This document shows, one piece after another, positions 1 to 64,000 of a stretch of 64,000 nt of DNA. How positions within the stretch are numbered: the first letter of the stretch is position 1; every line of letters begins with the position of its first letter. Origin of the DNA: Candidatus Omnitrophota bacterium (lineage in GTDB: Bacteria; Omnitrophota; Gorgyraeia; Gygaellales; Profunditerraquicolaceae); contig JAHFFR010000001.1 of NCBI GenBank assembly GCA_023247825.1, positions 23,009 through 87,008 of the forward strand, given 5' to 3'. The translations under genes were made by a program, and so were the position numbers. A model generated the notes under the pieces. That model saw only the letters and a list, made by a program, of their open reading frames with translations, ran no database searches and had not been told where the DNA came from.

Positions 1-901
1 TCCGAACCGATAGAGCCCGCTGCCCCGGTGATTAGAACCTTTTTATCTTTCAGGTATTTAGCTATCTCGCACTCATCAATAGTTACAGTCTCCCTGCCTA
101 AAAGATCTTCAGGCCTTACCTCTCTTAAGCTAATCTTTAACTCTCCGCTTATGATCTTAGCCAAGCCCGGGACAATCTTCAACTTGATATTAGGCACTTT
201 GCAACAGGCGATTAAATCCCTGATTACCTCGCCTTTTGCCGAAGGAATAGCTAAAACAATCTCCTTTACATTATAATCCTTAGTAACCTTAGATATAGCG
301 AGCCTATCCCCTAAAATCCTCACCCCCTGGATAGTCCCATTCTGTTTTGCCTTATCATCATCGATAAAACCAACCACCTCTCCTAATGTGGGATTACGCC
401 TGTATTCTTTCAAAAGCAATATCCCCGCCTCTCCGGCTCCAACGATAAGCACATTAACCTGCTCATTTTTTAAAAGCGCTCCATGATACCTTTCCCTAAT
501 AATACGAGTTAAAAAACGTATTCCCCCTATAAAAAATACACAAATAATAAAATCGTTTATAAATATGAATCTGGGGACAATAGTTGCTCCAAATATAAAA
601 ATAGTGCCGGGAATAAAAACTACTGTAGCAACTATGTTAGCTTTTATTATTTGTTTAAGGTCATAAATACTTACATACCTCCAAAGGCCGTGAAATAAAC
701 CAAAATAATAAAAAACCGAAAGTTTGATAAGAACCAAAAACGGCAAAGTCTTAATAAAAACCTTAAAATAATCAACGGGCAGATTGAAATCAAAACGAAG
801 CACAAAAGACAGATAGTAAGATAAGGACACCAAAAATAAATTAATAAACAAGATAAGCGGGCGACGGTATTTTAACATAAACGCTTTATAAACTTTTTCC
901 A
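1..901 (-). CDS. CapD/PglF/WbpM-like membrane-bound NDP-sugar 4,6-dehydratase, N-terminal part (the gene runs off the window start)
   Basis: My own minus-strand translation starts at the ATG at 901-899, 8 bp after the stop of the upstream gene. It reads MEKVYKAFMLKYRRPLILFINLFLVSLSYYLSF... with about four TM helices, a VLIVGAGEAG segment, then VLITGAAGSIGS (Rossmann motif) at the window edge. The gene is missing from the ORF track because it has no in-window stop. Confidence 0.7.
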
Positions 902-908
902 TGGTTTT

Positions 909-1472
909 CTAGTGCGCTACCCCTTCTCTCTTTACGACCTTAAGCACTGTGACCATTATAATTTTTGCATCCAGAAGTAAACTCTTATTTTTTAAATAAT
1001 ACTCATCAAATTCAACCTTAACCGGGATAGGCAATTCATCCCGACCGTTAATCTGGGCCCATCCGGTAACTCCCGGGGTAAGAGTATGCACATTCTTTTT
1101 AGCCCTTAATTCTACCAAATCATCCTGGTTGAACAACGCCGGCCTGGGGCCTACAAATGTCATATCACCTGACACTATGTTAAATAATTGCGGCAGTTCG
1201 TCTAAACTGAATTTACGCAAAAAATAACCGACGGGCGTAATATACCGATCCGCGTCTTTAAAAAGATGCGTGGCAACTGCCGGGGTATCCGCACGCATCG
1301 TGCGAAATTTGCACATTTTAAATATCTTATTATTCTTTCCAACGCGGTCTGACCAGTATAACACCTGGCCGGGAGAGGTCAATTTAATAATTACCGCAAG
1401 CACAATTAACGGTAAGCTTAAGCAAACCAATAGCAAAACTGCAACAATTAAATCAAGAATACGCTTTATCAA
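909..1472 (-). CDS. Small PglC/WbaP-C-terminal-type initiating sugar phosphotransferase (polyprenyl-phosphate hexose-1-P transferase)
   Basis: 187 aa with one N-terminal TM helix. Carries the bacterial sugar transferase motifs KFRTMR and DELPQLFNIVSGDMTFVGPRP. Uses a TTG start. Confidence 0.85.
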   Translation of the reverse strand: MIKRILDLIVAVLLLVCLSLPLIVLAVIIKLTSPGQVLYWSDRVGKNNKIFKMCKFRTMRADTPAVATHLFKDADRYITPVGYFLRKFSLDELPQLFNIVSGDMTFVGPRPALFNQDDLVELRAKKNVHTLTPGVTGWAQINGRDELPIPVKVEFDEYYLKNKSLLLDAKIIMVTVLKVVKREGVAH

Positions 1473-1535
1473 ATATAACAGGCCTCCTTAAATGTACGCC
1501 TTATTATAATAATATGTCAAAAACTGATATCAAGG

Positions 1536-2987
1536 CTAATCTTTCCCTTCCATCTTGCTTAAAATTCCGGTTACGTAGCCGAAGGCCCTTTTGGGATTAT
1601 CGGGGGCTTTCTGCCCGACTATTTTAAAAGCCTCATCCACTTTAGCCGCGCCATAAATGTTAATAAACTTAGCGGTTTGCTCAATCACGCTTAAATCATA
1701 ACCTTTAAAAACCACAAAAGAATAGTCCCTGCTCTTGGTTATTAATTCTCTGCCATAACTATCCTCAAGGCGTCTTAAACCATGCTCAAATTCGCGCATA
1801 TCATATAACCCTAAGAAAACTATTGTTGGCGGCATCCTATCCTCGTACCCTTGATCAATCGAGCCATACCTGACATTAATTATATTGAAATCCCTCAACG
1901 CTTTCATTCCCGCGTAAAGCGCGTTTCTGTTTACTCCATATTTTTCGCTAATCTGGGGGCGAGAAAGCATCCATTCCGGAGGATACAGTTTAGGCCCTAT
2001 TTCGGCTAAATTAACCAAAAGACAGGCCTTAGCAGCCATATTCAATCTATTTGCCCAGCCATAATCCCAATAGGACAGAGGAATATTAAAGCTTTCCCCT
2101 TCTGCATTTTTTAACAACTTTATTTTAATTGGCTGATTGAATTGAGTATCTATTTCAACTAATTTGTATAGCCTGCTTAAACCCCGAAGCTGGCGGTTTA
2201 TCTCCTTGCGGTAAATCAGCCGATCCATATCTTTTAGCAATCCTAAACTATCAGCCAATGCTTCGTAATTTGTATCAACCGCGCCTTTGGCATTACCGTC
2301 ATAATCCCTTAAAAGTAAAAGCCAGATGTCAAAACCTCTTTCATTGTGCCTGCGGAGCATTTCTGGAACAACCCCGTTTTTTCCCATTGCCCAACAGGGA
2401 ATTTTAACACTTAAGCCCTCCTCTAATTCAGGCCCTGAGAGTTTAATCTTCGAAAAATCATCCAAAAGCCGCCTGGCGAGATCAAAAGAGTTAATTAAAA
2501 ACGATACTTCATTATTTAAGGAGAGCGAGGCATCAGACCAGTTGTGGCTGCCGGAAATAATAATCCTTTGATCAATCACAATGGCTTTAGTATGGGTGTA
2601 GGCCTGGACGCTGTCAAAACAAACGTCAATCCCCTTTTCTTTAAGAAATTTAAAGGCTTCAAAATTGGGCGCGCCGGAAGCAAGGCCGGAACCACTCCTT
2701 TGGTAGTCCAAGATAACCTTAACGTTTACACCGCGAAGCTTAGCTTTGACAAGTTCGTCGATTAGTTGAGAAACTTTTGAATTTTTATCTTCTTTGTTGA
2801 AGCTGATCAAATACATCACTATAAAGATGGATTTCTTAGCCTGAGAAATTGCCTCTTGCGCGGCGGGGAAATACTCTTGGTTGTTAAGGCGAACAACATC
2901 GGCCGGGAGACAAAATGCTTGGGTTGCAACCAGAAGGAGGAAAAGGCAAATTAGAGCTTTATGTATTTTGTTTTTTCTGATGGACAA
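1536..2987 (-). CDS. Secreted phospholipase-D-superfamily protein with a single HKD motif plus a ~280-aa C-terminal domain of unknown function
   Basis: N-terminal signal peptide (MSIRKNKIHKALICLFLLLVATQAFC). One HxK(x4)D(x6)GSxN motif (YTHTKAIVIDQRIIISGSHNWS). No second HKD motif seen. The C-terminal half has no recognisable motif. Confidence 0.6.
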   Translation of the reverse strand: MSIRKNKIHKALICLFLLLVATQAFCLPADVVRLNNQEYFPAAQEAISQAKKSIFIVMYLISFNKEDKNSKVSQLIDELVKAKLRGVNVKVILDYQRSGSGLASGAPNFEAFKFLKEKGIDVCFDSVQAYTHTKAIVIDQRIIISGSHNWSDASLSLNNEVSFLINSFDLARRLLDDFSKIKLSGPELEEGLSVKIPCWAMGKNGVVPEMLRRHNERGFDIWLLLLRDYDGNAKGAVDTNYEALADSLGLLKDMDRLIYRKEINRQLRGLSRLYKLVEIDTQFNQPIKIKLLKNAEGESFNIPLSYWDYGWANRLNMAAKACLLVNLAEIGPKLYPPEWMLSRPQISEKYGVNRNALYAGMKALRDFNIINVRYGSIDQGYEDRMPPTIVFLGLYDMREFEHGLRRLEDSYGRELITKSRDYSFVVFKGYDLSVIEQTAKFINIYGAAKVDEAFKIVGQKAPDNPKRAFGYVTGILSKMEGKD

Positions 2988-3099
2988 TTTTAATTAGTCC
3001 TCTAGCTTAATGGTTATGCTTTTTAAACCGACAGGGAATTCTTTCTTCCTTCTGCCATGTGGAACCTCCTGTTTATGAGAATCTTATATCTAAATTTAG

Positions 3100-3414
3100 T
3101 TAATACGCTTTAACCGTCTCTCTTATTCCTTCCTCCATGGTAAAAGGCGGTTTCCAGCCCAATAAATTGTGGATTTTACTGCTATCAACAAGCAGAGTCC
3201 CTGTTAATTTTTCCACCTCTTCGCCCTTGCCTGCAATCTTACACAGCACCTTTAGAATGCCAGGATGTAAAGAAAATAGAAACGCCTTCTTCTTCATTGC
3301 AGAAGCGATCATCCTTATCAAATCTGGAGTAGAAATATCCTGCCCATCACTTACTAAGAAAGTCTCCCCTGCCGCTTTTGGGTGCTGGACGCAAGTTATA
3401 ATAGCATCAACCAA
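3100..3414 (-). pseudogene. Duplicated 3' fragment of the NAD-dependent epimerase gene at 4800..5738 (orphan C-terminal 104 codons)
   Basis: The nucleotide sequence 3112..3414 is identical to 4812..5114. The translation VDAIITCVQHPKAAGETFLV... matches the C-terminus of the 312-aa epimerase except for the last three residues. Confidence 0.7.
3112..3414. repeat. Left copy of a 303-bp perfect direct repeat
   Basis: Identical to 4812..5114 by direct comparison. Identity breaks at 3111/4811 and at 3415/5115. Confidence 0.85.
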
Positions 3415-4723
3415 CTTCGGCCAAAAGCCATTTCCAGAGAGGCACTATTTTCACCGTATGACCGTTCAACTTTTCTTCGCCTTCCGTTGCGTCCGTGACG
3501 ATAGTCGCATCTGTAATGTTCAAATCTTTCATGCCTTTATGAAGGCTGCGCAACTCTCGATTCCTTGTCTTTTCATCCTGCATATTCCAGCAGACTTGAA
3601 TTAAGCTCGTTACTTTCAAGCCTTCCTTGATAACGAAATCAACCTCGCTGTGATGGATATCTTTCCAATAAAACAGCTCAATATTCGGATTTAAATTTTG
3701 TTTCCGTTTGAGCGCCACAAAAACAACATTCTCGGCGAGTCTCCCATAATTCTCCGAAAATCTAAAACCAACAGCATTGCATAAACCGGTATCAATCGCG
3801 TAAATTTTGCGCGGACTTTTTTCCTGTTCTTTAACCTTGAATGAAAATCGTTTTAATGAAAAAACTAGATACGCCTGCTCAAGATATCCGGTATAGCTCT
3901 TGACGCTGGTTATCGACATATCAAGTGAACGTTCTATTGATTTAAATGTAGAAGGCGCGGAGATATTAGAAAGGTAATACTTCACAATGGTTCTTAAGTC
4001 CTGAGCTTTCTTTATCTTGAATCTTCGTAAAAGATCTTTAGTTATTACATCCTCAAAATAGCTTAATAAAATCTCTTTTTTCTGCTCTGACAGAACGACT
4101 TCGGGGAATGAACCATATTCAATGTATTTTCGTAAAGCTCCTTTTATTTCCGATTCCCTTCCGATTAACCCCAGCTTGCCGGTCAACGAGATATTATTAA
4201 AAGAAAGAAATTCCCCGAACGATAACGGAAAGACCTCCATATCAAGATGCCTGCCGGTAAGCAATGTTCCAAGTTCCCGGCTTAAGAGGAGCGCGTTTGA
4301 ACCAGATATAATTATTTTTGCCTTTGAAAGCTCATGCATCATCCTAACCCATTTCTCGAAGCCTTCTATTTCCTGTATTTCATCAATGAATAAGATCGGA
4401 GTGTTTTGGGCAGATATGTATTCGCGGTAAGTCTCAAAAATCTTGCTTAAAAGCGAAACTCCCGACTCAGTAAACCGCGGATCCTCAAAATTGACATGCA
4501 TTATATCCTTTGAATTATACCCACTATTGATCAGCCTCTTTATCATTTGACGTATGATAAATGATTTGCCTGCGCGCCTCGGGCCCATTATAGTAATAAC
4601 TTGGTTAGACGAAAAAAGGGATTCAAGTTTCGAAATATAGATAGGCCTTGAAACGCCTATTTTCTGGTCTCGATTCCAAAAATTCCAATCATCAAGTATC
4701 TGAATTATCTCATTTTTTGTCAT
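3407..4723 (-). CDS. AAA+ ATPase of the AAA_14/DUF4143 (COG1373-like) family, the only gene between the two repeat copies
   Basis: Walker A (IMGPRRAGKSF) and Walker B (ILFIDEIQEI) motifs. The C-terminal region is typical of DUF4143. The last 8 bp including the stop codon lie inside the left repeat copy. Confidence 0.8.
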   Translation of the reverse strand: MTKNEIIQILDDWNFWNRDQKIGVSRPIYISKLESLFSSNQVITIMGPRRAGKSFIIRQMIKRLINSGYNSKDIMHVNFEDPRFTESGVSLLSKIFETYREYISAQNTPILFIDEIQEIEGFEKWVRMMHELSKAKIIISGSNALLLSRELGTLLTGRHLDMEVFPLSFGEFLSFNNISLTGKLGLIGRESEIKGALRKYIEYGSFPEVVLSEQKKEILLSYFEDVITKDLLRRFKIKKAQDLRTIVKYYLSNISAPSTFKSIERSLDMSITSVKSYTGYLEQAYLVFSLKRFSFKVKEQEKSPRKIYAIDTGLCNAVGFRFSENYGRLAENVVFVALKRKQNLNPNIELFYWKDIHHSEVDFVIKEGLKVTSLIQVCWNMQDEKTRNRELRSLHKGMKDLNITDATIVTDATEGEEKLNGHTVKIVPLWKWLLAEVG

Positions 4724-4799
4724 TTATCACCTCACTATGTAACAAGATTTCTAAATCCTATTATTTACATAGTAAATATACACCAAAATTACCGTTTTG

Positions 4800-5738
4800 T
4801 CAATCATATACAACCGTCTCTCTTATTCCTTCCTCCATGGTAAAAGGCGGTTTCCAGCCCAATAAATTGTGGATTTTACTGCTATCAACAAGCAGAGTCC
4901 CTGTTAATTTTTCCACCTCTTCGCCCTTGCCTGCAATCTTACACAGCACCTTTAGAATGCCAGGATGTAAAGAAAATAGAAACGCCTTCTTCTTCATTGC
5001 AGAAGCGATCATCCTTATCAAATCTGGAGTAGAAATATCCTGCCCATCACTTACTAAGAAAGTCTCCCCTGCCGCTTTTGGGTGCTGGACGCAAGTTATA
5101 ATAGCATCAACCAAATTACCAAGATAAATAAAACTGCGCCGATTATTAATATCCTTGAACGGCAAAGGCAAGCCAGAACCAACAAGTTTAATCAAACTCT
5201 TAAAATTAGCCTTTACTCCCGGTCCATAAACCAAAGGCAGCCGTAAAATTACTGTCTGAAGGCCGGTTTCGGCAGCTATTCGAGACAATACCCGCTCTGC
5301 CTCCATCTTGCTGATACCATAAACATCCTGAGGTTCAGGAAGATCATCTTCGGTATACGACCAAGAAGCTCCTTCGCCATTTATTTTGACCGAACTGATA
5401 AAAATGAACCTTTTGACTCCTGCTTTTGCGGCCATTTGCGCCAATCGTTCGCTCCCCATAATATTAACTTTCCGGAAAGCATTAAGAGGATTAGACGCTG
5501 AATCATTCATAACATGGACTCGTGCCGCCAAATGAATAACCGTATCAACACCAACTAATGCCTCTTGCCAATCAGTTTGAGGGCCGATATCACCAATTTC
5601 AACTGTTTTGCAATTAATAGGCAATCTAATATCTATATTATGCCGCACCGCTGCGCGCAGATTAAAACCATAATCACTCAAGGTTTCACATAATGCCCTT
5701 CCAATAAAACCTGTCGCACCGGTAATTAATATCTTCAT
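4800..5738 (-). CDS. NAD-dependent epimerase/dehydratase (extended SDR), likely NDP-sugar 4-epimerase/reductase
   Basis: Starts MKILITGATGFIGRAL. Carries a YGISK (YxxxK) catalytic motif. 312 aa. Confidence 0.8.
   Translation of the reverse strand: MKILITGATGFIGRALCETLSDYGFNLRAAVRHNIDIRLPINCKTVEIGDIGPQTDWQEALVGVDTVIHLAARVHVMNDSASNPLNAFRKVNIMGSERLAQMAAKAGVKRFIFISSVKINGEGASWSYTEDDLPEPQDVYGISKMEAERVLSRIAAETGLQTVILRLPLVYGPGVKANFKSLIKLVGSGLPLPFKDINNRRSFIYLGNLVDAIITCVQHPKAAGETFLVSDGQDISTPDLIRMIASAMKKKAFLFSLHPGILKVLCKIAGKGEEVEKLTGTLLVDSSKIHNLLGWKPPFTMEEGIRETVVYD
4812..5114. repeat. Right copy of the 303-bp perfect direct repeat
   Basis: Identical to 3112..3414. Lies inside the 3' end of the epimerase CDS at 4800..5738. 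Confidence 0.85.
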
Positions 5739-5805
5739 AATCTGTATTTAACGTCCAGCGTTTTGACAATTAGGTTTTTCAGCGGATTGGTTGGCGGCTT
5801 GGCCG

Positions 5806-6987
5806 TCAGCGCAACCATGTATATATATCAGAGGCATTATTCGGTGGCTGTTTGATAACCTTATCCCAGAGTTCCCTATCCAATACCGCCCACATTTTTT
5901 TAAATTCTTCGTTTAACATATCCAATGTTTCCGGAATCACGGTAATCTGTTGTACTGGGCTCGAGAAAAGCGCCCGGGCAAAATTGCCATTTTGAATAAA
6001 GCCCATTGTAAGCAATGGTTCGGATAAAGAATTAAGGAGAAGAAATGGTTTGGAACCGAAAAGCGCCATGCTGCCGGGCCCGGAAGCCGCTCCCATATGT
6101 ATGGCCGCGCCATTGATCAGGGCCAGATCCTGTTCAACGCCCGCGCGAAAGTCTTTTGTCATGAGCACATTTGAGCAGCGCTTGAAACGTTCGTCCATTT
6201 CGGATTCCGCTCCGATGATGATGAATTTAACCGGATATTGCTCTTTGCATACGGTAAAGAATTCAAGCCAGACATCATAATTAGAATTACGGCCTGGGTT
6301 AACTTTATTCTTTCGCAATTGAACTGTTACCGGAAGAAAAGGAAAGACATGTTTGTGCATAAAATCAGAGGCCCAAGAAAGCATATTGGGCCTTGGATTC
6401 AAAGCGGGGAGCCGGTTATTTTTTTGGTAATACTCAGCAAGGAGTTCGTGATAAATACGATAGATCAGGTACTCCCGGGAAAAATACGTTCCTGCCGACG
6501 GCCAAACCAGATATCGGTCCATATTGTCCGCCACAAAACGTTCCAGATGGTCATGGCTATTAAACAGGAATAGAGAGCCAAGGCGCGAGTTCATCTGCGC
6601 TACGGGAAGAATCAAAGCCAGGTGAAAAAGGTAATTATCTTCGGTGATACCGGACAGGACAGGATCAGGAGCGGCGGGGCGAGCAGGGTTGTAGACCAAC
6701 GCAAAATCGACGGCCGCACAATTATTTTTCTCGAGCAAAACAAGGCCGGCTTCCTGAAAAGTAAGAATGTCGCCGACACTATAGGGCTGGCTTGTCAGGT
6801 CATAAATCATCAGGACACGCCGATCTTCTTTCCGGACGACACAAAAAATACTATGCGGTAAGGCAAAAAACCAGGCAAATATGCCTATAATTCTGTATAT
6901 GGGACTTCTAACCGCGCGAAATACGGCCGCACACGGAGGAGAAGTATTTCTTAATCTTTTAGCGATATTCCACAAACGCCGCCACAT
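5806..6987 (-). CDS. Hypothetical protein, possibly a GT9 (heptosyltransferase-like) glycosyltransferase
   Basis: Weak resemblance to GT9 motifs (VLMIYDLTSQPYSVGDILT; HMGAASGPGSMALFG compared with D(T/S)GPMHLAAA..LFG). No firm family call. Confidence 0.4.
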   Translation of the reverse strand: MWRRLWNIAKRLRNTSPPCAAVFRAVRSPIYRIIGIFAWFFALPHSIFCVVRKEDRRVLMIYDLTSQPYSVGDILTFQEAGLVLLEKNNCAAVDFALVYNPARPAAPDPVLSGITEDNYLFHLALILPVAQMNSRLGSLFLFNSHDHLERFVADNMDRYLVWPSAGTYFSREYLIYRIYHELLAEYYQKNNRLPALNPRPNMLSWASDFMHKHVFPFLPVTVQLRKNKVNPGRNSNYDVWLEFFTVCKEQYPVKFIIIGAESEMDERFKRCSNVLMTKDFRAGVEQDLALINGAAIHMGAASGPGSMALFGSKPFLLLNSLSEPLLTMGFIQNGNFARALFSSPVQQITVIPETLDMLNEEFKKMWAVLDRELWDKVIKQPPNNASDIYTWLR

Positions 6988-7048
6988 AAATCCCCCTCAT
7001 TATTTTAAAATATTATAATATATTCTACCATCACCTTTATAATACTAT
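6988..7048 (-). promoter_or_regulatory. AT-rich intergenic leader with a strong SD (GAGGGGG) 7 bp upstream of the ATG of the 5806..6987 gene; possible internal promoter (TAGAAT / TATAAT-like hexamers)
   Basis: The reverse complement reads ...ggtgatggTAGAATatatTATAATattttaaaataatGAGGGGGatttATG. This is one of the few >50-bp gaps in the operon. Confidence 0.25.
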
Positions 7049-8419
7049 CTACCCTTTTAAATTACTGTGCCAGCTTATTCTGCAGTATTGCCAAGTTACA
7101 AATACCAGAGGAATTATTATAATGTTTACAATCAAATATCCCATGGCGACCCCGGCAGCTGAATAATATTTTCCCAGAATAATTGTTAACCCTCCGATAA
7201 GCGCTCCTGCCATAACCGATAAGAATACGAGTGGTTCTTTTTTATGCGCACGCAAATATCCTGACGCGGGAAGCGATACGCTTACAATAATCTGCGCCAA
7301 TAAAAAAATAGCTACCGTTAATGGTGGTAGAAACCTTACGGCAAATTTACTATGAAAATTATATAGCAAAAAAATACCAAACCAAATCGATAAACCTAAA
7401 ATTACAGAAACAATTAAAACAACCCTTGTCATCTTAAAGAATAGCTTATCCAGTGTTTCGTAATCTTTCTTAGCGATAAGCATTCCGAATCTAGGAATTT
7501 TTGGCGCAAGCCAGGCACTCGATATCCAAATAACAATCCCTACCAAATTCCATGTCATTCCCATTTGCCCTGCGACGACTGACCCGTGGAATTTGAATAA
7601 TACCGGCGTAAATAACGAAAAAACAAAATATCCACCAACCCAAGAGACAGCTATCCTCCATTGCATTGGGAAGATATCCTTATACCATTTAATCCGCGGC
7701 CCTTTCGCATTAAGAAAAAACAGGCTTCTGAAAAAATACCAATATTTGTATTTTATGAAGAATAGGCCGCACGCCAGAAACATTATACTTGAAACAGAAA
7801 GCGCAAAAAGCCCTGCCCCGGATAAGATTGCAATCCAAATAGATAAGTTTACCAGTAATCCTTGCCAAAACTTAAAAAAATATAATTCTGCAAGTTGATT
7901 GCACCCTTCCAGCAGCGACCATATCGGGGCCAGGCAAAGATTTATACCAGTTAAAAAACATAAGCTAAACCATGGAAATACCCAACTGATACCGGATTTT
8001 TGTGATTCTAAAAAGAATACATACCCGCCTATTCCTAAAAAAAGAATTAGGAAGGCCGCGCCGACTGCATACCATCTTAAAGACAACCGTGCTAAACTAC
8101 CCAGCCTTGACAGCGCTTCTTCACTGCCCGCTATAAAACCTTTTTCTGTAATACTAAGGCGCGACCATTCATGGCTTGCAAATTGAATGATTACAACTCC
8201 AAGGCCTAGCTCCACAAAAACCTGTAGCGCAAGAAGCGTGCTGAAGGTATAGTAATACCCCTGTAATTCAGGCGAAAATTTGATAATGATAAGTATAATC
8301 GTAATGGGGCCTGTGATGATCAACCATGCTTTCGATAAGATACTAAAAAATGCGGGCCGATCAACTTCAATCTTCCGCAAATTATTCTTAATAAAATTTC
8401 TCGCCTCGGATATTTTCAT
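7049..8419 (-). CDS. Polytopic membrane protein, Wzx-like (MOP/polysaccharide biosynthesis flippase family) candidate
   Basis: 456 aa with about 12 predicted TM helices and a Wzx-like N-terminal region (IIIKFSPELQGYYYTFSTLLALQVFVELGLG). Confidence 0.55.
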   Translation of the reverse strand: MKISEARNFIKNNLRKIEVDRPAFFSILSKAWLIITGPITIILIIIKFSPELQGYYYTFSTLLALQVFVELGLGVVIIQFASHEWSRLSITEKGFIAGSEEALSRLGSLARLSLRWYAVGAAFLILFLGIGGYVFFLESQKSGISWVFPWFSLCFLTGINLCLAPIWSLLEGCNQLAELYFFKFWQGLLVNLSIWIAILSGAGLFALSVSSIMFLACGLFFIKYKYWYFFRSLFFLNAKGPRIKWYKDIFPMQWRIAVSWVGGYFVFSLFTPVLFKFHGSVVAGQMGMTWNLVGIVIWISSAWLAPKIPRFGMLIAKKDYETLDKLFFKMTRVVLIVSVILGLSIWFGIFLLYNFHSKFAVRFLPPLTVAIFLLAQIIVSVSLPASGYLRAHKKEPLVFLSVMAGALIGGLTIILGKYYSAAGVAMGYLIVNIIIIPLVFVTWQYCRISWHSNLKG

Positions 8420-9477
8420 TTCTTAAACCTTTGACTTGGGCCCATATTTATTAATATGCGGCCCCCTGTTCCCTTCTTTAGCTTATTCAGCGCCTTATTG
8501 ATATTTGACAAACTACACATATCGCCGATAAGCTCGCCGATTTTTAATTTTCCGGATAAATATAAATCCGCATACATCGGTATATCAATATCGGGGTTTG
8601 TTCCGCCACCCCAAGCGCCTACGATCCCTTTACCTTTTATCAAATTAAAGGGGTCAATCGATATTTTATCTCCCTGCGGCAAATTACCCGTTATTATACA
8701 AAGCCCGCCTTTATCGCGGACTGACTGAAAAGCGGCTTCCATCATCGCCCTACTTCCCGAACATTCAACCGCATAATCAACGCCCTTACCTGCCGTAATT
8801 TCCATTATACAAGATAAAACGCCGCCTTTCTTAGCGTTTATTATATCTGTAGCACCAAGTTGCCGGGCCTTTTCAAGTTTATACTCAAACTTATCAACCC
8901 CGATAATACTGGGAACACCTATCATCCGCGCAGCCAATAAAGCGCTCAACCCAATACCACCCAATCCAAAAATAGCTATACTGTTGGCATATCCTTTTTT
9001 TATTGCTTTAATCACAATACCTGCGCCGGTTGGAATAGCGCATCCGAACAATGCGGCTTCCTTTAAAGGTATGCCGTCAGGAATTCTGACTACGCGATTT
9101 TCAGAAACTACCGCTTTCGTCAAAAATGTTGAGATAGCTCCTGAATTAACAATGCCACCATTGCCTTTTAAGTATTGGCAGGATGGGACATCTATTCCGG
9201 AGCCTTTTAACCATGTTAATACCACAAGATCGCCAACTTTAACTTTTTTTACACTTTCGCCAATCGCCGCTACTACACCCGACCCCTCATGCCCAAGAGT
9301 ATGCGGCAAAAACCTATCCTCCCCTTTCAATCCACCGATTTCATTCAACTGTGAATGACAAATGCCGCTATAAGCTATTTTTACCAATACCTGGCCATGT
9401 TTCAGCTCTGGAACTGTCAGCTCCTCGATGCGTAAAGGATTATTTATTTTCTCTAATACAGCCGCTAAAGTTTTCAT
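8416..9477 (-). CDS. Zinc-dependent medium-chain alcohol dehydrogenase/reductase
   Basis: GHEGSGVV zinc-ligand motif, a GLGGIGLSA Rossmann motif and a GICHSQ motif. 353 aa. Confidence 0.8.
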   Translation of the reverse strand: MKTLAAVLEKINNPLRIEELTVPELKHGQVLVKIAYSGICHSQLNEIGGLKGEDRFLPHTLGHEGSGVVAAIGESVKKVKVGDLVVLTWLKGSGIDVPSCQYLKGNGGIVNSGAISTFLTKAVVSENRVVRIPDGIPLKEAALFGCAIPTGAGIVIKAIKKGYANSIAIFGLGGIGLSALLAARMIGVPSIIGVDKFEYKLEKARQLGATDIINAKKGGVLSCIMEITAGKGVDYAVECSGSRAMMEAAFQSVRDKGGLCIITGNLPQGDKISIDPFNLIKGKGIVGAWGGGTNPDIDIPMYADLYLSGKLKIGELIGDMCSLSNINKALNKLKKGTGGRILINMGPSQRFKK

Positions 9478-9492
9478 TTCATTTACCTATCT

Positions 9493-10164
9493 CTAATCCG
9501 CGATAAACCACCAATAATCCCCGCTATAGCCGACTTCAGCGAACAGCTTCTTCCATTCGTCAACATGCATCATTGTTTCAGCAGTAAGTACCCACTTAAA
9601 GAGGTTAACGCGCTCCTGCTCGTTGCGCCAGGCGTCAATGGTAATATAGCTATTCCCGCGGCAGACACGCTGAATTTCCCGCAGGGATATTTTAAGACGC
9701 TCAAGAGAAAGATTGTGGATCGAATTAATAGAAATCACTAAATCAAAAGATTTATCGGGATAAGGCAATTTTTCAGCGCTGGCGATTTTCAGAAACGGTT
9801 TTACGGAAGCCATGGCGTTCTCGATCGCGTATTCACTGACGTCTATGCCGGCAACGGTTGCCTGCGGCATCAACTCCTTAAAATCATGAAGCATAAAACC
9901 TTTAGCGCAGCCGATATCAAGAATCGCGGCATTATCCGGCAGATGATAAAAATTCTTTATCAGCTTTACGACCGTCCTCCAGCGGCCATCATATTTATAA
10001 CCACCATAGCCACATCTCCTATCACCATCGAAGAAATCCCGACTGAATTGCTTGGCTAACTTAATAATTTCCTGTGTCTTTTCACGTGCACGCTTATCAT
10101 AATCACGCGCGGTTTTTGGATAGCTATCCAATAAATTTATTTCACTCATAATTTTAATTTTCAA
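9493..10164 (-). CDS. Class I SAM-dependent methyltransferase
   Basis: Motif I is ILDIGCAKGFML. 223 aa. Confidence 0.7.
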   Translation of the reverse strand: MKIKIMSEINLLDSYPKTARDYDKRAREKTQEIIKLAKQFSRDFFDGDRRCGYGGYKYDGRWRTVVKLIKNFYHLPDNAAILDIGCAKGFMLHDFKELMPQATVAGIDVSEYAIENAMASVKPFLKIASAEKLPYPDKSFDLVISINSIHNLSLERLKISLREIQRVCRGNSYITIDAWRNEQERVNLFKWVLTAETMMHVDEWKKLFAEVGYSGDYWWFIAD

Positions 10165-10172
10165 TTAAATCT

Positions 10173-11093
10173 CTAAAATAATTCAGACTTTACCTTTTGT
10201 ACAATATTATCCACGGTAAACCCAAGAAGTTCACAAATATCTGCATAAGAGCCATAATCCCTGACAAAGATATCAGGTATAGCAATAAATGAATATTTTA
10301 TACCAGCCAGATCTTTAGTAATTCTGAGGACTTCATCGCCCATTCCTCCATACATACTATGCTCTTCTATAACAATAACTTTCTTGGTATTTTTAACACT
10401 TTCCAGTATCAATTTCTGATCAAAAGGTTTAATGGTGTGCATATAAATTATCTCTGCATCAAAACCAAACTTCTTCAATAACTCAGAGGCATCCAACGCA
10501 GTTTTTAACTGAGGGCCAGTGACTACAATAGTTAGATCGTTACCCTTCGTAACCTTTATCCCCTTTCCTGATATAAGCTGCTCTTTGCTAAAAATAAAAT
10601 CATGGGATAACCTAGGGATACGAAAATAGGATACCTTTCCATTGTTATACGTTTGTTTAAAAAGGGTAATAAGTTCTATTGGGGAAGCGGGAAAAAATAT
10701 CTGAGTATCGGGTAGCGGTTTTAACAAAGCGAAATCAACGTAACAATGATGAGTACATCCAAGAGTTGAATAATCAAAAGCGCTGCCGACAGTAATAATA
10801 TTAACTCCCAGCTCTTGATAACAAAAATCTAGCTTTATCTGCTCATACGACCTTTCTACAATAAACGGAGCGATGGTATGTACAACTGGATAAAAACCCA
10901 ACATCGATAAACCAGCTGCCATATTTACAATGGTTGGCTCGCAAATACCAATATTATAATATCTACCCTGGCATGCCTTAGCAAAATCCAGAAGCCTAAA
11001 ATGGCTTATGTCACCAACCATAACCACAAGGTTTTCATCCTTCTTACCTACCTCAAGGAGCGTATCAGCAAACTCCTCACGCATATCCTTCAT
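10173..11093 (-). CDS. Transketolase, C-terminal (pyrimidine-binding) subunit of a split transketolase
   Basis: Transketolase pyrimidine-binding/C-terminal domain pattern. Its start overlaps the stop of the N-terminal subunit gene by 4 bp. Confidence 0.85.
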   Translation of the reverse strand: MKDMREEFADTLLEVGKKDENLVVMVGDISHFRLLDFAKACQGRYYNIGICEPTIVNMAAGLSMLGFYPVVHTIAPFIVERSYEQIKLDFCYQELGVNIITVGSAFDYSTLGCTHHCYVDFALLKPLPDTQIFFPASPIELITLFKQTYNNGKVSYFRIPRLSHDFIFSKEQLISGKGIKVTKGNDLTIVVTGPQLKTALDASELLKKFGFDAEIIYMHTIKPFDQKLILESVKNTKKVIVIEEHSMYGGMGDEVLRITKDLAGIKYSFIAIPDIFVRDYGSYADICELLGFTVDNIVQKVKSELF

Positions 11094-11878
11094 AAGGCAA
11101 GCTCCTTATAGATTAATTCTAATTCTTCTTTATTGGGAACTTTATAATGCCACGGCCCATGCGTTTCCATAAACTTAACCCCTTTACCTTTTACAGTATC
11201 AGCGATTATAACTTTGGGCTTTGCATTAAAGTCAAACTTTGTTTCTTTGAATACTCTCTCAATCTCTTCCTCTTTATGACCATTAATTCTATGCACTTCC
11301 CAACCAAAAGAGCTCCATTTATCAGAAAGATTTGAAACAGGCAAGACCTGAGTCGTGGAACCATTGTTATCTATTATACAACAAAAGTTACCCAATTTTA
11401 AATTTGCTGCTACTAAAGCTGTTTCCCAGACGGTTCCTTCATTGCATTCTCCATCTCCAACAAGCGCTATGACTTTATTTCTTTTATTCCTTATCTTAAG
11501 ACCCAAAGCAATACCCATTGCTGTAACAATGCCATGCCCTAAGGAACCAGTACACGCCTCAACCCCCGGAACTTTTGTCCTATCAGGGTGCCCTCCCAAA
11601 ATTGCGCCTTTTTTGCTCTTATTATCTAAATCATCCTGAAGAATAAAGCCATGTTTTTCCAAAACTACATAAAGAGCTGCGCAACCGTGCCCTTTACTTA
11701 AAATGAAATAATCTCTCCCATCCCAAAGTGGATTTTTAGGGTTAAACTTAATGACCTTATCATATAAGTATGCGATTATATCAATTATTGAGAAAGCGCT
11801 TGGAATATGCCCCTCTCCAGCCTTATAAACCATATCTACTATCTTTTTGCGCAATTCTTTATTCATCATGTTATTCAT
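11090..11878 (-). CDS. Transketolase, N-terminal (ThDP-binding) subunit
   Basis: GHPDRTKVPGVEACTGSLGHG and GDGECNEG ThDP-binding motifs. Confidence 0.85.
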   Translation of the reverse strand: MNNMMNKELRKKIVDMVYKAGEGHIPSAFSIIDIIAYLYDKVIKFNPKNPLWDGRDYFILSKGHGCAALYVVLEKHGFILQDDLDNKSKKGAILGGHPDRTKVPGVEACTGSLGHGIVTAMGIALGLKIRNKRNKVIALVGDGECNEGTVWETALVAANLKLGNFCCIIDNNGSTTQVLPVSNLSDKWSSFGWEVHRINGHKEEEIERVFKETKFDFNAKPKVIIADTVKGKGVKFMETHGPWHYKVPNKEELELIYKELAL

Positions 11879-11901
11879 TTAATCTTCTTAAATTTTTAAT
11901 A

Positions 11902-12678
11902 CTACTGTCCAAAATATCCTCTTCCTTGCCCGCCATCAACAGGAATAATACTTCCAGTATTAAAAGAAGCTAATTCTGAACAAAGAAAAACCACAAAATT
12001 ACCAATTTCCTCTGGGCTTCCGAAACGGCCTATTCTTTGCCTCTCAGCTAAAAATCTCTTTACGTGTTTGGGATTACTTTTAGAAACTTGATCCCAATAG
12101 CCACCTTTTGTAAAAACAGCTCCCGGTAAAACAGCAGAAACAACTACACCATCAGGAGCAACTACTCCCCCAAAGCTCCTAGTATAAGCGGTCAAAGCGG
12201 CTTTCATGGCGCAATAAGTTACCGGGCCATGATTTTCCATAGCTGAGATAGAAGAGATATGAATTACCCTACCCCATTTATTTTTCTGAAGATAAGGAAC
12301 AATTAGGCTATTAATCTCAACTGCTACTTCAAAATTAAAACGATATACTCTTCTCCATTGCTGTATAGAACAAAACGGATCTTTAATGTCAAGGGTTCCT
12401 CCTAAATTATGCACAATGATCTCAGGAATCCCAAAACTTTTTCTTAATTTATTAAAAAGCAACCGCGGGGATTTTTCTTTCTCAAGATCAAGAACTACAG
12501 CAATATGGTTCTTGCTCCCGCCAGGCATTTTAGCGATTAAACTATTGAGATCGGCCTTAGACCTGGAAACAACAGCAATACGCGCGCCTTCATTTGCTAA
12601 ACCAAGCGCAATAACGTTTCCAATCCCCCTACCACTACCTGTTACTAAAGCTAACTTGCCCTTAATTCCAAGCTCCAT
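11902..12678 (-). CDS. Classical short-chain dehydrogenase/reductase (SDR)
   Basis: TGSGRGIGNVIA glycine-rich motif. 258 aa. Confidence 0.8.
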   Translation of the reverse strand: MELGIKGKLALVTGSGRGIGNVIALGLANEGARIAVVSRSKADLNSLIAKMPGGSKNHIAVVLDLEKEKSPRLLFNKLRKSFGIPEIIVHNLGGTLDIKDPFCSIQQWRRVYRFNFEVAVEINSLIVPYLQKNKWGRVIHISSISAMENHGPVTYCAMKAALTAYTRSFGGVVAPDGVVVSAVLPGAVFTKGGYWDQVSKSNPKHVKRFLAERQRIGRFGSPEEIGNFVVFLCSELASFNTGSIIPVDGGQGRGYFGQ

Positions 12679-12694
12679 CCCGCACCTCTTTTCA

Positions 12695-13897
12695 TTAAAT
12701 GTTGTGAAAAGGATAGATAATATTCTTCGGCCTAATAGATAAAAGTTTAGTCATAATTGGTTTCACATTGTCCACTGCAGTTATAAAAACATTTGAATTA
12801 CTTAGCACATCATTTTTGATTTTACCGGAATAACAAATTTGCACGGGCAAATTAACGTAATACTTTCCGTCTTTTTTTACATCATCATCCAATAGCGCTT
12901 TTAAAAAAGTAAAATCTGTTCCCAAATGGTAACCTAAAATCGGCAGCATCATTGCCGCCCCATATCCGTAAATGCCAGAATTGGATAGTTTCTTTAATAA
13001 CTGCATTACATTGTCCATCTGTTTATGAAAAATAGATACTCGTTCTCTAATTTCATTTTTCTGGTAATTAAATTTAAATATTCTTTTTTTGGACCTGCTC
13101 TTTTTAAAAGCCACTACCATCGCCCCCCAGTTATGATAATTTTTAGTCCAGGAAATTATTTCTGCTCCACTCATACTCAAAATACACTCAAAAGAAGCAA
13201 GACTAAAATACTGCAGATGCTCATGAAAAACCTGATCAAAACGATATCTTTCAATTAAAGTTTCAAAACAAGGTGTTTCAAAAATAAAAATGGTGTCCTC
13301 ATCTGCAAACTCCATTAATTTTCTAATAACAATTTCTGGTTCAAAGATGTGTTCGATTGCATGCCTGCAGAATACAATATCCGGCTTAGAAATTATATCT
13401 TTCTCAAATTCGACATCTTCAATCGTCTTACCTAAAACCCTTGTTCCATCAGATAAATTACCGGTGTTTTTTTGATTCCAGATAGGATCTATGCCTAAAC
13501 GCTTTCTTATAAAAGACGCTGCCTCATTCAACAAATACAGATCATTACATCCAACATCGATGCCATAATTCAAAATCTTTTTACCAATTAATGATTTTAA
13601 AAAATTCAATAAGAAGTTTGTTCCTTCTTTTGCGCTAGCACTTGCCGAGGTCCTAAAAGTATATTTATCAGAATCATACAATATAACCGGATTAACCTGA
13701 TGCAATAACTGGCCCTGTCCGCATTTCGGACACCATAATAATTTCTGATTAACCCCTTGAACAGGCAAACTTTGTTTTTTATTTGAAAAAAAACCTGTTA
13801 AAGGCAGATTTGGTAAATCTAAGATACTAACAAGATTACCATAACCGCAAATACTACAACCTTCCCTTGTTTTAACTATAATATTATTAAATTTCAT
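12695..13897 (-). CDS. C-methyltransferase-family protein (Zn-ribbon plus class I MTase plus C-MTase C-terminal domain), a TylC3-like NDP-sugar C-methyltransferase candidate
   Basis: N-terminal CxxC...CxxC motif (CSICGYGN...CPKCGQG) and motif I (IDVGCNDLYLL). A paralogue of 27383..28633. Confidence 0.6.
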   Translation of the reverse strand: MKFNNIIVKTREGCSICGYGNLVSILDLPNLPLTGFFSNKKQSLPVQGVNQKLLWCPKCGQGQLLHQVNPVILYDSDKYTFRTSASASAKEGTNFLLNFLKSLIGKKILNYGIDVGCNDLYLLNEAASFIRKRLGIDPIWNQKNTGNLSDGTRVLGKTIEDVEFEKDIISKPDIVFCRHAIEHIFEPEIVIRKLMEFADEDTIFIFETPCFETLIERYRFDQVFHEHLQYFSLASFECILSMSGAEIISWTKNYHNWGAMVVAFKKSRSKKRIFKFNYQKNEIRERVSIFHKQMDNVMQLLKKLSNSGIYGYGAAMMLPILGYHLGTDFTFLKALLDDDVKKDGKYYVNLPVQICYSGKIKNDVLSNSNVFITAVDNVKPIMTKLLSIRPKNIIYPFHNI

Positions 13898-13928
13898 AAA
13901 TGTTGTTTAGGTTTATTTAATTTCTAAA

Positions 13929-14126
13929 TTAAAATGGCCCCTTAAACCAGCCTCCCGGCACATCACTACCGTTACTAGAATCAGTGACGGCTTCCACGGG
14001 GACCCGAAACATAGCCGCGGCTATCCGAGTGATATCCACGGCTCGGGGATAATAGTGTTTCGCCAGCTCCCAGCTTGCTGGCGTCGGTAGATCCGGAAAC
14101 GCGACTCGTCGTGGAGCGCATTTCAA
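13929..14126 (-). pseudogene. Remnant encoding only the C-terminal ~65 aa of an E1-beta (ThDP enzyme) subunit
   Basis: VAFPDLPTPASWELAKHYYPRAVDI aligns with the C-terminus of the intact E1-beta at 15724..16779 (ITFPDVPTPTSPALAKYYYPRAVDI). The fragment is visibly more GC-rich than its surroundings. Confidence 0.6.
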
Positions 14127-14233
14127 GCTGTCGAGGCATTTTTCCGCTGCCAGCGCTTTCCTATATCGCTACCTATACCAAGAATACCAAGAATAAAAAC
14201 ATTTTTTGTGACTGTCTTCTTTCCGACCATATT

Positions 14234-15724
14234 CTATTTTCCTGAAGAAGGCATAATATTTTTGACCATGCTGTTTACGCCCAGATTTCGCCTGGTGTTC
14301 ATTCGCCAATCTTCTAATTCTGCCATCGTGATGCCGTTTATTCTAGCAACAGCCTTTTTTCTTTCTGGAGAAGAAAAATTTATCCTATCCCATTCGAACG
14401 AACGCAAAACCTCAAGCTCAAACGTTGTAAATTCTTTTGTTGATATAAGCCCTTTTCCATAACCTGAATATCTTGACATATTCTTAATGTAATCTTTTGG
14501 CAATAGGCCTTTGCGCACACATATATCCATCAACTCTGTTTTAGGCAACGGTGTCGCTATGTGAAAATTTACTATGTCTACGTCCAATTTTTCAGCAAAG
14601 GCAAATGTTTCGCGAATCTCATGCCAGGTTTCACCTGGAAAGCCTACGACGAAATTAGCAAGTATATTGAAACCCATGGACTTGGCAAGCTTAAGCGTCG
14701 AGGGGACGCTTTCCAGCTTTATAGGTTTTTTTATAATATTTTTAAGAACACGCTGATTGCCTGATTCTATTGAGACGGTTATAAAATTACATCCACTTTT
14801 ATACATAAGCTTCAGAATCTCTTCGTCAAGCATCCAGACGGTAACATTAACGCATTTCCAGGTCAGATCCTTATGGTTTCCCAAGATGCCTTTCATTATT
14901 TTTATAGCCCGGTCCCTGTCCACCAGGAAATGGTCATCCAAGAAAACCACCTCTCTGATACCCTGTTTATAGAGGCTATCGATTTCATTAAGTACGTTCT
15001 CCGCGCTCCTGAATCGCATTTTCTCGCCGCTCACCGTCTTACCGGCACAGAATATGCATCTGTAGGGGCAGCCCCTGGAAGTAATGGTAACAGCCGATGG
15101 ATAATTTCGCGCCAGTAGCCCCGGGGCATACTTGAATTTAATATTGCCGTAATCGCGCAGGGCGGTCTCGATAATAGACGAATAATCCGGAAATGGGACC
15201 TCGTCGAGATCGCTTACAAATTCCATTTTGTTTATAACCGGCTCAGCGCCCTGCCAATAAGCCAAGCCGCTGATATCGAAAGAATCTTTTGAGCCTCTGC
15301 GCAATTTTTCTATAAGAAGCGGGAAAGAACGTTCCCCTTCGCCCATGATCCAGTAGTCAACAGACTTATCCTTCATGGCCTCTTCTATCATTACCGTAGG
15401 GATCACGCCGCCAAAAACAATCACCGTTTTCGGAAGGTATTTCCGGATAAGCGCTATCATATGCCGGGTAACGCTAAAATATTCCGTGGAAACAGAGCTA
15501 ACCCCGACTAAATCGGGGTTGATCTTCTTTAGAAACTTTGCGGTCTCTCCCTCGGACAAGTTCTTAAAATTCGGGTCAAGCACTATAACTTCCTCCGCAA
15601 GGTCTTTAATTACGGCTTTTAACAAACATAGAGTATAGGGCGGAAATAGCCACGTCCTTTTGGAAAGCCATGCGTAATTAGGTTGCGTTAAAAGTATTTT
15701 TTCGATTTTTCTTCGTCGTATCAT
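14234..15724 (-). CDS. Cobalamin-binding radical SAM enzyme (class B)
   Basis: An N-terminal B12-binding-like domain followed by CPYRCIFCAG (CxxxCxxC). 496 aa. Confidence 0.85.
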   Translation of the reverse strand: MIRRRKIEKILLTQPNYAWLSKRTWLFPPYTLCLLKAVIKDLAEEVIVLDPNFKNLSEGETAKFLKKINPDLVGVSSVSTEYFSVTRHMIALIRKYLPKTVIVFGGVIPTVMIEEAMKDKSVDYWIMGEGERSFPLLIEKLRRGSKDSFDISGLAYWQGAEPVINKMEFVSDLDEVPFPDYSSIIETALRDYGNIKFKYAPGLLARNYPSAVTITSRGCPYRCIFCAGKTVSGEKMRFRSAENVLNEIDSLYKQGIREVVFLDDHFLVDRDRAIKIMKGILGNHKDLTWKCVNVTVWMLDEEILKLMYKSGCNFITVSIESGNQRVLKNIIKKPIKLESVPSTLKLAKSMGFNILANFVVGFPGETWHEIRETFAFAEKLDVDIVNFHIATPLPKTELMDICVRKGLLPKDYIKNMSRYSGYGKGLISTKEFTTFELEVLRSFEWDRINFSSPERKKAVARINGITMAELEDWRMNTRRNLGVNSMVKNIMPSSGK

Positions 15725-16779
15725 TAAAAAGGACCTGTGAATGTTTTATCAGGTATATCCAGCGGAACATTAGTAGTCATTTCTCCTTCTTCCTCTAATT
15801 TTCTAAAGAGATTAAACATAGGTCTTATGCTATTAACAATATCTACTGCTCTAGGATAATAATATTTTGCCAAAGCCGGGCTTGTAGGTGTCGGTACATC
15901 GGGAAATGTAATACGTTGAGGTTTAGCCTTAAATATCCCATGTCCTTTTTCTGCCACCAAAGCGATAACCTCTGCGGCAATGCTACAACTACGCCAAACC
16001 CCATCCACTACAACCAAGCGACCAGTTTTTGTTACTGATTTTACTATGGATTCCTCATCTAAAGGCCTGATTGTGCGCAGGTCTATAACTTCTGCATCTA
16101 TATCGTCTTCCCTTAGCATCTCTGATGCGCGCATTGCCTCCAAAACCATGTATGACGAAGAAATAATAGTAATATCCTTGCCTTCCCTGGTTATTTTGGC
16201 TTTATGCAAAGGCTCTCTATACATCTTTTCAGGAACATAGTCTGATATGCCATAAAGCCAACGATGTTCGATGAAAATCACAGGATTATCATCTTCAACC
16301 GCCGAAATCAATAGTCCTTTAGCATCATAAGCGGTAACAGGCATAACCACCTTAAGGCCGGGAATATGAGCGAATAATGACTGCAGGCTTTGTGAATGCT
16401 GAGGCCCCTGTCCCCATCCACGTCCGATAAGCATACGGATTACCAACGGAACTTTCATTTTTCCACCGAACATATAATGCCATTTAGCGGCATTATTGAT
16501 GATTTGATCTAAAGACAAGATCATAAAATCAACACGCTGATGCGTTAAGATCGGACGCATTCCCATTAAGCAGGAGCCTATTGCTACTCCGGTCATAGCA
16601 TTTTCAGCAACAGGCATATCCATAAGTCTATTGCCATATTTTTTTTCAAGCCCAAGAGTAGTCCCGAATACTCCTTTCGGGTCGGTTACGCCTAATCCCA
16701 TGATATAAACCGACTTGTCCTTAGCCAAACATTGATCGGTTGCTTCTAAAATAGCCTGTGCGTAAGTGAGTTTTCTCAT
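15724..16779 (-). CDS. ThDP-dependent dehydrogenase E1 component, beta subunit-like
   Basis: Transketolase-like pyrimidine-binding and C-terminal domains. 351 aa. Forms a pair with the alpha subunit upstream. Confidence 0.85.
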   Translation of the reverse strand: MRKLTYAQAILEATDQCLAKDKSVYIMGLGVTDPKGVFGTTLGLEKKYGNRLMDMPVAENAMTGVAIGSCLMGMRPILTHQRVDFMILSLDQIINNAAKWHYMFGGKMKVPLVIRMLIGRGWGQGPQHSQSLQSLFAHIPGLKVVMPVTAYDAKGLLISAVEDDNPVIFIEHRWLYGISDYVPEKMYREPLHKAKITREGKDITIISSSYMVLEAMRASEMLREDDIDAEVIDLRTIRPLDEESIVKSVTKTGRLVVVDGVWRSCSIAAEVIALVAEKGHGIFKAKPQRITFPDVPTPTSPALAKYYYPRAVDIVNSIRPMFNLFRKLEEEGEMTTNVPLDIPDKTFTGPF

Positions 16780-16790
16780 TTTATCGGTTA

Positions 16791-17762
16791 TTAAGCGTAA
16801 AGGTCAGAAAAAATCTCTTTCCTCGCGGGAAAGGGAGAATCTTTCGCAAAATTTACTGCTTCATTTATTTCCTTCTCGATTGTTTTCTTAATACACTCGG
16901 TCTGCTCCGTATTAAGTATTTTCTGCCGGAACAACTTTTTCTCAAAATTATCCAACGGGCACCTCTTATACCAATGTCTGAATTCATTTTCGCTTCTATA
17001 GCCAAGATCATTGTCGAAATTATGCCCGCAGTGTTCACGGTATCTGTAGGTATCGAACTGTAAAAATGAAGGCCCTTGGCCTTGCCTTGCGAGTTTGATT
17101 GCCCTTTCTGCTTTCTGGTAAACAGCGGCTACGTTATTGCCGTCGCACTTTTCAGCACGCATTCCGTAGCCATTGGCAATTTTCAAATTATCTCTTTTTT
17201 TCGGCTGACGCACTAATAACGGTGAATATACCGAATACAGGTTATTTTCGCATACAAAAACTACCGGCAATTTTTTTAATGAAGCGAAGTTTAAACTTTC
17301 AGAGAATACGCCTTCTTCAGTAGCGGCATCCCCGAAAAAAGCAGCAGTTACTTTTTTCTCTTTCTTCATAGCCGCTCCAAACGCAACACCTACGGCTACC
17401 GGAATCACTCCAGCTACTATGGGCGTAGAACCAAGAAAATTAACGCTTAAATCCACTAAATGCATAGAACCGCCCTTACCCTTTGAGCACCCCGAAGCCT
17501 TACCATAGATTTCAGCCATCATTGCCTTTAAATCTCCACCCTTGGCTAAAAAATGCCCATGGCTTCTATGATTACTTAATACATAGTCATCCTTCTTCAG
17601 GTTCGCGCATACCCCTGCAGCTACCCCCTCCTGCCCTATGCAAATGTGCACCGGACAGCGCATCTCCTGTTCAGGATATAATTCACAAATTTTTTCCTCT
17701 ACCATACGAATCCGCAACATTTGATAATATAATGAAAGGTATACTTTTTTATTTATTTTCAT
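16791..17762 (-). CDS. ThDP-dependent dehydrogenase E1 component, alpha subunit-like
   Basis: GKGGSMHL motif and the E1-alpha ThDP-binding fold. 323 aa. Confidence 0.85.
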   Translation of the reverse strand: MKINKKVYLSLYYQMLRIRMVEEKICELYPEQEMRCPVHICIGQEGVAAGVCANLKKDDYVLSNHRSHGHFLAKGGDLKAMMAEIYGKASGCSKGKGGSMHLVDLSVNFLGSTPIVAGVIPVAVGVAFGAAMKKEKKVTAAFFGDAATEEGVFSESLNFASLKKLPVVFVCENNLYSVYSPLLVRQPKKRDNLKIANGYGMRAEKCDGNNVAAVYQKAERAIKLARQGQGPSFLQFDTYRYREHCGHNFDNDLGYRSENEFRHWYKRCPLDNFEKKLFRQKILNTEQTECIKKTIEKEINEAVNFAKDSPFPARKEIFSDLYA

Positions 17763-17767
17763 AGATA

Positions 17768-18706
17768 TTAAAGCTTAAGCGTCTTCATTGTTTTTATATT
17801 ATACCATCGGTCTTCATCCTTTAGATGGCCTGCTTGGAATTCATTAACAAGTTCTTTTATCGCATCGTCAACGCTGTACTTCTGCCTAAACCCCGCGGCA
17901 CGCAACTTATCTGAACAAAGCCTGTAAGAACGAGGGTCATTTGATTCGCTAATAATAATTTCTGCCGGCACTTGAGTAACGATCTTCTTTGCTATATCTA
18001 AGATAGATATATTCTCAAAACCAGCGTTATAGATACCTTCTATTTTATCTCCCATTTTGAGAAGATATGAATATACCGCAACCATATCTTTAATATGTAT
18101 ATTTGGACGTACCTGGCTCCCTCCTAAAACCGTAATTTTACGGTTAGCTAAAGCCTGAACGGTCAGCATATTTACCGAGAGGTCAAGCCTCATCCTTGGA
18201 GAATAACCACAAACCGTGGCCGGCCTGACACATTGAATTAAAATTTTATCCCGGTAGCTTATAAGCACTCTTTCGCTTATCATTTTAGTTTTGTTATAGT
18301 CGGAAATCGGAACCAGAGAAAGTTCTTCCGTCACATCCGATTCTTCTTTGACCCCATATACACTTCCTGAGCTTGCATATATAAACTGCTTCACCTTGTT
18401 ACTGATAGCGCGCTCAACCAAGCGCATAGTTGCTAAAACATTAACATCCCAGCTAAGTTGAGAATCCAATTCACTACAAGGATCGTTAGCCACGTTGGCC
18501 AAATGTATAACGACGTCTATCGCCTGCATGGGTATTTTTTCAACATTACGCACATCTTCCCGGATAACTCTCAGGTTCTTGTGTTCCTTGAGAAAATTAC
18601 CAAACCACATTATATCGACTACGGTAACATGATGCCCATCACCCAGAAGAGTCTCAGTAAGAATAGTCCCGATATAACCACAGCCGCCCAGCACAAGTAT
18701 CTTCAT
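17768..18706 (-). CDS. NAD-dependent epimerase/dehydratase (extended SDR)
   Basis: MKILVLGGCGYIG and YNKTK (YxxxK) motifs. Confidence 0.8.
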   Translation of the reverse strand: MKILVLGGCGYIGTILTETLLGDGHHVTVVDIMWFGNFLKEHKNLRVIREDVRNVEKIPMQAIDVVIHLANVANDPCSELDSQLSWDVNVLATMRLVERAISNKVKQFIYASSGSVYGVKEESDVTEELSLVPISDYNKTKMISERVLISYRDKILIQCVRPATVCGYSPRMRLDLSVNMLTVQALANRKITVLGGSQVRPNIHIKDMVAVYSYLLKMGDKIEGIYNAGFENISILDIAKKIVTQVPAEIIISESNDPRSYRLCSDKLRAAGFRQKYSVDDAIKELVNEFQAGHLKDEDRWYNIKTMKTLKL

Positions 18707-18723
18707 ATGTTTACCATGTCTAC

Positions 18724-20265
18724 TTAGAAACTAAGCAGAGCCATCCCGCCTTTTAATAACTTATTCTTTTTAATGGAATCGGCATTGCCGATAATGCGAA
18801 CTGCTTGTGCCCCTGCCAATTGCCCCATAAAAGTAACCAGGTCTATCGGCAGGCCTTTTGCAGCCGCCAAAGAAGTCACAGAGCAAAAGGCGTCCCCTGC
18901 ACCCACGGTATCAACTACAGATTGCTCAAAAGGCATACACTCACATTCAGGTTCGCCGGATTTTACGCCGATTGTATCCGTGGCGCCGCGAGTTAGCCAG
19001 CCATAACGTGCGAACAACTTGTGTTGTAACTTTTTTAATTCTTCGGAAAAATTTATATTTCGTCTGCCGCAAGCCAAAGTTAGCTCTGTTTCATCTAAAG
19101 AAAATGAATCCGCGCGATGATATTTTTTATCGATTATATTAAAACCATAGTTATAACTGTTGGTCTGGCAATTAAGAGCTAGAAACGGCGACTTTTTCTG
19201 GACAAGTTCGCGAACTTTCTCCTGCATAAGGCCATGGCCAAAATCCATCACCATAACCAAATCATAATCTTTTATGCAACTATTTATAACACCGCAAAGC
19301 GAGGTTTGAATCTTTTCGTCTAAATACTGCTCTTTTATTATGTTAATAGCGAATAGCTTGGATAATTCTTTCCCTTCAGAAGGCGGCTCAACAAAACGCT
19401 GTTTGATAATAGTAGTAAAATCAGGGCTGCGGATTATTCCATCTTCATTAGGGCTTACATATTTAGCTAAAGCCGGACCTACCCATTCCTCCGTACCTAC
19501 CAAACTAACAAGTTTAACATTAGAGGTGAACTGTTTTACGTGGCGAAAAACCGCCAAGGCGCCGCCTGCCTGCGTTTCTTCGGCCAAAAATCTTGTGGAA
19601 ATAATGCGGTTTTTAGACGTAAGACCCTGCACTTTAACCGAAGAATATCGATCAAAAATGACATCCCCAATAATTAAAACTTTTAAATTCCTAAAACTAT
19701 CCACTATCTCCCTGAATTGGTTCGGCGTGTATTTTGCCGCCAGTTTCTTACAGAATTCTTTCATTGGTTTAGGGTGAACTTCAAAATGATTATTAAGTAG
19801 CTTTGTTGAACTAAAAACAACTGAACCTACATAATGCACCCGGCCGCCTAAGCGCTCCACAGCTTGAATATCATCGTGAATATTACCGGTTACGTCAACC
19901 TGAGGGTCTTCATACTCTTTTCCTTTACAATATATATGCGGACGGATACACTCTATCGCTTCGCGGGCGGCAGGGAAAGGTACTACTACCACATAATCGA
20001 CATATTCTAAAGATGACAGATATTTAACTCTGATCTCATCATTAAAATACGGCCGGCCCGGGCCTTTATTCACATATTCCTCTGCGGTAATAGTTACTAC
20101 TAAGATATCGCCCATAGCCTTAGCTTCTTCAAAATGAACAATGTGGCCGGGGTGAAGAAGATCAAATGTTCCGTGGCATTGAACGATTTTTTTGCCCTCG
20201 TTTTTAAGTTTAGCGAAAACACGCGGAGCATCCTGAAAAGAAAGGCCCTTCTTAGAACTAAGCAT
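18724..20265 (-). CDS. Bifunctional sugar-1-phosphate nucleotidyltransferase (cytidylyltransferase-like, N-terminal) / PfkB-family sugar kinase (C-terminal); HldE/RfaE-like but with inverted domain order
   Basis: N-terminal CHGTFDLLHPGHIVHF (HxGH motif). C-terminal DTVGAGDAFCS (ribokinase/PfkB GAGD motif). 513 aa. Confidence 0.75.
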   Translation of the reverse strand: MLSSKKGLSFQDAPRVFAKLKNEGKKIVQCHGTFDLLHPGHIVHFEEAKAMGDILVVTITAEEYVNKGPGRPYFNDEIRVKYLSSLEYVDYVVVVPFPAAREAIECIRPHIYCKGKEYEDPQVDVTGNIHDDIQAVERLGGRVHYVGSVVFSSTKLLNNHFEVHPKPMKEFCKKLAAKYTPNQFREIVDSFRNLKVLIIGDVIFDRYSSVKVQGLTSKNRIISTRFLAEETQAGGALAVFRHVKQFTSNVKLVSLVGTEEWVGPALAKYVSPNEDGIIRSPDFTTIIKQRFVEPPSEGKELSKLFAINIIKEQYLDEKIQTSLCGVINSCIKDYDLVMVMDFGHGLMQEKVRELVQKKSPFLALNCQTNSYNYGFNIIDKKYHRADSFSLDETELTLACGRRNINFSEELKKLQHKLFARYGWLTRGATDTIGVKSGEPECECMPFEQSVVDTVGAGDAFCSVTSLAAAKGLPIDLVTFMGQLAGAQAVRIIGNADSIKKNKLLKGGMALLSF

Positions 20266-20277
20266 TGCTACTTACTC

Positions 20278-21288
20278 CTATTCTTTATGAACATATTCAA
20301 ACGGCTGCTTTTTTAACTCTTTGAGATTATCATCTACCCAATTTATTGTTTCCCGTATGCCATCTTCCAGCTTGATACGATCTGTCCAACCTAATTCATC
20401 GCGCAACTTACTGCTATCCAATAAATATGCCGCATCCTTACCCGGATTCTCACCCACTATTTCAACAAGTTTTGTAAAATTTGCTTGCATCATTTTGCAA
20501 ATCGATTCTACTAAGACCTTTATAGAGATATATGAATCTGTAGATATATGATATATTTCCCCCACAGTCCCTTTTTGCGCGATTTTTAGAGTAGCTGCCG
20601 CCATATCCCGAATATGAATAAAAGAACGCACTGAATGCCCCCCGCCACGTAATTGCAGTTTCTTGCCAAGTTTTATATAAAGAATAGTTCGAGGTATTAC
20701 CCTATAGAGTTGTTGTCCTGGGCCATAGACATTGGCTGCGCGCGTAAAAACTACTGGAAATTTATAACGATTAAAGAATGTCTTCAGGTGCAGATCACAA
20801 GCTGCTCTTGAAGCAGCATAAGGAGTGCTGGGATTAAATAACATTGACTCGGTTACTTTCCCGGCACAATTACCATATACCTCCGGAGTTGACACATGGA
20901 CATATTTTTTCAGAAAATTGAACTTTCTTATTTTATCATGAAGCTTTACGTTACCGACGACATTAGTCTGATACCAATGTTCCGGATGCTCCCAGCTTTG
21001 AGCTACCATAGCCTGCGCGGCAAAATTTACAATGTAATCCGGGCAGAACTTCTTAATGCTACCGGCTATCCTATCTGTATCACAATTTATATCAAGCTTT
21101 TCAAACCTGAATGAGCCTGATTTATTTATATCATTCCACTTATACGGCAAAAACATGGCAGGCGACTCATGAGAACGACTTATACCTAATATTTCCATTC
21201 CTAAAGCAAGGCAATGTGCCGCAAAACTTGCCCCGGAAAAAGAATTGCTTCCTATTACAGCTATCTTCTCGCGCAGCTTAATCATCAA
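20278..21288 (-). CDS. NDP-sugar 4,6-dehydratase/epimerase-family extended SDR
   Basis: 336 aa. The usual YxxxK motif reads PYAASRAACD, with Arg at the Lys position. Confidence 0.65.
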   Translation of the reverse strand: MMIKLREKIAVIGSNSFSGASFAAHCLALGMEILGISRSHESPAMFLPYKWNDINKSGSFRFEKLDINCDTDRIAGSIKKFCPDYIVNFAAQAMVAQSWEHPEHWYQTNVVGNVKLHDKIRKFNFLKKYVHVSTPEVYGNCAGKVTESMLFNPSTPYAASRAACDLHLKTFFNRYKFPVVFTRAANVYGPGQQLYRVIPRTILYIKLGKKLQLRGGGHSVRSFIHIRDMAAATLKIAQKGTVGEIYHISTDSYISIKVLVESICKMMQANFTKLVEIVGENPGKDAAYLLDSSKLRDELGWTDRIKLEDGIRETINWVDDNLKELKKQPFEYVHKE

Positions 21289-21847
21289 GCATTCCTTTCT
21301 TAAGCCACTGCACCAACATATGCCCGACTATAAGCTGCAGATCCTCCGCTATTTGCATATCATTAACAGAAAAATGTATAGGGATATCCACCAAGCTTAA
21401 ACATTTACCTCCGTCAAATCCTAGGATCGCGCAAGTTAAAATACCATTATTTTTGGCACTATCTATTGCCTTCAAAATATTTGGAGAATTACCGCTTCCG
21501 GAAAGAACAATAAGAAGATCGCCTTTCCTCCCCAATCGTTCCAATTGGAATGAAAAAATATTCTCATATCCGGCATCATTAGATAAGCAGGTCAAAACAG
21601 CCTGATTGGCCGGCAATGCTGTAACTTTTATCCCATTGCCTTTCCATTTTAACTGAAGACACAGTAGGTCATTAGCTATATGCATCGCATTGGTAGCACT
21701 CCCACCGTTACCGCACAAAAATACATGCCGATCTTCTTTCTGAAAAGACAGGATCTTTTGGGCAAGCTGCGCTACCGGCGACCAGTCAAAAGATTGCATA
21801 CAATTAATTAGACGGTCCTGGTAATTTTTAATGGTTTCTTTTGGCAT
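21278..21847 (-). CDS. gmhA: Sedoheptulose-7-phosphate isomerase (SIS domain)
   Basis: SIS motif FLCGNGGSATNAMHIANDL. 189 aa. Confidence 0.8.
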   Translation of the reverse strand: MPKETIKNYQDRLINCMQSFDWSPVAQLAQKILSFQKEDRHVFLCGNGGSATNAMHIANDLLCLQLKWKGNGIKVTALPANQAVLTCLSNDAGYENIFSFQLERLGRKGDLLIVLSGSGNSPNILKAIDSAKNNGILTCAILGFDGGKCLSLVDIPIHFSVNDMQIAEDLQLIVGHMLVQWLKKGMLDD

Positions 21848-23012
21848 ATATTATCCTCTTTTTAAAAAAATCCTCCATAATTTTCTTCAAAAACCTTAAT
21901 TTCTCCATATTTACAAATTGGTTATTCCCAATATAAAAAGCATTGTTATGAAGAAAATCCGCATTTTTAAAGTTTTCAGGGTCATAATAAGTTTTTAGAA
22001 ACGGTTGCAACAATAAATTGCCGCTAATAAGAGGCCTAGATTCTATCCCATGCTTTGTAATAAACTTTTGAAATTTCCTCTTTTTTATCTGATCCTTGAA
22101 AAAAAATGGCAGGCTAAAGGATGAAACACCTTTTGACTTTAACAAAATTAACTCATCGTATTTCCTGCACATTTCCATAAAATCAGCATAGTTTGAATTT
22201 CGAATTCCTATATAATTATCTATTCTTTCTAACTGGCTCAGGCCTATTTCGGCGTGTAATTCGGTATTGCGCATGTTAAATCCATCCGTTAAAAATAAGA
22301 ACCTGAAATCGATGTTTTTATTTCTTTTTCTTATCTCTCTATGGTACTTAAGGGGTAACTCGCGGGCCAATCCATGAGAACGTTTTAATAGTAAAATTTT
22401 ATAAAGCTCCTCATCATCGGTACAAATCATACCTCCCTCAACCGTAGTCATATGATGGCCCCAATAAAAACTGAACGTGCTGCCGATTCCAAAGCTCCCC
22501 ACTTTTTGGCTACCTATCGTTGCCCCCTGAGATTCACAACAATCTTCCAAAATAGCAATAGAACGATTACCAACAATTTTATTTATTAAAAGCATGTTTG
22601 CAGGTATTCCAATAAGGTGAGTCACAAAAATGGCCCGCGTATTTTTGGTTATTGATTTTCCCAATCTTTTGTAATCAAAGGATAAATCTTTAAGATTCAC
22701 ATCTACAAATACAGGTTTAAGTCCATTTTGAATTACGGGACCAATATTCGTAGGCCAGGTAACGGCAGGCACGATGATTTCATCATCTGCTGTCCATTTA
22801 TTTAATTCTTTCAACGCGTTAATTAAAAGGAAATTTGCTGAACTGCCTGAATTGACATAGACGCAATTTTTGCATTTCTGCCATTGGGAGAATTTCTTCT
22901 CAAACCTGCTTACAGTCTTAAACTGAGTAAAACGCGATGTGCTTTTAATAAATGCAATCAGCAAGTCTAAATCGCGTCTATTTAACACATCTTCTTGTAA
23001 TTTCCAAAACAT
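21828..23012 (-). CDS. DegT/DnrJ/EryC1-family PLP enzyme with His in place of the Schiff-base Lys; ColD/E1-type sugar 3-dehydratase candidate
   Basis: FSFYWGHHMTTVEGGMICT where canonical aminotransferases have ...SFHxxKxxTxGEGG. 394 aa. Confidence 0.65.
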   Translation of the reverse strand: MFWKLQEDVLNRRDLDLLIAFIKSTSRFTQFKTVSRFEKKFSQWQKCKNCVYVNSGSSANFLLINALKELNKWTADDEIIVPAVTWPTNIGPVIQNGLKPVFVDVNLKDLSFDYKRLGKSITKNTRAIFVTHLIGIPANMLLINKIVGNRSIAILEDCCESQGATIGSQKVGSFGIGSTFSFYWGHHMTTVEGGMICTDDEELYKILLLKRSHGLARELPLKYHREIRKRNKNIDFRFLFLTDGFNMRNTELHAEIGLSQLERIDNYIGIRNSNYADFMEMCRKYDELILLKSKGVSSFSLPFFFKDQIKKRKFQKFITKHGIESRPLISGNLLLQPFLKTYYDPENFKNADFLHNNAFYIGNNQFVNMEKLRFLKKIMEDFFKKRIIYAKRNH

Positions 23013-23832
23013 TCAATCTCCTTATTGCCTCGTTATTTACATATTTTCTCTCATTATCAAAAAACCATCCCCATTTATTGAAATATTTAACCCCGGAAAA
23101 AATAAGATATTTAAAAAGTTCTATGTTCTTATTAGAGCCTCTTTCATAATCATGATAAACAACTGCCTCTGGATAATATACAGTATGGTATAGCTTGTGT
23201 ATCCTTCTGGATAAATCAACATCTTCAAAATAGACAAAAAACCGTTCATCGAATACGCCTATCTTTTCAAAGACATCGGTTCTCACAAACATAAAACATC
23301 CCGATAAATACGGCACATCCATTGTCTTTGTGTAATTGGCAAATCTGAGTTCATACTTACTTATTAAATTAACACAAAGGCTTAAAACCTTGACATTAAA
23401 TTTTCTGAGTAATAAATCAGCGGGATTGGGTAGTAAACGGCATAGATATTGTAATGAGCCATCAGGATACAACACCCTCGGCATAACAGAGCCAAGCTTC
23501 TCGTTTTTCTCCATAAAACTAAATAACTTCTCAAGCGTTCCATTATTAAAATAAACATCCGGATTAAAAATCAAAGAATATTTCGTTATGCCCATCATCT
23601 TCCGTATAGCAATATTATGACCGGCGCCAAAGCCCAAATTATTATTGTTAAAAATATATTCCACATTCTTCCTATCGCAGATATCCCTCAAATCATCAGT
23701 TGGGGAATTGTCTATTATGCAAAGATGTGTATTTAGCGCGGTATTCAAAAAACTCGTAACCGCTCTTTCTAAAACATCTCTGTCATTTTTAAATACTACT
23801 ATTGAACCGGAGATATCGTACGTCTTATTCAT
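22978..23832 (-). CDS. Glycosyltransferase family 2
   Basis: GT-A N-terminal region (SIVVFKNDRDVLERAVTSFLN ... IIDNSPTDD). 284 aa. Confidence 0.75.
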   Translation of the reverse strand: MNKTYDISGSIVVFKNDRDVLERAVTSFLNTALNTHLCIIDNSPTDDLRDICDRKNVEYIFNNNNLGFGAGHNIAIRKMMGITKYSLIFNPDVYFNNGTLEKLFSFMEKNEKLGSVMPRVLYPDGSLQYLCRLLPNPADLLLRKFNVKVLSLCVNLISKYELRFANYTKTMDVPYLSGCFMFVRTDVFEKIGVFDERFFVYFEDVDLSRRIHKLYHTVYYPEAVVYHDYERGSNKNIELFKYLIFSGVKYFNKWGWFFDNERKYVNNEAIRRLNVLEITRRCVK

Positions 23833-25069
23833 AGTGCCGTATCCTGTTTAACCTAATAGCTTCTTCGTAATTTAAGATCAACTCTTTAATATGTTGAGAT
23901 GCTTCGTACCGCTTTACACAATTTTTGGCATTATTACCAAGTCTTGCCAAAGCTTCCGGATTTTTTATAATGTTTTCTAACACTTGCTTTAATTTATCGA
24001 CATCTCCGGGGTCAAACAAAAAACCATTATAATTATTTTTTACTACCTCGGTAATACCGCCAATACGAGACGCAACTACTGGAATCCCAGCTCTAAAGGC
24101 TTCTAAAATAACGATCCCAAAGACCTCATTCCATATTGAAGGAACAACCAAAATATCAGATTTATTATAACAGCCCCCTATGTCGTCATTGCTGATTTCC
24201 CCGTAAAATGTTATTCTTTTGTCTGAGTTAGCCATATTCTCCAGTTTATTTTTATACTTGCCGGAGCCAACGATTGCTAATCTCAAATTATCATTTTTTA
24301 TCCGCTTTACCGCCTCTATCAAAATTTGAATTCCTTTGTGCCTGGTCAGACTGCCAACATATAAAATATTTAAATTCGGCTTATTGATACCGACACTATC
24401 TGTACCAAAATTAGTATTGTTTAATTGTATCGGATACGGCAATATGACTTTTTTTGTTTTTTTGAAAAATCCGTTATCTCGGAATATGCGGGAGATAAAC
24501 TCCGATGGAAAAATAACGACATCCGCCTTGTTATCAATGATCTTTTTGGTTAATATTCTGTAGAGTTTGCAAAATTTACTTATATTCTTATCTGCGCAAA
24601 TCTCTCCTGATTTGTGCAAAAGAACTACCCGTCGGCATAATAAAAGGTAGTCATGCGCTGTGAATACTAAAGGTAACTTCATCTTTTTTACCGCATCAAA
24701 TGCGGACAGCGTAATATCTAAAGGAGTATGGAGATGGACAACATCGGGACTTTCCTTCCTAAGTATCGCAACGATTTTCGCATATGAATATCGATTATAG
24801 ATATCTAAAACTGTCCATAACCCTTGCAATAAAATTGACTTTTTACCGATTTCAGAACACGTGGAAATATTAAAAGGATGGAAGCAATAAATTTTTATTG
24901 CGCCATGAATTTTTATCGAGTCTTTTCTGTCTGGACTCGCAGTAATTACGACAACCTCATAATTTCTTTCCTGCAATTCTTTAACAATAGTATTTGTATA
25001 TACATTTGACCCGCCTATTAAATCCGGAGAATACGTATTAGTTATTATACAAACTTTCATAATTATCAA
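23825..25069 (-). CDS. Glycosyltransferase family 4 (GT-B)
   Basis: E(x7)E-like C-terminal motif EVFGIVILEAFRAGIPVVASRIGG. 414 aa. Confidence 0.8.
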   Translation of the reverse strand: MIIMKVCIITNTYSPDLIGGSNVYTNTIVKELQERNYEVVVITASPDRKDSIKIHGAIKIYCFHPFNISTCSEIGKKSILLQGLWTVLDIYNRYSYAKIVAILRKESPDVVHLHTPLDITLSAFDAVKKMKLPLVFTAHDYLLLCRRVVLLHKSGEICADKNISKFCKLYRILTKKIIDNKADVVIFPSEFISRIFRDNGFFKKTKKVILPYPIQLNNTNFGTDSVGINKPNLNILYVGSLTRHKGIQILIEAVKRIKNDNLRLAIVGSGKYKNKLENMANSDKRITFYGEISNDDIGGCYNKSDILVVPSIWNEVFGIVILEAFRAGIPVVASRIGGITEVVKNNYNGFLFDPGDVDKLKQVLENIIKNPEALARLGNNAKNCVKRYEASQHIKELILNYEEAIRLNRIRHYE

Positions 25070-25074
25070 ACTAC

Positions 25075-26319
25075 TTAGTGATCGTGTCCTACTTTAAGGG
25101 ACATATTCTTATTCACAAAATAATACATGAAAACAAAAAATATAAGACCGCCGTAAAAATAATTCCCCTGCCGCAATAGACTTAAGATAAATAAACAAAC
25201 AATTGAATTACTGATAGCCCATAAATGATTGTCTTTTTTTCTCGAAACATAAAATTTAATAATAAAATAAAGAAACAAGAAAGTCCCTAGCAAACCAGTT
25301 TCCGAAATAAGCCTAAAAAATAACCCTGAGGCATCATCTCTGTTCAAAGTGCACCAAATTTCCGCTGGATTTATTATTTGCGCAATGTATCGATCATAGG
25401 ATGTGGGATGACTTCCTAACCCCGAACCAAATAAAGGATTGCGCATAAAGCTTTTGTACGCGATGAAACCATTGCTACAAAAAGCAAATGTACTTAAATT
25501 CACGCTATTGAGCGGTTTCTTACCGCTAATAACAGCAACTGTTTCACTAACTTTCATTTTGACTATGGGTAAATATCTATACGATATAAACATCGTAGCA
25601 ACCAGTATAACCGCACACGCGACTATTAATCTTACATTTCTGTAATTTAACATGATTAAAATGAAAGCGGCAACTATACCAACATAGACCACAAGCGAGA
25701 AAGTTAACAGGGTGCTTATAATTATTAAAAAACTTGCTTTTTTGCTAATAAAGTCGCTTCTCCGTTCTAAAATATTTAGAACTGAAATAAAGAATGCGGG
25801 GATCATTGCTGTGCCAAAATGGGTAGGCTCTTGCATAATCGATGTGACTCTCAACATCCCGGATTGTATCTGGGGGTTCACAATCCTCGGGATAAAATAT
25901 CTAAAATCATAGCCGTACTCAAACCCGATAAAAAAACTAATTTCTTGAAAAATTCCGATAAGCGCAACAACAAAAGCAAGTTGTAAATATACTCTAAAGA
26001 GCTTCTCTACGTTATAGTTATTTATACGTACAAGCAAATAATACACTATGCCATAAAAGATAAAGCCAATTGTTGGTTTCACTAGGGAAGAAATAGGATT
26101 ACTTAAATAAAGGGTATTTAAAAAAGAGGAAATAATAAACAATATTAAAACATAAGCAAAAGTTCTATTAATATTTATAGTTCTGTAATGAAAAATATAA
26201 AACAATAAGAAAAAGGCCATGAAGATATAGTTTATATAAAAATCGAATAAACCCGTTGGTAAGATAAAGCTACCGGTAAAAATATTACTAATCAATAAAT
26301 AATTGAATAAATTTATCAT
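25075..26319 (-). CDS. Wzy/O-antigen-ligase-like polytopic membrane protein
   Basis: More than 10 TM helices plus a periplasmic loop with an SIMQEPTHFG-type motif. Confidence 0.55.
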   Translation of the reverse strand: MINLFNYLLISNIFTGSFILPTGLFDFYINYIFMAFFLLFYIFHYRTININRTFAYVLILFIISSFLNTLYLSNPISSLVKPTIGFIFYGIVYYLLVRINNYNVEKLFRVYLQLAFVVALIGIFQEISFFIGFEYGYDFRYFIPRIVNPQIQSGMLRVTSIMQEPTHFGTAMIPAFFISVLNILERRSDFISKKASFLIIISTLLTFSLVVYVGIVAAFILIMLNYRNVRLIVACAVILVATMFISYRYLPIVKMKVSETVAVISGKKPLNSVNLSTFAFCSNGFIAYKSFMRNPLFGSGLGSHPTSYDRYIAQIINPAEIWCTLNRDDASGLFFRLISETGLLGTFLFLYFIIKFYVSRKKDNHLWAISNSIVCLFILSLLRQGNYFYGGLIFFVFMYYFVNKNMSLKVGHDH

Positions 26320-27368
26320 GCGTAACTATTACTTTCTATAGCCTTTTCGCTACGTTTTTGTCTATAAAAAATACCACTACGGATTATTTCACGTTTTATT
26401 TTTACAGCAACAGACACAAGTTTTCTATTCTTGCTTAACAACCGGCAAAACGTAACTATTCTGTGATTATATCCGAAGGCAAACAATTTATTTTTAAATT
26501 TCTCCCATGACTCAGGATCTTTAATATATGAGGAAACATTGATGATTGTATACCAAGGATGCTCACGCGTCATAACCTTCAAAAATGAATTTCTCACACC
26601 GAGATCATCCGAGAGATATTTATCCGCCAATCGCAAATAACCATCAAAATCAAGCAGGAATCTTTTTACTAATCCGTGCGCGTCCTGAAAGCTTACATTA
26701 TCATTACGCCATAGCACAAGAGAATCTCTGATATATTTTAGTCTGCATTTTTGTTTGATGAAAGAAAGAAGCGATGAAGCGAGAGCGTATGCTGTTCCAT
26801 CAAAATCATGATTATATCCCGCCTTAGCCCATTCTTCGCGACGTAACACGATTGAACTCATATAACTAAAGAGCGCGCAGATCGAATTTGCCTCATTGCA
26901 ATATTTTATTAATTCATTTTTGTCGTGAAGATTAAATACCTTATCCTTAATTTTCATGGAAAGAAAAATACGGTCCGATAGAGGCTTCATGAATAAATCG
27001 CATGCTGTCACGTTACACAGGTATATCTCGTATCCGGATTCGATCTCTTTTAAAATCCTATTTATTGCTCCGGGTTTAAGCAGGTCGTCGTCTGAAAGCA
27101 TCCAGCAATATTTCCCGCGCGAAAGCTCGATAGTTTTTGCCATATCCCTGTCAACACCCATCTTTTTTTCACCGCGATGGTAAACTAAGTTTTTAAATTT
27201 TTGCTGATAACTTTGCACCAATTCTTTTGTATTATCCGTAGATGCGCCATCTACGATAACGATTTCAACGTTATCGCTGGCCTGGGAAATAACATTCTCA
27301 AGGATCTCGCTGATAAAACTAGCGCGATTGTATGTAGGTATACATATAGAAAGTTTTATGTCCGCCAT
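26316..27368 (-). CDS. Glycosyltransferase family 2
   Basis: LSICIPTYNRASFI...VDGASTDNT. 350 aa. Confidence 0.8.
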   Translation of the reverse strand: MADIKLSICIPTYNRASFISEILENVISQASDNVEIVIVDGASTDNTKELVQSYQQKFKNLVYHRGEKKMGVDRDMAKTIELSRGKYCWMLSDDDLLKPGAINRILKEIESGYEIYLCNVTACDLFMKPLSDRIFLSMKIKDKVFNLHDKNELIKYCNEANSICALFSYMSSIVLRREEWAKAGYNHDFDGTAYALASSLLSFIKQKCRLKYIRDSLVLWRNDNVSFQDAHGLVKRFLLDFDGYLRLADKYLSDDLGVRNSFLKVMTREHPWYTIINVSSYIKDPESWEKFKNKLFAFGYNHRIVTFCRLLSKNRKLVSVAVKIKREIIRSGIFYRQKRSEKAIESNSYA

Positions 27369-27382
27369 ATGATTTTTGCGTA

Positions 27383-28633
27383 CTATGATTCTTTGCCCGC
27401 CTTTACAACTTCCAGATTAGGCAGCGGAAAAACCAAGCTGAATCGCCTGTACCTCTCTTGCGCTAAGAAGAACTTCCTGAAATGCCAGGGTAAAACAATA
27501 AGATAATCCGGCTTCCCGGCAAGCAATTCGTCCTCCGGGATGATTGGTATCCACGACCCCGGGGTATAACACCCATATTTCTCGACGTTGATCTCGCCAA
27601 TAAACGGCACATCTTTGCCTGTTAAACCGCAATATTGTAACAGTACATTTCCTTTTGTAGAGGCTCCGAGCGCCGCCACCGTTTTGCCTTCAGAACGAAC
27701 GGCTTTGAGAAACTTAAGCAAATCATTTTTTGCTTTTTCCGCTGTTTTGGCGAAATCCTGATAAGGCTTAAGCCCACTTAAGCCTCTCTCTTGTTCCAAA
27801 GAAAGAATTTTTTGTACTGAAGGGGCGATAGTTAAATCGTCATTTGCCTTTGAAACCATAACCGAAAAACTGCCTCCATTAACATCGTTAAACTCAACAT
27901 CTATAATTCGCAAGCCCACCTTATCCGCCATCCATTTAATCTGGCGCAGAGCATAGAATTCAAGATGTTCATGACAGACGGTGTCGTAGGAATTAGCCTC
28001 AAGCATAGCCGGCATATAGCTTTGTTCAAAAACCCAAACCCCGTTGTCTGCGAGCACATCATACACTTGCCTCATAAAATCTATTGGGTCTTCCAAATCG
28101 TAGAACATAGAGAACGAAGTTATTATTTTCGCCTTTTGCCCGGGAAAACGTTCTTTTAACAATGTGGAAGAAAATAATTCCGGGATCAATTGAATGTGCG
28201 GAGGATAATAGTTATGAAATTTGGCACCTGTGGGATCGATTCCGACAAGCATTAAACCGGAAGGCGGATAGGCCCGCAGTGTAGTGCTGTCATTGCTGCC
28301 GATATCGATAACGAGATCGCCTTTACGCAATTCGACCTGCCCAAGGATTTTTTTTACCTTGCCATGCAAATGTTCCACCATGCTCGCGTTAAGTCCGGAG
28401 CGATAGCCATAGTTTTCGCTGTACATCTCCCCCAAATCGTAGGAATGCTCAAGCTGCAACAGTCCGCAAACCTCATCGCCCCCCATGCATTTTACAAGAC
28501 ACAGAGGCCCAATCGTAACCTTCGTTCCTTTTTCACACGGGAATACGCCGGTCAACATCTGCTCTCCCAAATCGAGCACTCGCTCCAAATTCGCATTATT
28601 GCATATCCTGCATTTATCGACTTTTCTATACAT
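27383..28633 (-). CDS. TylC3-type NDP-hexose C-methyltransferase. The likely true start is the internal Met (MYRKVDKC...), forming a TAATG junction with the upstream gene
   Basis: Zn-ribbon CRICNN...C, motif I VIDIGSNDSTTL, and a C-MTase C-terminal domain. The annotated ORF 27383..28705 carries a 24-codon N-terminal extension that overlaps the upstream gene. Confidence 0.75.
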   Translation of the reverse strand: MYRKVDKCRICNNANLERVLDLGEQMLTGVFPCEKGTKVTIGPLCLVKCMGGDEVCGLLQLEHSYDLGEMYSENYGYRSGLNASMVEHLHGKVKKILGQVELRKGDLVIDIGSNDSTTLRAYPPSGLMLVGIDPTGAKFHNYYPPHIQLIPELFSSTLLKERFPGQKAKIITSFSMFYDLEDPIDFMRQVYDVLADNGVWVFEQSYMPAMLEANSYDTVCHEHLEFYALRQIKWMADKVGLRIIDVEFNDVNGGSFSVMVSKANDDLTIAPSVQKILSLEQERGLSGLKPYQDFAKTAEKAKNDLLKFLKAVRSEGKTVAALGASTKGNVLLQYCGLTGKDVPFIGEINVEKYGCYTPGSWIPIIPEDELLAGKPDYLIVLPWHFRKFFLAQERYRRFSLVFPLPNLEVVKAGKES

Positions 28634-29589
28634 TATCTTAATTTCTGAAGTTCGGCATCCACCATCATCTTCACCATCTCGTCGAATTTTACCTCTGGCG
28701 CCCAATCCAGCTGCTTTATCGTCTTCTCTGGATTTCCCACCAGTTCTACCGGCTCAGCCGGACGGTACGCATTAGCGTCTTCCCGCACGTAATCGCGATA
28801 ATCCAAACCCAGATGCTTAAAAGCGATCTCACACAGATCCCTTACCGAATGAGTCTTACCGGTAGCCACCACATAATCTTCCGCATGCGGCTGCTGCAGC
28901 ATAAGCCACATAGCCCGCACATAATCCCCCGCAAATCCCCAATCCCTTCGCGCATCAAGATTACCAAGACGAAGCTCATTGGCCAGCCCCAGCTTGATCT
29001 TCGCTGACTGATAGGCGATCTTTCTCGTAACGAAATTTAATCCACGGCGCGGGCTCTCGTGATTAAACAAGATTGCCGAACACACAAACAGCCCGTAATA
29101 CTGACGGTAAATTCGAATCATTGAGTGCGCATAAAGTTTGGCAGCGCCATAGGGACTGCGCGGCTTAAATGGCGTTTCTACCGACTGCGGACTTCCAACT
29201 GCATCGCCAAACATTTCGCTGCTCGACGCCTGACAGAAATGAATACCGGAATCGACCTCGCTGATCGCCTTCAGCATGCGCGCGACTGCGAGCCCATTTA
29301 TCTCACCGATTCCAACAGGGTCATCGAACATACCTTCCCCAGATGAACAAGCTGCATAGTTGTATACTTCTACAGGCTTATTGCGCAAAAAAATATCCAC
29401 TATCTCTTTCTGATCCAACATGTCCCACTCAATCAACTCAACCCTGCTCATAAGTGAAGCAGACATGTTATCAGAAGTTTTATGTACATCCCTCACGGTA
29501 CCAACAACACGATATCCCTTAGCAAGCAAAAGCTCTGCCAGATACGAACCATCCTGACCGGCAATACCGGTGACTAAAGCCGTCTTCAT
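28633..29589 (-). CDS. Short Gmd-family enzyme (GDP-4-keto-6-deoxy-sugar reductase, Rmd/DmhB-like, or dehydratase)
   Basis: MKTALVTGIAGQDGSYLAELLLAKGY, YGAAK and FNHESPRRG motifs. At 318 aa it is shorter than a canonical Gmd. Confidence 0.75.
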   Translation of the reverse strand: MKTALVTGIAGQDGSYLAELLLAKGYRVVGTVRDVHKTSDNMSASLMSRVELIEWDMLDQKEIVDIFLRNKPVEVYNYAACSSGEGMFDDPVGIGEINGLAVARMLKAISEVDSGIHFCQASSSEMFGDAVGSPQSVETPFKPRSPYGAAKLYAHSMIRIYRQYYGLFVCSAILFNHESPRRGLNFVTRKIAYQSAKIKLGLANELRLGNLDARRDWGFAGDYVRAMWLMLQQPHAEDYVVATGKTHSVRDLCEIAFKHLGLDYRDYVREDANAYRPAEPVELVGNPEKTIKQLDWAPEVKFDEMVKMMVDAELQKLR

Positions 29590-29624
29590 CGGTTATCAGC
29601 CCTCCGGCATAAGTTTATCTTTCA

Positions 29625-30722
29625 TTAAGCAAAAAAACTTTCATATAACGAATAGTGTTCATCCGCGATTTGCTGCCATTCATCCCGATCAATATCAGCA
29701 TCATATCCACGCCGTGTCCCCGCATACACTGCAAGAGCCGACTTCATCTCTTGGATATCATCAACTTTCGCAAAGTAGATATTACGTTTTTTATCATAAC
29801 CATTTTGGGTCATCGATGTCGTTATTACAAACGCCCCATTCAATACCGCCCCATGGATTGAGCTGTTCCATTCGCCTCCGCCGTCGCGGAAAGGCAGGAT
29901 CACGGCATCCGTTACTGCCAGTAACGCCGCAGCATCGGCAGCGGAAAGAAAACCGGTGACCGTCATTTTTTCTATCCATGGCTCAGTAGAAGCGCGCTGG
30001 GCTATCTTACGGAAATAATCCCCTTTTTCATCAACCTCCCCGGCTATGATGATCTGGTCTGTGGCAGATTCGGCAATATCAAATAAAAATTCTACCCCCT
30101 TATGGGGATATACGAAACCAAAGAAAACGATCAACCGTTTCTGTTTTCTTAAATATTGTTTTTTTAACATCTCCTTTTCATGCTCTCCCAGATCAACGCG
30201 GGGAACACACGATGCGTTTCGTATGAGTAGAACTTTTTTTCCCCATAAAGCCCACCGCAGCAAAGGATGCAGGATCCTTTCTCTATATTGAGGACGAACA
30301 ACCACCAATTTACCGGGAATAATAGATATCAAAAAAAGCATCGGCGCGTTTCGCCTGCTGTATCCTTCGTGCCAGGTCTGCACAACTTTTTTTCTCATCA
30401 GAAAGGAGACAATCGGCAACAACCACGGCAACAGTCCATCTCCATAACCTTGCGTCGGATATTGTATATGCACAATATCGGGTAACCATTGCCGGATGGT
30501 CTTTACGATCTTCAACACTTCAACAAAATTCCACTTTTTTACAACAGGAAAAATTTCGACCCCGTCAGCATTATCAACCTTTGCTTTGGCAATACTTGTA
30601 AGCACGCCAACGCGAATACCCCTATCAATAGCAAGCGCTTTCGCCAAGCTATAACTATAGTCGCCAATCCCGCATCTCATCGGCGGATAGGAACCTGTGA
30701 TTAACAATACCCGTATAATCAT
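29625..30722 (-). CDS. Glycosyltransferase family 4
   Basis: Starts MIIRVLLITGSYPPMRCGIGDYS. Shows the C-terminal GT-B pattern. 365 aa. Confidence 0.75.
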   Translation of the reverse strand: MIIRVLLITGSYPPMRCGIGDYSYSLAKALAIDRGIRVGVLTSIAKAKVDNADGVEIFPVVKKWNFVEVLKIVKTIRQWLPDIVHIQYPTQGYGDGLLPWLLPIVSFLMRKKVVQTWHEGYSRRNAPMLFLISIIPGKLVVVRPQYRERILHPLLRWALWGKKVLLIRNASCVPRVDLGEHEKEMLKKQYLRKQKRLIVFFGFVYPHKGVEFLFDIAESATDQIIIAGEVDEKGDYFRKIAQRASTEPWIEKMTVTGFLSAADAAALLAVTDAVILPFRDGGGEWNSSIHGAVLNGAFVITTSMTQNGYDKKRNIYFAKVDDIQEMKSALAVYAGTRRGYDADIDRDEWQQIADEHYSLYESFFA

Positions 30723-31627
30723 ACAGACTTTCTAAGCGCCAACCATGCGAAGGTATATTGCTTTCCCCAAAAATTAATCGGTTTATTTTTACCGTCATAC
30801 ATCATCTCACCTACGGGAAATAAGCTATATCCTGCTGCTTCAGCAATAAACCCGATAATTTCATCTCTGGAAAAAATCTTCCAATCCATTCCAAAAAAAT
30901 CGATGCCTGCTGTATTGATCTTCTCCGACCAGTAATCGAACGACGCTATAAAGTAGCCGCCCGGCTTTAAAAGGCGCGACATCTCTTTCAGCAACGAATG
31001 ACCGCAAAAACCATGCTCAATTACGGAGATCGCTGTAATCGCCTGGAAGGATGCGTCGTTAAACTTTGTGCGCATAAAATCAGCGACTACATACCGTATA
31101 AAATCTTGATGCGGCATTTCCCGCAGATTTGGATTCAAGTCCACCCCGGTTAAATTTGAATAGCCCAATGCATGCAACGCTACAATCATTTCAGAAGCAT
31201 AAGAACCAATATCAAGTATAGGTTCCTTCCTTTGTACGTACCTCTCAAGAAAATTCAAGGTAGAAAGCACATCCCAGCTCTTTAACATATCTCCTATCGC
31301 CATTCCGCGCGTAAAGCCTGATCTTCTCATTAAAGAGCATAAAGGAGATTCGACAAAAGAGATCCCCCTTTTTACCATCTCTTGACGAGACTTACTTATT
31401 TGTAATTTATTCTGCAAAACTTTCATGGCCATTGTATTTAAAAAGCATATCCTGATACTCAAAACCAACCCGTCATCTCCAACTGCAGTGACTTTGGGGG
31501 TTTTAGCATGTACCACAAAATTCATATCCTTAATTATTTTTAAAAGTCCATCGCAACTCGACCCATTAGACTCAAGCCATCCGGAGTTAAACTCGCACAT
31601 AAGGTATTTAACATGCCTCTTTTGCAA
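30719..31627 (-). CDS. Class I SAM-dependent methyltransferase (Methyltransf_11-like). The annotated start overlaps the upstream gene by 88 bp; the true start is probably an internal Met
   Basis: LDIGSYASEM...VDLNP motifs. 302 aa as drawn. Confidence 0.6.
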   Translation of the reverse strand: MQKRHVKYLMCEFNSGWLESNGSSCDGLLKIIKDMNFVVHAKTPKVTAVGDDGLVLSIRICFLNTMAMKVLQNKLQISKSRQEMVKRGISFVESPLCSLMRRSGFTRGMAIGDMLKSWDVLSTLNFLERYVQRKEPILDIGSYASEMIVALHALGYSNLTGVDLNPNLREMPHQDFIRYVVADFMRTKFNDASFQAITAISVIEHGFCGHSLLKEMSRLLKPGGYFIASFDYWSEKINTAGIDFFGMDWKIFSRDEIIGFIAEAAGYSLFPVGEMMYDGKNKPINFWGKQYTFAWLALRKSV

Positions 31628-32232
31628 ATATTTAGATATACCTCGAAAAACATTCGGCTCAAAACTTCAACATCTACTTTCATGAGATTAATTACAGACA
31701 GAGATTGCACGGACGGATGTGAATCTAAGCGGCAAACCTGGACATTAACCGGAATTAATGATTTGTTGCTTGGAACCAAAGACGGAGAATGTAAATGAGC
31801 CTGATTTGGCAGGTGCAGATCCAGCCACTCTTCTTTATCCCCGGCCGCGCATTGAAAAGCATCAACATGGGTGATACGATTGCTCTTAAGGACAGTAACA
31901 AGTTTTTTGTACGCATATGGACTTGGCTCAAATGCCAGTACATGCCCCTTACTACCAACCAAACTCGCTGCCAGAGTTGTATAATACTCAACGTTTGCAC
32001 CCACATCCAAAAAATTACCGCCTGGTTTAAGTATTTCCTTAACCCAGCGGGATTGGACAGGTTCATATCTGCCAAGATATATTTGCCTTTGTATGGATTC
32101 GCCAACATCAAACTCCATCCGATAGCCGTTACATAACCCGTAGATTGATTTCGGCCTTAATCGGACGAAGAACAATAAAACGCTCTGTGGAAATTTCTGG
32201 AAAAGCTTCTGGAAAAATATATACATATTCAT
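31540..32232 (-). CDS. FkbM-family methyltransferase
   Basis: FLDVGANVEYYT...LAFEPSP, typical of Methyltransf_21. 230 aa. Confidence 0.65.
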   Translation of the reverse strand: MNMYIFFQKLFQKFPQSVLLFFVRLRPKSIYGLCNGYRMEFDVGESIQRQIYLGRYEPVQSRWVKEILKPGGNFLDVGANVEYYTTLAASLVGSKGHVLAFEPSPYAYKKLVTVLKSNRITHVDAFQCAAGDKEEWLDLHLPNQAHLHSPSLVPSNKSLIPVNVQVCRLDSHPSVQSLSVINLMKVDVEVLSRMFFEVYLNICKRGMLNTLCASLTPDGLSLMGRVAMDF

Positions 32233-32260
32233 TCGTACACCTTGCTATGTATTCACTTTT

Positions 32261-33349
32261 TTATAGCCCCTTATCATGTTTTTTGATCAGTTCCTGCTGT
32301 TTGGCATTTTTTAAATCATGGTGTATCATTTCAGCAACAAGTTCACGAAAGCCGGTCTTAGGAACCCATCCCAGTATGGCCTTTGCCTTGCTCGCATCGC
32401 CAAGGAGCGATTCAACTTCTGTTGACCGGAAATAGCGATGATCCACAGCGATAATATTACAGCCTTCTTGGGTATAGCCCTTTTCGTCTAGCCCATCCCC
32501 TTTCCACGTTAATTGAATACCGAGTTCGGCTGCCGCCAATTCAACGAATTCGCGCACACTGTGTTGTTCTCCGGTAGCAATCACAAGGTCTTGCGGCTCC
32601 GGCTGCTGCAGCATTAGCCATTGCGCCTCAACGTAATCTCTGGCGTGGCCCCAGTCACGTTTTGCGTTCAGATTACCCAGATATAGACACTCCTGTAAAC
32701 CAAGCTTGATACGAGTCAACGCCTGAGTAATCTTGCGACTAACAAAGAGTTCGCCTCGTATCGGAGATTCGTGGTTAAACAAGATACCGTTACAGGCGAA
32801 TATACCGTACGCTTCACGATAGTTAATCGTAATCCAATAGGCGTAAAGTTTCGCTACTGCATATGGCGAGCGGGGATAAAATGCGGTTGTTTCCTTCTGA
32901 GGAAATTCTTGCGCAAGACCAAAAAGCTCGGAAGTAGAAGCCTGGTAATAGCGCGTTTTTTTCTCAAGCCCAAGTATCCGTATCGCCTCAAGTACTCGTA
33001 AAGCCCCTAAAGCATCAGAATTAGCGGTATATTCGGGTTCTTCAAATGACACAGCAACGTGGCTCTGCGCCGCCAGGTTATATATTTCATCGGGTTGCGT
33101 CTGATGTATAATCCTGATAAGGCTGGATGAATCAGTCATGTCACCATGATGAAGAAAAAGACGGACATTTTTTTCATGAATATCGTGCAAAAGATGATCT
33201 ATCCGGCCAGTATTAAAAAGAGAGGTGCGCCTTCTTATACCATGAACTATATAACCTTTATCCAAAAGAAATTCAGCAAGATATGCCCCATCTTGACCTG
33301 TAATACCTGTAATTAAAGCAACCTTTGGTTTTGTCATCATTTTCTCCAT
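32261..33349 (-). CDS. gmd: GDP-mannose-type 4,6-dehydratase
   Basis: [40 protein letters not shown] and FNHESPIRG motifs. 362 aa. Confidence 0.85.
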
Positions 33350-33352
33350 AAG

Positions 33353-34252
33353 CTAACCACCGTGCACAACACGCCTAAGCTTTTTATAGATAACCGCTGG
33401 CAGAAATAATTTAACGAGATGTCCCGCTCCCCTACGTACTAAGTAATACAAATAAGTAGCCATGGCTTTGGTTTTCGGCAATCCATATTGTCTCAATAAC
33501 CTTAAATGTTCTTTCATGCTCTGAACAAGGTAACTTTCTCCAATGCCCCCGACTCCTCTATGAATCATAAGAGAACTGTTGTAAAAACCATTTCCACCGT
33601 TTAGATATAACCTCAAGAACCATTCATAGTCTGCGACAAATTTATATGTCATATCCATTAACCCCACTCTTTGGAAACATTCTCTTTTTATTACCATAGT
33701 TGGAAAATTACAACGCGGGTATCCGGATATTAGTGATTTCGCATAGTTTTTTTCACCTTTGCATATCGCGACTTGATCTCCATTCTTGTACATCACCATA
33801 TCTCCAAAAACAAAATCAGCACCTGACTCCAAAAGCGATCCGACTGCCATTCCAATAAAATCAGGATCAATCCAGTCATCTGACGACAACCAGAATATAA
33901 AGTCGCCTTTGGACATACTTACTGCTTTATTAAATGCATCGGATGTCCCGCAATCCGGCTCACTAATCCACAAATCGATTTTATCGTTAAATTTTTTGAT
34001 TACCTCTAAAGTGCCATCTGTAGATGCACCATCAACAACAATGTATTCGATGTTCGGATAGCTTTGATTCAATACAGACATTATTGTCTGCGGCAATGTT
34101 TCCTTCCGGTTCCATACGATTGTTATAACGGTTATAAGAGGCCGCTCCGGATCGCCTTGCCGTTTGCTAGCCGAACGACCCCCTATCTGACGAAGAAGAT
34201 GGGCAGTCTTCTTTAAATAATCGTCAATAGTAGGAACATTCTTCACTATCAT
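33353..34252 (-). CDS. Glycosyltransferase family 2
   Basis: ITVITIVWNRKETLPQTIMSVLNQSYPNIEYIVVDGASTDGT. 299 aa. Confidence 0.8.
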   Translation of the reverse strand: MIVKNVPTIDDYLKKTAHLLRQIGGRSASKRQGDPERPLITVITIVWNRKETLPQTIMSVLNQSYPNIEYIVVDGASTDGTLEVIKKFNDKIDLWISEPDCGTSDAFNKAVSMSKGDFIFWLSSDDWIDPDFIGMAVGSLLESGADFVFGDMVMYKNGDQVAICKGEKNYAKSLISGYPRCNFPTMVIKRECFQRVGLMDMTYKFVADYEWFLRLYLNGGNGFYNSSLMIHRGVGGIGESYLVQSMKEHLRLLRQYGLPKTKAMATYLYYLVRRGAGHLVKLFLPAVIYKKLRRVVHGG

Positions 34253-35616
34253 AATTTAAATATTCTATTCGAAATATAATAATTATATAAGCAATTGTGG
34301 ATTTTCTTGAAGAACTTATTAGGCGGAACGACTTTTATCAACCAGATAGCTATCTTATTAAGAGGAAAATGGAGTTTTGCAATCAACGCTCCAAGTAAAT
34401 ATATATTATACCGTATATCTTTTTCCTTTTCAGTAAAACACGGCATAGTGGGCCTTAAACTGCATCCGGTCATATCACCCTGATGCGAAGATGGATCAAT
34501 CAAACCCCTTTCCGCACAATACAGATATAGCTCAGTTCCTTTCATAGGCACGGTTATTGAATAGCTTGGATAGGCCACTTTCCCCTTTCTACACAACCCG
34601 ATTGTATCTAAATCATCTTGTAATGTGGATTCTGGGGCAGCGAGCATAAAATTGACCCAAGTGTTAATTCCGTGGTCTCTTATCATTTTCAATTTTTCCG
34701 CTATATCCACCTTTCTCATCTGTCTTTTCAAGATTTTCTCCCGGACATACTCCGAGGTGCTATCCACAGAAAGATGGACGGAAAAACAACCGGCCTTCTT
34801 AAGTAATTTTAATAGGCCGTCATCGACCAGATCAAATCTTAAATAACAGTTGAAGGGAACACCGATTCGTTTCAAATATTTGTCGGTAAATTCATCGAGC
34901 CAGGCATCGGCTTTCATAGCAAATAGATCATCGCCAAATTTAACAAAATCCATGCGGTATTTACTTTTTACCGACTCAATCTCCTGTATAAGCCTTTCTA
35001 CAGAAAATCGCCTCACTATGGGCCCTTTACCCTTATAGAGTTCATTGTAGTAATTATTGCAACAATAGGCGCACCTGTAGGGGCATCCACGAGTAGCATA
35101 AAAAGTTTTTTTAGGTACATTTTTAAGGAAGGAATTTGAAATTACCAGATCCCTGTCAGCAGTAGGTAATTCATCCAGATTTTTGATTAACGGTCTTACG
35201 GCATTCTTCTTATCTTTAGTGATTAAATTGGGTACCTCATCGAATGATTTGCCGCTCTCAACTTTAGTCAAGAAATCCTTGAACGCATATTCACCCTCCC
35301 CCACGCAATAAGCATTCATCTCACTCTGATCAAAGGTTTCAGGCGAAAATGTAGCCTGGGGGCCTCCCATAATCGAAACAAAACGGTGCTTTTGTTTTGC
35401 CTTTTTGTGATTCTCAACAATCTGCTTGAATCCCACTATGTTAGCGGAATAAGCAATAACATCGGGCTTTATCCTGCTTACTTCTCCCAGGAAGTCGTTG
35501 TCCTTTAGAGTGCAAAAATACGTAGAATGAGCCATATTTTTAGCTATTGCGGATAAATAAGCGATAGCAATATGGTCGGCAAAATCCAATTGAGATATTG
35601 AAAATAAAATCTTCAA
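34249..35616 (-). CDS. Cobalamin-binding radical SAM enzyme (class B), second copy
   Basis: B12-binding-like N-terminus plus RGCPYRCAYCCNN. 455 aa. Confidence 0.8.
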   Translation of the reverse strand: MKILFSISQLDFADHIAIAYLSAIAKNMAHSTYFCTLKDNDFLGEVSRIKPDVIAYSANIVGFKQIVENHKKAKQKHRFVSIMGGPQATFSPETFDQSEMNAYCVGEGEYAFKDFLTKVESGKSFDEVPNLITKDKKNAVRPLIKNLDELPTADRDLVISNSFLKNVPKKTFYATRGCPYRCAYCCNNYYNELYKGKGPIVRRFSVERLIQEIESVKSKYRMDFVKFGDDLFAMKADAWLDEFTDKYLKRIGVPFNCYLRFDLVDDGLLKLLKKAGCFSVHLSVDSTSEYVREKILKRQMRKVDIAEKLKMIRDHGINTWVNFMLAAPESTLQDDLDTIGLCRKGKVAYPSYSITVPMKGTELYLYCAERGLIDPSSHQGDMTGCSLRPTMPCFTEKEKDIRYNIYLLGALIAKLHFPLNKIAIWLIKVVPPNKFFKKIHNCLYNYYISNRIFKL

Positions 35617-35619
35617 TGA

Positions 35620-36501
35620 TTATGGTTTCCCTTTAAGCCACAGTGCTATCCTTTTGACATACTTAAGATACATAGATGGTTTTCTGATCCCTCGATTTAT
35701 CCTTCTAAAAATTAACCTATATCTTTCCATACTGTTCTCTATTTTTTCAATAAATATATTACCCTTGCCACGCCAACGTCCTCGTGGCCCCTGGGATGCC
35801 TTAAGGATTTCTACGTCAGAAAACGACTCAACCGGTATTGGTCTCCTTGATTGAACTTTTCCGTTGATTGTCCATAGACTTTCAAGCAACCCCCTATCAT
35901 GTTCCCAAAACTCATTGCATAAATTACTACTGGCGCTTTTATTTCTATCTTCATTTATGTATACATCACTCATCACAACTCTGCCTCCTGCTTCGTAGGC
36001 TCTCATTGTTAGATCTAAAGACCACATAACAGCTATAAAATTCTTGTCTATTCCACCTATATCACGATAAAACTTCTTTGACATTAGACCGCAAATCGGC
36101 ATCAAAGGAGTGTTCTCATCTCCGGCGAAGAAACGATGCGCAAAATGAGATTGATCTTCGCCATTCGTCATTATCTTTGACGACACAATTATTTTATCGG
36201 AATTACATAATTTGTAAATGGCATAAAGTTTATCCAGAGGCTGCGGGGTATTAAATTCACAGTCATCAGCTATATCCATCATAAGATCGGCAGTAGTATT
36301 CCTCACCGCTATCTCGACACACTGCGTTGGCTTTACAAACGACCTAATGAAACGAAAATTCTTTGGCAGTTCATAATCGGGTGGATTGGGCCCTACGAAG
36401 ACCAACTCAAATTCAACATCATTATCACCGATGCTCTTGTATAAAGCCATCCAATTCTGCGGCCTGTGAGCAGAAGCAACAATTCCAATCCTAGGACTCA
36501 T
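35620..36501 (-). CDS. Hypothetical protein, putative GT-A-fold glycosyltransferase (tandem paralogue A)
   Basis: DIADDCEF (DxD-like) and YRDIGGIDKNF (GGxD.xF-like) motifs. It has a near-identical 5' DNA tract with the next gene. Confidence 0.4.
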   Translation of the reverse strand: MSPRIGIVASAHRPQNWMALYKSIGDNDVEFELVFVGPNPPDYELPKNFRFIRSFVKPTQCVEIAVRNTTADLMMDIADDCEFNTPQPLDKLYAIYKLCNSDKIIVSSKIMTNGEDQSHFAHRFFAGDENTPLMPICGLMSKKFYRDIGGIDKNFIAVMWSLDLTMRAYEAGGRVVMSDVYINEDRNKSASSNLCNEFWEHDRGLLESLWTINGKVQSRRPIPVESFSDVEILKASQGPRGRWRGKGNIFIEKIENSMERYRLIFRRINRGIRKPSMYLKYVKRIALWLKGKP

Positions 36502-37364
36502 GGATTACCTCTTTTAGCCATTATTTTTGCGGCCATTCTCTTTGCATAATTAAGATACATAGATGGTTTTCTAATGCCACGCATTACCCTGGGAAGATTG
36601 GTTTCTATTTTTTCAAAAAGTATAAAACCATTGCCGCGCCATCGCCCTCGAGGCCCCTGAGATGCCTTGAGTATATTTATGTCAGAAAAAGGTTCCACCG
36701 GTTTCATTCGACAAAAATGAACCTTCCCGTTCTTTGTCCACAGACTATCAAGCAGTCCTCTATCGTGCTCCCAAAACTCAGTACATAAACTACTTCCTGC
36801 CCTTTTACTTTTATCCTCATTGAGGTATACATCGCTTATTACAACTTTGCCCCCTAAGGCGTAAACTCTCATGGCGATGTCTAAATCCCCAAAAATAGCT
36901 TGAAAATTCCTATCTATACCCCCAATATCACGATAAAGCTTTCTTGACATCAAAGCAGCTAACGGCACTATCGGCGAACTAGAATCGGAAAAGTGATGCG
37001 CCGAAGAGGATAGGTCTATGCCGTCCATCATATACCTGCATGACAATATTATTTTGTCATTGTTATAGCTTTTATATGTTTGGTAAAGCCTGCCCAGCGG
37101 TCTGGACCCCTGAAATTCGCAATCATCAGTAAAATTAAGCATTATAAGATCGGCAGTAGTATTCCTCACCGCTATCTCTAAACACTGCTGTGGTTTTACT
37201 ATCGATCTGATAAAACGAAAATTCTTTGGCAGCTCATAATCGGGCGGATTGGGCCCTACGAAGACCAACTCAAATTCAACATCATTATCACCGATGCTCT
37301 TGTATAAAGCCATCCAATTCTGCGGCCTGTGTGCGGATGAACAAATAGCTATTTTCGGATCCAT
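36498..37364 (-). CDS. Hypothetical protein, putative GT-A-fold glycosyltransferase (tandem paralogue B)
   Basis: A paralogue of 35620..36501. Residues ~11-48 are encoded by a DNA tract >98% identical to the paralogue; the rest has diverged. Confidence 0.4.
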   Translation of the reverse strand: MDPKIAICSSAHRPQNWMALYKSIGDNDVEFELVFVGPNPPDYELPKNFRFIRSIVKPQQCLEIAVRNTTADLIMLNFTDDCEFQGSRPLGRLYQTYKSYNNDKIILSCRYMMDGIDLSSSAHHFSDSSSPIVPLAALMSRKLYRDIGGIDRNFQAIFGDLDIAMRVYALGGKVVISDVYLNEDKSKRAGSSLCTEFWEHDRGLLDSLWTKNGKVHFCRMKPVEPFSDINILKASQGPRGRWRGNGFILFEKIETNLPRVMRGIRKPSMYLNYAKRMAAKIMAKRGNP

Positions 37365-37400
37365 ACATTACCTTTCTTAATCATTATTTTCTATATCATT

Positions 37401-38399
37401 CTAATAAAAATCCTGTGTTGAATACATAATCACCTGGCTTCCCAGTTTTTCAAAAGAAAAAGGGACATAGAGGATCTTACTTAATTTCTCCTTTATTTTA
37501 GGCTGAACTTGCGGCTCAGCGAACATAAGAATAAATCCTCCGCCTCCGGCGCCTAATAGTTTCCCCCCAAGCGCTCCAGCCCTGCGCGCAGTTTCATAAA
37601 TAGCGTCGATTTGGCTAGTAGAAATCATCTGAGTAAGGCTACGCTTAATTTGCCAGGATTCGTGCAGCAATTTACCAAAATCCCGAATATCGCAAGAATT
37701 ATCATTGAGGATGTCTACTGCCTTATCTACCATTCCCTGCATACTCTGCAATTGGCTCTTCAACGCCGGGGTCTTCTTAATCTGTTCTCCCGCAATATCC
37801 GAAGCATTTCGGGAAAACCCAGTAAAGAACAACATTAAGTAACTCTGCAATAACTCAATTTTTTCTTTGGGAATAGTTATAGGATGAACATAGAATTCAT
37901 CTTCGCCGCCGAACTCAATTTTATTTAGGCCGCCAAAGGTAACAGCCACCTGATCCTGGGCGCCGACGTTTTCTTTGATCAAATTATGCTCCACGTTAAT
38001 TGCATCACGCGCTAATTGCCGCTTGGTTACCATTCTACCCTTAAGAGCGTTTAAAGCATGTAAAAAACCTACGGTAAAAGCTGAGCTTGAACCAACTCCG
38101 GATCGGGCCGGGATATCGCTGGAATGGACCATCTCAATCCCATGTTCAATATTTATAAATTTTAAACATTCCCGCACGGAGGGATGCTTAATCTGAGAGA
38201 TATCCTGCGTTTCTTCGCGTTCAACATAACGAATACGATACTTATGGTCAAAAAAAGGAGGAAGATACCGACAATTAATATAACAGTACTTGTTAATCGT
38301 GGTACTCAGGACGGCTCCGCCATTTTCCTTATACCAGAGAGGATAATCTGTTCCTCCCCCAAAGAAAGAAATCCTTAACGGGGTACGCGTAATAATCAT
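37401..38399 (-). CDS. GHMP-family sugar kinase, D-glycero-D-manno-heptose 7-phosphate kinase (HddA)-like
   Basis: PLRISFFGGGTD and PARSGVGSSSAF motifs. 332 aa. Confidence 0.7.
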   Translation of the reverse strand: MIITRTPLRISFFGGGTDYPLWYKENGGAVLSTTINKYCYINCRYLPPFFDHKYRIRYVEREETQDISQIKHPSVRECLKFINIEHGIEMVHSSDIPARSGVGSSSAFTVGFLHALNALKGRMVTKRQLARDAINVEHNLIKENVGAQDQVAVTFGGLNKIEFGGEDEFYVHPITIPKEKIELLQSYLMLFFTGFSRNASDIAGEQIKKTPALKSQLQSMQGMVDKAVDILNDNSCDIRDFGKLLHESWQIKRSLTQMISTSQIDAIYETARRAGALGGKLLGAGGGGFILMFAEPQVQPKIKEKLSKILYVPFSFEKLGSQVIMYSTQDFY

Positions 38400-39394
38400 G
38401 CCTTTTCCTTCTTATCTTTACTCTCAGGCAAATAAACCTGCTTATACCAAGAGATTGTTTTAGCTATGCCGTCATAAATATCGGTTTTGGGGGTGAACCC
38501 AAGCAACTCTTGAGCTTTTTTGATGTCAATTAAGCGCATCGGAATCATTGAAGGCTTGCTTGAGTCATAGGTTATTTTGGCATTCTTGTATCCTTCAATC
38601 TCAAGAGCCATCCGCAGAATTTCTTTTAAACTATAGGCTTTGCCGCAAGCGATATTCACCGCATCAAAAGTAGAAAGTTTTTCCGCAGCCAAAATCAAAC
38701 CATCTATAAAATCATCAATGTAGATTAAATCTCTGATGTCCTGGCCCGTACCCCAAATTTTAATCGGATCATGCCGCTCAATTACCTTCCTTAAGGTAGC
38801 CGCCATCATATGAGAAGTGGCAAAATCAAAATCATCGTATGGGCCATAGATATTAGACGGCCGCACCACTACGGCAGCCATAGGGTTTTTAAGCTTCTGA
38901 GAATACAGACGACAGAGAATCTCAGTAAACCTCTTCATCCATCCCACACCAAAATAAATATCATACGGATCAGCATCAAACATTTCTTTCTCAGTTACCG
39001 GCTTATCCCCGCTAGGAGGATAAGCGGCATTACTGCTCAGAAAAATAAACTTTTTTATCTGCGCAAAATAAGCAGCTTCCAGTATCTGGGAATTCATAAT
39101 GATATTCGAAGTAACATGCACCAACGGGGTCGAAGCAATCACCGCCGCTCCCGACGTGTTTGCGGCACACATAAGAACATAATCCATACCCGCAACAGTC
39201 TTCCTGCAATCTTCCATGCTCATCAAATCACACCTGATATATTCAATCCGATCATCAATAATCACCGGTTCTCTTTTATGAATAGTGGCTCGGACATTAG
39301 CTCCCAACGAAAGAAGCCTGTTTACCAAGTTTGACCCTATAAAACCAGCTCCCCCCGCAACTAAAACCTTTTTAGTATTAAAAAAACTTGTCAT
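38396..39394 (-). CDS. GDP-L-fucose-synthase (Fcl/WcaG)-like NDP-4-keto-sugar epimerase/reductase, copy 1
   Basis: VLVAGGAGFIGSNL motif. An Fcl-like extended SDR of 332 aa. Confidence 0.7.
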   Translation of the reverse strand: MTSFFNTKKVLVAGGAGFIGSNLVNRLLSLGANVRATIHKREPVIIDDRIEYIRCDLMSMEDCRKTVAGMDYVLMCAANTSGAAVIASTPLVHVTSNIIMNSQILEAAYFAQIKKFIFLSSNAAYPPSGDKPVTEKEMFDADPYDIYFGVGWMKRFTEILCRLYSQKLKNPMAAVVVRPSNIYGPYDDFDFATSHMMAATLRKVIERHDPIKIWGTGQDIRDLIYIDDFIDGLILAAEKLSTFDAVNIACGKAYSLKEILRMALEIEGYKNAKITYDSSKPSMIPMRLIDIKKAQELLGFTPKTDIYDGIAKTISWYKQVYLPESKDKKEKA

Positions 39395-39433
39395 TATGCA
39401 GTTCTCCGTAATTCTATTAGTAAAGGCTTGATA

Positions 39434-40300
39434 TTAATTTAATACGTCCTCGATTATCTTAAAATGTTCATATGTCTGCTTGCTGGCAGCATCATGCCAT
39501 TCAAACACAATAGGGACATTACTAAAAATCTTTCTATACTTCATTAAATATTTTATTTGCCAAGAATCAACTGGCAGCACTCTGTGTGAATCTATATGAC
39601 CGTTATTCTCAGAGAGATGAAAGGCAAATATCTTTTTGCCGTAGTTATCGACGATTCTATCCAGGAATAAATCTCTATCAAAACGTAATATCTGCGAAGC
39701 CACATTCAAATGCCCAAGGTCAAGTAGAAGTCCCACTCTTTCATTATTTCTAAAATAAATTAAAAACTGCTCTACATCATCACTGCCACACAAAAACGAA
39801 AATTTATCATTTGCTGTTTTAAGCCCTAAATTCTCTACCCCTATCCTAAAATTTATCGGAATAACTTCTTCTGATAAAGACTCCACTGCCTTATAAAAAT
39901 CTTCTTTTAAATTAATTGTCCTGCCGTCCTTTATAAAAAACTTATCTTTAAGCTCTGGCAGCAATTCGCTTATAAATCCTGGATGCATGGTATATAAATT
40001 TTTGCCGAATTTCCGTGCAAACCTTAAAGCTTCTTTCACTAGAGCTATTGTCCTCTTTTTAATATCGAATTTGCGCGAGGCAATATTTATAACAAAATCT
40101 TTTTTCGGTGGTGGAAAATAATTATGAATCAAATAATCCAGCTTATACTCTTTCTGCAAGCTGATCAAATCGCTCTCAAAGTTATTATAAAATATAGTGC
40201 CTCCGGTGAGTTCTATATTCTTAAATCCTAACTCTGCTAATTGGCAAACCGCATTACCGATCTTATTCTTTTTAGAACACAAAGACGATATATAGAGCAT
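39434..40300 (-). CDS. Xylose-isomerase-like TIM-barrel sugar(-phosphate) isomerase/epimerase (tentative)
   Basis: 288 aa. I see no signature strong enough for a firm call. Confidence 0.4.
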   Translation of the reverse strand: MLYISSLCSKKNKIGNAVCQLAELGFKNIELTGGTIFYNNFESDLISLQKEYKLDYLIHNYFPPPKKDFVINIASRKFDIKKRTIALVKEALRFARKFGKNLYTMHPGFISELLPELKDKFFIKDGRTINLKEDFYKAVESLSEEVIPINFRIGVENLGLKTANDKFSFLCGSDDVEQFLIYFRNNERVGLLLDLGHLNVASQILRFDRDLFLDRIVDNYGKKIFAFHLSENNGHIDSHRVLPVDSWQIKYLMKYRKIFSNVPIVFEWHDAASKQTYEHFKIIEDVLN

Positions 40301-40314
40301 AAAAGTTTAAACTT

Positions 40315-40830
40315 TCAAAGACCCGGCACCAACGCGTCTCTCTCTGATAAAATCGGGTCTTTTATAGGCCAAAATATCTTAAATTTCGGATCATTCCATA
40401 ATATGGTAAATTGTTTTGACGATCCATAATAAGACGACTGTTTATAATGAAAAATTGACTTCTCAGTTAAGCATAAATGTCCATTGCCATGTTTCGGTGG
40501 AACTAATACCTGGTGTTTATTGGTCTGCGATAAAACAAAACTCTGCCATTTACCAAAATCCTTTGACTCTTCATCATAATTAATTACAACCAGGTAAAAT
40601 TCTCCATGCAAGCATGATATCAGCTTCCAAGTTGAGCTATCACCATGAATCCCTTTGATCACACCTTTGGTTGCTATAGATATGTCATCTTCTACGAAAT
40701 CAATATCGATGCCTTTCTCTTTATATAATTTCTTGTTATAGGTCTCTAGATAATACCCCCTATGATCTTCAAAATAAGTTGGTTTAATCAATAAAACTCC
40801 TTCGAGATTAGTTTGTATGACTTCTATCAC
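40315..40830 (-). CDS. RmlC-like cupin NDP-4-keto-sugar 3,5-epimerase
   Basis: GVLLIKPTYFEDHRGYYLETYN. 171 aa. Confidence 0.7.
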   Translation of the reverse strand: MIEVIQTNLEGVLLIKPTYFEDHRGYYLETYNKKLYKEKGIDIDFVEDDISIATKGVIKGIHGDSSTWKLISCLHGEFYLVVINYDEESKDFGKWQSFVLSQTNKHQVLVPPKHGNGHLCLTEKSIFHYKQSSYYGSSKQFTILWNDPKFKIFWPIKDPILSERDALVPGL

Positions 40831-40847
40831 GATACCCCCCGTTATAA

Positions 40848-41831
40848 TTATTTAAAATAATTCTTTTTCTCCAAGTATTCCTTTTGATTATTCATAAACC
40901 ATTCCCAAGTTTCTTTCAATCCGTCTAACAAACTTGTAGAAGGATCATACCCTATTGATTCCCTTGCCTTAGAAATATCCATAACTCTTTTAGGAAAACC
41001 TGAAGGCTTCGATGTATCAAACACATAATTGAAATCTAAAAATTCTCTTAAAGTTTCAACAAGCTCTTTTATTGAATATCCAATTCCACTCCCCAGATTA
41101 ACAAAACCACTTCCTGTACCATAATATAAAGCTAAAATTACTCCTTCCGCAACATCTCTGCTGTACGCAAAATCACGTATAGCCAAACCATCCCCCCAAA
41201 CAACCACGGGATCCTCTTTTTTAGCGATTCTATGCATCAAAGTAGGAATAACCATAGCATTATTAGGATCAAAATTATCTCCGGGACCATAAACATTACA
41301 AGGCCTGACAATTGCAAAATTATTTAAACCATACTGTATTTTATAAGCTTGGATTTGAAACTCTGCCATTCTTTTTGCCCATCCCGGAAACAGATCCATA
41401 GGCGACCCAAGTTGATCATCGCTTTCGCAAAAAACTTCAGCGCTGGAATATGCGCCTATAGAGCTGGTATAAACAACTTTCTGGACATTATTTATACGAC
41501 AAGCTTCAAGCACATTAGTATTAAACATTATAAGTGGGACAAAAAAACTAGCAGGTTTTTTCTTAGTGACATCAATAGAGCCTTTTATTCCAGCTATATG
41601 AAAAACGAAATCCATATCTTTTGTAAGCTGTTTGCACAAAATAAAATCTGTTAAATCCCCTAAAACATGTTCAACCCTATTATCAACTTTTATCTTATCT
41701 AGTGAAACAACCTTTACGTTGGCTCCGGTATCGCATAGAATCTTAACAACCTGCCTGCCAATAAGGCCAGTGCCACCCGTAACCAATACATTCTTCTTAT
41801 TAAAACTTTTCAAAATACCTGTTTTAATCAT
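40848..41831 (-). CDS. Fcl-like NDP-4-keto-sugar epimerase/reductase, copy 2
   Basis: VLVTGGTGLIGRQV motif. 327 aa. Confidence 0.7.
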   Translation of the reverse strand: MIKTGILKSFNKKNVLVTGGTGLIGRQVVKILCDTGANVKVVSLDKIKVDNRVEHVLGDLTDFILCKQLTKDMDFVFHIAGIKGSIDVTKKKPASFFVPLIMFNTNVLEACRINNVQKVVYTSSIGAYSSAEVFCESDDQLGSPMDLFPGWAKRMAEFQIQAYKIQYGLNNFAIVRPCNVYGPGDNFDPNNAMVIPTLMHRIAKKEDPVVVWGDGLAIRDFAYSRDVAEGVILALYYGTGSGFVNLGSGIGYSIKELVETLREFLDFNYVFDTSKPSGFPKRVMDISKARESIGYDPSTSLLDGLKETWEWFMNNQKEYLEKKNYFK

Positions 41832-41834
41832 TTA

Positions 41835-42635
41835 TTAGAAACTTCTTCCTTCGGAACCGTCTACTGCTATAGAAGCACCGTTAATTAAACTTGCCTGCTC
41901 TGAACAGATAAAAACAACTACATTTGCCACCTCTTCCGGATTCCCCAACCTTCCTAAAGGAAATTTCTCATCCAGCATAGCCTTAAATACAGCAGGATCT
42001 TTTTTCTGCTCCTCTCGCCATCCCGTATTAGGAATCATAATGCTACCCGGAGCAATACTATTAAAAGTTACCCCATCCCTAACTATTTCCTTCTTCAATG
42101 AAAGGTTTTTTATCAGGACTGTTTGCGCGGTCTTGGCGATATTAAACCACGGTCTGCCACCGGCTTCTCTGCCATATAAAGAGGTAATATTGATAATCCT
42201 GCCCCACTTCTGTTTACGCATATACGGAATAGCCAGCTTGATGAACCGGAGAGAGCTCATAACATTCTTATTATAAACCTCCTGCCACACCCTTTCATCT
42301 GTATCTATAATATCTTCCTGCCCCCATCTACCTCCTCCGCCCACGTTATTTATCAGAATATGCAAGGTGCCCCATTTCTTAATGATCTTATTAAATACCC
42401 GGTTAATATCTTCCCTGATTGTGACATCCGCCTGGATAGCCAGACAATCAACGCCCTTGGCTTTTAACTGTTTCTGTGTCTCTTGGATACGGGAAGGCGT
42501 CCGTGAGCATACCGCGACATTGCATCCTTCATTCGCTAAAGTAAGTGCAATTGCCCTGCCAATCCCATGAGTGCCTCCGGTAACTAACGCATATTTGTTC
42601 TTTATCCCTAAGTCCATTATTTTATTGGCCTCCAT
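41835..42635 (-). CDS. Classical SDR oxidoreductase
   Basis: ALVTGGTHGIGRAIA motif. 266 aa. Confidence 0.8.
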   Translation of the reverse strand: MEANKIMDLGIKNKYALVTGGTHGIGRAIALTLANEGCNVAVCSRTPSRIQETQKQLKAKGVDCLAIQADVTIREDINRVFNKIIKKWGTLHILINNVGGGGRWGQEDIIDTDERVWQEVYNKNVMSSLRFIKLAIPYMRKQKWGRIINITSLYGREAGGRPWFNIAKTAQTVLIKNLSLKKEIVRDGVTFNSIAPGSIMIPNTGWREEQKKDPAVFKAMLDEKFPLGRLGNPEEVANVVVFICSEQASLINGASIAVDGSEGRSF

Positions 42636-43603
42636 ATAATAAGGTTATACCCTTCCATAAACAAGCTTCCGAAGAATAACCGTTTTACTTTCAAAATCTT
42701 GGTTTTCCCTTCTTTTTCCAGCTCCTGTAGTCTCGGCAAAAAACCTTGAGTATATCCCCGTTTTTTATGGAATTCTATAGCAAGATAGTCAACTAAATTA
42801 TCCTTTTCGTATAATTCAACTGTAGGCTCGACATGTACACACAATTCGGGGCTATTATCTAAAAGATACTGCAAAAAATTCTCAAATTTACTTGCTAATT
42901 GCTCAATTGAGCCAATCGTAAAGATCAAACTGTTCTCTTTGAGCCGAAAGCTTTGATCGGGATTGATCATATCAAAAATAGCACCCTTTAATTTTATATT
43001 ATACGCCTTAGCTATCGCATTAACTAAATCTACTGATGATTTTACAAAATCTGTGCCGTATAAATTTTTGTCCGGATACAGCTGAGAAAGAGCAACGAGA
43101 TTAAAACCCGTACCGCAGCCGAATTCATAAATATTGCTGAATTCTTTAAAATATCTGGCGAAAAGCCATTTTCTGAACACCAAATAATAATCCAGTTCAA
43201 AATTAGGATTGGCCGAACAGATGTAATTTTGTTTATAGCGGATTATTTTATTGGGCCGGATAAACTTAGGCACTAATTTTTGCAGATCATAATTACTATT
43301 AATAAAATCCTGCAAATTCTCGTTCCAGCCATTACTCCAGATGTCCTGACGCTCTTTAGCACCGATAATCTGCCTGTCGCTTTCCAACTTCTTTAAAACT
43401 TCCAGTATGACCTCGTCTCTCTTGCTGCCTTCCAAAATCTCATAAGTAAAATCTTTTCGGGTAATCAAATCAATGCATTCCTGCGATATACTGTTTTCAT
43501 CAGCACCGAATGATTCAATAAAATCATGAAGAGTAACCTTCGGCATTTTCATTGCTCCGTCTTTTTTATTAAAATTAAAATGGTCCCTTAAATTTCTTCT
43601 CAT
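42617..43603 (-). CDS. Class I SAM-dependent methyltransferase (a paralogue of 49805..50740)
   Basis: YEFGCGTGFNL motif I. About 45% aa identity to 49805..50740 over the C-terminal 200 aa. Confidence 0.6.
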   Translation of the reverse strand: MRRNLRDHFNFNKKDGAMKMPKVTLHDFIESFGADENSISQECIDLITRKDFTYEILEGSKRDEVILEVLKKLESDRQIIGAKERQDIWSNGWNENLQDFINSNYDLQKLVPKFIRPNKIIRYKQNYICSANPNFELDYYLVFRKWLFARYFKEFSNIYEFGCGTGFNLVALSQLYPDKNLYGTDFVKSSVDLVNAIAKAYNIKLKGAIFDMINPDQSFRLKENSLIFTIGSIEQLASKFENFLQYLLDNSPELCVHVEPTVELYEKDNLVDYLAIEFHKKRGYTQGFLPRLQELEKEGKTKILKVKRLFFGSLFMEGYNLIIWRPIK

Positions 43604-44615
43604 GGCTATAAAACTCTATGCCATCAAAACTCATCGGCTTTAATTTAAGCATATCCTCAACTTCTCTTATTATATTTTTTGCGTTAGGAAAAAATTCGTT
43701 CTCTAAATGCCTGGCAGTGGGACACGGTGTATGCGCGAAACCTATTCTTCTTACCGGGCTTTTGAGCTTTCCAAAGCACCTTGATGATACGCGCGCCGCT
43801 ACTTCAGCGCTAAAACCACAAAACAACCAATCATTATCAACAATAATACATCTACCCGTCTTCTCAACTGACGCCACAATACTTTCTTCATCTAAAGGGA
43901 CTATTGTTCTTGGATCAATTATTTCAACGTTAACACCTTCCTTCATTAGTAGCTCTGCCGCAAAAACCGCCTCTACGTTCATCCATGAAGTCGCGACTAT
44001 GGTAATGTCCCTGCCTTTACGTAAAATATTTGCCTTACCAAACGGCAAAGCATAAGAGGACTTAGGAACTCCTCCCTTTTGCCAATATAACCAGCGGTGT
44101 TCAATAAAAATTACAGGATTATCATCCCGAATCGCGGAGATAAGAAGCCCTTTAGCATCATAAGCCATCGTGGGTATAACAACTTTAATGCCTGGGATAT
44201 GAGCAAATACTGAATACATGCTTTTACTATGTTGAAAACCCTGTCCCCAGCCGCGACCTATAATTCCCCTTATCACCATAGGCACTTTAAGCTTTCCGCA
44301 AGATGAATAATTACTACATGAAAGCATATTAGCGATTTGGTTAAACGCTAAAAGCATAAAATCAATCCTAATATGGATATGTATCGGGCGCATGCCATTT
44401 AATGCTGCTCCTAAACCAAATCCGGTCATAGCATCTTCGGATAAAGGCGTGTCAAAACACCTCGTTTTGCCAAAACGCTTTACGAGCCCGGCAGTAGAAC
44501 CAAATATTGCCTTATGGTCAGGAACACCTATCCCATACACAAAAACTTTACCATCCCTTTCCATCTCCTGAATCATGGCCTCACGCAATGCTTCGCAATA
44601 TGTAATCTGTCTCAT
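43575..44615 (-). CDS. ThDP-dependent E1 beta subunit-like, second pair
   Basis: Homologous to 15724..16779. 346 aa. Confidence 0.8.
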   Translation of the reverse strand: MRQITYCEALREAMIQEMERDGKVFVYGIGVPDHKAIFGSTAGLVKRFGKTRCFDTPLSEDAMTGFGLGAALNGMRPIHIHIRIDFMLLAFNQIANMLSCSNYSSCGKLKVPMVIRGIIGRGWGQGFQHSKSMYSVFAHIPGIKVVIPTMAYDAKGLLISAIRDDNPVIFIEHRWLYWQKGGVPKSSYALPFGKANILRKGRDITIVATSWMNVEAVFAAELLMKEGVNVEIIDPRTIVPLDEESIVASVEKTGRCIIVDNDWLFCGFSAEVAARVSSRCFGKLKSPVRRIGFAHTPCPTARHLENEFFPNAKNIIREVEDMLKLKPMSFDGIEFYSHEKKFKGPF

Positions 44616-45571
44616 TGAAAAACTCCCTTATGCAATTCATCCGTACTGCTTAACTTAGCATTTTTTACGTTCTTTATAGTAAACACAACTTCATTCAATA
44701 TCTCTTTTTCTATTTTTTTAATCTCACCGTTAACATACCCGGATTTCATAAGTCTGATCCGCTGAAGACTGACAGGGTCTCTTTTAAGCCACTTTTTGAA
44801 TTCATCTTTCTTCCTGTATCCTGCATCAAAATCATAATTAATCCCCACATGTTCGAGATAACGGTAATATTTAAAATTCATGAAATATGGCTCTGGCTTT
44901 TTGCGCAGCACATCTATGGCCTTAGAAGTAAGATTATAAATTTCCTCCGCATCAGTAGAATCAATTTCAAGAGTCTGGCAACGGAATTTCTTAACGATTT
45001 CCGTTATAGAATTATATCCACGGCGCTCTTTTATATGACTATGAACAGCAAGCTCGTTGTCTTCACACACAAAAATTACCGGCAGCTGCATTAAACTGGC
45101 GATGTTTAAACTCTCCCAAAAAACACCCTCATCCACAGCGCCATCTCCAAAAAACGCAACAACAATTTTTCTGTTTTTATTTATCTTGTTTGCCCACGCA
45201 CACCCTACTGCGACAGGAATATGTGCAGAAACTATCGCTGATGTCCCCATAAATCCCTTTTTAGGCAGACATAAATGCATTGAACCACCTTTTCCTTTTA
45301 AGGAAGACGTCTCTTTTGCGTACATTTCAGCAAAAAATTCGTTTACATCGCCTGTTTTGGCAAGAAAAATAGAATGAGTCCGATATGTAGTAAATATCTG
45401 ATCGCTTTCGGTCAAAGCATGACAAACCCCGGCTGCAATAGCTTCATTCCCCATAGACATATGCATAGGAGTCTTCATCTCATCCTCATGATAATATTTC
45501 TGTATCTGTTTCTCTGCGCATCGAATCAGATACATCTTTTTATACAATTCTATACTAAGTTTTTTATTCAT
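44612..45571 (-). CDS. ThDP-dependent E1 alpha subunit-like, second pair
   Basis: GKGGSMHL motif. 319 aa. Confidence 0.8.
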   Translation of the reverse strand: MNKKLSIELYKKMYLIRCAEKQIQKYYHEDEMKTPMHMSMGNEAIAAGVCHALTESDQIFTTYRTHSIFLAKTGDVNEFFAEMYAKETSSLKGKGGSMHLCLPKKGFMGTSAIVSAHIPVAVGCAWANKINKNRKIVVAFFGDGAVDEGVFWESLNIASLMQLPVIFVCEDNELAVHSHIKERRGYNSITEIVKKFRCQTLEIDSTDAEEIYNLTSKAIDVLRKKPEPYFMNFKYYRYLEHVGINYDFDAGYRKKDEFKKWLKRDPVSLQRIRLMKSGYVNGEIKKIEKEILNEVVFTIKNVKNAKLSSTDELHKGVFQ

Positions 45572-45578
45572 TTGTCCT

Positions 45579-46190
45579 CTATTTCTCTACGGTTAATGCT
45601 TTCCAAGGGGAACGCTTGAGTTCAAATCTCCAATAATTTAAAACATCCTCTAAAGTCTGCTCCAAAGGAATAACTGGTTCCCACCCTGTTTCATTACGAA
45701 ACTTATCTATACACGGTATCTGTAAGGTTACGTCAGACGGCCGGAAGAGCTCAGGATCGACTTTTATCTCCGGCTTGACTTCGGAAAAAGAAATCAAAAT
45801 ATCCAGGGCCTCGCCGATAGTCATCGTCCGATTACCGCCGATATTATAGACTTCGCCCGGTTTACATTTACTGATCATAATCCAATACGCTTTCACTGCA
45901 TCAGGCACATCACAAAAGGTCCTCACGGATTTAAGATTTCCAACCCTGACAATCGGTTTACTTAGTTTCAATTCCGCGGCAGCAATCTGCTTTGCGAAAA
46001 ACATACTGCAAAAACATCTCCTCTCCTAGGTCCGGTATGAGTAAACATTCTAGTACGAATAGTCTTAATCCCATGCGACAACCAATATTGATATGTTACC
46101 ATATCTTCTCCAACCTTACTTACCGCATAAGGCGATACCGGCCTTAAGGGACAGTTTTCTCTAATGGGACTATTGCGAAATACCTCTTTT
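45579..46190 (-). pseudogene. 5'-truncated, frameshifted paralogue of the Gmd/Rmd-like gene at 56501..57514
   Basis: My own translation of 46190..46010 gives EVFRNSPIRENCPLRPVSPYAVSK...TIRTRMFTHTGPRRGDVF. A frameshift follows near 46005, then the ORF 45579..46004. Homology stops exactly at the inverted-repeat element at 46192. Confidence 0.6.
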
Positions 46191-46191
46191 T

Positions 46192-46282
46192 GTCATTCTG
46201 AGCACATTCGTTTCGCTCAGTGTAAACTCCGCGAAGAATCTATTTATCGTCGAGATTCTTCGGCCTTCGGCCTCAGAATGAC
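46192..46282. mobile_element. 91-bp MITE-like structured element with 11-bp terminal inverted repeats (GTCATTCTGAG ... CTCAGAATGAC) and nested internal palindromes
   Basis: Inner pairs are CGAAGAATCT/AGATTCTTCG and GGCCTTCGGCC. It sits exactly at the truncation point of the Gmd/Rmd pseudogene. There is no flanking T-run, so it is not a typical terminator. Confidence 0.45.
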
Positions 46283-46311
46283 GTAAAATTGGGAGTTTCG
46301 CAACAGCCCCC

Positions 46312-47646
46312 TCATGACACTTTCCACAATATCTTGTCTATTATCAATTTCAAACATGGCTTTAAACTTTCTTTTAAACGCTCTCCAAGTCTTTTAGGAA
46401 GAATCGGCCTTGCGGCTTTAAAACAAACATATGAGCATTTAAATAATAGCCAACGCCAATCCGTTATTCGCTGATACCAGAGATAGAAACAATACGATAA
46501 TTTATGAGAAAGAAACCAATCAGTGATTTTTAGCGATAACGCCTGAAAAAAAGGCAAGCTTCTCAGCCGCGGCCATGGGAACTCAATCGTTTTCCTTCCC
46601 CAGTTAGCTAAGATCGATTGATCATCTGCTTGATCCAACTGATAAGGATAATCTCTTTTAAAGAGCTTGCCAGGTGTTGCGGATGAAATTAATTCTTCTG
46701 TTTTATCCAAAACAATCTTCCAGAAACGGCGGGCCGAATAATACTGTTTTGTTTTGACATAACCATTATGAGCTATCCTGACCCTTTCGGCCTCGTTTTT
46801 CAGGTAATACCTGGCTTTTTTCAATAGGTCCGCATTTGAAAAATAAGGAACATAGTCAACATTAGGGATGAATAATTTGGCAGTTTCCGGAGCTGCTTCC
46901 TCCAGAAGCATAGCCCCGCAATTCGTAACTTCAAATGCCCGGGCATTAGTGACCGGAATATAACCGGGGCAGGAAAAACTCAAAACAATTTTAGAGCGCT
47001 GAAAAATTTCTGCAAATTCAGCAATAGGCAGGTGCTCTTCGTGTTCGCCTCCGGCACGATAAACTTTTAAACCATGTTTTTCAAGATACTTTATCCTCCG
47101 CAATCTAGCCAGTTTTGTCGAGCCGGGATAGCTAAGGTCAATATCTCTTTCTCTGCCAGGATCATAAAAATATTCGGGATTCTTCGGAACCCAAAAATAA
47201 GAAAATTTCTGCGGATCTTTCATACGCCGAAAAACTACGCTGGTAGCGGTAAACATATTGAAATCGATAAATGGCTGGAATACGTCCGATATTTTTACCA
47301 GTATTTCACATTCGAAATCCCCCCAAATAGCGAAGAACGGAATCGAAAAACGCTTTTTTATTGTTTCTAATGTCTTAAGGGACGGAGTATTAACAGCATC
47401 AGGAAAATTATAGATCACCAGACAGATTAGTTGAGGCCGGAATTCGGCTATTTTACTCAAAAGGGCCTCATCGCCTTTAGTCCCGGTTGTCCGGTAATAT
47501 TCGTCAAAATGGAAGACTTCCACTTCGGCCAAATTGACGGCTTGGAGAGACTGCCATAAATTGCCCTCCCAGGCCGATAGGCCCCAATCAATATTGCCGG
47601 AACACCACTTGTCCGCAACGAATAGTATCCTGGGTTTATTTATCAT
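46312..47646 (-). CDS. CgeB-like (Glyco_trans_1_2 / DUF3880-type) GT-B glycosyltransferase, tandem paralogue A
   Basis: C-terminal region AEFAEIFQRSKIVLSFS...NARAFEVTNCGAMLLEE. 444 aa. Confidence 0.55.
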   Translation of the reverse strand: MINKPRILFVADKWCSGNIDWGLSAWEGNLWQSLQAVNLAEVEVFHFDEYYRTTGTKGDEALLSKIAEFRPQLICLVIYNFPDAVNTPSLKTLETIKKRFSIPFFAIWGDFECEILVKISDVFQPFIDFNMFTATSVVFRRMKDPQKFSYFWVPKNPEYFYDPGRERDIDLSYPGSTKLARLRRIKYLEKHGLKVYRAGGEHEEHLPIAEFAEIFQRSKIVLSFSCPGYIPVTNARAFEVTNCGAMLLEEAAPETAKLFIPNVDYVPYFSNADLLKKARYYLKNEAERVRIAHNGYVKTKQYYSARRFWKIVLDKTEELISSATPGKLFKRDYPYQLDQADDQSILANWGRKTIEFPWPRLRSLPFFQALSLKITDWFLSHKLSYCFYLWYQRITDWRWLLFKCSYVCFKAARPILPKRLGERLKESLKPCLKLIIDKILWKVS

Positions 47647-47647
47647 G

Positions 47648-49036
47648 TTAATTTATCTTCTCTTTTTTGTCGCTATTTACAATCCAGGAACTCAATCCAC
47701 AACCCTTGTATTCGCATGCCAGCCATTTTACCATAAATGCGGCGCATGGTTTTAAATATTCTTTTAAGCTATCCCCCAGCCCCTTGGGTAGAATATACCT
47801 TATGGCTTTAAAGAACCCGTATGAGCAGTTGAACATAAACCGGCGCCAATCCTTTATTCGCTGATAACGAAGATAGAAAAAATACAATAATTCATAAGAA
47901 CAGAACCAGTCGGTAACTTTCAGCACCACCGCCTGAACACGTGATAACTTTCTTAGACGAAACCAGGGAAGATCGATAGTTTTTCTTCCCCAGTTAGCCA
48001 GGATCAATTGGTCATCGGCCTGATCCAGCTGATAAGGTTGGCCCCTATCGTAAATTACATCGTCCGATCTGCCCGAAATAACTTCGTCAGTTTTAGCTAA
48101 AATTATTTTCCAAAAACGATAAGCTGAATAATATTGCTGTGTTTTTAGCTTACCTGAATTTGCTATTTTCACTCTTTCGGTTTCATTTTGTAAATAATGC
48201 AGGGCTTTATTTAACATATCTTTATTCGAAAAATAAGGCGCGTAATCCACATAGGGTATGAATAATTTTGCGGTTTCGGGGTTAGTTTCGTCCAGAAGCA
48301 TGGCCCCGCAATTCATAACTTCAAATGTTCGCGCGCAGATAATCTGCGTATAGCCGCTTTGGGAAAAACCAATAATAATTTTAGCACGCTGAAAAATCTC
48401 GGCAAATTCCGCAAGCGGTAAATTCCCTTGACGTTCGCCTCCGGCACAATAAACTTTTAAACCATGTTTTTCCAGATATTTTATTCTTCGTAATCTGTGC
48501 GGGTTCATGCCTCCGGCAAAGCCTATATCTATATCTCTTGAACGTCCGGGATCATAAAAATACTTGGGATTTTTCGGCACCCAGAAATAAGAGAACTTTT
48601 TCGGATTTTTCCAACGCCTAAAAGGCGCGTTCGTGGCGGTAAAGGCATTGAAATCAATGAAAGGCCCAACTATATCTGATACACTCATCAGGCTTTCCGA
48701 TTGTGGATCCCCCCAGATGGCAAAGAGCGGAATGGAAAAACGTTTTTTTATCATTTCCAGCGTTTGCAGGGATGGCATATCAATAGTACCGAGAAAATTA
48801 TTAGCCACCAGGCAAATCGCGCTAGGCTGAAATTCTGCTATTTTCTCTAAAACGGCCTCATCGCCCCTGATTCCATTTACGCGATAATACTCGTCAAAGT
48901 GAAAGACTTCCACTTCAGCCAAATTGACAGCTTGAAGAGACTGCCATAAATTGCCCTCCCAGGCCGAGAGGCCCCATTCAATGCGGCCGGAACACCACTT
49001 GTCGGCAATAAATAAGATTCTGGGCTTGTTAATCAT
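47648..49036 (-). CDS. CgeB-like GT-B glycosyltransferase, tandem paralogue B
   Basis: About 70% aa identity to 46312..47646. The 5' ends are about 90% identical at the DNA level. Confidence 0.55.
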   Translation of the reverse strand: MINKPRILFIADKWCSGRIEWGLSAWEGNLWQSLQAVNLAEVEVFHFDEYYRVNGIRGDEAVLEKIAEFQPSAICLVANNFLGTIDMPSLQTLEMIKKRFSIPLFAIWGDPQSESLMSVSDIVGPFIDFNAFTATNAPFRRWKNPKKFSYFWVPKNPKYFYDPGRSRDIDIGFAGGMNPHRLRRIKYLEKHGLKVYCAGGERQGNLPLAEFAEIFQRAKIIIGFSQSGYTQIICARTFEVMNCGAMLLDETNPETAKLFIPYVDYAPYFSNKDMLNKALHYLQNETERVKIANSGKLKTQQYYSAYRFWKIILAKTDEVISGRSDDVIYDRGQPYQLDQADDQLILANWGRKTIDLPWFRLRKLSRVQAVVLKVTDWFCSYELLYFFYLRYQRIKDWRRFMFNCSYGFFKAIRYILPKGLGDSLKEYLKPCAAFMVKWLACEYKGCGLSSWIVNSDKKEKIN

Positions 49037-49040
49037 AATA

Positions 49041-49757
49041 TCATCCTTTCTTAATAATCATAGCTTGATCAGAATAATAAAATCTATTGATAACTTTATT
49101 AGCCAGATTAAATCCAGTAATCGCCTTTCCTTGCAATACAATTATTTCTTCCGGCTTGTCTTTTAAAAATTCACTCACCGCCTTTTTAGCTCCCGGCAAA
49201 TATCTGTTATAATAATCGTGAATCAGAATAACTCCGTTTTTCACCATCAGAGGATAAAAGAATTTTAACCCATCAAGCGTCGACTCATAAATATCCGCAT
49301 CCAAATGCACAAAGGAAAACCTGAGTGATTTTTTTCCCAATTCAACAACGCTATCCGGAAATATCCCTTCATAGAAAAAAATATTATCATACTTAGCCAA
49401 ATAATCTTTTACCTCGCTCAAAGACCCACCTCTGATTTCTCCTCTGTTTATTTTATTAATCGAAAACTCATTGGGCGGCAAGCCGGAAAAAGTGTCAAAT
49501 AAATGCAGCGATCGCCTACCCTTAATCTCACAGATCAATTTTGCGCTTCCCCCAGAAAAAACTCCAAGCTCAGCGATATCCCCGGGGAGCATTGCTGTAT
49601 TTTTAACTCTGTAATAAATATTCCACATCTCCCCGAAACCTAATAATATCTTTTTTTCACCCGAGAGCTGTCTGACCAGTCTTTTAAATTTTATTTCAAA
49701 AGCAATGATAAATCTCGCAAAAACTCTCCCCATGTTTATAATGATAATGTTCTTCAT
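49041..49757 (-). CDS. TylF/MycF (macrocin-O-methyltransferase)-family sugar O-methyltransferase
   Basis: FVHLDADIYESTLDGLKFFYPLMVKNGVILIHDY. 238 aa. Confidence 0.65.
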   Translation of the reverse strand: MKNIIIINMGRVFARFIIAFEIKFKRLVRQLSGEKKILLGFGEMWNIYYRVKNTAMLPGDIAELGVFSGGSAKLICEIKGRRSLHLFDTFSGLPPNEFSINKINRGEIRGGSLSEVKDYLAKYDNIFFYEGIFPDSVVELGKKSLRFSFVHLDADIYESTLDGLKFFYPLMVKNGVILIHDYYNRYLPGAKKAVSEFLKDKPEEIIVLQGKAITGFNLANKVINRFYYSDQAMIIKKG

Positions 49758-49804
49758 CAGCGGCTCCTCATAAAATTATTGGCTTCTAAATAATTTTAAT
49801 ACAT

Positions 49805-50740
49805 TTATGCTATGGGAGTCCAAATAATAACAGAATAGCCTTCAATAAAAAAACTGCCCACGTAATTCCTTTGGGCTTTAATGATTTTTACTTTCCCTTT
49901 TGATTCAAGATCTTTAAGGTAGGTCAAGTAACCGCTAAGGTAGTTTCTTTTCTTAAAATAACGTATTGAAAGATAGTCCAAAAGATTTCCTTGATCCAAT
50001 AATTCTTCTACAGGTTCGGCATGAATACAAATACTCGGCTTATTTTTAAGGAGATAATCTATAAATGAATGATATTTTGATCCTATTTGTTCAAGGGAGG
50101 CAACAGTATATATGGCTGAGCCCTGCTTTAGTTTCAAGCTAAAATCCGGATTAAAATAATCGAATTTTTTGGCGAATAGCTTTTTATCAGAGTTAACAAG
50201 CGCATATTTATTAATCATGTCCTGCGACGACTTAGCCCAATCAAGCCCCCAAAGGTTAGCTTTGGGATTAAACGATCTTAATCTGACTAAATTGTGTCCG
50301 GTTCCACAACCAAATTCATAAATATTTTCATAATCTTTAAGATATTTATCAAACAACCAATCTAGGATAACTCCGAGCATATTATACTCAAAATTCGGGG
50401 AAACAGGCCTGATAAACTTTTGCTTCAATCTGTTTATCTCGTGCTTTCCAAAGTAACGAGGTATCATCGCGTCACTAGCGTTTCCTTTCAATAACTCATC
50501 TAAATTCTGTCTCCATCCTTTTTCCCATTGTTCATACCTATGCTCTCCGGAATACATAAAATCTCCACTTTGCAAAACTGATATGATTTTACTGAAGCAA
50601 CTATCGCGCTCTTCAGGAGTAAGATTCCTGTATCTTAAATTATATTTCTTTATTCGGTTTTTGACGCACGAGCTAAGCGATTCCCCAAACAACGATTCAA
50701 AATCACCTGGAGTTAAAATGTGTTCACGCGACTCCGTCAT
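49805..50740 (-). CDS. Class I SAM-dependent methyltransferase (a paralogue of 42617..43603)
   Basis: YEFGCGTGHNL motif I. 311 aa. Confidence 0.6.
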   Translation of the reverse strand: MTESREHILTPGDFESLFGESLSSCVKNRIKKYNLRYRNLTPEERDSCFSKIISVLQSGDFMYSGEHRYEQWEKGWRQNLDELLKGNASDAMIPRYFGKHEINRLKQKFIRPVSPNFEYNMLGVILDWLFDKYLKDYENIYEFGCGTGHNLVRLRSFNPKANLWGLDWAKSSQDMINKYALVNSDKKLFAKKFDYFNPDFSLKLKQGSAIYTVASLEQIGSKYHSFIDYLLKNKPSICIHAEPVEELLDQGNLLDYLSIRYFKKRNYLSGYLTYLKDLESKGKVKIIKAQRNYVGSFFIEGYSVIIWTPIA

Positions 50741-50746
50741 TTTCTA

Positions 50747-51685
50747 CTATTTCCTTATTTTCGGATAATTAGAAACAAACCACTTTACTGTTTCTTCAAT
50801 TCCTTTTTCTATGGATGTAAATTCAAACTTCGGCAAATATTTTCTTAATTTTGTAGTGTCTGACGGTTTTCTAAACTGCCCTTCGGGTTTTGTCGTATCA
50901 AATATTACCCTACCTTCAAATCCAATTTTCCTAACAATAACATCGACAATGTCCATTATTGATGTTTCTATGCCGTGCGACAAAATAATGGAATACTCTT
51001 CGCTATAATTTTCTAAAGCCCATATCGCCAATTCCGCGATATCCTTTGAATACACCATTTCTCTTAGCGGCTTCCCGCTACCCCAGAGCACAAGGTCTGT
51101 GTTATTTTTCATTGCCAAATAGCATTTGTGTATCAAAGAAGGGATAACATGGCCGTCTTCTAAATTGAAATTATCATTAGGACCATAAGCATTTGTCGGT
51201 ATAGCTACAATATAATCGCATCCCCATTCTTTTCTATAAGCGACGCTCTGAACTTCAAGCATTCTTTTTGCATAAGCATACCCAAAATTTGACGGGTGAG
51301 GCGGGCCATTATGAATATCCTTTTCATTAAGCGGATATTGACAAGCTTCAGGAAAAACACATGTAGACATAAAAGAAACGAGCTTCTTAACACCACATAA
51401 ACGCGCTGCCTCAAGGACATTGATGTTTATCATTATGTTATTGCAAAAATATTCCCCGGAATGTATCATATTACCGCCTAATCCCCCTACTTGAGCGGCA
51501 AGATGAATTACCTTATCCGGCTTGATTACATTAAAAACATCTTTTGTTGCTGTGAAATCTGTAAGATCCGCGTCTTTTCTTGTCAAATAGGCCATTTCGG
51601 GTAAACCAAGACTCGTGATGGCATGTCCGATAAGACCCCCGGCACCGGTAACCAGTATCTTAGGCATTATCATCCTCTCCCACAC
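50747..51685 (-). CDS. GDP-L-fucose synthase (Fcl)-like epimerase/reductase, copy 3 (most canonical)
   Basis: ILVTGAGGLIGHAI, GYAYAKRM (YxxxK) and GPNDNF motifs. 312 aa. Confidence 0.8.
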   Translation of the reverse strand: MWERMIMPKILVTGAGGLIGHAITSLGLPEMAYLTRKDADLTDFTATKDVFNVIKPDKVIHLAAQVGGLGGNMIHSGEYFCNNIMININVLEAARLCGVKKLVSFMSTCVFPEACQYPLNEKDIHNGPPHPSNFGYAYAKRMLEVQSVAYRKEWGCDYIVAIPTNAYGPNDNFNLEDGHVIPSLIHKCYLAMKNNTDLVLWGSGKPLREMVYSKDIAELAIWALENYSEEYSIILSHGIETSIMDIVDVIVRKIGFEGRVIFDTTKPEGQFRKPSDTTKLRKYLPKFEFTSIEKGIEETVKWFVSNYPKIRK

Positions 51686-52722
51686 GGTACATTATCATGC
51701 GCATAAAGCAGCTTCTGCCATTCTATGGTCTTCTTGAGCCCTTCAGTAAAGTCAACATATTCTTTTTTGTTAAATTCATGTTCAGCCTTCGACATGTCTA
51801 AAAAAACATCTTCCGGGGCACCGGCCAAGCCTTCAGGTAAATTGTCCGGGCAGGTAACTGGTACTTTTAGATAGTCGCCGATCTTGCGCGCAAGATCCAT
51901 TATCGTAACGCTCGAATGGCCGCCTACGTTGTAAATCGCTTCGGAGCCCTTAAAAAGTATATTCCACATTATATCGACTGCATCGCTTACATAACAATAT
52001 GTCCTCTTTGCCCGTCCATGATCCAGCAAGGATATCCCGCCTTTCAAACCTTTTCGTATAAATTCGTTGATCACTCGCTTGTCTCCATCTTTTGTTCCGG
52101 GTCCGTATGCAAGCGATAACCTTGCGGACTTCGCCTTAACTCCCTTCTGCCTGTAGGCGTTACAAATTGCTTCCCCACACCTCTTCGCCTCAATATAACA
52201 AGCTCTTGGATGGTCCGTATTAGTCGAACCGACGTCGGTTTCTACATGCGGAATGCGCTTCTGCCCGGTATAGATTTCACTTGTACTTAAAAACAACAAC
52301 TTACCATTGGCGGCAAGTTTATCAAAAAGTTCGAACAACACAACGGTATTCAATTTGATGGTCTTTACAGGATCCTGCAAAAATCTGCCGGGCTGGCCAT
52401 ATCCCGCCGCATGTATGATATAGTCGGCCTTAGGCAAGCCGCGGCAAACATCGACACCCGTTAAATCCCCCCGGACTATCTCCGACCCATCGAATCCGGC
52501 TATATCTTTAAAATATTCCGCCGGCTCACTATTAACGGTACTGTAAACTTTGAAAGGCAGCCTTTTTTTTGTCTTTAAATAATTAAGGCTGGCCAGGAAA
52601 TGCGTTCCGACTAAACCGGACGCGCCTGTTATGATTATGCTTTTATCTTTTATCTCCTCAAAATCTACCCATTCGCAGACCGTTCGCGCGTCTTCTAGTA
52701 TCAATTCAGCAAGTCTATTCAT
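51670..52722 (-). CDS. NAD-dependent epimerase/dehydratase (extended SDR)
   Basis: IIITGASGLVG and YIEAK motifs. 350 aa. Confidence 0.7.
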   Translation of the reverse strand: MNRLAELILEDARTVCEWVDFEEIKDKSIIITGASGLVGTHFLASLNYLKTKKRLPFKVYSTVNSEPAEYFKDIAGFDGSEIVRGDLTGVDVCRGLPKADYIIHAAGYGQPGRFLQDPVKTIKLNTVVLFELFDKLAANGKLLFLSTSEIYTGQKRIPHVETDVGSTNTDHPRACYIEAKRCGEAICNAYRQKGVKAKSARLSLAYGPGTKDGDKRVINEFIRKGLKGGISLLDHGRAKRTYCYVSDAVDIMWNILFKGSEAIYNVGGHSSVTIMDLARKIGDYLKVPVTCPDNLPEGLAGAPEDVFLDMSKAEHEFNKKEYVDFTEGLKKTIEWQKLLYAHDNVPCGRG

Positions 52723-53596
52723 TTATGAGGCTCCCCAGCTTCAAACGAATATTTTGCGGCGTCAAACCAATACATTGATTATGATCTTGGGCTTTTCCAT
52801 ATTGAGTTAAAAAGACATGCGGAACTCCTATATGCTCAATCTTAACGCTATTAATGCCAACTGATTTTATAACATCATAATCCAAGGCACCTGAATAATA
52901 TGGTTCGCATATGAGTATCTTTGAGGATGCGCAGTTTTGCCTTAAAGTTTCCACGTCAAATGGTTCTAACGAAGTATAATATAAAATTGTAATATCAATA
53001 TCAACACAAGCAGACATTACATCTTCCAAAACAGGGCCTACCGCAATTATGGTAGCCTTGGCCCCCCTTTTTAATACTGCAGCCTTACCAAATTCAACAC
53101 TGTTAGGTAATGAATTACCCTTTTCGGTCAATCTGAAATATGTAGCTCTTCCGTTAGTGTAAGACTGCTGAAACAGCCTATCAAACTCTTCGGGGTGACC
53201 AGGGACAACAATTTGCATGCCTGGGACATTCTTTAGGATTCCAACATCACCCGGGCAGTGATGCGTACAACCAAGAGCGGCATAGTCGAATGAACTGCCC
53301 ACGCTTATAAAATTACCACCAAGATTTTGGTAGCAAAAGTCGATTTTGATCTGTTCCAAGCTTCTTTCGACAATGAAAGGAGCAATAGTATGCACAACTG
53401 GAATAAATCCCTCTGAAGATAATCCCGCTGCAAGCCCCACAGTAGCCTGTTCTAAAATACCGGCATTATACATCCTATCAGGATATTTTTCGAAAGCACG
53501 CCTAAAACCAAAAACCCCAATGTCTCCGAGCAATACAATCAATCTACTATCCTGTTCAAGAACCGACTCAATAGTTTTAACAAATTGTTGTCTCAT
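52715..53596 (-). CDS. Transketolase C-terminal subunit, second split pair
   Basis: A paralogue of 10173..11093. 293 aa. Confidence 0.85.
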   Translation of the reverse strand: MRQQFVKTIESVLEQDSRLIVLLGDIGVFGFRRAFEKYPDRMYNAGILEQATVGLAAGLSSEGFIPVVHTIAPFIVERSLEQIKIDFCYQNLGGNFISVGSSFDYAALGCTHHCPGDVGILKNVPGMQIVVPGHPEEFDRLFQQSYTNGRATYFRLTEKGNSLPNSVEFGKAAVLKRGAKATIIAVGPVLEDVMSACVDIDITILYYTSLEPFDVETLRQNCASSKILICEPYYSGALDYDVIKSVGINSVKIEHIGVPHVFLTQYGKAQDHNQCIGLTPQNIRLKLGSLINE

Positions 53597-53598
53597 TA

Positions 53599-54360
53599 TC
53601 AGTCCAAGCTCTTAAGAATTTCTATCAACTCATCTTTTGTGGGTGACCTGTGATGCCATGCAGGATTATTTTCCATCACTTTACATCCTCTTCCTTTTAT
53701 CGTATTGGCAATAACAGCTACGGGTTTATCTTTAGGAGTATCCCTCAAGGCATTATATATTTGTTCGTGATCATGCCCATCAATCTCACAGCTCCTCCAT
53801 CCAAAAGCTTCGAATTTCATCGCAAGATCGCCAACGTTCAAAGCTCTGTCGGTCGAATGATTGTAATCAATTATGCATATGAGATTGTTCAATTTATGAT
53901 GCGCCGCCAAAAGCACCGCCTCCCAAACAGAGCCTTCGTTGCATTCACCGTCTCCGATTATTGTAAATACCTTTGAAAACGATTTTTTTATCTTCAGAGC
54001 TAGGGCAATCCCAACAGCCATAGGGAATCCATGGCCTAAAGAACCTGTTGAAGCTTCCACGCCAGGAATTTTATTCCGGTCAGGATGGCCTCCTAAAATA
54101 GAATCATATTTTGCAAAATTATCTATTAGCGATTTGTCAAAAAACCCTTTTTCAGATAAAACAACATAAAGGCCAAGCGAAGCATGGCCTTTGCTTAAAA
54201 TAAATCTATCACGGCCGGGGTGAATAGGATCATGAGGATATACATTCAGGATTCTGTCATATAATACCCACAATATATCCAGCACGGACAAGGCACTCGG
54301 GATATGCCCTTCTCCCATATTTGCCGCTATCGTAATTATTTTCTCAACAAATCTTTTCAT
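53599..54360 (-). CDS. Transketolase N-terminal (ThDP-binding) subunit, second split pair
   Basis: GHPDRNKIPGVEASTGSLGHG and GDGECNEG motifs. About 50% identity to 11090..11878. Confidence 0.85.
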   Translation of the reverse strand: MKRFVEKIITIAANMGEGHIPSALSVLDILWVLYDRILNVYPHDPIHPGRDRFILSKGHASLGLYVVLSEKGFFDKSLIDNFAKYDSILGGHPDRNKIPGVEASTGSLGHGFPMAVGIALALKIKKSFSKVFTIIGDGECNEGSVWEAVLLAAHHKLNNLICIIDYNHSTDRALNVGDLAMKFEAFGWRSCEIDGHDHEQIYNALRDTPKDKPVAVIANTIKGRGCKVMENNPAWHHRSPTKDELIEILKSLD

Positions 54361-54374
54361 ATTTAAACTTTGCC

Positions 54375-55682
54375 CTACTTTTTATTAAGCTCCCATTTGG
54401 TGCCGCCCAGCACACAACACCAATTATTAGCTCCCTGTCCATACCGCAGCATCGTCGAACCTGTTTCAACAACATTAAACCGCAAAGCATCTTCACGCGC
54501 ATCTATAACGTACGTATTAGGATGATGCGCATACAACCGAACAACATATCTGTCGGGTACGAGAAAGTTAGCTTTAAGCCACACCGACGTTTTGCGTAAA
54601 CCGGGCTTAAGTTCCGCAAACTCCTTATTGTTGCCGTCAGATAAACTGGAGAATAATACCTTAACGCCAAGCGAATTTTCTAATACAACGGTGACTTCCG
54701 TATTTGCGGTCAGGCTTATTACCTGAAATTCAAGACCAATCATAAACGGTTTCAATACGTCTACATTCACGGTTAAATTACCCTGATCGTCGGTTATCCA
54801 TGCCCGAGTGAAAGACACATTAGCGCCCGGACGCGGAATAAACTCAACAGCAGCGCTTGCTATCTCGTTCTTATCCGAAAGGTATTGTTCTATAACAGAC
54901 GCTGCCTCGCCCTGAGCCGCCAATTTACCCCTATCGAGTAAAATTGCTTGCGGGCATAATGTTCGCACCATCGGAATATTGTGGCTCACGAATAATAATG
55001 TTCGCCCATCCTTAGTCAAGTCGCTCATCTTACCCAGGCACTTCTTCTGAAAGACAATGTCTCCCACTGCCAGAACTTCGTCTACCAGTAGAATCTCTGA
55101 CTCCAGATGAGCGGCTACCGCGAAAGCCAGCCGCACGTACATGCCGCTTGAGTAACGTTTCACCGGCGTATCAAGAAAACGCTCCACCTCGGCAAACGCC
55201 ACTATTTCATCAAATTTCTTTTTTATTTCAACTCGGCTCATGCCAAGAATAGCGCCGTTAAGATATATATTTTCACTTCCGGTAAGCTCAGGATGAAATC
55301 CGGTCCCTACTTCAAGCAGACTTGCCACGCGCCCCTTGCTGGAGACCCTACCTTTAGACGGCTCCGTAATACGGCTCAAGATCTTCAAGAGGGTGGTTTT
55401 ACCCGCGCCATTACGCCCAATGATCCCGATACGATCCCCCTGACATATATCAAATGAGACATTCTTGAGCGCCCAGAATTCTTCAACTGTTGAATCTTTG
55501 TTTTTTACAGCACCCCTCTTAAAAAGCCTCCTTCCCGCTTCTTTGACTGAATTCATAATTACATCGCGAAGGGCTGTGTAGCGCCGCTCCTGATGCTCGT
55601 GACGCAGCATATATTTTTTACCCAGATTTTCGATTTTAATAACAGTTTTCATAATAACATTAGATAAAGTCCGCGAAAACAC
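54375..55682 (-). CDS. wzt: ABC polysaccharide exporter ATPase with a C-terminal ~180-aa extension (putative glycan-terminus-binding domain)
   Basis: Walker A GRNGAGKTT, signature YSSGMYVRLAF, Walker B ILLVDEVLAVGD, followed by a beta-rich C-terminal domain. 435 aa. Confidence 0.85.
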   Translation of the reverse strand: MFSRTLSNVIMKTVIKIENLGKKYMLRHEHQERRYTALRDVIMNSVKEAGRRLFKRGAVKNKDSTVEEFWALKNVSFDICQGDRIGIIGRNGAGKTTLLKILSRITEPSKGRVSSKGRVASLLEVGTGFHPELTGSENIYLNGAILGMSRVEIKKKFDEIVAFAEVERFLDTPVKRYSSGMYVRLAFAVAAHLESEILLVDEVLAVGDIVFQKKCLGKMSDLTKDGRTLLFVSHNIPMVRTLCPQAILLDRGKLAAQGEAASVIEQYLSDKNEIASAAVEFIPRPGANVSFTRAWITDDQGNLTVNVDVLKPFMIGLEFQVISLTANTEVTVVLENSLGVKVLFSSLSDGNNKEFAELKPGLRKTSVWLKANFLVPDRYVVRLYAHHPNTYVIDAREDALRFNVVETGSTMLRYGQGANNWCCVLGGTKWELNKK

Positions 55683-56499
55683 GCTCCGTTTTTCTGAAGT
55701 ACCATAATCCCGCCAACAATAGTAAAGCCATGACCAATGAAGAAGCTATAAAACCGGGCCAGTAAATCTGCTCGTTCCCGCCTAAGATCGCCCACCGGAA
55801 ACCGTCTATTACGCCCACCATCGGATTGAGGGAATAAAGCAAGCGCCATTTTTCGGGAATAATACTGCTAGAAAATCCGACCGGCGAGATGTATAGCCCC
55901 AATTGAAGAACGAAAGGGACGATATAACGAAAATCGCGATATTTAACGTTTAATGTCGCCAGCACGAGCCCGGAACCAAACGAAACCATAAAGGCCAAGA
56001 ACAGAAAAAGCGGAAGGATAATAATATGCCAGCTGGGGGTAAAACGGTAGCAGATCATGAGAACTATGAGGATAGCAAAAGAAATGGCAAAGTCAACCAG
56101 GCTTACAATCACCGTACTTGCAGGGATCACTAGCCGCGGAAAATACACCTTAGTGAGCATATTGGCATTAGATATTAAAGAGCCGCTGCTGTCACTCAGT
56201 CCATTTGCGAAAAATTGCCAGGGGAGCATAGCGGCGAATACTAATACCGGATAAGGCACATGGCCGGAGGGTAGCTTCGCAAGTTTACCAAAAATAATAG
56301 TAAAAACAACCATAGTCAGCAGAGGACGAATAACACTCCAGGCAATACCAATGACTGTCTGCTTATAGCGCACGAGCACATCGCGCCAGGCAAGAAATAA
56401 GAATAATTCTCTATAACGCCACAGATCCTTCCAGTAATGGAGCTCTGTTCGTCCTGCTTCAATTATCAAATCATAATCTGAATTAGTATTTGGATTCAT
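55660..56499 (-). CDS. wzm: ABC-2 polysaccharide exporter permease
   Basis: Six TM helices. Its stop overlaps the wzt start. 279 aa. Confidence 0.8.
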   Translation of the reverse strand: MNPNTNSDYDLIIEAGRTELHYWKDLWRYRELFLFLAWRDVLVRYKQTVIGIAWSVIRPLLTMVVFTIIFGKLAKLPSGHVPYPVLVFAAMLPWQFFANGLSDSSGSLISNANMLTKVYFPRLVIPASTVIVSLVDFAISFAILIVLMICYRFTPSWHIIILPLFLFLAFMVSFGSGLVLATLNVKYRDFRYIVPFVLQLGLYISPVGFSSSIIPEKWRLLYSLNPMVGVIDGFRWAILGGNEQIYWPGFIASSLVMALLLLAGLWYFRKTERVFADFI

Positions 56500-56500
56500 T

Positions 56501-57514
56501 TTAGCGTGTCAGGAAATGTCTCCCTGGTTTTACCCTGTCTCTCCAGTAATCAAGCAAATCTTTCATTGTTTTTTCAAAAGGTATCTCGGGTTTCCAACCT
56601 GTATGAGCTTTGAATTTTTTTGTATCAGGGACCTGCAGGTCGGCATCAAGGGGGCGCAGCCTGCTTTTTTCTGTTTCAACTTTTATATTCTTAGCAGTGG
56701 AGATGGAAAGCAAGTAGTTAAGCATTTCCCTTACCGTACAAGTGTAAGTGCCGCCTATATTGTAATATTCGCCCGCTATCGGATTGATAGTTACCAGCAT
56801 AAAATATGCTCTTACCGCATCCCGGACATCTGCCCATGTACGCAGAGAATCTAAATTGCCGGTTTTTACTATAGGCGGTATCATCTTATATTCTATCATA
56901 GCGATCTGTTTCGCAAAGGTGGATTCGGCAAAGACATCGCCGCGGCGGGGCCCGGTATGAGTAAACATCCGGGTAACAATAACTTTTTGTCCATACGCTT
57001 CGGCATGGAACCTGCCTGACAGATCAGTGCCTGTTTTTGAAATTGCGTAGGGCGAGGCTGGATGAAAAGAGCAGTTTTCGTTTATCGGCAATTTTTCTTT
57101 AGCGACTCTTCCGAAAATCTCAGACGAAGAACATACATGGATAATAGGATCAATGTCGTGGCACCTTCTCAATGCCTCAAGCAATCTCTCGGTTCCAAGA
57201 ATATTCGTGTCCAGGGTATGAATGGGGGAACTAAAACTTATAGTCGGATAACTCTGCGCAGCGAGGTGAAAGACGTAATCCGGACGGCTTTCCTCAACAA
57301 CATTCTGCAACGAAATATAGTCGCATAGATCGCCATATACGAAATAAACGCGATCTTTCCTGTTAGCTCGATCAAGAAGATGTTGAACATTATCTAAAGG
57401 GCTGCGCCATCGGCACATGCCGTAAATATCCCACCCGGTATTTCCCAATAAGAAATCGGCCAAATGGGAACCGACCATACCGCTAATTCCGGTAATAAGG
57501 GCTCGTTTTTTCAT
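56501..57514 (-). CDS. Gmd-family NDP-sugar 4,6-dehydratase or 4-reductase (Gmd/Rmd-like)
   Basis: ALITGISGMVGSHL, YAISK and FTHTGPRRG motifs. 337 aa. Confidence 0.8.
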   Translation of the reverse strand: MKKRALITGISGMVGSHLADFLLGNTGWDIYGMCRWRSPLDNVQHLLDRANRKDRVYFVYGDLCDYISLQNVVEESRPDYVFHLAAQSYPTISFSSPIHTLDTNILGTERLLEALRRCHDIDPIIHVCSSSEIFGRVAKEKLPINENCSFHPASPYAISKTGTDLSGRFHAEAYGQKVIVTRMFTHTGPRRGDVFAESTFAKQIAMIEYKMIPPIVKTGNLDSLRTWADVRDAVRAYFMLVTINPIAGEYYNIGGTYTCTVREMLNYLLSISTAKNIKVETEKSRLRPLDADLQVPDTKKFKAHTGWKPEIPFEKTMKDLLDYWRDRVKPGRHFLTR

Positions 57515-58263
57515 TATTTATCACCCCTAGATTTTTCAGTCTCGACAGATCTTTTAACCTTATTAAAAAAAGATTCTGCTTCCTTATACGAGCTTGATGT
57601 GCCAATATCGATAAATTTCGCATCTTGCGGAAATGCAAATAATCCGCTACCAATCATCTCCGGAAAAAAATTATTTTCGAGTGAGATATTTTCCTTTTCC
57701 CTTATTAACGCCACCGATCCGCGGTTTATGCAATATATTCCGGCGTTGATCCACCCGCTTTTGATATCCGCGCTTTTTTCATCAAAGGAAGTAACCATGT
57801 AATTTGAGTCAAAATTGACGCAGCCGTATCTGCTTACATCCGGTACGCGAACCAGGGCCAGTGTGCATGACGATTTTCTTAAAAGATGCCATTCTAATAA
57901 ATTCTGCGGATTAATCCCGCAGTAGGAGTCTCCGTTGTAAACCATAACCACATCGGATTTTATCATATCAAACGCATTTCTTATTGCGCCTGCCGTACCT
58001 AAAGGCTCTTGCTCTTTTGAATAACGCAGTGAAAGCGCCTTATACCTACTACCCAATAATTTTTCGATTTGTTCACCCATGAACCCTGTGCATAAAGTTA
58101 CATCCTTACCGCCCGCATTTGAAATTTGTTCGAGAATAAACGTAATGAACGGGCGCCCGGTAACTTCGGCAAGAACTTTTTGCCGGTCAGAAACTATTAA
58201 CCGCAACCTCTTGCCAAGCCCCCCACATAGAATCAATATGCTGATTTGAGACAGGTTATCCAT
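57514..58263 (-). CDS. Sugar-1-phosphate nucleotidyltransferase, HddC (heptose-1-P guanylyltransferase)-like
   Basis: ILCGGLGKRLR (G-x-G-x-R-L) motif. 249 aa. Confidence 0.75.
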   Translation of the reverse strand: MDNLSQISILILCGGLGKRLRLIVSDRQKVLAEVTGRPFITFILEQISNAGGKDVTLCTGFMGEQIEKLLGSRYKALSLRYSKEQEPLGTAGAIRNAFDMIKSDVVMVYNGDSYCGINPQNLLEWHLLRKSSCTLALVRVPDVSRYGCVNFDSNYMVTSFDEKSADIKSGWINAGIYCINRGSVALIREKENISLENNFFPEMIGSGLFAFPQDAKFIDIGTSSSYKEAESFFNKVKRSVETEKSRGDK

Positions 58264-58408
58264 CTAAACTCCGCTTTGCACCAACACAAGTAACATTACT
58301 TTGCTAGAAAATATTGTTAACTTTTTACCCTAACTCCTGCTATTCTACCGCTAAACCAATTACGCCTGCGCCTATAATCAAAATGTCAATTTTTCCATTA
58401 GTTTAGAT

Positions 58409-58439
58409 CGGGGACAGTCCCAAAAAACGGGACAGTCCC
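58409..58439. repeat. REP-like element copy A: GGGGACAGTCCC-AAAAAAC-GGGACAGTCCCC (two 11-13-bp hairpins)
   Basis: Each unit GGGAC-A-GTCCC is a self-complementary hairpin. Copy B is near-identical, down to the 3' flank TCTATT. Confidence 0.8.
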
Positions 58440-58441
58440 CT

Positions 58442-58660
58442 CTATTCGCCACCAATAGACGGCACCTGGAGTAAAACTGAAATTCTGTAGATTCTCGGAG
58501 AGAATAAGATACACCCGAACCCTATGGCACAAATTAATAGGAATACTCCAAAAAAAGTATTTTTGCGTTTAGCAAATAATTTGAAACACTGATACAGATC
58601 TATTTCCGCCTCCTCAAAATTGAACTGAGTTATTTGATCCATGCTACTGGCACCTCTCAA
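58442..58660 (-). pseudogene. Orphan N-terminal fragment (~70 aa) of a Wzz/GumC-type chain-length-determinant protein
   Basis: EIDLYQCFKLFAKRKNTFFGVFLLICAIGFGCILFSPRIYRISVLLQV has the typical Wzz N-terminal TM pattern. The ORF ends at REP copy A and has no downstream continuation. Confidence 0.45.
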
Positions 58661-58915
58661 TTTGCTGCCTACTTATTACTATCATTGATCTTGCCTAAAG
58701 AGATAGCCAGCTTCGTAGAAAGCTCCCGCTGCGTAACAGCAGGCTGAGACTCTATCTCTTTGATAATAATGAGGTTCTCTTCCTTTAAGGAGGATTGTTC
58801 AGGCATTGAACAGATATTTTAACTCGTTAGATAAGAAAGTCAAGTTCTTTAAGGGGATTTTTTTGGATTTAAATAGAAAAGGTGAGGCTTCTAGTTATTT
58901 AGGACGAGATCCCTG

Positions 58916-58946
58916 CACTGAGCGAAGCGAATGTGCTCAGGATGAC
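58916..58946. repeat. Partial inverted copy (29/31 nt identical) of the left arm of the 46192 MITE-like element
   Basis: cactgagcgaagcgaatgtgctcaggatgac matches the reverse complement of 46192..46222 (cactgagcgaaacgaatgtgctcagaatgac). Confidence 0.6.
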
Positions 58947-58982
58947 GATGAAATTCAGGATTCCCCCCCCAGAATAAGTATA

Positions 58983-59459
58983 TTACTCAAGTAACCGCGC
59001 AAAAGTCTTTGATTCAAGGAAATTAACTTCACCTGGCTCTTCAAGAAACCGGCTGACATCATTTCTAACTTTTGCCCAATCTAATCCCTCGGCAACTTTT
59101 CTAATTTCTGATTTCCAGTTTTGCGAATCAATCTTAACTGGCTCTTGCGATGTCTGAGCCATAGCGTTATTGAGCATAATATAATTCGGCTCTAGTTCTT
59201 TAAATTTTGTCAAATACCACAATAAATCATACCAATCCCTTCCCTTAGTATACTTGCGGCACAGAAGTGCATGCACTTTACCTGCAAGTAAAGAAGCTAA
59301 ATCATAATGAAGGACATAGAACATAGATGTTGAATTATACACATCGCTAACCTCCAAACCCCCCTGAGGCGGCTTGGAGTCAATCTCCACTTTGATAAAA
59401 ATCTTTTGTGTTTTTAACGGGCTTAAACCTGTTTCAAAAAGGATGTCGGAGAATGTCAA
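58983..59459 (-). pseudogene. N-terminally truncated AbiEii/AbiGii-family (DUF1814) nucleotidyltransferase toxin, C-terminal ~55% only
   Basis: VHALLCRKYTKGRDWYDLLWYL matches the family C-terminal signature. The N-terminal NTase motif is absent. REP copy B lies immediately upstream. Confidence 0.55.
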
Positions 59460-59474
59460 GGAAAACTTGATGTC

Positions 59475-59505
59475 GGGGACAGTCCCAAAAGGCGGGACAG
59501 TCCCC
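59475..59505. repeat. REP-like element copy B: GGGGACAGTCCC-AAAAGGC-GGGACAGTCCCC
   Basis: Lies between the ORF6N stop and the start of the AbiEii fragment. Confidence 0.8.
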
Positions 59506-59506
59506 T

Positions 59507-59890
59507 CTATTTCCCAGCTACAAGCAATTTTTTAATCGCCTCAAATATAACCTGAATGTCCGTTTCGTGTAATTGATATTTTCGCTCTAATTCTTCAAGT
59601 TTCTCTGCCAGCTCTTTATGTGTTAATAACAACTCACGTAATTTAACGAATGCCCGCATGATGGTAATGTTTACCCAAATGGCCTGCTTAGATTTAAGTA
59701 CACTAGAAAGCATTGCTACGCCTTGTTCTGTAAAGACATACGGCAAGTGCCTTCTTCCTCCCCAACTTGATATTCCTTTTTGGAATATCAAGTTTTTGCA
59801 CTCTTTTTTAGTTAACTGAAACATAAAATCTTCCGGGAAACGATCAATATTCCGTAATTTCTTAAAAAGGAATGGTAATTCCGGCTTCAA
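59507..59890 (-). CDS. ORF6N-domain protein, N-terminally truncated
   Basis: [21 protein letters not shown]...[27 protein letters not shown]...MRAFVKLRE is the canonical ORF6N core. The usual ~35 N-terminal residues are missing. The start overlaps the upstream gene. Confidence 0.6.
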
Positions 59891-60605
59891 TCCCCTGTTG
59901 GCCTTTACGGGATTTTAGCCTTATAAATGCTTCGGCGTCAAGATGTTCCAGGAATTTATGCGTCATGGTAAGGCTGATGCCTAAAGGATGGCCAAGCTCA
60001 TTCCTAAGCGCGAAAATAACTTTATTTCGGCCAAAGGTTACCTCTGCCCCAAATTCCATTGCCCTGATATTCCCCTGGCCATAATCTATCTGAAAATTTA
60101 GCCCTAAATTACGGCCAAACTTCCATTCTCCATATAGAATAAGTAGTTGGCTGGATGCGGCCAAGCGGCTTTGACGCATGCCTACGCCGATACGGTAGCG
60201 GATCTGGCCTTTTTTAGGATAAAGCGTGGGCGATTCAAGTTGGACCTTGAATTCAAAGCGGGAGGTTGAGCTGGCTTCAAAGATATAGACTAGCCGATCC
60301 TCTGAAGGCAATTGCCAATACCCTCTGAAGGTTAATGTGTCACGCCCATCTTCGGATGTATATTCAATCTGCTGATTTTTGTTTAACTTCCAGCTTCCCT
60401 TAAAGGTATAAGTTTGAGGCGGGCCTTTGCGCAAAGCAACCTCAAAGACAAGCTCATTGTATTCATTGGCGCGCCAGGTGCCTTTAAGTTTAAGTATGCG
60501 CAGGCGCTGGCGGTTGGTTTTGGATTCAGTCTGGATGGTTTCGATTACGAGAGAGCCGGATTCAGCGGCGATAAAACGCTTGCGGATATTATCGGTTGGC
60601 TTCAT
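59862..60605 (-). CDS. Hypothetical beta-rich protein, no recognisable family
   Basis: 247 aa. No signal peptide or TM helix. Locally higher GC content. Translationally coupled (17-bp overlap) to the epimerase gene upstream. Confidence 0.35.
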
Positions 60606-61638
60606 AGATCTGCTTAATCATTTCTTCTATGCCGTATTTATAATTCCAGGATGGGTAGTGCGATTTGAATTTGGAGACGTCGCTGATCCACCAGATATGG
60701 TCGCCGATGCGGTTAGAATCAATATAATCATATTCAAATTCCTCGCCCGTCAGCCCCTCGCACAGCTCAATCGCCTCAAGGATGGAAACATTGGCAAACC
60801 TGCCTCCGCCAATATTGTAAACTTCGCCGCAGCGGGGTGCCTGGAAATAATGGTAAAAGGCATTGACCAGGTCGAAAGAATGGATGTTATCCCTGACCTG
60901 TTTGCCTTTATACCCGTAAATCTTATATTTGTATTTTCTTACCGCGCATTTTACCAGGTATGATAAAAATCCGTGAAGCTCTGCCCCGGAATGCGCAGGG
61001 CCGGTCAGGCATCCGCCGCGGAAAATTCCCGTGCGCAGATGGAAATACTTTCCATATTCCTGCACCATGATATCCGCCGCAACTTTTGAGGCGCCGAAAA
61101 CCGAATGCAGGCAATTATCAATGCTCATTGACTCATCAATTCCTTTGAAATACTTGTGGCCATCTGAAATCTCAAAACGTTTTTCTTTTTCAATCAAAGG
61201 AAGCCGGTTAGGAGTATCGCCATAGACTTTGTTGGTAGAGGTAAAAATAAAGACCGCGCGGGGAGAGAATTTACGCAGGGCCTCAAGCATAACAAGGGTT
61301 CCGTCGGCATTGACCCCGAAATCAACCGCAGGATCCTTAGCCGCCCAATCATGGGACGGCTGGGCCGCGGCGTGCACAATTAAGGCGATATCTTTGTTGT
61401 ATTTTCTAAATATTGAATTTATTTTACGCTGATTGCGGATATCTACGGAATAATGGCGGTAGTTTTTATGCAGTTTCTGAAGGCGTTTTTGATTCCAAAG
61501 GATTGAGCCGTCTGCGCCAAAGAAGCTTTTGCGCATATTGTTATCAATGCCGACGATATCAAAGCCCTTTTCGGCAAAGAAACTCACGGTCTCCGAGCCA
61601 ATTAACCCGCAGGAACCTGTGACTAAAACAATGGACAT
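60589..61638 (-). CDS. NAD-dependent epimerase, CDP-paratose/tyvelose 2-epimerase-like
   Basis: [31 protein letters not shown] and NIGGG motifs. 349 aa. A strong SD (AAGGAAAAC) precedes it. Confidence 0.7.
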
Positions 61639-61651
61639 ATGTTTTCCTTTA

Positions 61652-61697
61652 AATTAGGGACAGCGGCTATTTATTTAAATAGTCGCTGTCCCTAATT
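61652..61697. repeat. Intercistronic 46-bp inverted repeat AATTAGGGACAGCG-G-CTATTTATTTAAATAG-T-CGCTGTCCCTAATT
   Basis: A near-perfect hairpin overlapping the last two codons and stop of rmlB and ending ~15 bp before the SD of the next gene. It shares the AATT-GGGACAG core with the REP copies. The T-tract on the transcribed strand is weak. Confidence 0.55.
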
Positions 61698-62729
61698 AAT
61701 ATAAAGCTTATTAATATCTTTTAACTTACTCTTAAGCCAGGCTTGATGCTTGAGCGACCAAGCTACGGTAAGCTTAAGGCCCTGCGCAAGTGAAACGCCC
61801 GGCTTCCAGCCAAGCTCTCTGGTAATTTTTCCTGAATCAAGGCTGTATCTTATATCATGGCCTAAACGGTCTTTAACAAACTCAAATCTATTCCGGCTGG
61901 CTCCAAGAGTTTTTAGTAATAATTTTACCGTATCAATATTCTTACTCTCGCAGGCGCTCCCTAAATTATACGCCTCTCCTATTTTGCCCTTGTTCATAAT
62001 TGCCAGGATGCCGGCCACGCAATCGTCAACATAAAGCCATTCGCGGACATTTAGCCCTTTGCCATAAACCGGGATTTTTCCGCCGCCTAATATTCTAAGG
62101 ATAGCAAGCGGGATCAATTTCTCAGGATACTGCCAGGGGCCGTAATTATTTGAAGGGCGGATAATTATCGCGGGAAATTTGTAAGTCCTGATATATGACT
62201 GCACTAAAAGATCGGCTGCTGCTTTAGAAGCCGCGTAAGGGCTGTTAGGCTTAATCGGAGAATTCTCGTTGAACTTGCCATTGGCAATTTCTCCGTAGAC
62301 TTCGTCTGTAGAAATAAAAATAAATTTCTTTGCATTATATTTACGGCCGGCATCGAGGAGAATTTGTGTTCCTTTAATGTTGGTTTCGATAAACGGAGTG
62401 GCGTCGTTAATGCTGCGGTCGACGTGGCTCTCAGCGGCGAAATGCACCACAATACCCGGATTTTCTTTTTTGAAAATTGAGTCAATCTTCTGCTTATCGC
62501 AAATATCAACTTGATAGAAATTGGGGACAGTCCCCTTCGGGGACAGTCCCCAATTAAGCCTCTTAAGGTCGCCGGCGTAGGTGAGGCTGTCTACTACGAT
62601 AACCTCGAAAGATTGAGATTGCTTCCCCGCCACAGAACTTTGGCGGGTCGCAATGACACGCCTCACAAATGCGCTGCCGATAAAACCCGCGCCGCCGGTA
62701 ACTAGGATTTTAGGTATTCTTTTACGCAT
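61692..62729 (-). CDS. rmlB: dTDP-glucose 4,6-dehydratase with a REP-like palindrome embedded in-frame
   Basis: ILVTGGAGFIGSAFV, SLTYAGDLKRL, PYAASK and ISTDEVYG motifs. 345 aa. Confidence 0.85.
   Translation of the reverse strand: MRKRIPKILVTGGAGFIGSAFVRRVIATRQSSVAGKQSQSFEVIVVDSLTYAGDLKRLNWGLSPKGTVPNFYQVDICDKQKIDSIFKKENPGIVVHFAAESHVDRSINDATPFIETNIKGTQILLDAGRKYNAKKFIFISTDEVYGEIANGKFNENSPIKPNSPYAASKAAADLLVQSYIRTYKFPAIIIRPSNNYGPWQYPEKLIPLAILRILGGGKIPVYGKGLNVREWLYVDDCVAGILAIMNKGKIGEAYNLGSACESKNIDTVKLLLKTLGASRNRFEFVKDRLGHDIRYSLDSGKITRELGWKPGVSLAQGLKLTVAWSLKHQAWLKSKLKDINKLYIN
62523..62551. repeat. REP-like element copy C: GGGGACAGTCCCC-TTC-GGGGACAGTCCCC, inside the rmlB coding sequence
   Basis: Lies within AATT...AATT flanks. 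On the coding strand it reads AAT TGG GGA CTG TCC CCG AAG GGG ACT GTC CCC AAT = NWGLSPKGTVPN. It replaces the variable loop between the LTYAGxLxxL and FxxxDICD segments of RmlB. Confidence 0.85.
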
Positions 62730-63523
62730 TCTTCAAGTACAGAATTAATATTCCTGACTTTGAATCCAGTTTTTTCAAGCTTACTTGTAGACAAAATCAG
62801 ATTAGTCCTGGCTAATCCGAGCTTACGGAAATCAATAACAGTATACTTAAATCCCGGGACATATTTTTGATAAACCTTCATAAGTTCGGGATAACGCAAG
62901 CCGCCCTTATTCACCACGTTATAAATCCCGCGGGCATCAATCTTTATCAAATGCTTAACTGCTTTAATAAAATCAGGAACATAGGTTACGGAATTGGGGA
63001 TATCAATAACCTTCCTGTATTTTATAAGCTTATCTAATACGTTCTTAGGATGCTTGGCATTATGTAAAGGGATCCTGATTCTTGTGATCAAAATATTATA
63101 CTCCTTTGACAGTGCCTCGAGGGCTGTTTCAGAATAAATCTTGCTGCGGCTGTAAAATAATTTAAAGAAATAATCCCGGCTGTCTTCTTTTATCGGCTTA
63201 TCTTTTTTATAATCAAAGTTAAAAATACACCCGCTGCTTATGTGCGCCAGTTTTATATTATTGCGTAAAGCCGCCTCTGCCAGCATCACCGGGATAAAGC
63301 TATTGGCCAGTAATGCCGCATCCTTTTCCAGCTCGCAGTCATCGACATTGCGCCTGCCGGTAATACCGATGCAATTAATGATTATTTTAGGATGGTATTT
63401 TTTAATCAGATTATCGGCATCGCGAAAACAATTTATCCTTGAGCCGTCAACCCTACAGTCAAATTCTTTCTGCAACCTTTCGCCGATAAAACCTTTCCCT
63501 AAAATTAAAATATTCTTATTCAT
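62702..63523 (-). CDS. rmlD: dTDP-4-dehydrorhamnose reductase
   Basis: ILILGKGFIGERL and the RmlD fold pattern. 273 aa. Confidence 0.8.
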   Translation of the reverse strand: MNKNILILGKGFIGERLQKEFDCRVDGSRINCFRDADNLIKKYHPKIIINCIGITGRRNVDDCELEKDAALLANSFIPVMLAEAALRNNIKLAHISSGCIFNFDYKKDKPIKEDSRDYFFKLFYSRSKIYSETALEALSKEYNILITRIRIPLHNAKHPKNVLDKLIKYRKVIDIPNSVTYVPDFIKAVKHLIKIDARGIYNVVNKGGLRYPELMKVYQKYVPGFKYTVIDFRKLGLARTNLILSTSKLEKTGFKVRNINSVLEECVKEYLKS

Positions 63524-64000
63524 CTTTTAAGTAAATCCTTTAAATATTCACCGTAGCTGTTGGGTGTCCGGCTGGCAAGCCTGGTTAATTGTTCCTTATT
63601 AATATAGCCCATACGGTATGCCACCTCTTCAATGCAGCCGATTTTTAAACCCTGCCTATCCTCTATTGTTTTAATAAAAATTGAAGCATCAATTAGAGAT
63701 TCGCTTGTTCCGGTATCAAGCCAGGCATGCCCGCGCCCGAGAAACTCCGCTTTAAGTTTTCCTTTTTTGATATATTCATTATTTACCGCGGTAATCTCAA
63801 GCTCCCCTCTTAGAGAAGGCCTAATACCCTTGGCGATCTCGACCACATTATTATCATAGAAATATAGGCCCGAAACAGCCCAATTAGATTTTGGTTTCTT
63901 GGGCTTTTCTTCGATTGAGATTACTTTACATTTTTTATTAAATTCAAGCACGCCATAGCGGCCGGGGTCTTTTACATAGTAACCGAAAATTACCGCGCCA
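63520..64000 (-). CDS. rmlA: Glucose-1-phosphate thymidylyltransferase, C-terminal part (the gene continues past the window end)
   Basis: Read through the window edge, the translation is ...AVIFGYYVKDPGRYGVLEFNKKCKVISIEEKPKKPKSNWAVSGLYFYD...GRGHAWLDTGT, canonical for RmlA. The M in the ORF track is only an in-frame GTG. Confidence 0.85.
   Translation of the reverse strand, partial: GAVIFGYYVKDPGRYGVLEFNKKCKVISIEEKPKKPKSNWAVSGLYFYDNNVVEIAKGIRPSLRGELEITAVNNEYIKKGKLKAEFLGRGHAWLDTGTSESLIDASIFIKTIEDRQGLKIGCIEEVAYRMGYINKEQLTRLASRTPNSYGEYLKDLLKR

What the first reader, a model, noticed from the sequence alone, without database searches (positions are those of the whole stretch)
3112..5114. 303-bp perfect direct repeat bracketing an inserted DUF4143 AAA+ ATPase gene inside the 3' end of an epimerase gene
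3112-3414 and 4812-5114 are identical over 303 bp. The right copy is the true 3' end of the epimerase CDS. The left copy is an orphan fragment that differs only in the last three codons. The 1397 bp between the copies carries one gene, a COG1373-type AAA+ ATPase. Its stop codon lies inside the left repeat. Perfect identity implies a very recent event. A 303-bp duplication is far longer than transposon target-site duplications. This suggests a recombination or cassette-capture mechanism, or an assembly artefact. No integrase or transposase is present.
Basis: seen in the sequence. Interest (0 to 1): 0.65.

Follow-up and report, generated by a model that had tools for sequence, protein, structure and literature searches.

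The report
Defence gene inserted with 303-bp duplication
A self-contained candidate anti-phage gene (an ATPase-nuclease carrying its own promoter) has inserted into the end of a sugar-epimerase gene of an uncultured bacterium and copied 303 bases of the target, so the host gene stays whole; this recombinase-free way of moving was described before only for restriction-modification genes.

Summary
Window 3112-3414 and 4812-5114 are identical over 303 bp, in direct orientation. They bracket 1397 bp that encode one AAA_14+DUF4143 ATPase.

It is not an assembly chimera. Three independent MEGAHIT contigs stop exactly 141 nt (k) inside the repeat, so all four repeat junctions exist in short-read graphs.

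The 1397 bp form a discrete horizontally mobile unit: a sigma-70-like promoter, a palindromic leader and the ORF. DNA 70-88% identical to it occurs in at least 12 unrelated contexts across several phyla. In each case the homology ends at the two edges of the window's insert.

The protein matches PADLOC candidate defence family PDC-S01 over its full length.

Orthologous epimerases show that the orphan copy keeps the ancestral 3' end (ETVKAY*). The intact gene's last codons and its stop codon come from the insert.

The structure fits "insertion with long target duplication", described for restriction-modification and Type IV nuclease genes (Furuta et al. 2010). Its mechanism is unknown.

Other DUF4143 genes sit in two more of six orthologous epimerase-transferase backbones, flanked by short direct repeats.

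Verdict: real and recent, a new member of a known but poorly understood kind of gene mobility. The mechanism is inferred, not shown.

The parts
4812..5114 (-). Right copy of the 303-bp repeat R. It forms codons ~209-309 of the intact epimerase ORF.
   Evidence: Exact identity to 3112-3414. Inside CDS 4800-5738.
3112..3414 (-). Left copy of R. It is an orphan 5'-truncated epimerase fragment that still carries the ancestral 3' end.
   Evidence: Orthologue alignments continue through it to 3100-3110.
3100..3111 (-). Ancestral last three codons plus stop of the epimerase (AAA GCG TAT TAA = KAY*).
   Evidence: Homologues end ETVK(G/Y)... Homology to L052 extends to 3100.
4800..4811 (-). New tail of the intact epimerase (GTA TAT GAT TGA = VYD*), supplied by the insert. 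The TGA overlaps the -35 hexamer.
   Evidence: Orthologue homology stops at 4812/4809.
4800..5738 (-). Intact SDR sugar epimerase/dehydratase-family gene (312 aa) of the glycan-synthesis backbone.
   Evidence: Pfam Epimerase 2e-40. Orthologues are followed by Bac_transf and a CapD-like gene.
3415..4811 (-). Inserted mobile unit E (1397 bp): promoter, palindromic leader and ATPase ORF.
   Evidence: Nucleotide homology to about 20 loci from at least 12 unrelated contexts spans window 4813/4803 to 3415/3422 and nothing else of the window.
4775..4803 (-). Sigma-70-like promoter of the unit (TTGACA, 17 nt, TATATT). The -35 starts 8 nt from the insert's edge.
   Evidence: 11 of 12 consensus matches, the best site in 2900-5900. 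Conserved in 15 loci.
4732..4775 (-). Conserved palindrome in the 5' leader (core ACAGGATTTnnAAATyCTGT); operator-like.
   Evidence: Hairpin z-score -4.6. Conserved in sequence without compensatory changes across 15 loci.
3407..4723 (-). AAA_14 + DUF4143 (PD-(D/E)xK-superfamily) ATPase, 438 aa; PADLOC PDC-S01. The last two codons and the stop are read from repeat R.
   Evidence: Pfam 1e-33 and 1.5e-24. PADLOC PDC-S01 1.5e-115, full length. Walker A/B and D355/E360/D362/K366 are invariant. Relatives end ..LLAEEG plus context-specific tails.
1536..2987 (-). Signal-peptide PLDc_2 protein (483 aa). It is accessory to the backbone, and the same family recurs as a neighbour of E-family ATPases.
   Evidence: Pfam PLDc_2. 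Absent from the empty backbones L054/L056/L059. Homologues are adjacent to the ATPase in 7 contexts.
909..1472 (-). Bac_transf initiating sugar transferase. In empty orthologous loci it directly follows or overlaps the epimerase.

Best explanation
A discrete, horizontally mobile single-gene unit inserted recently into the 3' part of an epimerase gene in a large glycan-biosynthesis locus of an uncultured, probably Omnitrophota-like bacterium. The unit consists of its own promoter, a palindromic leader and the ORF of a PDC-S01-type AAA+ ATPase fused to a PD-(D/E)xK-superfamily domain.

The insertion duplicated 303 bp of the target. The upstream copy, joined to four insert-derived codons, keeps a full-length epimerase. 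The downstream copy is a dead 5'-truncated fragment that retains the ancestral end. This is an 'insertion with long target duplication', as described for restriction-modification and Type IV nuclease genes.

Inferred mechanism (not shown): no site-specific recombinase is involved. The unit, as a linear DNA, was joined by illegitimate (end-joining or template-switch) reactions to two chromosome ends that overlapped by 303 bp. Such ends could come from nicks on opposite strands 303 nt apart, or from two sister chromosomes or fork arms broken at different positions. Fill-in or continued replication then produced the duplication.

The direct repeats make the insertion reversible by homologous recombination, which would restore the original gene.

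Shown: the anatomy, the reality of the junctions, the discreteness and cross-phylum mobility of the unit, the ancestral polarity and the family assignment.
Inferred: how the ends were made and joined, and that the gene acts in defence.
For: - Exact 303-bp direct repeat with sharp edges.
- All four junctions were recovered independently. MEGAHIT contigs L050 = window 1-3252, L001 = 3274-4952 and L051 = 4974-16987 each end k = 141 nt into R.
- The unit is discrete and mobile. The ATPase is 84-92% identical in protein to genes in Nitrospirae, Auribacterota and Omnitrophota MAGs, and 76% in Elusimicrobia. The host epimerase's best relative is 79%.
- DNA homology with about 20 loci always ends at window ~4803-4813 and ~3415-3422, and no other window DNA is shared.
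- Pairs still 94-97% identical inside the unit lose all similarity at the same edges: L021 vs L006, and L004 vs L022.
- The unit starts 8 nt before TTGACA-17-TATATT. It ends within the last codons, and relatives take context-specific tails and stops from flanking DNA.
- Polarity: the orphan copy carries the ancestral end.
- Family: PADLOC PDC-S01, E = 1.5e-115. DUF4143 is listed in the PD-(D/E)XK superfamily (PMC3424549).
- Precedent: RM and mcrA-type genes inserted with 45-423-bp target duplications and no mobility genes, with repeats often spanning a stop codon (PMC2853133).
- Recurrence: among six orthologous epimerase/Bac_transf/CapD backbones, three are empty (L054, L056, L059). Two others carry unrelated DUF4143 genes flanked by direct repeats of target sequence: about 10-12 bp in L058 and about 6-9 bp in L052.
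- A 3.3-kb two-ATPase unit in L034 is flanked by a perfect 22-bp repeat that is single-copy in L035.
- No integrase, transposase, attC-like site, terminal inverted repeat or tRNA was found.
Against: - No same-species empty site was found. The hypothetical ETVKAY epimerase is absent from the 15-billion-protein collection, so the ancestral state is inferred from orthologues about 72-79% identical.
- No read-level or coverage data are available. The graph loop could be traversed 0, 1 or several times, so a mixture with an excised 1.7-kb circle or a tandem array is not excluded.
- Other E-family loci with long flanks show no long flanking repeat, so the 303-bp duplication is a single event.
- The short repeats in L052, L058 and L034 could be cores of site-specific recombination rather than target duplications.
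- Neither junction shows microhomology to the family consensus, and the donor is unknown (best DNA match 88%). End joining, template switching and Campbell integration therefore cannot be told apart.
- In the more diverged loci the 'discrete edges' could partly reflect edges of selective constraint.
- A defence function for PDC-S01 has not been validated (PMC12988326).
Confidence: 0.6

Rival explanations
1. Campbell-type (insertion-duplication) integration. A 1.7-kb circular molecule made of E plus a 303-bp internal fragment of the same species' epimerase gene recombined with the chromosome by RecA-dependent single crossover within R. This gives exactly R-E-R.
For: The product is what laboratory insertion-duplication mutagenesis yields (established knowledge). 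The repeats are perfectly identical. The assembly graph is a simple loop, R + 1397 bp = 1700 bp, compatible with a circle.
Against: It needs two prior illegitimate joints, E to both ends of an internal fragment of the host's own gene, plus a homologous crossover. One duplicative event is more parsimonious. E carries no replication function. The related insertions in L058 and L052 have repeats of only ~6-12 bp, too short for RecA-mediated Campbell integration.
Confidence: 0.2
2. Self-catalysed insertion. The unit's own AAA+/PD-(D/E)xK protein makes strand breaks at variable spacing in the target and promotes its gene's insertion, so PDC-S01 genes would be autonomous minimal mobile elements.
For: The unit is only a promoter plus ORF with sharp edges in many contexts. 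DUF4143 genes recur in the same backbone with flanking direct repeats of 6-12, 22 and 303 bp. Furuta et al. proposed that DNA breakage by the encoded nuclease underlies long target duplication.
Against: No conserved terminal repeats or end motifs were found. No biochemical data exist. The ORF's C-terminal tail is not conserved. The same anatomy can arise from host repair acting on any incoming DNA. Nuclease-dependent excision of the donor copy is unexplained.
Confidence: 0.1
3. Assembly artefact. The duplication was created by the assembler from strain variants, and no real molecule has two copies of R.
For: The repeat (303 bp) is longer than the usual k-mers, so a short-read assembler must guess the path. 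MEGAHIT assemblies of related samples did not resolve it. No coverage data are available.
Against: Junctions E->R (3415/3414) and R->E (4812/4811) lie on one unbranched unitig that ends in R at both sides. Every copy of E in that sample is therefore preceded and followed by at least 141 nt of R. The only alternative traversal is an R+E circle or array, which itself must derive from the integrated form. The ATPase ORF is closed by a stop inside R, and the epimerase ORF by a stop inside E.
Confidence: 0.05
4. Site-specific cassette capture by an integron, a Xer/dif module or a tyrosine-recombinase island acting in trans.
For: E is a promoter-bearing single-gene module found in many contexts. Some relatives lie next to tyrosine-integrase genes, as in L006 and L025. 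The short flanking repeats in L058, L052 and L034 could be recombination cores.
Against: Site-specific recombination does not duplicate 303 bp of coding sequence. There is no attC-like element at either end. The conserved palindrome lies inside the leader, not at the edge. No integrase lies within about 12 kb upstream or 5.7 kb downstream. The two ancestral break sites share no motif.
Confidence: 0.03

Closest known systems
Insertion with long target duplication of restriction-modification and Type IV nuclease genes (Nobusato et al. 2000, as cited in Furuta, Abe & Kobayashi 2010, NAR 38:2428, PMC2853133)
   Same: A nuclease-type gene unit lies in a chromosome without any integrase or transposase. 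It is flanked by long direct repeats (45-423 bp in the paper, 303 bp here) that are single-copy at the empty site. The repeat spans the end of a host gene, so the gene survives. Single-gene cases exist (mcrA). The mechanism is unknown.
   Different: The cargo is not an R-M system: there is no methyltransferase and no recognised restriction enzyme. It is a PDC-S01 AAA+/DUF4143 gene. No same-species empty site is available here. The host is an uncultured lineage whose competence is unknown.
PDC-S01 (PADLOC phage-defence candidate; AAA_14 + DUF4143, COG1373)
   Same: Full-length HMM match at 1.5e-115, the same two-domain architecture and intact ATPase motifs.
   Different: PDC-S01 is described as an abundant single-gene candidate with frequent transfer (PMC12988326). 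In the papers held here nothing was found on how the gene moves, on promoter-to-stop unit boundaries or on target duplications.
Laboratory insertion-duplication (Campbell-type) mutagenesis with a non-replicating circle carrying an internal gene fragment (my own knowledge)
   Same: The product is identical: fragment - insert - fragment in direct orientation, with one copy truncated at 5' and the other at 3'.
   Different: It needs a circular intermediate containing host DNA and RecA. There is no evidence here for such a circle or for how it would form naturally.
IS/transposon insertion with target-site duplication
   Same: A discrete unit flanked by a direct duplication of target DNA. The related DUF4143 units in L058 and L052 have transposon-sized repeats (~6-12 bp).
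   Different: There is no transposase and no terminal inverted repeats. The duplication length is not fixed, and at 303 bp it is far outside the known range (<30 bp).
Integron gene cassettes and Acinetobacter-type dif modules
   Same: Single-gene modules that move without carrying their own recombinase.
   Different: No attC or dif-like sites lie at the edges. The unit carries its own promoter at its 5' edge. The 303-bp duplication is incompatible with site-specific exchange.

Membership tests
PDC-S01 / COG1373 AAA_14-DUF4143 ATPase | N-terminal AAA_14 P-loop domain with Walker A and B motifs | tested here: met
   PF13173 at 1.1e-33, residues 40-173. GPRRAGKS and the D114/E115 motif are invariant or nearly invariant in 36 homologues. 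Foldseek places the N-terminal half with DnaA/Cdc6/RFC/SSO1545 AAA+ folds, on a model with pLDDT 66.
PDC-S01 / COG1373 AAA_14-DUF4143 ATPase | C-terminal DUF4143 (PD-(D/E)xK-superfamily) domain | tested here: met
   PF13635 at 1.5e-24, residues 229-379. D355, E360, D362 and K366 are invariant. Superfamily assignment from PMC3424549. Catalytic roles were not tested.
PDC-S01 / COG1373 AAA_14-DUF4143 ATPase | Full-length match to the PADLOC PDC-S01 models | tested here: met
   PDLC04787 at E = 1.5e-115, residues 23-435 on profile 10-408 of 412, plus six further PDC-S01 models.
PDC-S01 / COG1373 AAA_14-DUF4143 ATPase | Protects against phage | not testable with these tools
Insertion with long target duplication (Furuta et al. 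2010 criteria) | Direct repeats longer than 30 bp flank the insert | tested here: met
   303 of 303 bp identical.
Insertion with long target duplication (Furuta et al. 2010 criteria) | The repeat aligns with a single-copy sequence at an empty site in a compared genome | tested here: inconclusive
   Orthologous loci L054, L056, L059 and L061 have one epimerase 3' end, and both window copies align to it. These are only 72-79% identical relatives.
Insertion with long target duplication (Furuta et al. 2010 criteria) | Insert shorter than 20 kb with no mobility genes in or beside it | tested here: met
   The insert is 1397 bp with one gene. The neighbours are glycan-synthesis genes and a PLD gene.
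Insertion with long target duplication (Furuta et al. 2010 criteria) | Cargo is a restriction-modification system (R and M genes) | tested here: not met
   There is no methyltransferase. The cargo is a PDC-S01 ATPase with a PD-(D/E)xK-superfamily domain. The window therefore shares the mode of insertion, not the RM cargo.
IS element / DNA transposon | Transposase gene and terminal inverted repeats, with a short target duplication of fixed length | tested here: not met
   No inverted repeats in 1-10000. No transposase domain. The duplication is 303 bp.
Integron gene cassette | attC site at the cassette end, and an array or IntI nearby | tested here: not met
   Homology between loci ends at the ORF's last codons with no shared 3' element. 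The only conserved palindrome is internal to the 5' leader. No integrase is nearby.
Integrase-mediated island in a tRNA gene | Tyrosine or serine recombinase gene, with att repeats derived from a tRNA 3' end | tested here: not met
   No tRNA in the window. The repeat is coding sequence of an epimerase.

The most novel reading that the evidence does not exclude
PDC-S01 (AAA_14-DUF4143) genes are themselves minimal autonomous mobile elements. Each is a promoter-plus-ORF unit whose ATPase-nuclease product breaks target DNA at variable spacing and drives insertion of its own gene. This would leave target duplications from a few bp to hundreds of bp, with a preference for certain neighbourhoods such as glycan-locus initiating-transferase junctions and next to exported PLD-family genes. 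It would be a transposase-free class of selfish element. It would also explain why this is among the most abundant 'defence' families.
Probability: 0.1. Interest if true: 0.85.

Novelty: new member of a known kind. Interest (0 to 1): 0.55.

Why it matters
How defence genes that lie outside phages, plasmids, transposons or integrons get into chromosomes is poorly understood. 'Insertion with long target duplication' has stayed a comparative-genomics curiosity, limited to restriction-modification genes, with no mechanism.

This locus is a fresh, cleanly bounded example for a different family. That family is extremely abundant and functionally unvalidated.
- The duplication is still 100% identical.
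- Both junctions are exact.
- The mobile unit is defined to the nucleotide.
- The same unit is traceable across phyla.

This gives a concrete 1.4-kb construct to test for mobility and for defence. It also suggests a simple genome-wide screen: PDC-S01 genes compared against empty sites, with the length distribution of flanking repeats as the readout.

The locus also shows how an insertion inside a gene can be neutral. The duplication preserves the host ORF, and homologous recombination can reverse the insertion.

Tried and rejected
- Integron cassette: there is no attC. Homology ends at the ORF's last codons, and the conserved palindrome is internal and shows no covariation.
- Transposon: no terminal inverted repeats and no transposase.
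- A second copy of E in the same genome as donor for template switching: the L001 unitig is unbranched across E, so no differently flanked copy existed in that sample.
- Carriage on known plasmids, phages or IMG/VR viral contigs: no DNA match. Plasmid relatives are below 60% protein identity.
- Empty-site search: the exact hypothetical ancestral protein is absent, and the ancestral junction was not found in viral contigs.
- Long flanking repeats as a general property of the E family: not found in L004, L006, L008, L010, L020-22, L021 or L045.
- Short target duplications at old E-family insertions that lack comparators: nothing above chance.
- RNA structure in the leader: conserved in sequence only, with no compensatory pairs.
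- Structure: no PDB sequence relative. The AlphaFold model was mediocre, and the fold search returned only generic AAA+ hits.
- Composition: GC of the insert (38.3%) is not distinctive against the window (40.4%).
Full report
**Observation**

Comparing each base with the one 1700 nt further on gives a single uninterrupted identical run, 3112-3414 = 4812-5114 (303 bp). Mismatches lie directly outside both ends. No other perfect long repeat exists in the 64-kb window.

All 58 ORFs of at least 180 aa lie on the minus strand. Those annotated belong to a very large glycan-biosynthesis cluster. Read on that strand, the local order is:
- an SDR epimerase gene, 5738->4800 (312 aa, ...ETVVYD*);
- 76 bp of spacer;
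- an AAA_14+DUF4143 ATPase gene, 4723->3407 (438 aa), whose TGA lies 6-8 nt inside the left repeat;
- a 5'-truncated copy of the epimerase 3' end, 3414->3100 (...ETVKAY*);
- a signal-peptide PLDc_2 gene, 2987->1536;
- the initiating sugar transferase (Bac_transf), 1472->909.

**Is it an artefact?**

Exact-protein look-ups returned three MEGAHIT (k = 141) contigs from ENA assemblies:
- L050 = window 1-3252;
- L001 = window 3274-4952, which has 1679 bp = 1397 + 2 x 141;
- L051 = window 4974-16987.

Each contig is 100% identical to the window and each stops exactly 141 nt inside R. R is therefore a genuine two-in/two-out node. The two novel junctions (R->insert at 4812/4811 and insert->R at 3415/3414) lie on one unbranched unitig. 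Every copy of the insert in that sample was thus preceded and followed by R.

What cannot be decided without reads is how often the loop is traversed: an empty chromosome plus a circle, one copy, or an array. Each of these presupposes the integrated form.

**Which copy is ancestral?**

Nearly all of 70 inspected homologues end ...ETVK(G/Y/D).... Nucleotide alignments to orthologous loci (L052, L054, L059, L061) run through the orphan copy to 3100-3110. In the intact copy they stop at 4812.

The orphan copy therefore keeps the original end. The intact gene now finishes with GTA TAT GAT TGA, read from the insert. Its stop lies inside the insert's -35 hexamer.

**What is the insert?**

The protein has AAA_14 and DUF4143 domains. 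It matches PADLOC candidate defence family PDC-S01 over its whole length at 1.5e-115. DUF4143/COG1373 is catalogued in the PD-(D/E)XK superfamily (PMC3424549). PDC-S01 is reported as the fourth most common 'defence' family in prokaryotes, but it is unvalidated (PMC12988326). Walker motifs and D355/E360/D362/K366 are invariant in 36 homologues.

Its relatives are 84-92% identical in protein in MAGs labelled Nitrospirae, Auribacterota and Omnitrophota. They are 76% identical in an Elusimicrobia MAG. The host epimerase has no relative above 79%.

With 60 fetched loci, DNA homology to the window always spans ~4803-4813 to ~3415-3422. That is precisely the 1397 bp between the repeats, and nothing else of the window is shared. 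At least 12 flanking contexts are unrelated to one another.

Pairs that are still 94-97% identical inside the unit lose similarity at the same edges: L021 vs L006, and L004 vs L022. These edges are therefore not merely limits of selective constraint.

The unit's anatomy is:
- it begins 8 nt before a TTGACA-17-TATATT promoter (11/12);
- it continues through a palindromic leader conserved in sequence without covariation, hence operator-like;
- it ends in the last codons, where relatives share ...PLWKWLLAEEG and then take different tails and stops from whatever DNA follows.

The unit was not found on known plasmids, phages or IMG/VR contigs.

**Comparative context**

In orthologous loci the backbone is epimerase -> Bac_transf -> CapD-like -> Wzy. 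In L054, L056 and L059 the first two genes overlap or abut. Two other orthologous backbones carry different DUF4143 ATPases:
- L052: a 387-aa ATPase, 19% identical to the window's, sits between the epimerase and Bac_transf.
- L058: a 381-aa ATPase sits between Bac_transf and the CapD-like gene.

Against the empty L056, the flanks of the L058 insert overlap by 12 nt, and AAATCGTAT occurs on both sides. The flanks of the L052 insert overlap by about 6-9 nt.

A 3.3-kb unit with two DUF4143 genes in L034 is bounded by a perfect 22-bp repeat that is single-copy in L035.

These short repeats could be target duplications or recombination cores; I cannot tell which. Other E-family loci with long flanks have no long repeat.

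**Mechanism**

The anatomy matches 'insertion with long target duplication'. Furuta, Abe and Kobayashi documented it for Type I-IV restriction systems, including a lone mcrA gene. Their repeats were 45-423 bp, no mobility genes were present, and the repeats often spanned a stop codon. The mechanism was left open, and DNA breakage by the nuclease was suggested (PMC2853133).

Neither junction here shows microhomology to the family consensus. Four bases (GTAT, 4811-4808) are of unknown origin. The break sites share no motif.

My best reading is a one-step illegitimate joining of a linear unit to two chromosome ends that overlapped by 303 bp. Those ends could come from staggered nicks or from differently broken sister or fork arms.

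A Campbell crossover with an R+E circle gives the same product, but it needs two earlier illegitimate joints. Self-catalysis by the encoded ATPase-nuclease is possible but unsupported. Site-specific capture does not explain a 303-bp duplication of coding DNA.

**Limits**

- There is no same-species empty site, no reads and no donor.
- The defence role is untested.
- Perfect identity of the copies may reflect recency or gene conversion.
- The host taxon rests only on the names of homologues' source records.

**Verdict**

The feature is real, well bounded and recent. It is a new cargo family for a known but mechanistically unsolved mode of gene insertion.

Noticed in passing
window 1536-2987; L006 318-1841, L023 5-1300, L021 2672-3817, L042 2-635, L030 1906-3390, L041 1390-2538: A signal-peptide PLDc_2 protein with a ~300-aa C-terminal extension lies directly next to the E-family ATPase on the same strand in 7 independent contexts. 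It is upstream in four and downstream in three. The PLD proteins are only 27-58% identical to one another, whereas the ATPases are 59-94% identical. The ATPase unit therefore seems to have landed repeatedly beside pre-existing PLD genes. Unexplained.
   Followed up: partly
L052 5959-7198; L058 6538-7729 (empty comparators L054, L056, L059): Two other, mutually distant DUF4143 ATPase genes are inserted in the same conserved epimerase/Bac_transf/CapD-like core of orthologous glycan loci. They are flanked by direct repeats of about 6-9 bp and 10-12 bp of target sequence. Counting the window, three of six sampled backbones are occupied. L045 and L003 carry the E unit just upstream of a Glycos_transf_4 gene, and L026 carries it after a CapD-like gene.
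   Followed up: partly
L034 3834-3855 / 7162-7183; L035 ~7314-7335; L035 3791-3838 / 5365-5412: In Patescibacteria-type contigs a 3.3-kb segment with two tandem DUF4143 ATPase genes is bounded by a perfect 22-bp direct repeat that is single-copy in the related contig L035. In L035 a 48-bp repeat (94%) brackets the first ATPase gene.
   Followed up: partly
window 58398-59890: The only gap in the gene array holds gene fragments: a Wzz N-terminal fragment (58442-58660), a short HTH-like ORF, an N-terminally truncated AbiEii toxin (58983-59459) and a truncated ORF6N protein (59507-59890). The segment holding the Wzz, HTH-like and AbiEii fragments is bracketed by a 44-nt direct repeat (58408-58451 / 59473-59516, 91%) containing GGGACAGTCCC palindromes; the ORF6N fragment lies just beyond the second copy. 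It looks like a second, decayed accessory insertion.
   Followed up: partly
window 4732-4775 and the same position in 14 other loci: The leader of the ATPase unit carries a conserved palindrome (ACAGGATTTnnAAATyCTGT) between the -10 box and the ribosome-binding site. It is conserved in sequence, not by compensatory change, so it resembles a protein-binding operator more than an RNA hairpin.
   Followed up: yes
L022 4001-5320; L038 vs L004 6193-6714: In the Nitrospirae population the same ATPase gene is frameshifted in one contig, and another contig lacks about 520 bp of it. One variant also has 588 bp more than L004 exactly at the unit's left edge. The gene therefore decays, and its flank is rearranged, within a population.
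   Followed up: partly
L002 160-262, L006 1923-2009, L023 1364-1457, part of L027: A ~95-100-bp module with the hairpin GTCGCAA...TTGCGAC directly precedes the unit in several otherwise unrelated contexts. A longer version of the mobile unit may exist.
   Followed up: no
window 46312-49036 and 35620-37364: There are two pairs of tandem paralogous genes. The Glyco_trans_1_2 genes are 70-73% identical in DNA. Two ORFs without a Pfam match are 87% identical over 251 nt.
   Followed up: no
plasmid collection: Distant relatives of the ATPase (<60% identity) occur on 208 plasmid records, 157 of them from Acinetobacter. That genus is known (my own knowledge) for Xer/dif-bounded single-gene modules. 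Whether those copies sit in dif modules was not examined. The left junction in L058 (GAAATCGTATA-TGTTAT-TTATGCTTGAC) is vaguely dif-like by eye.
   Followed up: no
L030 96-449 and 555-1883; L035 3989-6817: Different DUF4143 ATPase genes occur in tandem with each other. A small calcineurin-like phosphoesterase gene follows the E-family gene in the L002 group, L019 and L041.
   Followed up: no

Follow-up and report, generated by a model that had tools for sequence, protein, structure and literature searches.

Does a run of about 52 kb of densely packed sugar-biosynthesis genes encode one pathway ending in one polymer, or has it been pieced together from several loci? The run lies in a 64,000-nt window (the whole stretch of DNA analysed) from an uncultured Omnitrophota-like bacterium, in which positions 5806-58263 hold 52 tightly packed genes (g5-g56) on the minus strand. 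A preliminary description had treated it as one supercluster making one hyper-modified heptose polymer. From its sequence, we consider it probable, though well short of certain, that the region is a recombinational mosaic of O-antigen/capsule-type genes, arranged as two parts behind an rml flank, rather than a single pathway.

Layout and gene content

The window is tiled by 63 ORFs of 100 aa or more, every one of them on the minus strand, and ORFs cover 98.6% of 5806-58263. Among the 51 junctions between g5 and g56, 21 overlap, 21 measure 0-20 nt (42 of 51 together) and 7 measure 21-70 nt, with two large gaps of 336 and 307 nt. A scan for promoters and terminators returned background counts only, a result compatible with a single long transcript. 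An uninterrupted run of about 55 co-oriented genes had been claimed; the co-orientation stands, but the count is 52, and the run is broken by the pseudogene g44, the one ORF of the 52 that is not full length. Co-oriented glycan genes continue past both of the proposed borders, with rmlA/D/B on one side and an epimerase, a PLD-like protein and a PglC-type transferase on the other (Table 1).

Families were assigned from Pfam and NCBIfam profile matches, and nearly all of the earlier calls hold at superfamily level, the key ones (HddA, HddC, Gmd, E1 and transketolase) falling in the correct families rather than unrelated ones. This applies to the NDP-heptose supply set (g19 GmhA-like, g35 HddA-like, g56 HddC-like, g17 HldE-like), the RmlC-like cupin (g38), the three Fcl-like SDR reductases (g49, g39, g36), the His-variant 3-dehydrase (g20), and the presence of both Wzm/Wzt and Wzx/Wzy-like proteins. 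The tailoring set was likewise recovered, comprising two E1 alpha/beta pairs (g43/g42, g15/g14), two split transketolase pairs (g52/g51, g10/g9), two B12-radical-SAM enzymes (g32, g13), two TylC3-type C-methyltransferases (g25 complete, g12 divergent), six other methyltransferases (g8, g28, g29, g41, g47, g48), two classical SDRs (g11, g40) and the Zn-ADH g7. Two calls changed: the gmd and two shorter Gmd/Rmd-like genes (g30, g26, g55) are all of the Gmd family, but g26 is a true Gmd and not an Rmd, and the roughly eleven glycosyltransferases come to nine (three GT2, two GT4, two Glyco_trans_1_2 and the g33/g34 pair).

Table 1. Features of the window by position, with the basis of each assignment
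Feature	Position	Strand	Basis
rmlA (g63, cut by window end), rmlD (g62), rmlB (g61); conserved 5' flank, dTDP-rhamnose	61692..63951	-	Pfam NTP_transferase, RmlD_sub_bind, GDP_Man_Dehyd/Epimerase
g60 extended-SDR epimerase, g59 (no family), g58 ORF6N fragment, g57 AbiEii fragment	58983..61638	-	Pfam
Non-coding junction: HTH regulator fragments, Wzz N-terminus fragment, repeats	58264..58982	-	Direct sequence reading
g56 sugar-1-phosphate nucleotidyltransferase, HddC/ManC-like	57514..58263	-	Pfam NTP_transferase
g55 predicted GDP-D-glycero-D-manno-heptose 4,6-dehydratase, functional copy	56501..57514	-	PDB 7US5 match
g54 Wzm (ABC-2 permease), g53 Wzt ATPase	54375..56499	-	Pfam ABC2_membrane, ABC_tran
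g52/g51 split transketolase-like ThDP enzyme, pair 1	52715..54360	-	Pfam Transketolase_N, Transket_pyr; NCBIfam transketolase N, C halves
g50 extended SDR, g49 GDP-L-fucose-synthase-type reductase, g48 methyltransferase, g47 TylF-type O-methyltransferase	49041..52722	-	Pfam
g46/g45 tandem paralogs with Glyco_trans_1_2 domain	46312..49036	-	Pfam; 68% identical
g44 pseudogene, remnant of second GDP-heptose dehydratase	45579..46311	-	tblastn with g55
g43/g42 E1 alpha + E1 beta ThDP pair, cassette B	43575..45571	-	Pfam E1_dh, Transket_pyr, Transketolase_C
g41 class-I methyltransferase, g40 SDR, g39 Fcl-like reductase, g38 RmlC-like 3,5-epimerase	40315..43603	-	Pfam, NCBIfam
g37 xylose-isomerase-like TIM-barrel protein, inserted into cassette B	39434..40300	-	Pfam AP_endonuc_2
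g36 GME/Fcl-like SDR, g35 HddA-like GHMP kinase; cassette B end	37401..39394	-	PDB, synteny
g34/g33 tandem GT-A-fold glycosyltransferases	35620..37364	-	Predicted fold
g32 B12-radical-SAM, g31 GT2, g30 Gmd (long type), g29 FkbM methyltransferase, g28 methyltransferase, g27 GT4	29625..35616	-	Pfam
g26 second Gmd (short, P. aeruginosa type), g25 TylC3-type sugar C-methyltransferase	27383..29589	-	PDB 1RPN; Pfam
g24 GT2, g23 Wzy/WaaL-like membrane protein, g22 GT4, g21 GT2	22978..27368	-	Pfam
g20 ColD-type PMP-dependent NDP-4-keto-6-deoxysugar 3-dehydrase	21828..23012	-	PDB comparison
Cassette A core: g19 GmhA-like (SIS) isomerase, g18 atypical RmlB-like SDR, g17 reversed HldE, g16 GalE-like SDR	17768..21847	-	Pfam, NCBIfam, PDB
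Cassette A tailoring: g15/g14 E1 alpha/beta, g13 B12-radical-SAM, g12 divergent C-methyltransferase, g11 SDR, g10/g9 split transketolase, g8 methyltransferase	9493..17762	-	Pfam, NCBIfam
g7 Zn-dependent alcohol dehydrogenase, g6 Wzx-like flippase, g5 (one TM segment, no family)	5806..9477	-	Pfam, NCBIfam
3' flank: g4 epimerase, g3 AAA_14/DUF4143 ATPase, g2 PLD-like protein, g1 PglC-type phosphoglycosyl transferase	909..5738	-	Pfam

Heptose genes and the two cassettes

Strong evidence marks g55 as a predicted GDP-heptose 4,6-dehydratase, since its full-length match to the solved C. jejuni enzyme (PDB 7US5) has an E of 3e-110 and scores 372 bits, whereas the best Gmd reaches 143 bits. By sequence, the g35 kinase is closest to HddA/WcbL-type heptose kinases, its best PDB matches being the heptose kinases 3K85, 4N3O and 4USK, while g20 resembles ColD (245 bits) more than E1/RfbH (152 bits), its catalytic His-His aligns with ColD H188, and this His-variant DegT-family dehydrase retains the catalytic His. 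The matches of g55, g35 and g20 lend real support to a heptose reading. Counted against it are the GmhA, HddA, HddC, HldE, Fcl and RfbH models, all of which stay under their NCBIfam cut-offs (for g56 the best matches are mannose-1-phosphate guanylyltransferase and HddC), and the absence of a GmhB phosphatase from the 64,000-nt window. The same two features, supply enzymes under equivalog cut-offs and no GmhB, set the window apart from the GDP-6-deoxy- and 3,6-dideoxy-heptose pathways of the C. jejuni capsule, with which, as with Yersinia DmhA/DmhB and Burkholderia WcbK/WcbJ, it has in common the logic of GmhA, HddA-type kinase and HddC-type transferase. C. jejuni also provides the precedent for GDP-heptose dehydratase, C3-dehydratase, epimerase and reductase logic (PMC10440746, PMC10680097), and the window resembles it in having an RmlC-like epimerase, Fcl-like C4 reductases and a PLP/PMP C3-dehydratase. 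In the window, however, the dehydratase is followed by E1 alpha/beta, a dedicated methyltransferase and an extra SDR, which are not among the C. jejuni enzyme classes listed in the abstract of PMC10680097.

One recurring gene set is cassette B (GDP-heptose dehydratase, E1αβ, methyltransferase, SDR, reductases, epimerase and HddA-like kinase), which is also carried by Omnitrophota (locus L050) and Chloroflexota (L051) MAGs. In L050 the cassette is kept gene for gene at 59-92% identity, headed by a dehydratase 87% identical to g55 and followed by an NTP-transferase, Wzm, Wzt and, after Wzt, homologs of g34/g33; in L051 it is kept at 55-76% identity and followed by GmhA and a HAD phosphatase. The E1 genes g43 and g42, matched in NCBIfam to PDH E1 alpha/beta, are 72% and 85% identical to their L050 counterparts and 59% and 72% to those of L051, g36 and g35 are 86% and 92% identical to those of L050, and the order g41-g38 recurs in both loci, whereas synteny comparison found no counterpart of g37 in the cassette B of either. 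The AF2 model of g41 has a methyltransferase fold (pLDDT 90), and g48 is its paralog (41% identity); for g38, RmlC and the C. jejuni GDP-heptose epimerases are about equally good matches, and g36 matches GDP-mannose 3,5-epimerase and Fcl in the PDB.

No E2 or E3 gene accompanies the E1 pairs anywhere in the 64,000-nt window, and the dehydratase-E1alpha-E1beta adjacency is kept in other phyla, in one case adjoining the GmhA and HAD phosphatase genes. By analogy, this synteny fits two-carbon branching of a 4-keto-6-deoxyheptose, a step that has its E1 alpha/beta precedent in the two-carbon sugar branching proposed for AviB1/AviB2 (avilamycin eurekanate) and Pau11/Pau12 (paulomycose) (PMC4425429). 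Likened by description, those are E2-less PDH-like pairs beside deoxy/keto-sugar genes, as here, and the ThDP flavoenzyme YerE of yersiniose is grouped with them. They belong to actinomycete antibiotic hexose/pentose pathways, with addition proposed after glycosyl transfer, whereas the window has a polysaccharide locus, a heptose scaffold, and split transketolases as alternative or additional ThDP enzymes.

Cassette A (GmhA, SDR, reversed HldE-like enzyme and SDR, plus E1αβ or split transketolase, methyltransferase and Zn-ADH) is present in about 45 MAG loci, the g19-g16 core being kept together in about 45 loci. Homologs of g17 co-occur with E1 in 12-19 loci, with transketolase in about 29, with g8 in 26 and with g7 (Pfam ADH_N and ADH_zinc_N) in 32. 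Like the ADP-heptose synthase HldE (RfaE), g17 has PfkB and cytidylyltransferase-like domains and a GmhA-like neighbour; unlike HldE, it places the nucleotidyltransferase first and the kinase second. Its best NCBIfam matches are the two RfaE domains (126 against a cut-off of 521), its PDB matches are CTP-dependent cytidylyltransferases only, and its family forms a distinct clade, 55-88% conserved across PVC-group MAGs. In g18, presumed to be the dehydratase of this second route, TPE and YxxxR are found and the canonical TDE and YxxxK are missing; without the canonical dehydratase Asp and SDR Lys, 6-deoxygenation in cassette A is uncertain. In L012, cassette A is linked to a homolog of the Wzx-like g6, and in L007 it directly follows homologs of g59, g58 and g57.

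Deoxyhexose genes, export and traces of recombination

Two genes are true Gmds: g30, at 566, clears the NCBIfam gmd cut-off of 415, and g26 reaches 334 bits to PDB 1RPN. With 331 bits to human-type Fcl, g49 is a good GDP-L-fucose synthase. On their sequences, some genes seem to fit ordinary pathways better, namely g49 fucose, rmlABD dTDP-rhamnose, and Gmd with ColD colitose. With its two Gmd genes, ColD-like dehydrase, good Fcl and rmlABD, the locus may in part make ordinary 6-deoxyhexoses. Unlike the GDP-L-colitose (Gmd/ColD/ColC), GDP-L-fucose and dTDP-L-rhamnose sets, the genes here are dispersed among heptose and ThDP modules. Beside g26, the TylC3-type g25 (domains Methyltransf_13, _23 and _14) presumably points to a 3-C-methyl 6-deoxyhexose, for which virenose in Coxiella offers a proposed precedent.

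The region holds two export systems. The Wzt ATPase g53 matches the NCBIfam galactan/teichoic export ATPase, with a weak Wzt_C domain (25 bits, residues 289-408); export of the C. jejuni capsule, unlike this Wzm/Wzt arrangement, uses the KpsMT system. The Wzx/Wzy-like matches are weak: g6 matches NCBIfam WZX_like along its whole length at E 7.5e-13, under the cut-off, with 11 hydrophobic segments, and g23 reaches Wzy_C at 25.6 bits, also under the cut-off, with at least seven. The pair g34/g33 (65% identity; 196 homologs, often in tandem pairs) has no Pfam family match and is assigned to the GT-A glycosyltransferases by predicted fold only, from an AF2 prediction (pLDDT 81.5) that Foldseek matches to GalNAc-T and WrtF at E of about 1e-10.

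Several marks of rearrangement accompany these genes. The remnant g44 is 5'-truncated and frameshifted, tblastn with g55 recovering residues 143-196 in one frame, 195-329 in another and no N-terminus. The gap beside it holds a REP-like element, and inverted repeat I1 falls in this stretch; the non-coding junction next to g56 holds I1, D10 and the GGGACAGTCCC element. REP-like repeats are located at module junctions, g3 is bracketed by a 300-nt direct repeat (D1), and the AbiEii and ORF6N matches of g57 and g58 are limited to the C-terminal parts of the profiles. GC varies from 0.35 to 0.48 by segment across the window, g24-g21 forming the low-GC core of the locus (0.35), while GC skew is uniformly negative. 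The closest relative found (g17 88% identical) opens with the same rmlA-rmlD-rmlB order and has cassette A within about 4 kb of that flank, the 37 kb of genes that intervene in this window being missing there. The two exporters, two Gmd genes, g44, Wzz/HTH fragments, junction repeats, GC spread and the relative's gene order indicate that at least two loci have been recombined into a mosaic. As far as descriptions allow the likeness, the Leptospira rfb locus also has tens of co-oriented glycan genes, rml at one end and content that varies between relatives; to our knowledge, a ThDP-rich, heptose-rich content is no described feature of such large O-antigen loci.

A two-part model and its alternatives

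Part 1, roughly g56 to g28, would be an ABC-transporter (Wzm/Wzt) locus. The route would start with isomerisation of sedoheptulose-7-P by GmhA (g19); the HddA-like kinase g35 would then phosphorylate the sugar and the HddC-like transferase g56 would activate it. As the window has no GmhB, that step would have to come from elsewhere in the genome. From the activated heptose, g55 would make GDP-6-deoxy-4-keto-heptose. Past this 4,6-dehydration, cassette B may act through reduction by g40 and methylation by g41, with the 3,5-epimerase g38 and the C4 reductases g39 and g36 setting stereochemistry. A parallel transketolase-based set, g52-g47, may have a related role, and g34/g33 with other glycosyltransferases would carry out polymerisation. 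Part 2, roughly g27 to g5, would be a Wzx/Wzy-type locus with its own Gmd (g26), C-methyltransferase (g25) and ColD-type 3-dehydrase (g20), plus cassette A. Here g17 would make a second NDP-heptose, whose nucleotide, like the assignment of each module to its glycan, we infer; this sugar may be oxidised or reduced by g18 and g16, branched or extended by g15/g14 and g10/g9, and afterwards methylated by g13, g12 and g8 and reduced by g11 and g7. The earlier proposals of GDP-heptose modification and of two-carbon branching by E1 pairs are retained.

That one operon-like supercluster instead makes a single highly modified deoxyheptose polymer, served by both transporters and all tailoring enzymes, strikes us as unlikely. 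Co-orientation, tight packing and the lack of any terminator signal above background favour it, and the single GmhA for both proposed heptose routes and the PglC-type g1, the sole initiating transferase seen in the window, count against two loci; it is contradicted by the two export systems and two Gmd genes, by the pseudogene and gene fragments at junctions, by the relative without the 37 kb at the same position, and by modules that occur separately elsewhere, cassette B with Wzm/Wzt and cassette A with Wzx. The earlier supercluster claim is supported in part: its key family calls stand, and its single uninterrupted cluster with a single polymer is overstated. We also find it quite doubtful that decaying or redundant acquired cargo makes up much of the island, with a subset expressed and a richness that overstates the chemistry: the g44 pseudogene, the truncated Wzz, HTH, AbiEii and ORF6N genes, the repeat elements with the 300-nt duplication and the functions duplicated throughout would suit such decay, but 51 of 52 ORFs are full length at the coverage given above, paralogs are diverged (40-68% identity) rather than degraded, and catalytic motifs are intact where checked (the g20 His among them; g18 departs from canonical residues). 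An assembly chimera of loci from different strains, which metagenomic data and repeats at module junctions might suggest, is very improbable given the uniform GC skew and the same order with 100% identical proteins on ENA, Logan and NCBI contigs, where the identical copies (L001, L002) cover g26 to g7 only, leave the REP-bearing junctions at 46.0-46.3 kb and 58.3-59.0 kb outside, and may share source reads.

The chemistry of the ThDP enzymes has an alternative of its own, which we consider unlikely: they might extend the chain to octose/nonose-type sugars or make non-sugar glycan substituents, rather than branch a 4-keto sugar. Transketolases normally use aldehyde acceptors, g41 weakly matches a pseudaminic-acid-associated methylase, g18 is without canonical dehydratase residues, and Solidesulfovibrio carbinolicus pDCAR1 has a g17 homolog, a SIS protein and a split transketolase within a pseudaminic-acid-type nonulosonate locus. 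Branching is favoured by the strictly kept dehydratase-E1alpha-E1beta order of cassette B, by a Pfam search that found no NeuB-type synthase in the window, and by the fact that, in sugar clusters, E2-less E1 pairs have no role described other than two-carbon branching (PMC4425429).

Within the two-part mosaic that we prefer, cassettes A and B are widespread and uncharacterised, and their products are probably branched, methylated deoxy-heptoses.

Gene content and layout of the island

The window is tiled without nesting by 63 open reading frames (ORFs) of at least 100 aa, numbered g1 to g63 from the low coordinate, and its GC skew is below zero throughout. Between 5806 and 58263, 52 ORFs (g5-g56) cover 98.6% of the sequence, a count slightly under the ~55 genes of the preliminary description. 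The junctions there (n = 51) comprise 21 overlaps, 21 spacings of 0-20 nt, seven of 21-70 nt and only two large gaps. With all 63 ORFs on the minus strand and 42 of the 51 junctions overlapping or at most 20 nt long, the packed, co-oriented gene run described earlier is confirmed; its borders hold only in part, in that the run is co-oriented inside them but glycan genes of the same orientation continue beyond either end. Scans for sigma-70 promoters and intrinsic terminators gave counts matching shuffled controls (66 vs 54±7 and 17 vs 18±5 in one half, 48 vs 52±8 and 23 vs 18±5 in the other), so that transcription-unit boundaries are not placed by these scans.

Pfam was run over every ORF and NCBIfam over 50 of the 63, and at the superfamily level both bore out the earlier family calls, which are collected in the table below. 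Among the ORFs scanned with NCBIfam, only the Gmd g30 passed an equivalog cut-off (566 vs 415), and the E1 beta g42 exceeded its subfamily cut-off (329 vs 321 bits), with g14 just under it at 319 bits. In Pfam, g25 presents the Methyltransf_13 Zn-ribbon, SAM domain and C-terminal Methyltransf_14 of a TylC3-type enzyme (E 2e-12 to 5e-44), and g12 retains the first two domains, its Methyltransf_14 match reaching only 20 bits, under the cut-off. No family was assigned to g5 or g59.

Features of the window, with the genes involved and their coordinates
Feature	Gene(s)	Coordinates
Supply and activation	g19 GmhA-like SIS; g35 GHMP kinase; g56 nucleotidyltransferase; g17 cytidylyltransferase-like + PfkB fusion
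Gmd family	g30, g26, g55; fragment g44
Epimerase, reductases, dehydrase	g38 RmlC-like cupin; g49, g39, g36 Fcl-like SDRs; g20 DegT family
ThDP enzymes	E1 alpha/beta g43/g42, g15/g14; split transketolases g52/g51, g10/g9
B12-radical-SAM (methylation)	g32, g13
TylC3-type C-methyltransferases	g25 complete; g12 divergent
Other methyltransferases (six)	g8, g28, g29, g41, g47, g48
Redox enzymes	g7 Zn-ADH; g11, g40 classical SDRs
ABC export	g54 Wzm; g53 Wzt
PLD-family protein	g2	1536-2987
Direct repeat		3095-3394; 4795-5094
Large gaps		13898-14233; 46005-46311
Variant SDR	g18	20278-21288
Tandem pair	g33/g34	35620-37364
TIM-barrel protein	g37	39434-40300
Methyltransferase family	g41; g48	42617-43603; 49805-50740
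REP-like sequence, inverted		46192-46222; 58916-58946
Wzt	g53	54375-55682
HTH/Wzz remnant gap		58.3-59.0 kb
Palindromic element		58411-58439; 59476-59504; 62524-62550

Two export systems appear to be encoded. Pfam places g54 in ABC2_membrane and g53 in ABC_tran, and the NCBIfam matches of g53 are export ATPases, identifying a Wzm/Wzt pair. A weak Wzt_C-like domain is also seen at the C-terminus of g53 (residues 289-408, 25 bits). In Escherichia coli O9a-type systems, Wzt_C binds the methylated chain terminus, a property that would suit a methyltransferase-rich locus. The other, a putative Wzx/Wzy-type system, would include g6, matched over its full length by WZX_like (48 bits vs a cut-off of 300), and g23, whose Wzy_C score of 25.6 bits lies under the 31.7 cut-off and which would fit a WaaL-type ligase equally well. 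Wzz is present in the window as a fragment only, and g1, outside 5806-58263, gives a clear Bac_transf match (E 1e-59).

At the low-coordinate end, g2 lies between the glycan genes and a PglC-type transferase; its product belongs to the PLD family, looks secreted and ends in a long C-terminal stretch of uncharacterised sequence. Its homologs flank the island in two comparison loci, L007 (36% identity) and L012 (71%), and g2 may therefore mark a conserved 3' border. Nearby, a 300-nt direct repeat (97% identical) lies on both sides of g3, an AAA_14/DUF4143 ATPase, such that the 3' end of the g4 epimerase is repeated downstream of g3, resembling an insertion or duplication scar.

Predicted heptose supply, GDP-heptose dehydration and deoxysugar genes

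For the putative heptose-supply enzymes, the best NCBIfam matches are those expected but score far under the cut-offs, which marks the proteins as distant members of their families. The SIS_2 protein (Pfam) g19 is matched best by gmhA (123 bits vs a cut-off of 209) and g35 by HddA (150 vs 600 bits), the best four PDB matches of g35 being HddA/WcbL-type heptose kinases, including 3K85, 4N3O and 4USK at 116-127 bits. Meanwhile, g56 scores 146 bits against HddC (cut-off 300) and 163 bits against a mannose-1-phosphate guanylyltransferase model. No GmhB candidate appears in the window, where 0 of 63 ORFs have a HAD/Hydrolase Pfam match.

Dehydration of GDP-heptose is where the case is clearest. Over its full length (residues 1-335), g55 matches the Campylobacter jejuni GDP-D-glycero-D-manno-heptose 4,6-dehydratase (PDB entry 7US5) with 372 bits (E 3e-110), compared with only 143 bits for the top Gmd in the PDB, and carries the motifs SSSE and YAISK, as suits a dehydratase of the DdahA/WcbK/DmhA type. 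No other single observation argues as strongly for heptose chemistry as this match. In the predicted route to GDP-6-deoxy-4-keto-heptose, 4,6-dehydration is strongly supported, preceded by probable heptose-7-phosphate formation and activation.

Other genes fit ordinary pathways, namely those of GDP-fucose, a colitose-type 3,6-dideoxyhexose, a 3-C-methyl-6-deoxyhexose and dTDP-rhamnose. The DegT-fold protein g20 had been called a His-variant 3-dehydrase, and this stands: it is closest to ColD (245 bits, vs 152 bits to the CDP-sugar dehydrase E1), and its GHHMTT aligns with the ColD SHHIAT, at a catalytic position marked by an H188N mutant entry, so that His replaces the usual Schiff-base Lys, as in a ColD-type PMP-dependent enzyme. 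PDB matches also make g49 a good GDP-L-fucose synthase (331 bits), score g38 equally against RmlC and GDP-heptose 3,5-epimerases, making it compatible with either a GDP-heptose epimerase or the otherwise missing RmlC of the rhamnose pathway, and liken g36 to GDP-mannose 3,5-epimerase and Fcl. The description of g26 as a shorter Gmd/Rmd-like gene had to be revised; an Rmd-type reductase was rejected, since the top matches are genuine Gmd enzymes, and g26 is a second true Gmd (334 bits), of the short form known from Pseudomonas.

Two further enzymes depart from their nearest families. In g17, Pfam places an N-terminal CTP_transf_like domain (best stretch 31-97) before a C-terminal PfkB domain (best stretch 389-498), and the protein carries both HxGH and DTxGAGD. 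This protein is not a standard HldE, because its domains are reversed relative to the kinase-then-adenylyltransferase order and its NCBIfam score, 126 bits, falls far under the cut-off of 521; its PDB relatives cover the nucleotidyltransferase half only, and all are CTP-dependent cytidylyltransferases. The SDR g18 resembles dTDP-glucose dehydratases in the PDB; its score against the family model is 224 bits (cut-off 365), and its motifs STPEVYG and PYAASR carry TPE for TDE and YxxxR for YxxxK. A straightforward RmlB-type 4,6-dehydratase was rejected on account of these changes of catalytic Asp to Pro and SDR Lys to Arg, and since they recur in most homologs from loci L003-L048 (TPE in 39 of 40, YxxxR in about 31 of 40), the activity of g18 is uncertain. 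The family thus presents an unusual catalytic residue set for a presumed 4,6-dehydratase.

Conserved cassettes and the probable mosaic structure of the island

Metagenome contigs in ENA, Logan and NCBI carry a protein 100% identical to g17 in the same gene order, and the nearest relatives that bear a name are labelled Candidatus Omnitrophica/Omnitrophota. Among 185,579 species genomes, 44 related loci were identified, the best with 86% g17 identity; all come from uncultured bacteria, as MAGs or single-cell assemblies, and mostly from the PVC group. Mapping all window proteins onto these loci defined cassette A, in which g19, g18, g17 and the GalE-like SDR g16 are followed by an E1 alpha/beta pair or split transketolase and then by g8 and g7; in L012, a homolog of the Wzx-like g6 comes after it.

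Cassette B was defined from two genomic contexts among 829 relatives of the methyltransferase g41; it runs from the GDP-heptose dehydratase through E1 alpha, E1 beta, g41, g40, g39, g38 and g36 to g35. After it come a nucleotidyltransferase, Wzm, Wzt and g34 and g33 homologs in an Omnitrophota MAG (L050, 59-92% identity), and GmhA and a HAD phosphatase in a Chloroflexota MAG (L051, 55-76% identity), where these two complete a heptose-supply set. The TIM-barrel protein g37, of the xylose-isomerase-like superfamily with no finer placement, sits between g38 and g36 and is missing from the otherwise collinear cassettes of both MAGs.

Besides, two protein families in this part of the island deserve description. 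The g41 and g48 family (829 homologs) has no specific Pfam model, and in the contexts examined it follows an E1 alpha/beta pair or split transketolase at a distance of no more than a few genes; the predicted structure of g41 shows a class-I methyltransferase fold, for which fold searches returned generic matches only (TM about 0.45) and gave no hint of the substrate. The tandem pair g33/g34, 65% identical to each other and without a Pfam or NCBIfam family, has 196 homologs (54-78% identity), frequently paired in tandem as well. Because the predicted structures show a GT-A glycosyltransferase fold with an invariant DD motif, g33/g34 may form a two-subunit glycosyltransferase.

The preliminary description read the whole run as a supercluster making one product; the evidence favours instead a mosaic whose loci are made up of cassettes that are reused. 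At the place expected for the cassette B dehydratase lies g44, a remnant corresponding to residues 143-329 of a g55-like protein spread over two frames, its N-terminus lost, and the intact copy, g55, stands 10 kb upstream next to Wzm/Wzt. A 31-nt REP-like sequence occurs twice in inverted orientation (94% complementary) in large junction gaps, one beside the g44 pseudogene and the other holding remnants of an HTH regulator and Wzz, and truncation is also seen in the toxin-antitoxin-type genes g57 and g58. The window also holds two true Gmd genes along with the two apparent export systems, and GC varies from 0.35 to 0.48 among its segments. In the nearest relative found (88% g17 identity), rmlA-rmlD-rmlB, an epimerase, a g59-like gene, a toxin, an intact Wzz and an oxidoreductase are followed at once by cassette A, which makes the ~37 kb from g56 to g20 variable content at that position. 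Taken together, these features favour at least two adjacent loci, an ABC-transporter-dependent one with cassette B and a Wzx/Wzy-type one with cassette A, which appear to have been joined by recombination and whose boundary lies somewhere in g29-g26.

A palindromic element, GGGACAGTCCC-N7-GGGACAGTCCC, was additionally found in three copies (12 strand-wise matches vs 0.38 expected), the third of which lies inside rmlB (g61) and leaves the ORF unbroken, the stretch reading GLSPKGTVP.

Proposed branching chemistry and cultured carriers

Two E1 alpha/beta pairs occur in a window where 0 of 63 ORFs match a lipoyl/E2 or E3 family, and the dehydratase-E1 alpha-E1 beta order is kept in L050 and L051. 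[quoted passage not shown] The mechanism of Pau11/12 has been described as unknown (PMC4425429). By analogy, a branch on the keto-heptose would be reduced and methylated, and the epimerase and reductases would then set the stereochemistry, as in the C. jejuni heptose pathways (PMC10440746, PMC10680097). Meanwhile, g17 would make a second NDP-heptose, on which cassette A would carry out related chemistry.

Of the hyper-modified deoxyheptose glycan proposed earlier, a heptose-based, ThDP-branched and heavily methylated system remains plausible, with its support strengthened for cassette B; a single product appears unlikely. We tentatively propose, at less than even chances, that the two cassettes represent two widespread and as yet uncharacterised routes from sedoheptulose-7-phosphate to methylated deoxy surface sugars of the nine-carbon class, C-branched or chain-extended by ThDP enzymes of the E2-less E1 alpha/beta or split-transketolase kind. 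No characterised locus matches the island. Literature searches on CDP-heptose with HldE, transketolase in O-antigen clusters, and heptose with transketolase and radical SAM returned nothing relevant, and those on Omnitrophota with glycosyltransferase gave general genomics papers only.

Related loci are also carried on plasmids of three cultured strains. A plasmid of Azospirillum oryzae KACC 14407 encodes homologs of g17, g19, g16 and the E1 alpha/beta pair, and one of Azospirillum sp. B510 encodes homologs of g35 (59%) and g38 (54%), a split transketolase, a g49-like gene, a TylF methyltransferase and, at 11950-14790 of locus L053, a large, 946-aa "glycosyltransferase" that bears a g41-like domain as an N-terminal fusion. 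In Solidesulfovibrio carbinolicus, pDCAR1 carries a g17 homolog (35% identical), a SIS protein, a split transketolase and three radical-SAM genes within a pseB/pseC/pseF and NeuB-type locus for a pseudaminic-acid-type nonulosonic acid. This hints that the kinase/cytidylyltransferase family of g17 is not confined to classical heptose polysaccharides, and in this nonulosonate context the ThDP enzymes may serve in chain extension or in a nonulosonate-related role. The presence of such loci in cultured bacteria opens the question to experiment.

Abundant as they are, Omnitrophota and their neighbours have hardly any members in culture, and we know of no description of their surface chemistry. Here, they are found to carry GDP-heptose-modifying enzymes close to those of Campylobacter capsules, tied to ThDP-dependent C-C bond formers of a kind that, to our knowledge, has so far come from a few antibiotic sugar pathways only. 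The cassettes offer new biocatalysts for C-C bonds on nucleotide sugars and, as testable sets of 8-10 genes each, a means of finding new branched higher sugars, and the mosaic shows O-antigen-style module shuffling at work in these lineages. If the proposed routes are correct, cassettes A and B would define a bacterial monosaccharide family not yet seen chemically, common in Omnitrophota, Verrucomicrobiota, Planctomycetota-like and Chloroflexota MAGs and experimentally reachable through the Azospirillum and Solidesulfovibrio plasmid loci.

Follow-up and report, generated by a model that had tools for sequence, protein, structure and literature searches.

Two E1-type ThDP enzyme pairs without E2/E3 partners as putative sugar-branching carboligases in a surface-glycan locus of a Candidatus Omnitrophota bacterium

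Described branching enzymes and the two E1 pairs

The nearest described counterpart of the enzymes considered here is the Pau11/Pau12 pair (= Plm8/Plm9) of paulomycin biosynthesis and, by extension, AviB1/AviB2 (avilamycin), the aldgamycin and kosinostatin pairs and KbDH-α/β (kibdelomycin); such enzymes have been termed 'alphaKADH2' in the ThDP literature. The attachment of the pyruvate-derived C2 side chain in paulomycose has been attributed to Plm8/9 from homology and from the products of engineered strains rather than from a knockout of the pair (PMC4802897, PMC4753412). A second set of branched sugars, those of LPS (for example yersiniose, erwiniose and caryophyllose), involves YerE and YerE-like enzymes (ErwE, MygE and others), for which a two-step chemistry has been proposed: an NDP-keto sugar takes up an acyl anion equivalent in a ThDP-dependent addition, and ketoreduction of the adduct follows (PMC9306805). 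Split transketolases have been proposed to introduce hydroxyacetyl branches into miharamycin and amipurimycin; the published candidates are described as exclusively Streptomycetes enzymes, with an in vitro demonstration for none of them (PMC12247030). Overviews thus far locate E1-type and split-transketolase branching in antibiotic clusters of actinomycetes and attribute the branched sugars of LPS to YerE-type enzymes (PMC4753412, PMC12247030).

We analysed a 64-kb stretch of a Candidatus Omnitrophota contig (hereafter the window), which encodes two E1-type enzymes on its minus strand, each by adjacent α and β genes with intact ORFs. Pair 1 consists of E1α (16791–17762; 323 aa, the ThDP-binding subunit; Pfam E1_dh, E=2e-66) and E1β (15724–16779; 351 aa; Transket_pyr, 6e-32, and Transketolase_C, 1e-34), and pair 2 of E1α (44612–45571; 319 aa; E1_dh, 2e-55) and E1β (43575–44615; 346 aa; Transket_pyr, 2e-30, and Transketolase_C, 9e-37), with a 4-nt overlap between the α ORF and the β start of the latter. 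The initial annotation had placed the pairs at 15724–17762 and 43575–45571, which are the exact ORF limits, and had rightly described both β subunits as transketolase-like; the GKGGSMH motif that it reported for both α subunits appears in our alignment as KGKGGSMH, alongside a GDx(26)NN-type ThDP motif. The two pairs are paralogues, sharing 42% identity in α and 49% in β.

Two sugar-nucleotide cassettes in a surface-glycan locus

Each pair lies in a conserved sugar-nucleotide cassette of its own, and the two cassettes occur separately in other genomes. The upstream part of cassette 1 (21847–8416, minus strand) contains, according to Pfam and NCBIfam, a SIS/GmhA-like gene (21278–21847), a 4,6-dehydratase-like SDR (20278–21288), an 'HldE-like' gene with its cytidylyltransferase and PfkB domains in reversed order (18724–20265) and an SDR (17768–18706). 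All four also flank a1-clade E1 pairs (the clade of α1, see below) in other phyla, and the two SDRs are candidates for forming the keto sugar used by pair 1. The pair is followed by genes for a B12-radical SAM enzyme (14234–15724), an NDP-sugar C-methyltransferase-like protein (12695–13897), an adh_short reductase (11902–12678), a split transketolase (N-terminal part, 11090–11878; C-terminal part, 10173–11093; Pfam and NCBIfam), a methyltransferase (9493–10164) and a Zn-ADH (8416–9477), the others being identified with Pfam; this downstream order is identical in loci of Schekmanbacteria, Nitrospirae and Lentisphaerae.

Cassette 2 (about 46168–37401), likewise on the minus strand, continues beyond its pair with genes that Pfam identifies as methyltransferase-like (42617–43603), adh_short reductase (41835–42635), SDR (40848–41831), RmlC-like 3,5-epimerase (40315–40830), xylose-isomerase-like TIM barrel (39434–40300), a further SDR (38396–39394) and GHMP kinase (37401–38399), in an order matching that of three related loci (L006, L007 and L008). 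Directly 5' of E1α, all a2-clade loci carry a 4,6-dehydratase-like SDR; in the window, tblastn with the SDRs of the same three loci revealed only a pseudogene at this position (45582–46168, minus strand). Residues ~135–330 are left, in two frames with a break near 46000–46013, the N-terminal Rossmann part is gone, and a 141-aa ORF (45579–46004) matches only the C-terminal part of GDP_Man_Dehyd.

Missed by the initial annotation were the split transketolase of cassette 1 and a second one (N-terminal part, 53599–54360; C-terminal part, 52715–53596; minus strand; Pfam and NCBIfam), the parts of which are 50% and 40% identical to those of the first. Both are placed within sugar cassettes, and in both enzymes Transketolase_N is encoded separately from Transket_pyr plus Transketolase_C, which brings the two-subunit ThDP enzymes of the locus to four; the split transketolases may carry out additional C2 transfers. 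Since a Wzm-like permease (55660–56499; ABC2_membrane) and a Wzt-like ATPase (54375–55682; ABC_tran) of an ABC-2 polysaccharide exporter are encoded on the minus strand, with a Bac_transf initiating transferase (909–1472) and GT2, GT4 and Wzy_C-like genes also identified by Pfam, we regard the region as a surface-glycan locus.

Cassettes of these kinds span more than 10 phyla and are also present in cultured Azospirillum and Nisaea, the synteny with sugar-nucleotide genes being kept in Schekmanbacteria, Nitrospirae, Omnitrophota, Lentisphaerae, Thermodesulfobacteriota, Rhodospirillales and others. In nearly all of them, an SDR of the type that forms keto sugars immediately precedes E1α, and in many a short-chain reductase comes after the pair, an order (SDR, E1 pair, reductase) that mirrors the logic of YerE/YerF and of Pau11–12/Pau7. 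YerE-like enzymes, which share with the window pairs the proposed chemistry and a cell-surface glycan setting (PMC9306805), consist of one TPP_enzyme_N/M/C chain and belong to the decarboxylase superfamily, in contrast to the two-subunit E1 type; Pfam scans found no single-chain ORF with TPP_enzyme_N, TPP_enzyme_M and TPP_enzyme_C in the window, and in some related cassettes (L004, L006) a YerE/ALS-like enzyme stands beside the E1 pair.

Separation from dehydrogenase-complex E1 enzymes

Fold, ThDP motifs and catalytic His/Glu residues are shared with the E1 of pyruvate, acetoin and branched-chain 2-oxoacid dehydrogenase complexes: the cofactor-activating Glu59 and His128 of β are invariant, and the catalytic His residues of α and β are conserved. 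The pairs might accordingly be ordinary E1 components of such a complex with E2 and E3 encoded elsewhere in the genome, all the more as their best Pfam and NCBIfam matches are PDH E1 models. The NCBIfam cut-offs, however, do not assign them to a PDH complex: both α subunits score well under the equivalog cut-off of PDH_E1_alph_y (323.3 bits for α1 and 265.6 bits for α2, against 393.85), and of the β subunits only β2 (328.8) just exceeds the cut-off of 321 of the PDH E1β model, itself of subfamily rank, with β1 below it at 318.9.

Of the 63 ORFs in the 64-kb window that reach 90 aa or more, none matched Biotin_lipoyl, 2-oxoacid_dh or Pyr_redox in Pfam scans, and phmmer searches of the six-frame stop-to-stop fragments of the window with Pfam-verified E2 and E3 seeds retrieved neither component, in agreement with the initial annotation, which had seen no lipoyl-E2 or E3 there. 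The same held for 39 related loci (L001–L039, which include all a1- and a2-clade members found up to that search), whereas the test, applied as a positive control to 49 loci of greater distance, did detect E2 in 12. The absence applies to the window and these 39 loci, a scope that leaves the dehydrogenase reading some room.

Phylogenies, computed by neighbour-joining rather than maximum likelihood, separate the window pairs from every E2-linked E1. In the α tree, a1, a2 and Pau11 stand apart from E2-linked α subunits, Thermus thermophilus AcoA and human PDHA1 in 296/300 bootstraps, with α1 placed in the a1 clade and α2 in the a2 clade, the latter recovered in 200/200 and in 300/300 bootstraps. 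In the β tree, from which the C-terminal tail columns had been removed, the orphan group of b1, b2 and Pau12 is set against the rest in 299/300; each of these three clades is recovered in at least 299/300, β1 and β2 fall into b1 and b2, respectively (299/300 each), and b1 and b2 are sister clades (251/300), both distinct from the actinomycete clade. The monophyly of all tail-bearing β subunits received a neighbour-joining bootstrap of 43–48%. The initial annotation had likened the pairs to AviB1/AviB2, had called for a phylogeny including these, and had named firm clustering with housekeeping pyruvate or acetoin dehydrogenase E1, along with co-regulated E2/E3 partners elsewhere, as the outcome that would speak against its proposal. 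Such clustering is seen in neither tree; the comparison with AviB1/AviB2 was made through Pau11/Pau12, a proxy also for AlmDI/DII and KbDH-α/β, and the identity of Pau12 was checked through its UniRef name and its paulomycin-cluster context. Pairwise identities are less discriminating in β, where values of 44–47% to Pau12 hardly differ from the 38–47% to E2-linked β subunits; α1 is 48% identical to Pau11 and at most 42% to E2-linked α subunits, α2 is 33% identical to Pau11, and human PDH E1 shares 30–38% with the window subunits.

Sequence signatures point in the same direction as the trees. Every solved E1β stops at about query residue 323, whereas the β subunits of the window carry C-terminal extensions of 25–30 aa (28 aa in β1), ending in ...IPDKTFTGPF in β1 and ...SHEKKFKGPF in β2. 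The resulting F-x-G-P-F/Y tail, a criterion derived in this analysis and not a published one, is present in all 31 complete cassette β subunits, in Pau12 and in 120/120 of its actinomycete relatives, and in 0 of ~45 E2-linked or other distant β subunits checked. In the E1 of Geobacillus stearothermophilus it is the β C-terminus that contacts the peripheral subunit-binding domain of E2. Three α motifs, (C/T)-P-x-H, GDxAx(E/D)EG and E-H, are common to the window pairs and Pau11 and missing from E2-linked α subunits. Tail and motifs together offer simple markers for telling branching E1s from dehydrogenase-complex E1s, all of which current genome annotation calls 'pyruvate/acetoin dehydrogenase E1'. 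Given also the strict synteny with sugar-nucleotide genes across phyla, the assignment to an ordinary dehydrogenase complex is close to refuted, and we regard it as highly improbable.

Proposed branching reactions and the state of pair 2

Both pairs are probably E2-independent E1-type ThDP carboligases of the AviB1/B2–Pau11/Pau12 kind. The grouping with Pau11/Pau12, the shared signatures, the sub-cut-off α scores and the gene context support the suggestion of the initial annotation that such orphan pairs transfer a C2 unit to a keto-NDP-sugar. Like Pau11/Pau12, they are two-subunit enzymes without E2/E3, belong to the same supergroup in both subunit trees, show the same substitutions in the α active-site region and the same β tail, and have NDP-sugar tailoring genes around them and a reductase close by. 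Unlike Pau11/Pau12, they represent two separate deep clades, reside in a surface-polysaccharide locus with an ABC transporter, in an uncultured bacterium, instead of an actinomycete antibiotic cluster, are linked to heptose-type activation genes (GmhA-like, HldE-like, GHMP kinase) instead of dTDP-deoxyhexose genes, and are accompanied by split transketolases, here in surface-glycan loci of phyla other than that of the Streptomycetes candidates, and by B12-radical SAM enzymes. The kind of enzyme is therefore already known; what is new is its setting in an ABC-transporter polysaccharide locus with heptose-activation genes.

In the route that we infer, including its donor, acceptor, branching position and the enzymatic activity itself, an α2β2 enzyme would decarboxylate a 2-oxo acid, with pyruvate as the likeliest substrate, and retain the product on ThDP as a hydroxyethylidene carbanion. 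Instead of being passed to a lipoyl arm, this unit would attack the carbonyl group of a nucleotide-activated keto sugar, so that a tertiary alcohol with a C-acetyl branch results. The branch could then be modified by the nearby adh_short reductases, methyltransferases, B12-radical SAM enzymes and aminotransferases. One pair would serve each cassette: that of cassette 1 would act on a sugar, probably a heptose, activated by the GmhA-like isomerase and the HldE-like kinase/nucleotidyltransferase, and cassette 2 resembles GDP-heptose/6-deoxyheptose tailoring sets (SDR, RmlC-like, SDR, GHMP kinase). The products would become part of a polysaccharide, for whose export the Wzm/Wzt ABC transporter would serve. 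The initial annotation had read the two pairs as two branching events or two sugars; that each pair has its own cassette, found separately in other genomes, fits two different branched sugars.

E2-independent carboligases or lyases need not branch ketones, and the pairs might instead lengthen a sugar aldehyde at its end to give a higher-carbon sugar, might draw on some donor besides pyruvate, or might form or split a small acyloin destined for a non-carbohydrate glycan substituent. Free E1 enzymes catalyse varied carboligations (PMC7696235), acyloin cleavage is known from acetoin:DCPIP oxidoreductase, a member of the same superfamily (PMC12247030), and roles could be divided otherwise with the split transketolases and, in relatives, the YerE/ALS-like enzymes. 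Moreover, on plasmid pSGRIFU1 of Streptomyces griseofuscus a Pau12-clade member adjoins condensation, ACP and KS genes, a PKS/NRPS-like setting and not one of sugar genes, so that this clade may not be confined to sugar acceptors. The closest relatives with an assigned function are nevertheless placed at the branching of NDP-sugar ketones with pyruvate, and the SDR before E1α and the short-chain reductase after many pairs suit a keto-sugar acceptor, which makes a non-branching role unlikely.

With ketone branching as the preferred function, conservation of the cassettes from Omnitrophota to Rhodospirillales suggests that surface-glycan loci, too, commonly use the E1-type route. More tentatively, the locus might build surface sugars of undescribed complexity, in which heptose units bear an acetyl or hydroxyethyl branch installed by E1, a hydroxyacetyl group installed by transketolase and C-methyls added by two C-methyltransferases and two B12-radical SAM enzymes; the cassettes with F-x-G-P-F tails could then represent a widespread, unrecognised branching route in the envelopes of many phyla, and the tail a functional element replacing E2 docking, for instance a lid or an acceptor-binding arm. 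Culturable relatives (Azospirillum, Nisaea, Ferrovibrio) make E1-type branching of surface glycans testable, and tertiary-alcohol-forming ThDP carboligases are in demand as biocatalysts.

The locus also contains degenerate genes. The initial annotation had noted a degraded E1β at 13929–14126; the relic is real, and blastx extends it to 13929–14162 (minus strand) as the 3' end of a third tail-bearing E1β gene, covering β residues 273–351 with 44% identity to β1 and 48% to the L004 β, its translation terminating in ...DVPGGWFKGPF. Other debris comprises a C-terminal SDR fragment at 3100–3414 and an AbiEii fragment. Such remnants, and the truncated and frameshifted SDR 5' of α2, would suit a pair 2 that is itself decaying, its ORFs open but unused because cassette 2 has lost its keto-sugar-forming SDR. 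We consider this quite improbable, and pair 2 is probably still in use: α2, β2 and the eight cassette genes behind them have kept their full length and their collinearity with relatives, the start/stop overlap of α2 and β2 is retained, and, although the adjoining SDR is a pseudogene, further SDRs lie downstream, and the locus encodes at least eight more SDRs that could provide a keto sugar.

E1 pairs in a surface-glycan locus

In the 64-kb window, every one of the 63 ORFs with 90 aa or more lies on the minus strand, and Pfam scans of the whole set indicate a surface-glycan locus. Among the genes are an initiating sugar transferase (909-1472), GT2, GT4 and Wzy_C-like genes, a Wzm/Wzt ABC-2 exporter (54375-56499), nucleotidyltransferases, about 12 SDR epimerase/dehydratase genes, GMD (32261-33349), a DegT aminotransferase and several methyltransferases. 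The presence of two B12-binding radical SAM genes (14234-15724 and 34249-35616) together with two NDP-sugar C-methyltransferase-like genes (12695-13897 and 27383-28705) suggests several C-methylations beside C-C bond formation dependent on ThDP.

The two E1alpha/E1beta pairs described in the initial annotation were recovered with their coordinates as exact ORF limits on the minus strand: alpha1 (16791-17762; E1_dh, 2e-66) and beta1 (15724-16779) in pair 1, alpha2 (44612-45571; E1_dh, 2e-55) and beta2 (43575-44615) in pair 2. Both alpha subunits carry the reported GKGGSMH signature, here as KGKGGSMH, along with the ThDP motif; the public gene call for the 323-aa alpha1 ORF begins 19 codons downstream. 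Since the pairs are only 42% (alpha) and 49% (beta) identical to each other, their sequences mark them as paralogues rather than recent duplicates.

None of the 63 ORFs matched the Pfam families Biotin_lipoyl, E3_binding, 2-oxoacid_dh or Pyr_redox. As an independent test, Pfam-verified E2 and E3 seeds from distant related loci were compared with six-frame stop-to-stop fragments; no match was obtained in the 64-kb window, nor in 39 relative loci (L001-L039), which comprise all members of the alpha1 and alpha2 clades (hereafter a1 and a2) fetched up to that point. The same search detected E2 in 12 of 49 more distant E1 loci, and therefore works. The earlier claim that the window holds neither a lipoyl-E2 nor an E3 is thus upheld by both approaches. 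Alpha1 (323 bits) and alpha2 (266 bits) score well under the NCBIfam PDH E1alpha equivalog cut-off of 393.85 bits; for the E1beta subfamily (cut-off 321), beta1 falls slightly under and beta2 slightly over.

A mid-locus segment of 919 nt (28706-29624) is devoid of ORFs of at least 90 aa and reaches a local GC of 0.48. At 58264-59890 the sugar genes are interrupted by an AbiEii toxin fragment (158 aa, covering profile positions 96-229 only), an ORF6N-domain ORF and a 719-nt ORF-free gap, a stretch that is mobile-element or defence debris. Finally, at 3100-4723 (minus strand) a 104-aa ORF, whose GDP_Man_Dehyd match (E=3e-4) is confined to the C-terminal end of that family, adjoins an AAA_14/DUF4143 ATPase gene; it may be a further SDR gene disrupted by an insertion.

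Relationship to Pau11/Pau12 and sequence signatures

A search for AviB-like genes on plasmids returned no named AviB and found an E1 pair on Streptomyces griseofuscus pSGRIFU1, the beta subunit of which led in turn to Pau12 of S. paulus (UniRef A0A075EYF4). In the paulomycin cluster, Pau12 adjoins Pau11, an aldo-keto reductase, an EryCIII-like glycosyltransferase and a hexose 2,3-dehydratase. With Pau11/Pau12, the two-carbon sugar-branching E1 of paulomycin, standing for AviB1/AviB2, the phylogeny proposed earlier separates both pairs from E2-linked E1s. In the alpha tree (neighbour-joining, Kimura distances, 84 sequences), 296/300 bootstraps set a1, a2, Pau11 and a few others apart from all E2-linked alphas, Thermus thermophilus AcoA and human PDHA1; before Pau11 was added, the orphan split was found in 195/200. 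The beta tree (neighbour-joining, 68 sequences, tail columns taken out) likewise recovers the orphan group against the rest (299/300), the Pau12 clade (300/300), the clades of beta1 and beta2 (b1 and b2, 299/300 each) and a sister pairing of b1 with b2 (251/300); the tail-bearing betas all unite in a single clade in 129-143/300. Pairwise identity is less telling than the trees: alpha1 matches Pau11 at 48% and E2-linked alphas at 42% or less, alpha2 reaches 33% with Pau11 and no more than 33% with E2-linked alphas, and the window betas share 44-47% with Pau12 and 38-47% with E2-linked betas.

The beta subunits of both cassette clades possess a peculiar C-terminus. All 31 complete E1betas extend 25-30 residues past the canonical end, and in all 31 the exact C-terminus is F-x-G-P-F (e.g. 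...IPDKTFTGPF, ...SHEKKFKGPF); in the window, the tails are encoded at 15724-15810 (beta1) and 43575-43650 (beta2). Tail-bearing E1betas are also found in the relative loci L001-L035, L090, L093 and L095, and in 67 of the 150 best representatives (clustered at 50%), alpha-beta fusions included. Pau12 itself ends in ...GFQGPF, and a GP(Y/F) ending is present in 120/120 of its actinomycete relatives, while the tail was found in 0 of about 45 E2-linked or other distant betas checked. The F-x-G-P-F/Y extension marks E2-independent E1betas, Pau12 included. All solved E1beta structures stop at about query residue 323; in an AlphaFold2 model of the beta1 monomer (pLDDT 93 overall) the tail is coil with a pLDDT of about 58-76. 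Because the E1beta C-terminus touches the peripheral subunit-binding domain of E2 in the Geobacillus stearothermophilus complex, an extension at this position would, by analogy, fit a loss of E2 docking. The alpha subunits of a1, a2 and Pau11 share three substitutions, all absent from E2-linked and human E1: (C/T)-P-x-H replaces G-F-x-H, GDxAx(E/D)EG replaces GDGAxNQG, and E-H replaces G-H ahead of a conserved histidine.

The initial annotation had likened the pairs to the orphan E1s AviB1/AviB2, and this reading is supported by their relationship to Pau11/Pau12, by the absence of E2 and E3 from the 64-kb window and the 39 loci, and by the synteny described below.

Three further observations concern the wider family. 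Natural alpha-beta fusions of 659-708 aa retain the F-x-G-P-F end (P0247, P0250, P0255, P0260, P0262 and P0295 in the beta search). The S. griseofuscus pair (NZ_CP051007, 137096-139142), with a beta that shares 73% identity with Pau12, adjoins genes for a condensation-domain protein, ACP, PPTase, thioesterase and ketosynthase, with no annotated sugar genes within 14 kb; given this setting, the Pau12 clade may not be restricted to sugar acceptors. In many Actinomycetota loci (L046-L088; Thermoleophilia, Solirubrobacterales and Gaiellales MAGs), E1alpha/beta pairs occur in tandem with a spacing of about 2 kb; their betas lack the GPF tail, and the downstream genes sampled encode GMC oxidoreductases, AMP-binding enzymes or periplasmic binding proteins and no E2. 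These look like another E2-independent use of E1.

Two conserved cassettes and their remnants

Metagenomes contain very many relatives of alpha1 (49-79% identity), and those on long contigs keep the gene order of window positions 21847-8416 (cassette 1): a GmhA-like SIS gene, a 4,6-dehydratase-like SDR, a cytidylyltransferase and PfkB HldE-like protein (~510 aa), an SDR, E1alpha, E1beta, a B12-radical SAM or epimerase gene, a C-methyltransferase, adh_short, a split transketolase or alternatively a YerE/ALS-like enzyme, a methyltransferase and a Zn-ADH. This order is found in Schekmanbacteria, Nitrospirae, Lentisphaerae and others. In a set of 25 a1-clade loci spanning 11 kb or more, the HldE-like gene is the commonest partner of the E1 pair (16/25), followed by homologues of SDR312 (14/25) and SDR336 (13/25), SIS (12/25), DegT (11/25) and a second ThDP enzyme (10/25). 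In the window, the HldE-like protein (513 aa; 18724-20265, minus strand) joins an N-terminal cytidylyltransferase-like domain to a C-terminal PfkB kinase, a domain order reversed relative to HldE, and its 126 bits lie far under the HldE cut-off of 521. Cultured carriers of a1-clade pairs include Nisaea denitrificans DSM 18348, N. nitritireducens DSM 19540, Ferrovibrio xuzhouensis KCTC 42182, Azospirillum sp. TSO35-2 and A. oleiclasticum, as well as A. oryzae KACC 14407, which carries its pair (HUE56_RS00825/00820) on plasmid NZ_CP054615, followed by two DegT, a radical SAM, a NUDIX and three glycosyltransferase genes.

Relatives of alpha2 (58-76% identical) come from Omnitrophota and Elusimicrobiota. 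Their cassette, collinear with window positions 45571-37401 (cassette 2), reads dehydratase-like SDR, E1alpha, E1beta, methyltransferase-like, adh_short, SDR, RmlC-like, SDR and GHMP kinase. Cassettes 1 and 2 are found separately in other genomes, which supports the earlier proposal that each pair serves a branched sugar of its own, as opposed to both sharing a redundant step. The dehydratase-like SDR directly precedes E1alpha in all a2-clade relative loci; in the window it is a truncated and frameshifted pseudogene (45582-46168, minus strand) that keeps only residues ~135-330, with the frameshift near 46000-46013. Pair 2 may therefore have to draw on another SDR, or be idle.

The degraded E1beta remnant of the initial annotation is present as well, and comprises the final 78 codons of a third E1beta (13929-14162, minus strand), 44% identical to beta1 and 48% to one relative's beta, with a translation ending ...DVPGGWFKGPF before the stop. 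Its position between the B12-radical SAM and C-methyltransferase genes of the cassette points to recombination among cassettes.

Predicted branching chemistry and split transketolases

ThDP-dependent formation of C-branched sugars is known from single-chain YerE-like enzymes in LPS sugars (PMC9306805) and from E1alpha/beta 'alphaKADH2' enzymes of actinomycete metabolites, namely avilamycin, paulomycin, aldgamycin, kosinostatin and kibdelomycin (PMC12247030, PMC4753412, PMC4802897); among the latter, in vitro assays cover KbDH alone (PMC12247030). Gram-negative O-antigen pathways use the single flavoprotein YerE, unlike Gram-positive producers (PMC4753412).

We consider C2 branching of an NDP-keto sugar a likely general function of both pairs, and infer their donor, acceptor, branching position and activity as follows. 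Each alpha2beta2 enzyme would decarboxylate pyruvate to hydroxyethylidene-ThDP and attach this unit at the carbonyl group of an NDP-keto sugar supplied by the adjacent SDR, yielding a C-acetyl tertiary alcohol; the branch would then be reduced by adh_short and subsequently methylated, aminated or extended. The starting sugar of cassette 1 is probably a heptose, since GmhA-like and HldE-like genes are present, and cassette 2 resembles GDP-heptose tailoring sets in its SDR, RmlC-like, SDR and GHMP kinase genes. Caryophyllose, a C12 branched sugar, was considered as a product and dropped, as it is attributed to YerE-like enzymes acting with long 2-oxo acids (PMC9306805).

The kind of enzyme is already known; what is new are two deep non-actinomycete E1 clades, the surface-polysaccharide, heptose-type setting of branching E1 pairs, their co-occurrence with split transketolases and the beta tail signature. 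A search of the literature for O-antigen clusters with E1 pairs or transketolases returned nothing relevant. A 2024 survey by Krug and colleagues reportedly covers about 120 alphaKADH2 clusters and might already list such loci.

The initial annotation was right in counting two E1 pairs and incomplete in its ThDP inventory: two split transketolases, each with its N and C subunits encoded by separate genes, lie at 11878-11090/11093-10173 and 54360-53599/53596-52715 (minus strand), so that the locus holds four two-subunit ThDP enzymes. Their subunits are 50% and 40% identical. Split transketolases have been proposed for miharamycin and amipurimycin, with candidates reported as exclusively from Streptomycetes (PMC12247030). 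The first one in the window is a member of conserved cassette 1, where a 570-600 aa YerE/ALS-like enzyme replaces it in some relatives (L004, L006), and both may serve to add hydroxyacetyl units.
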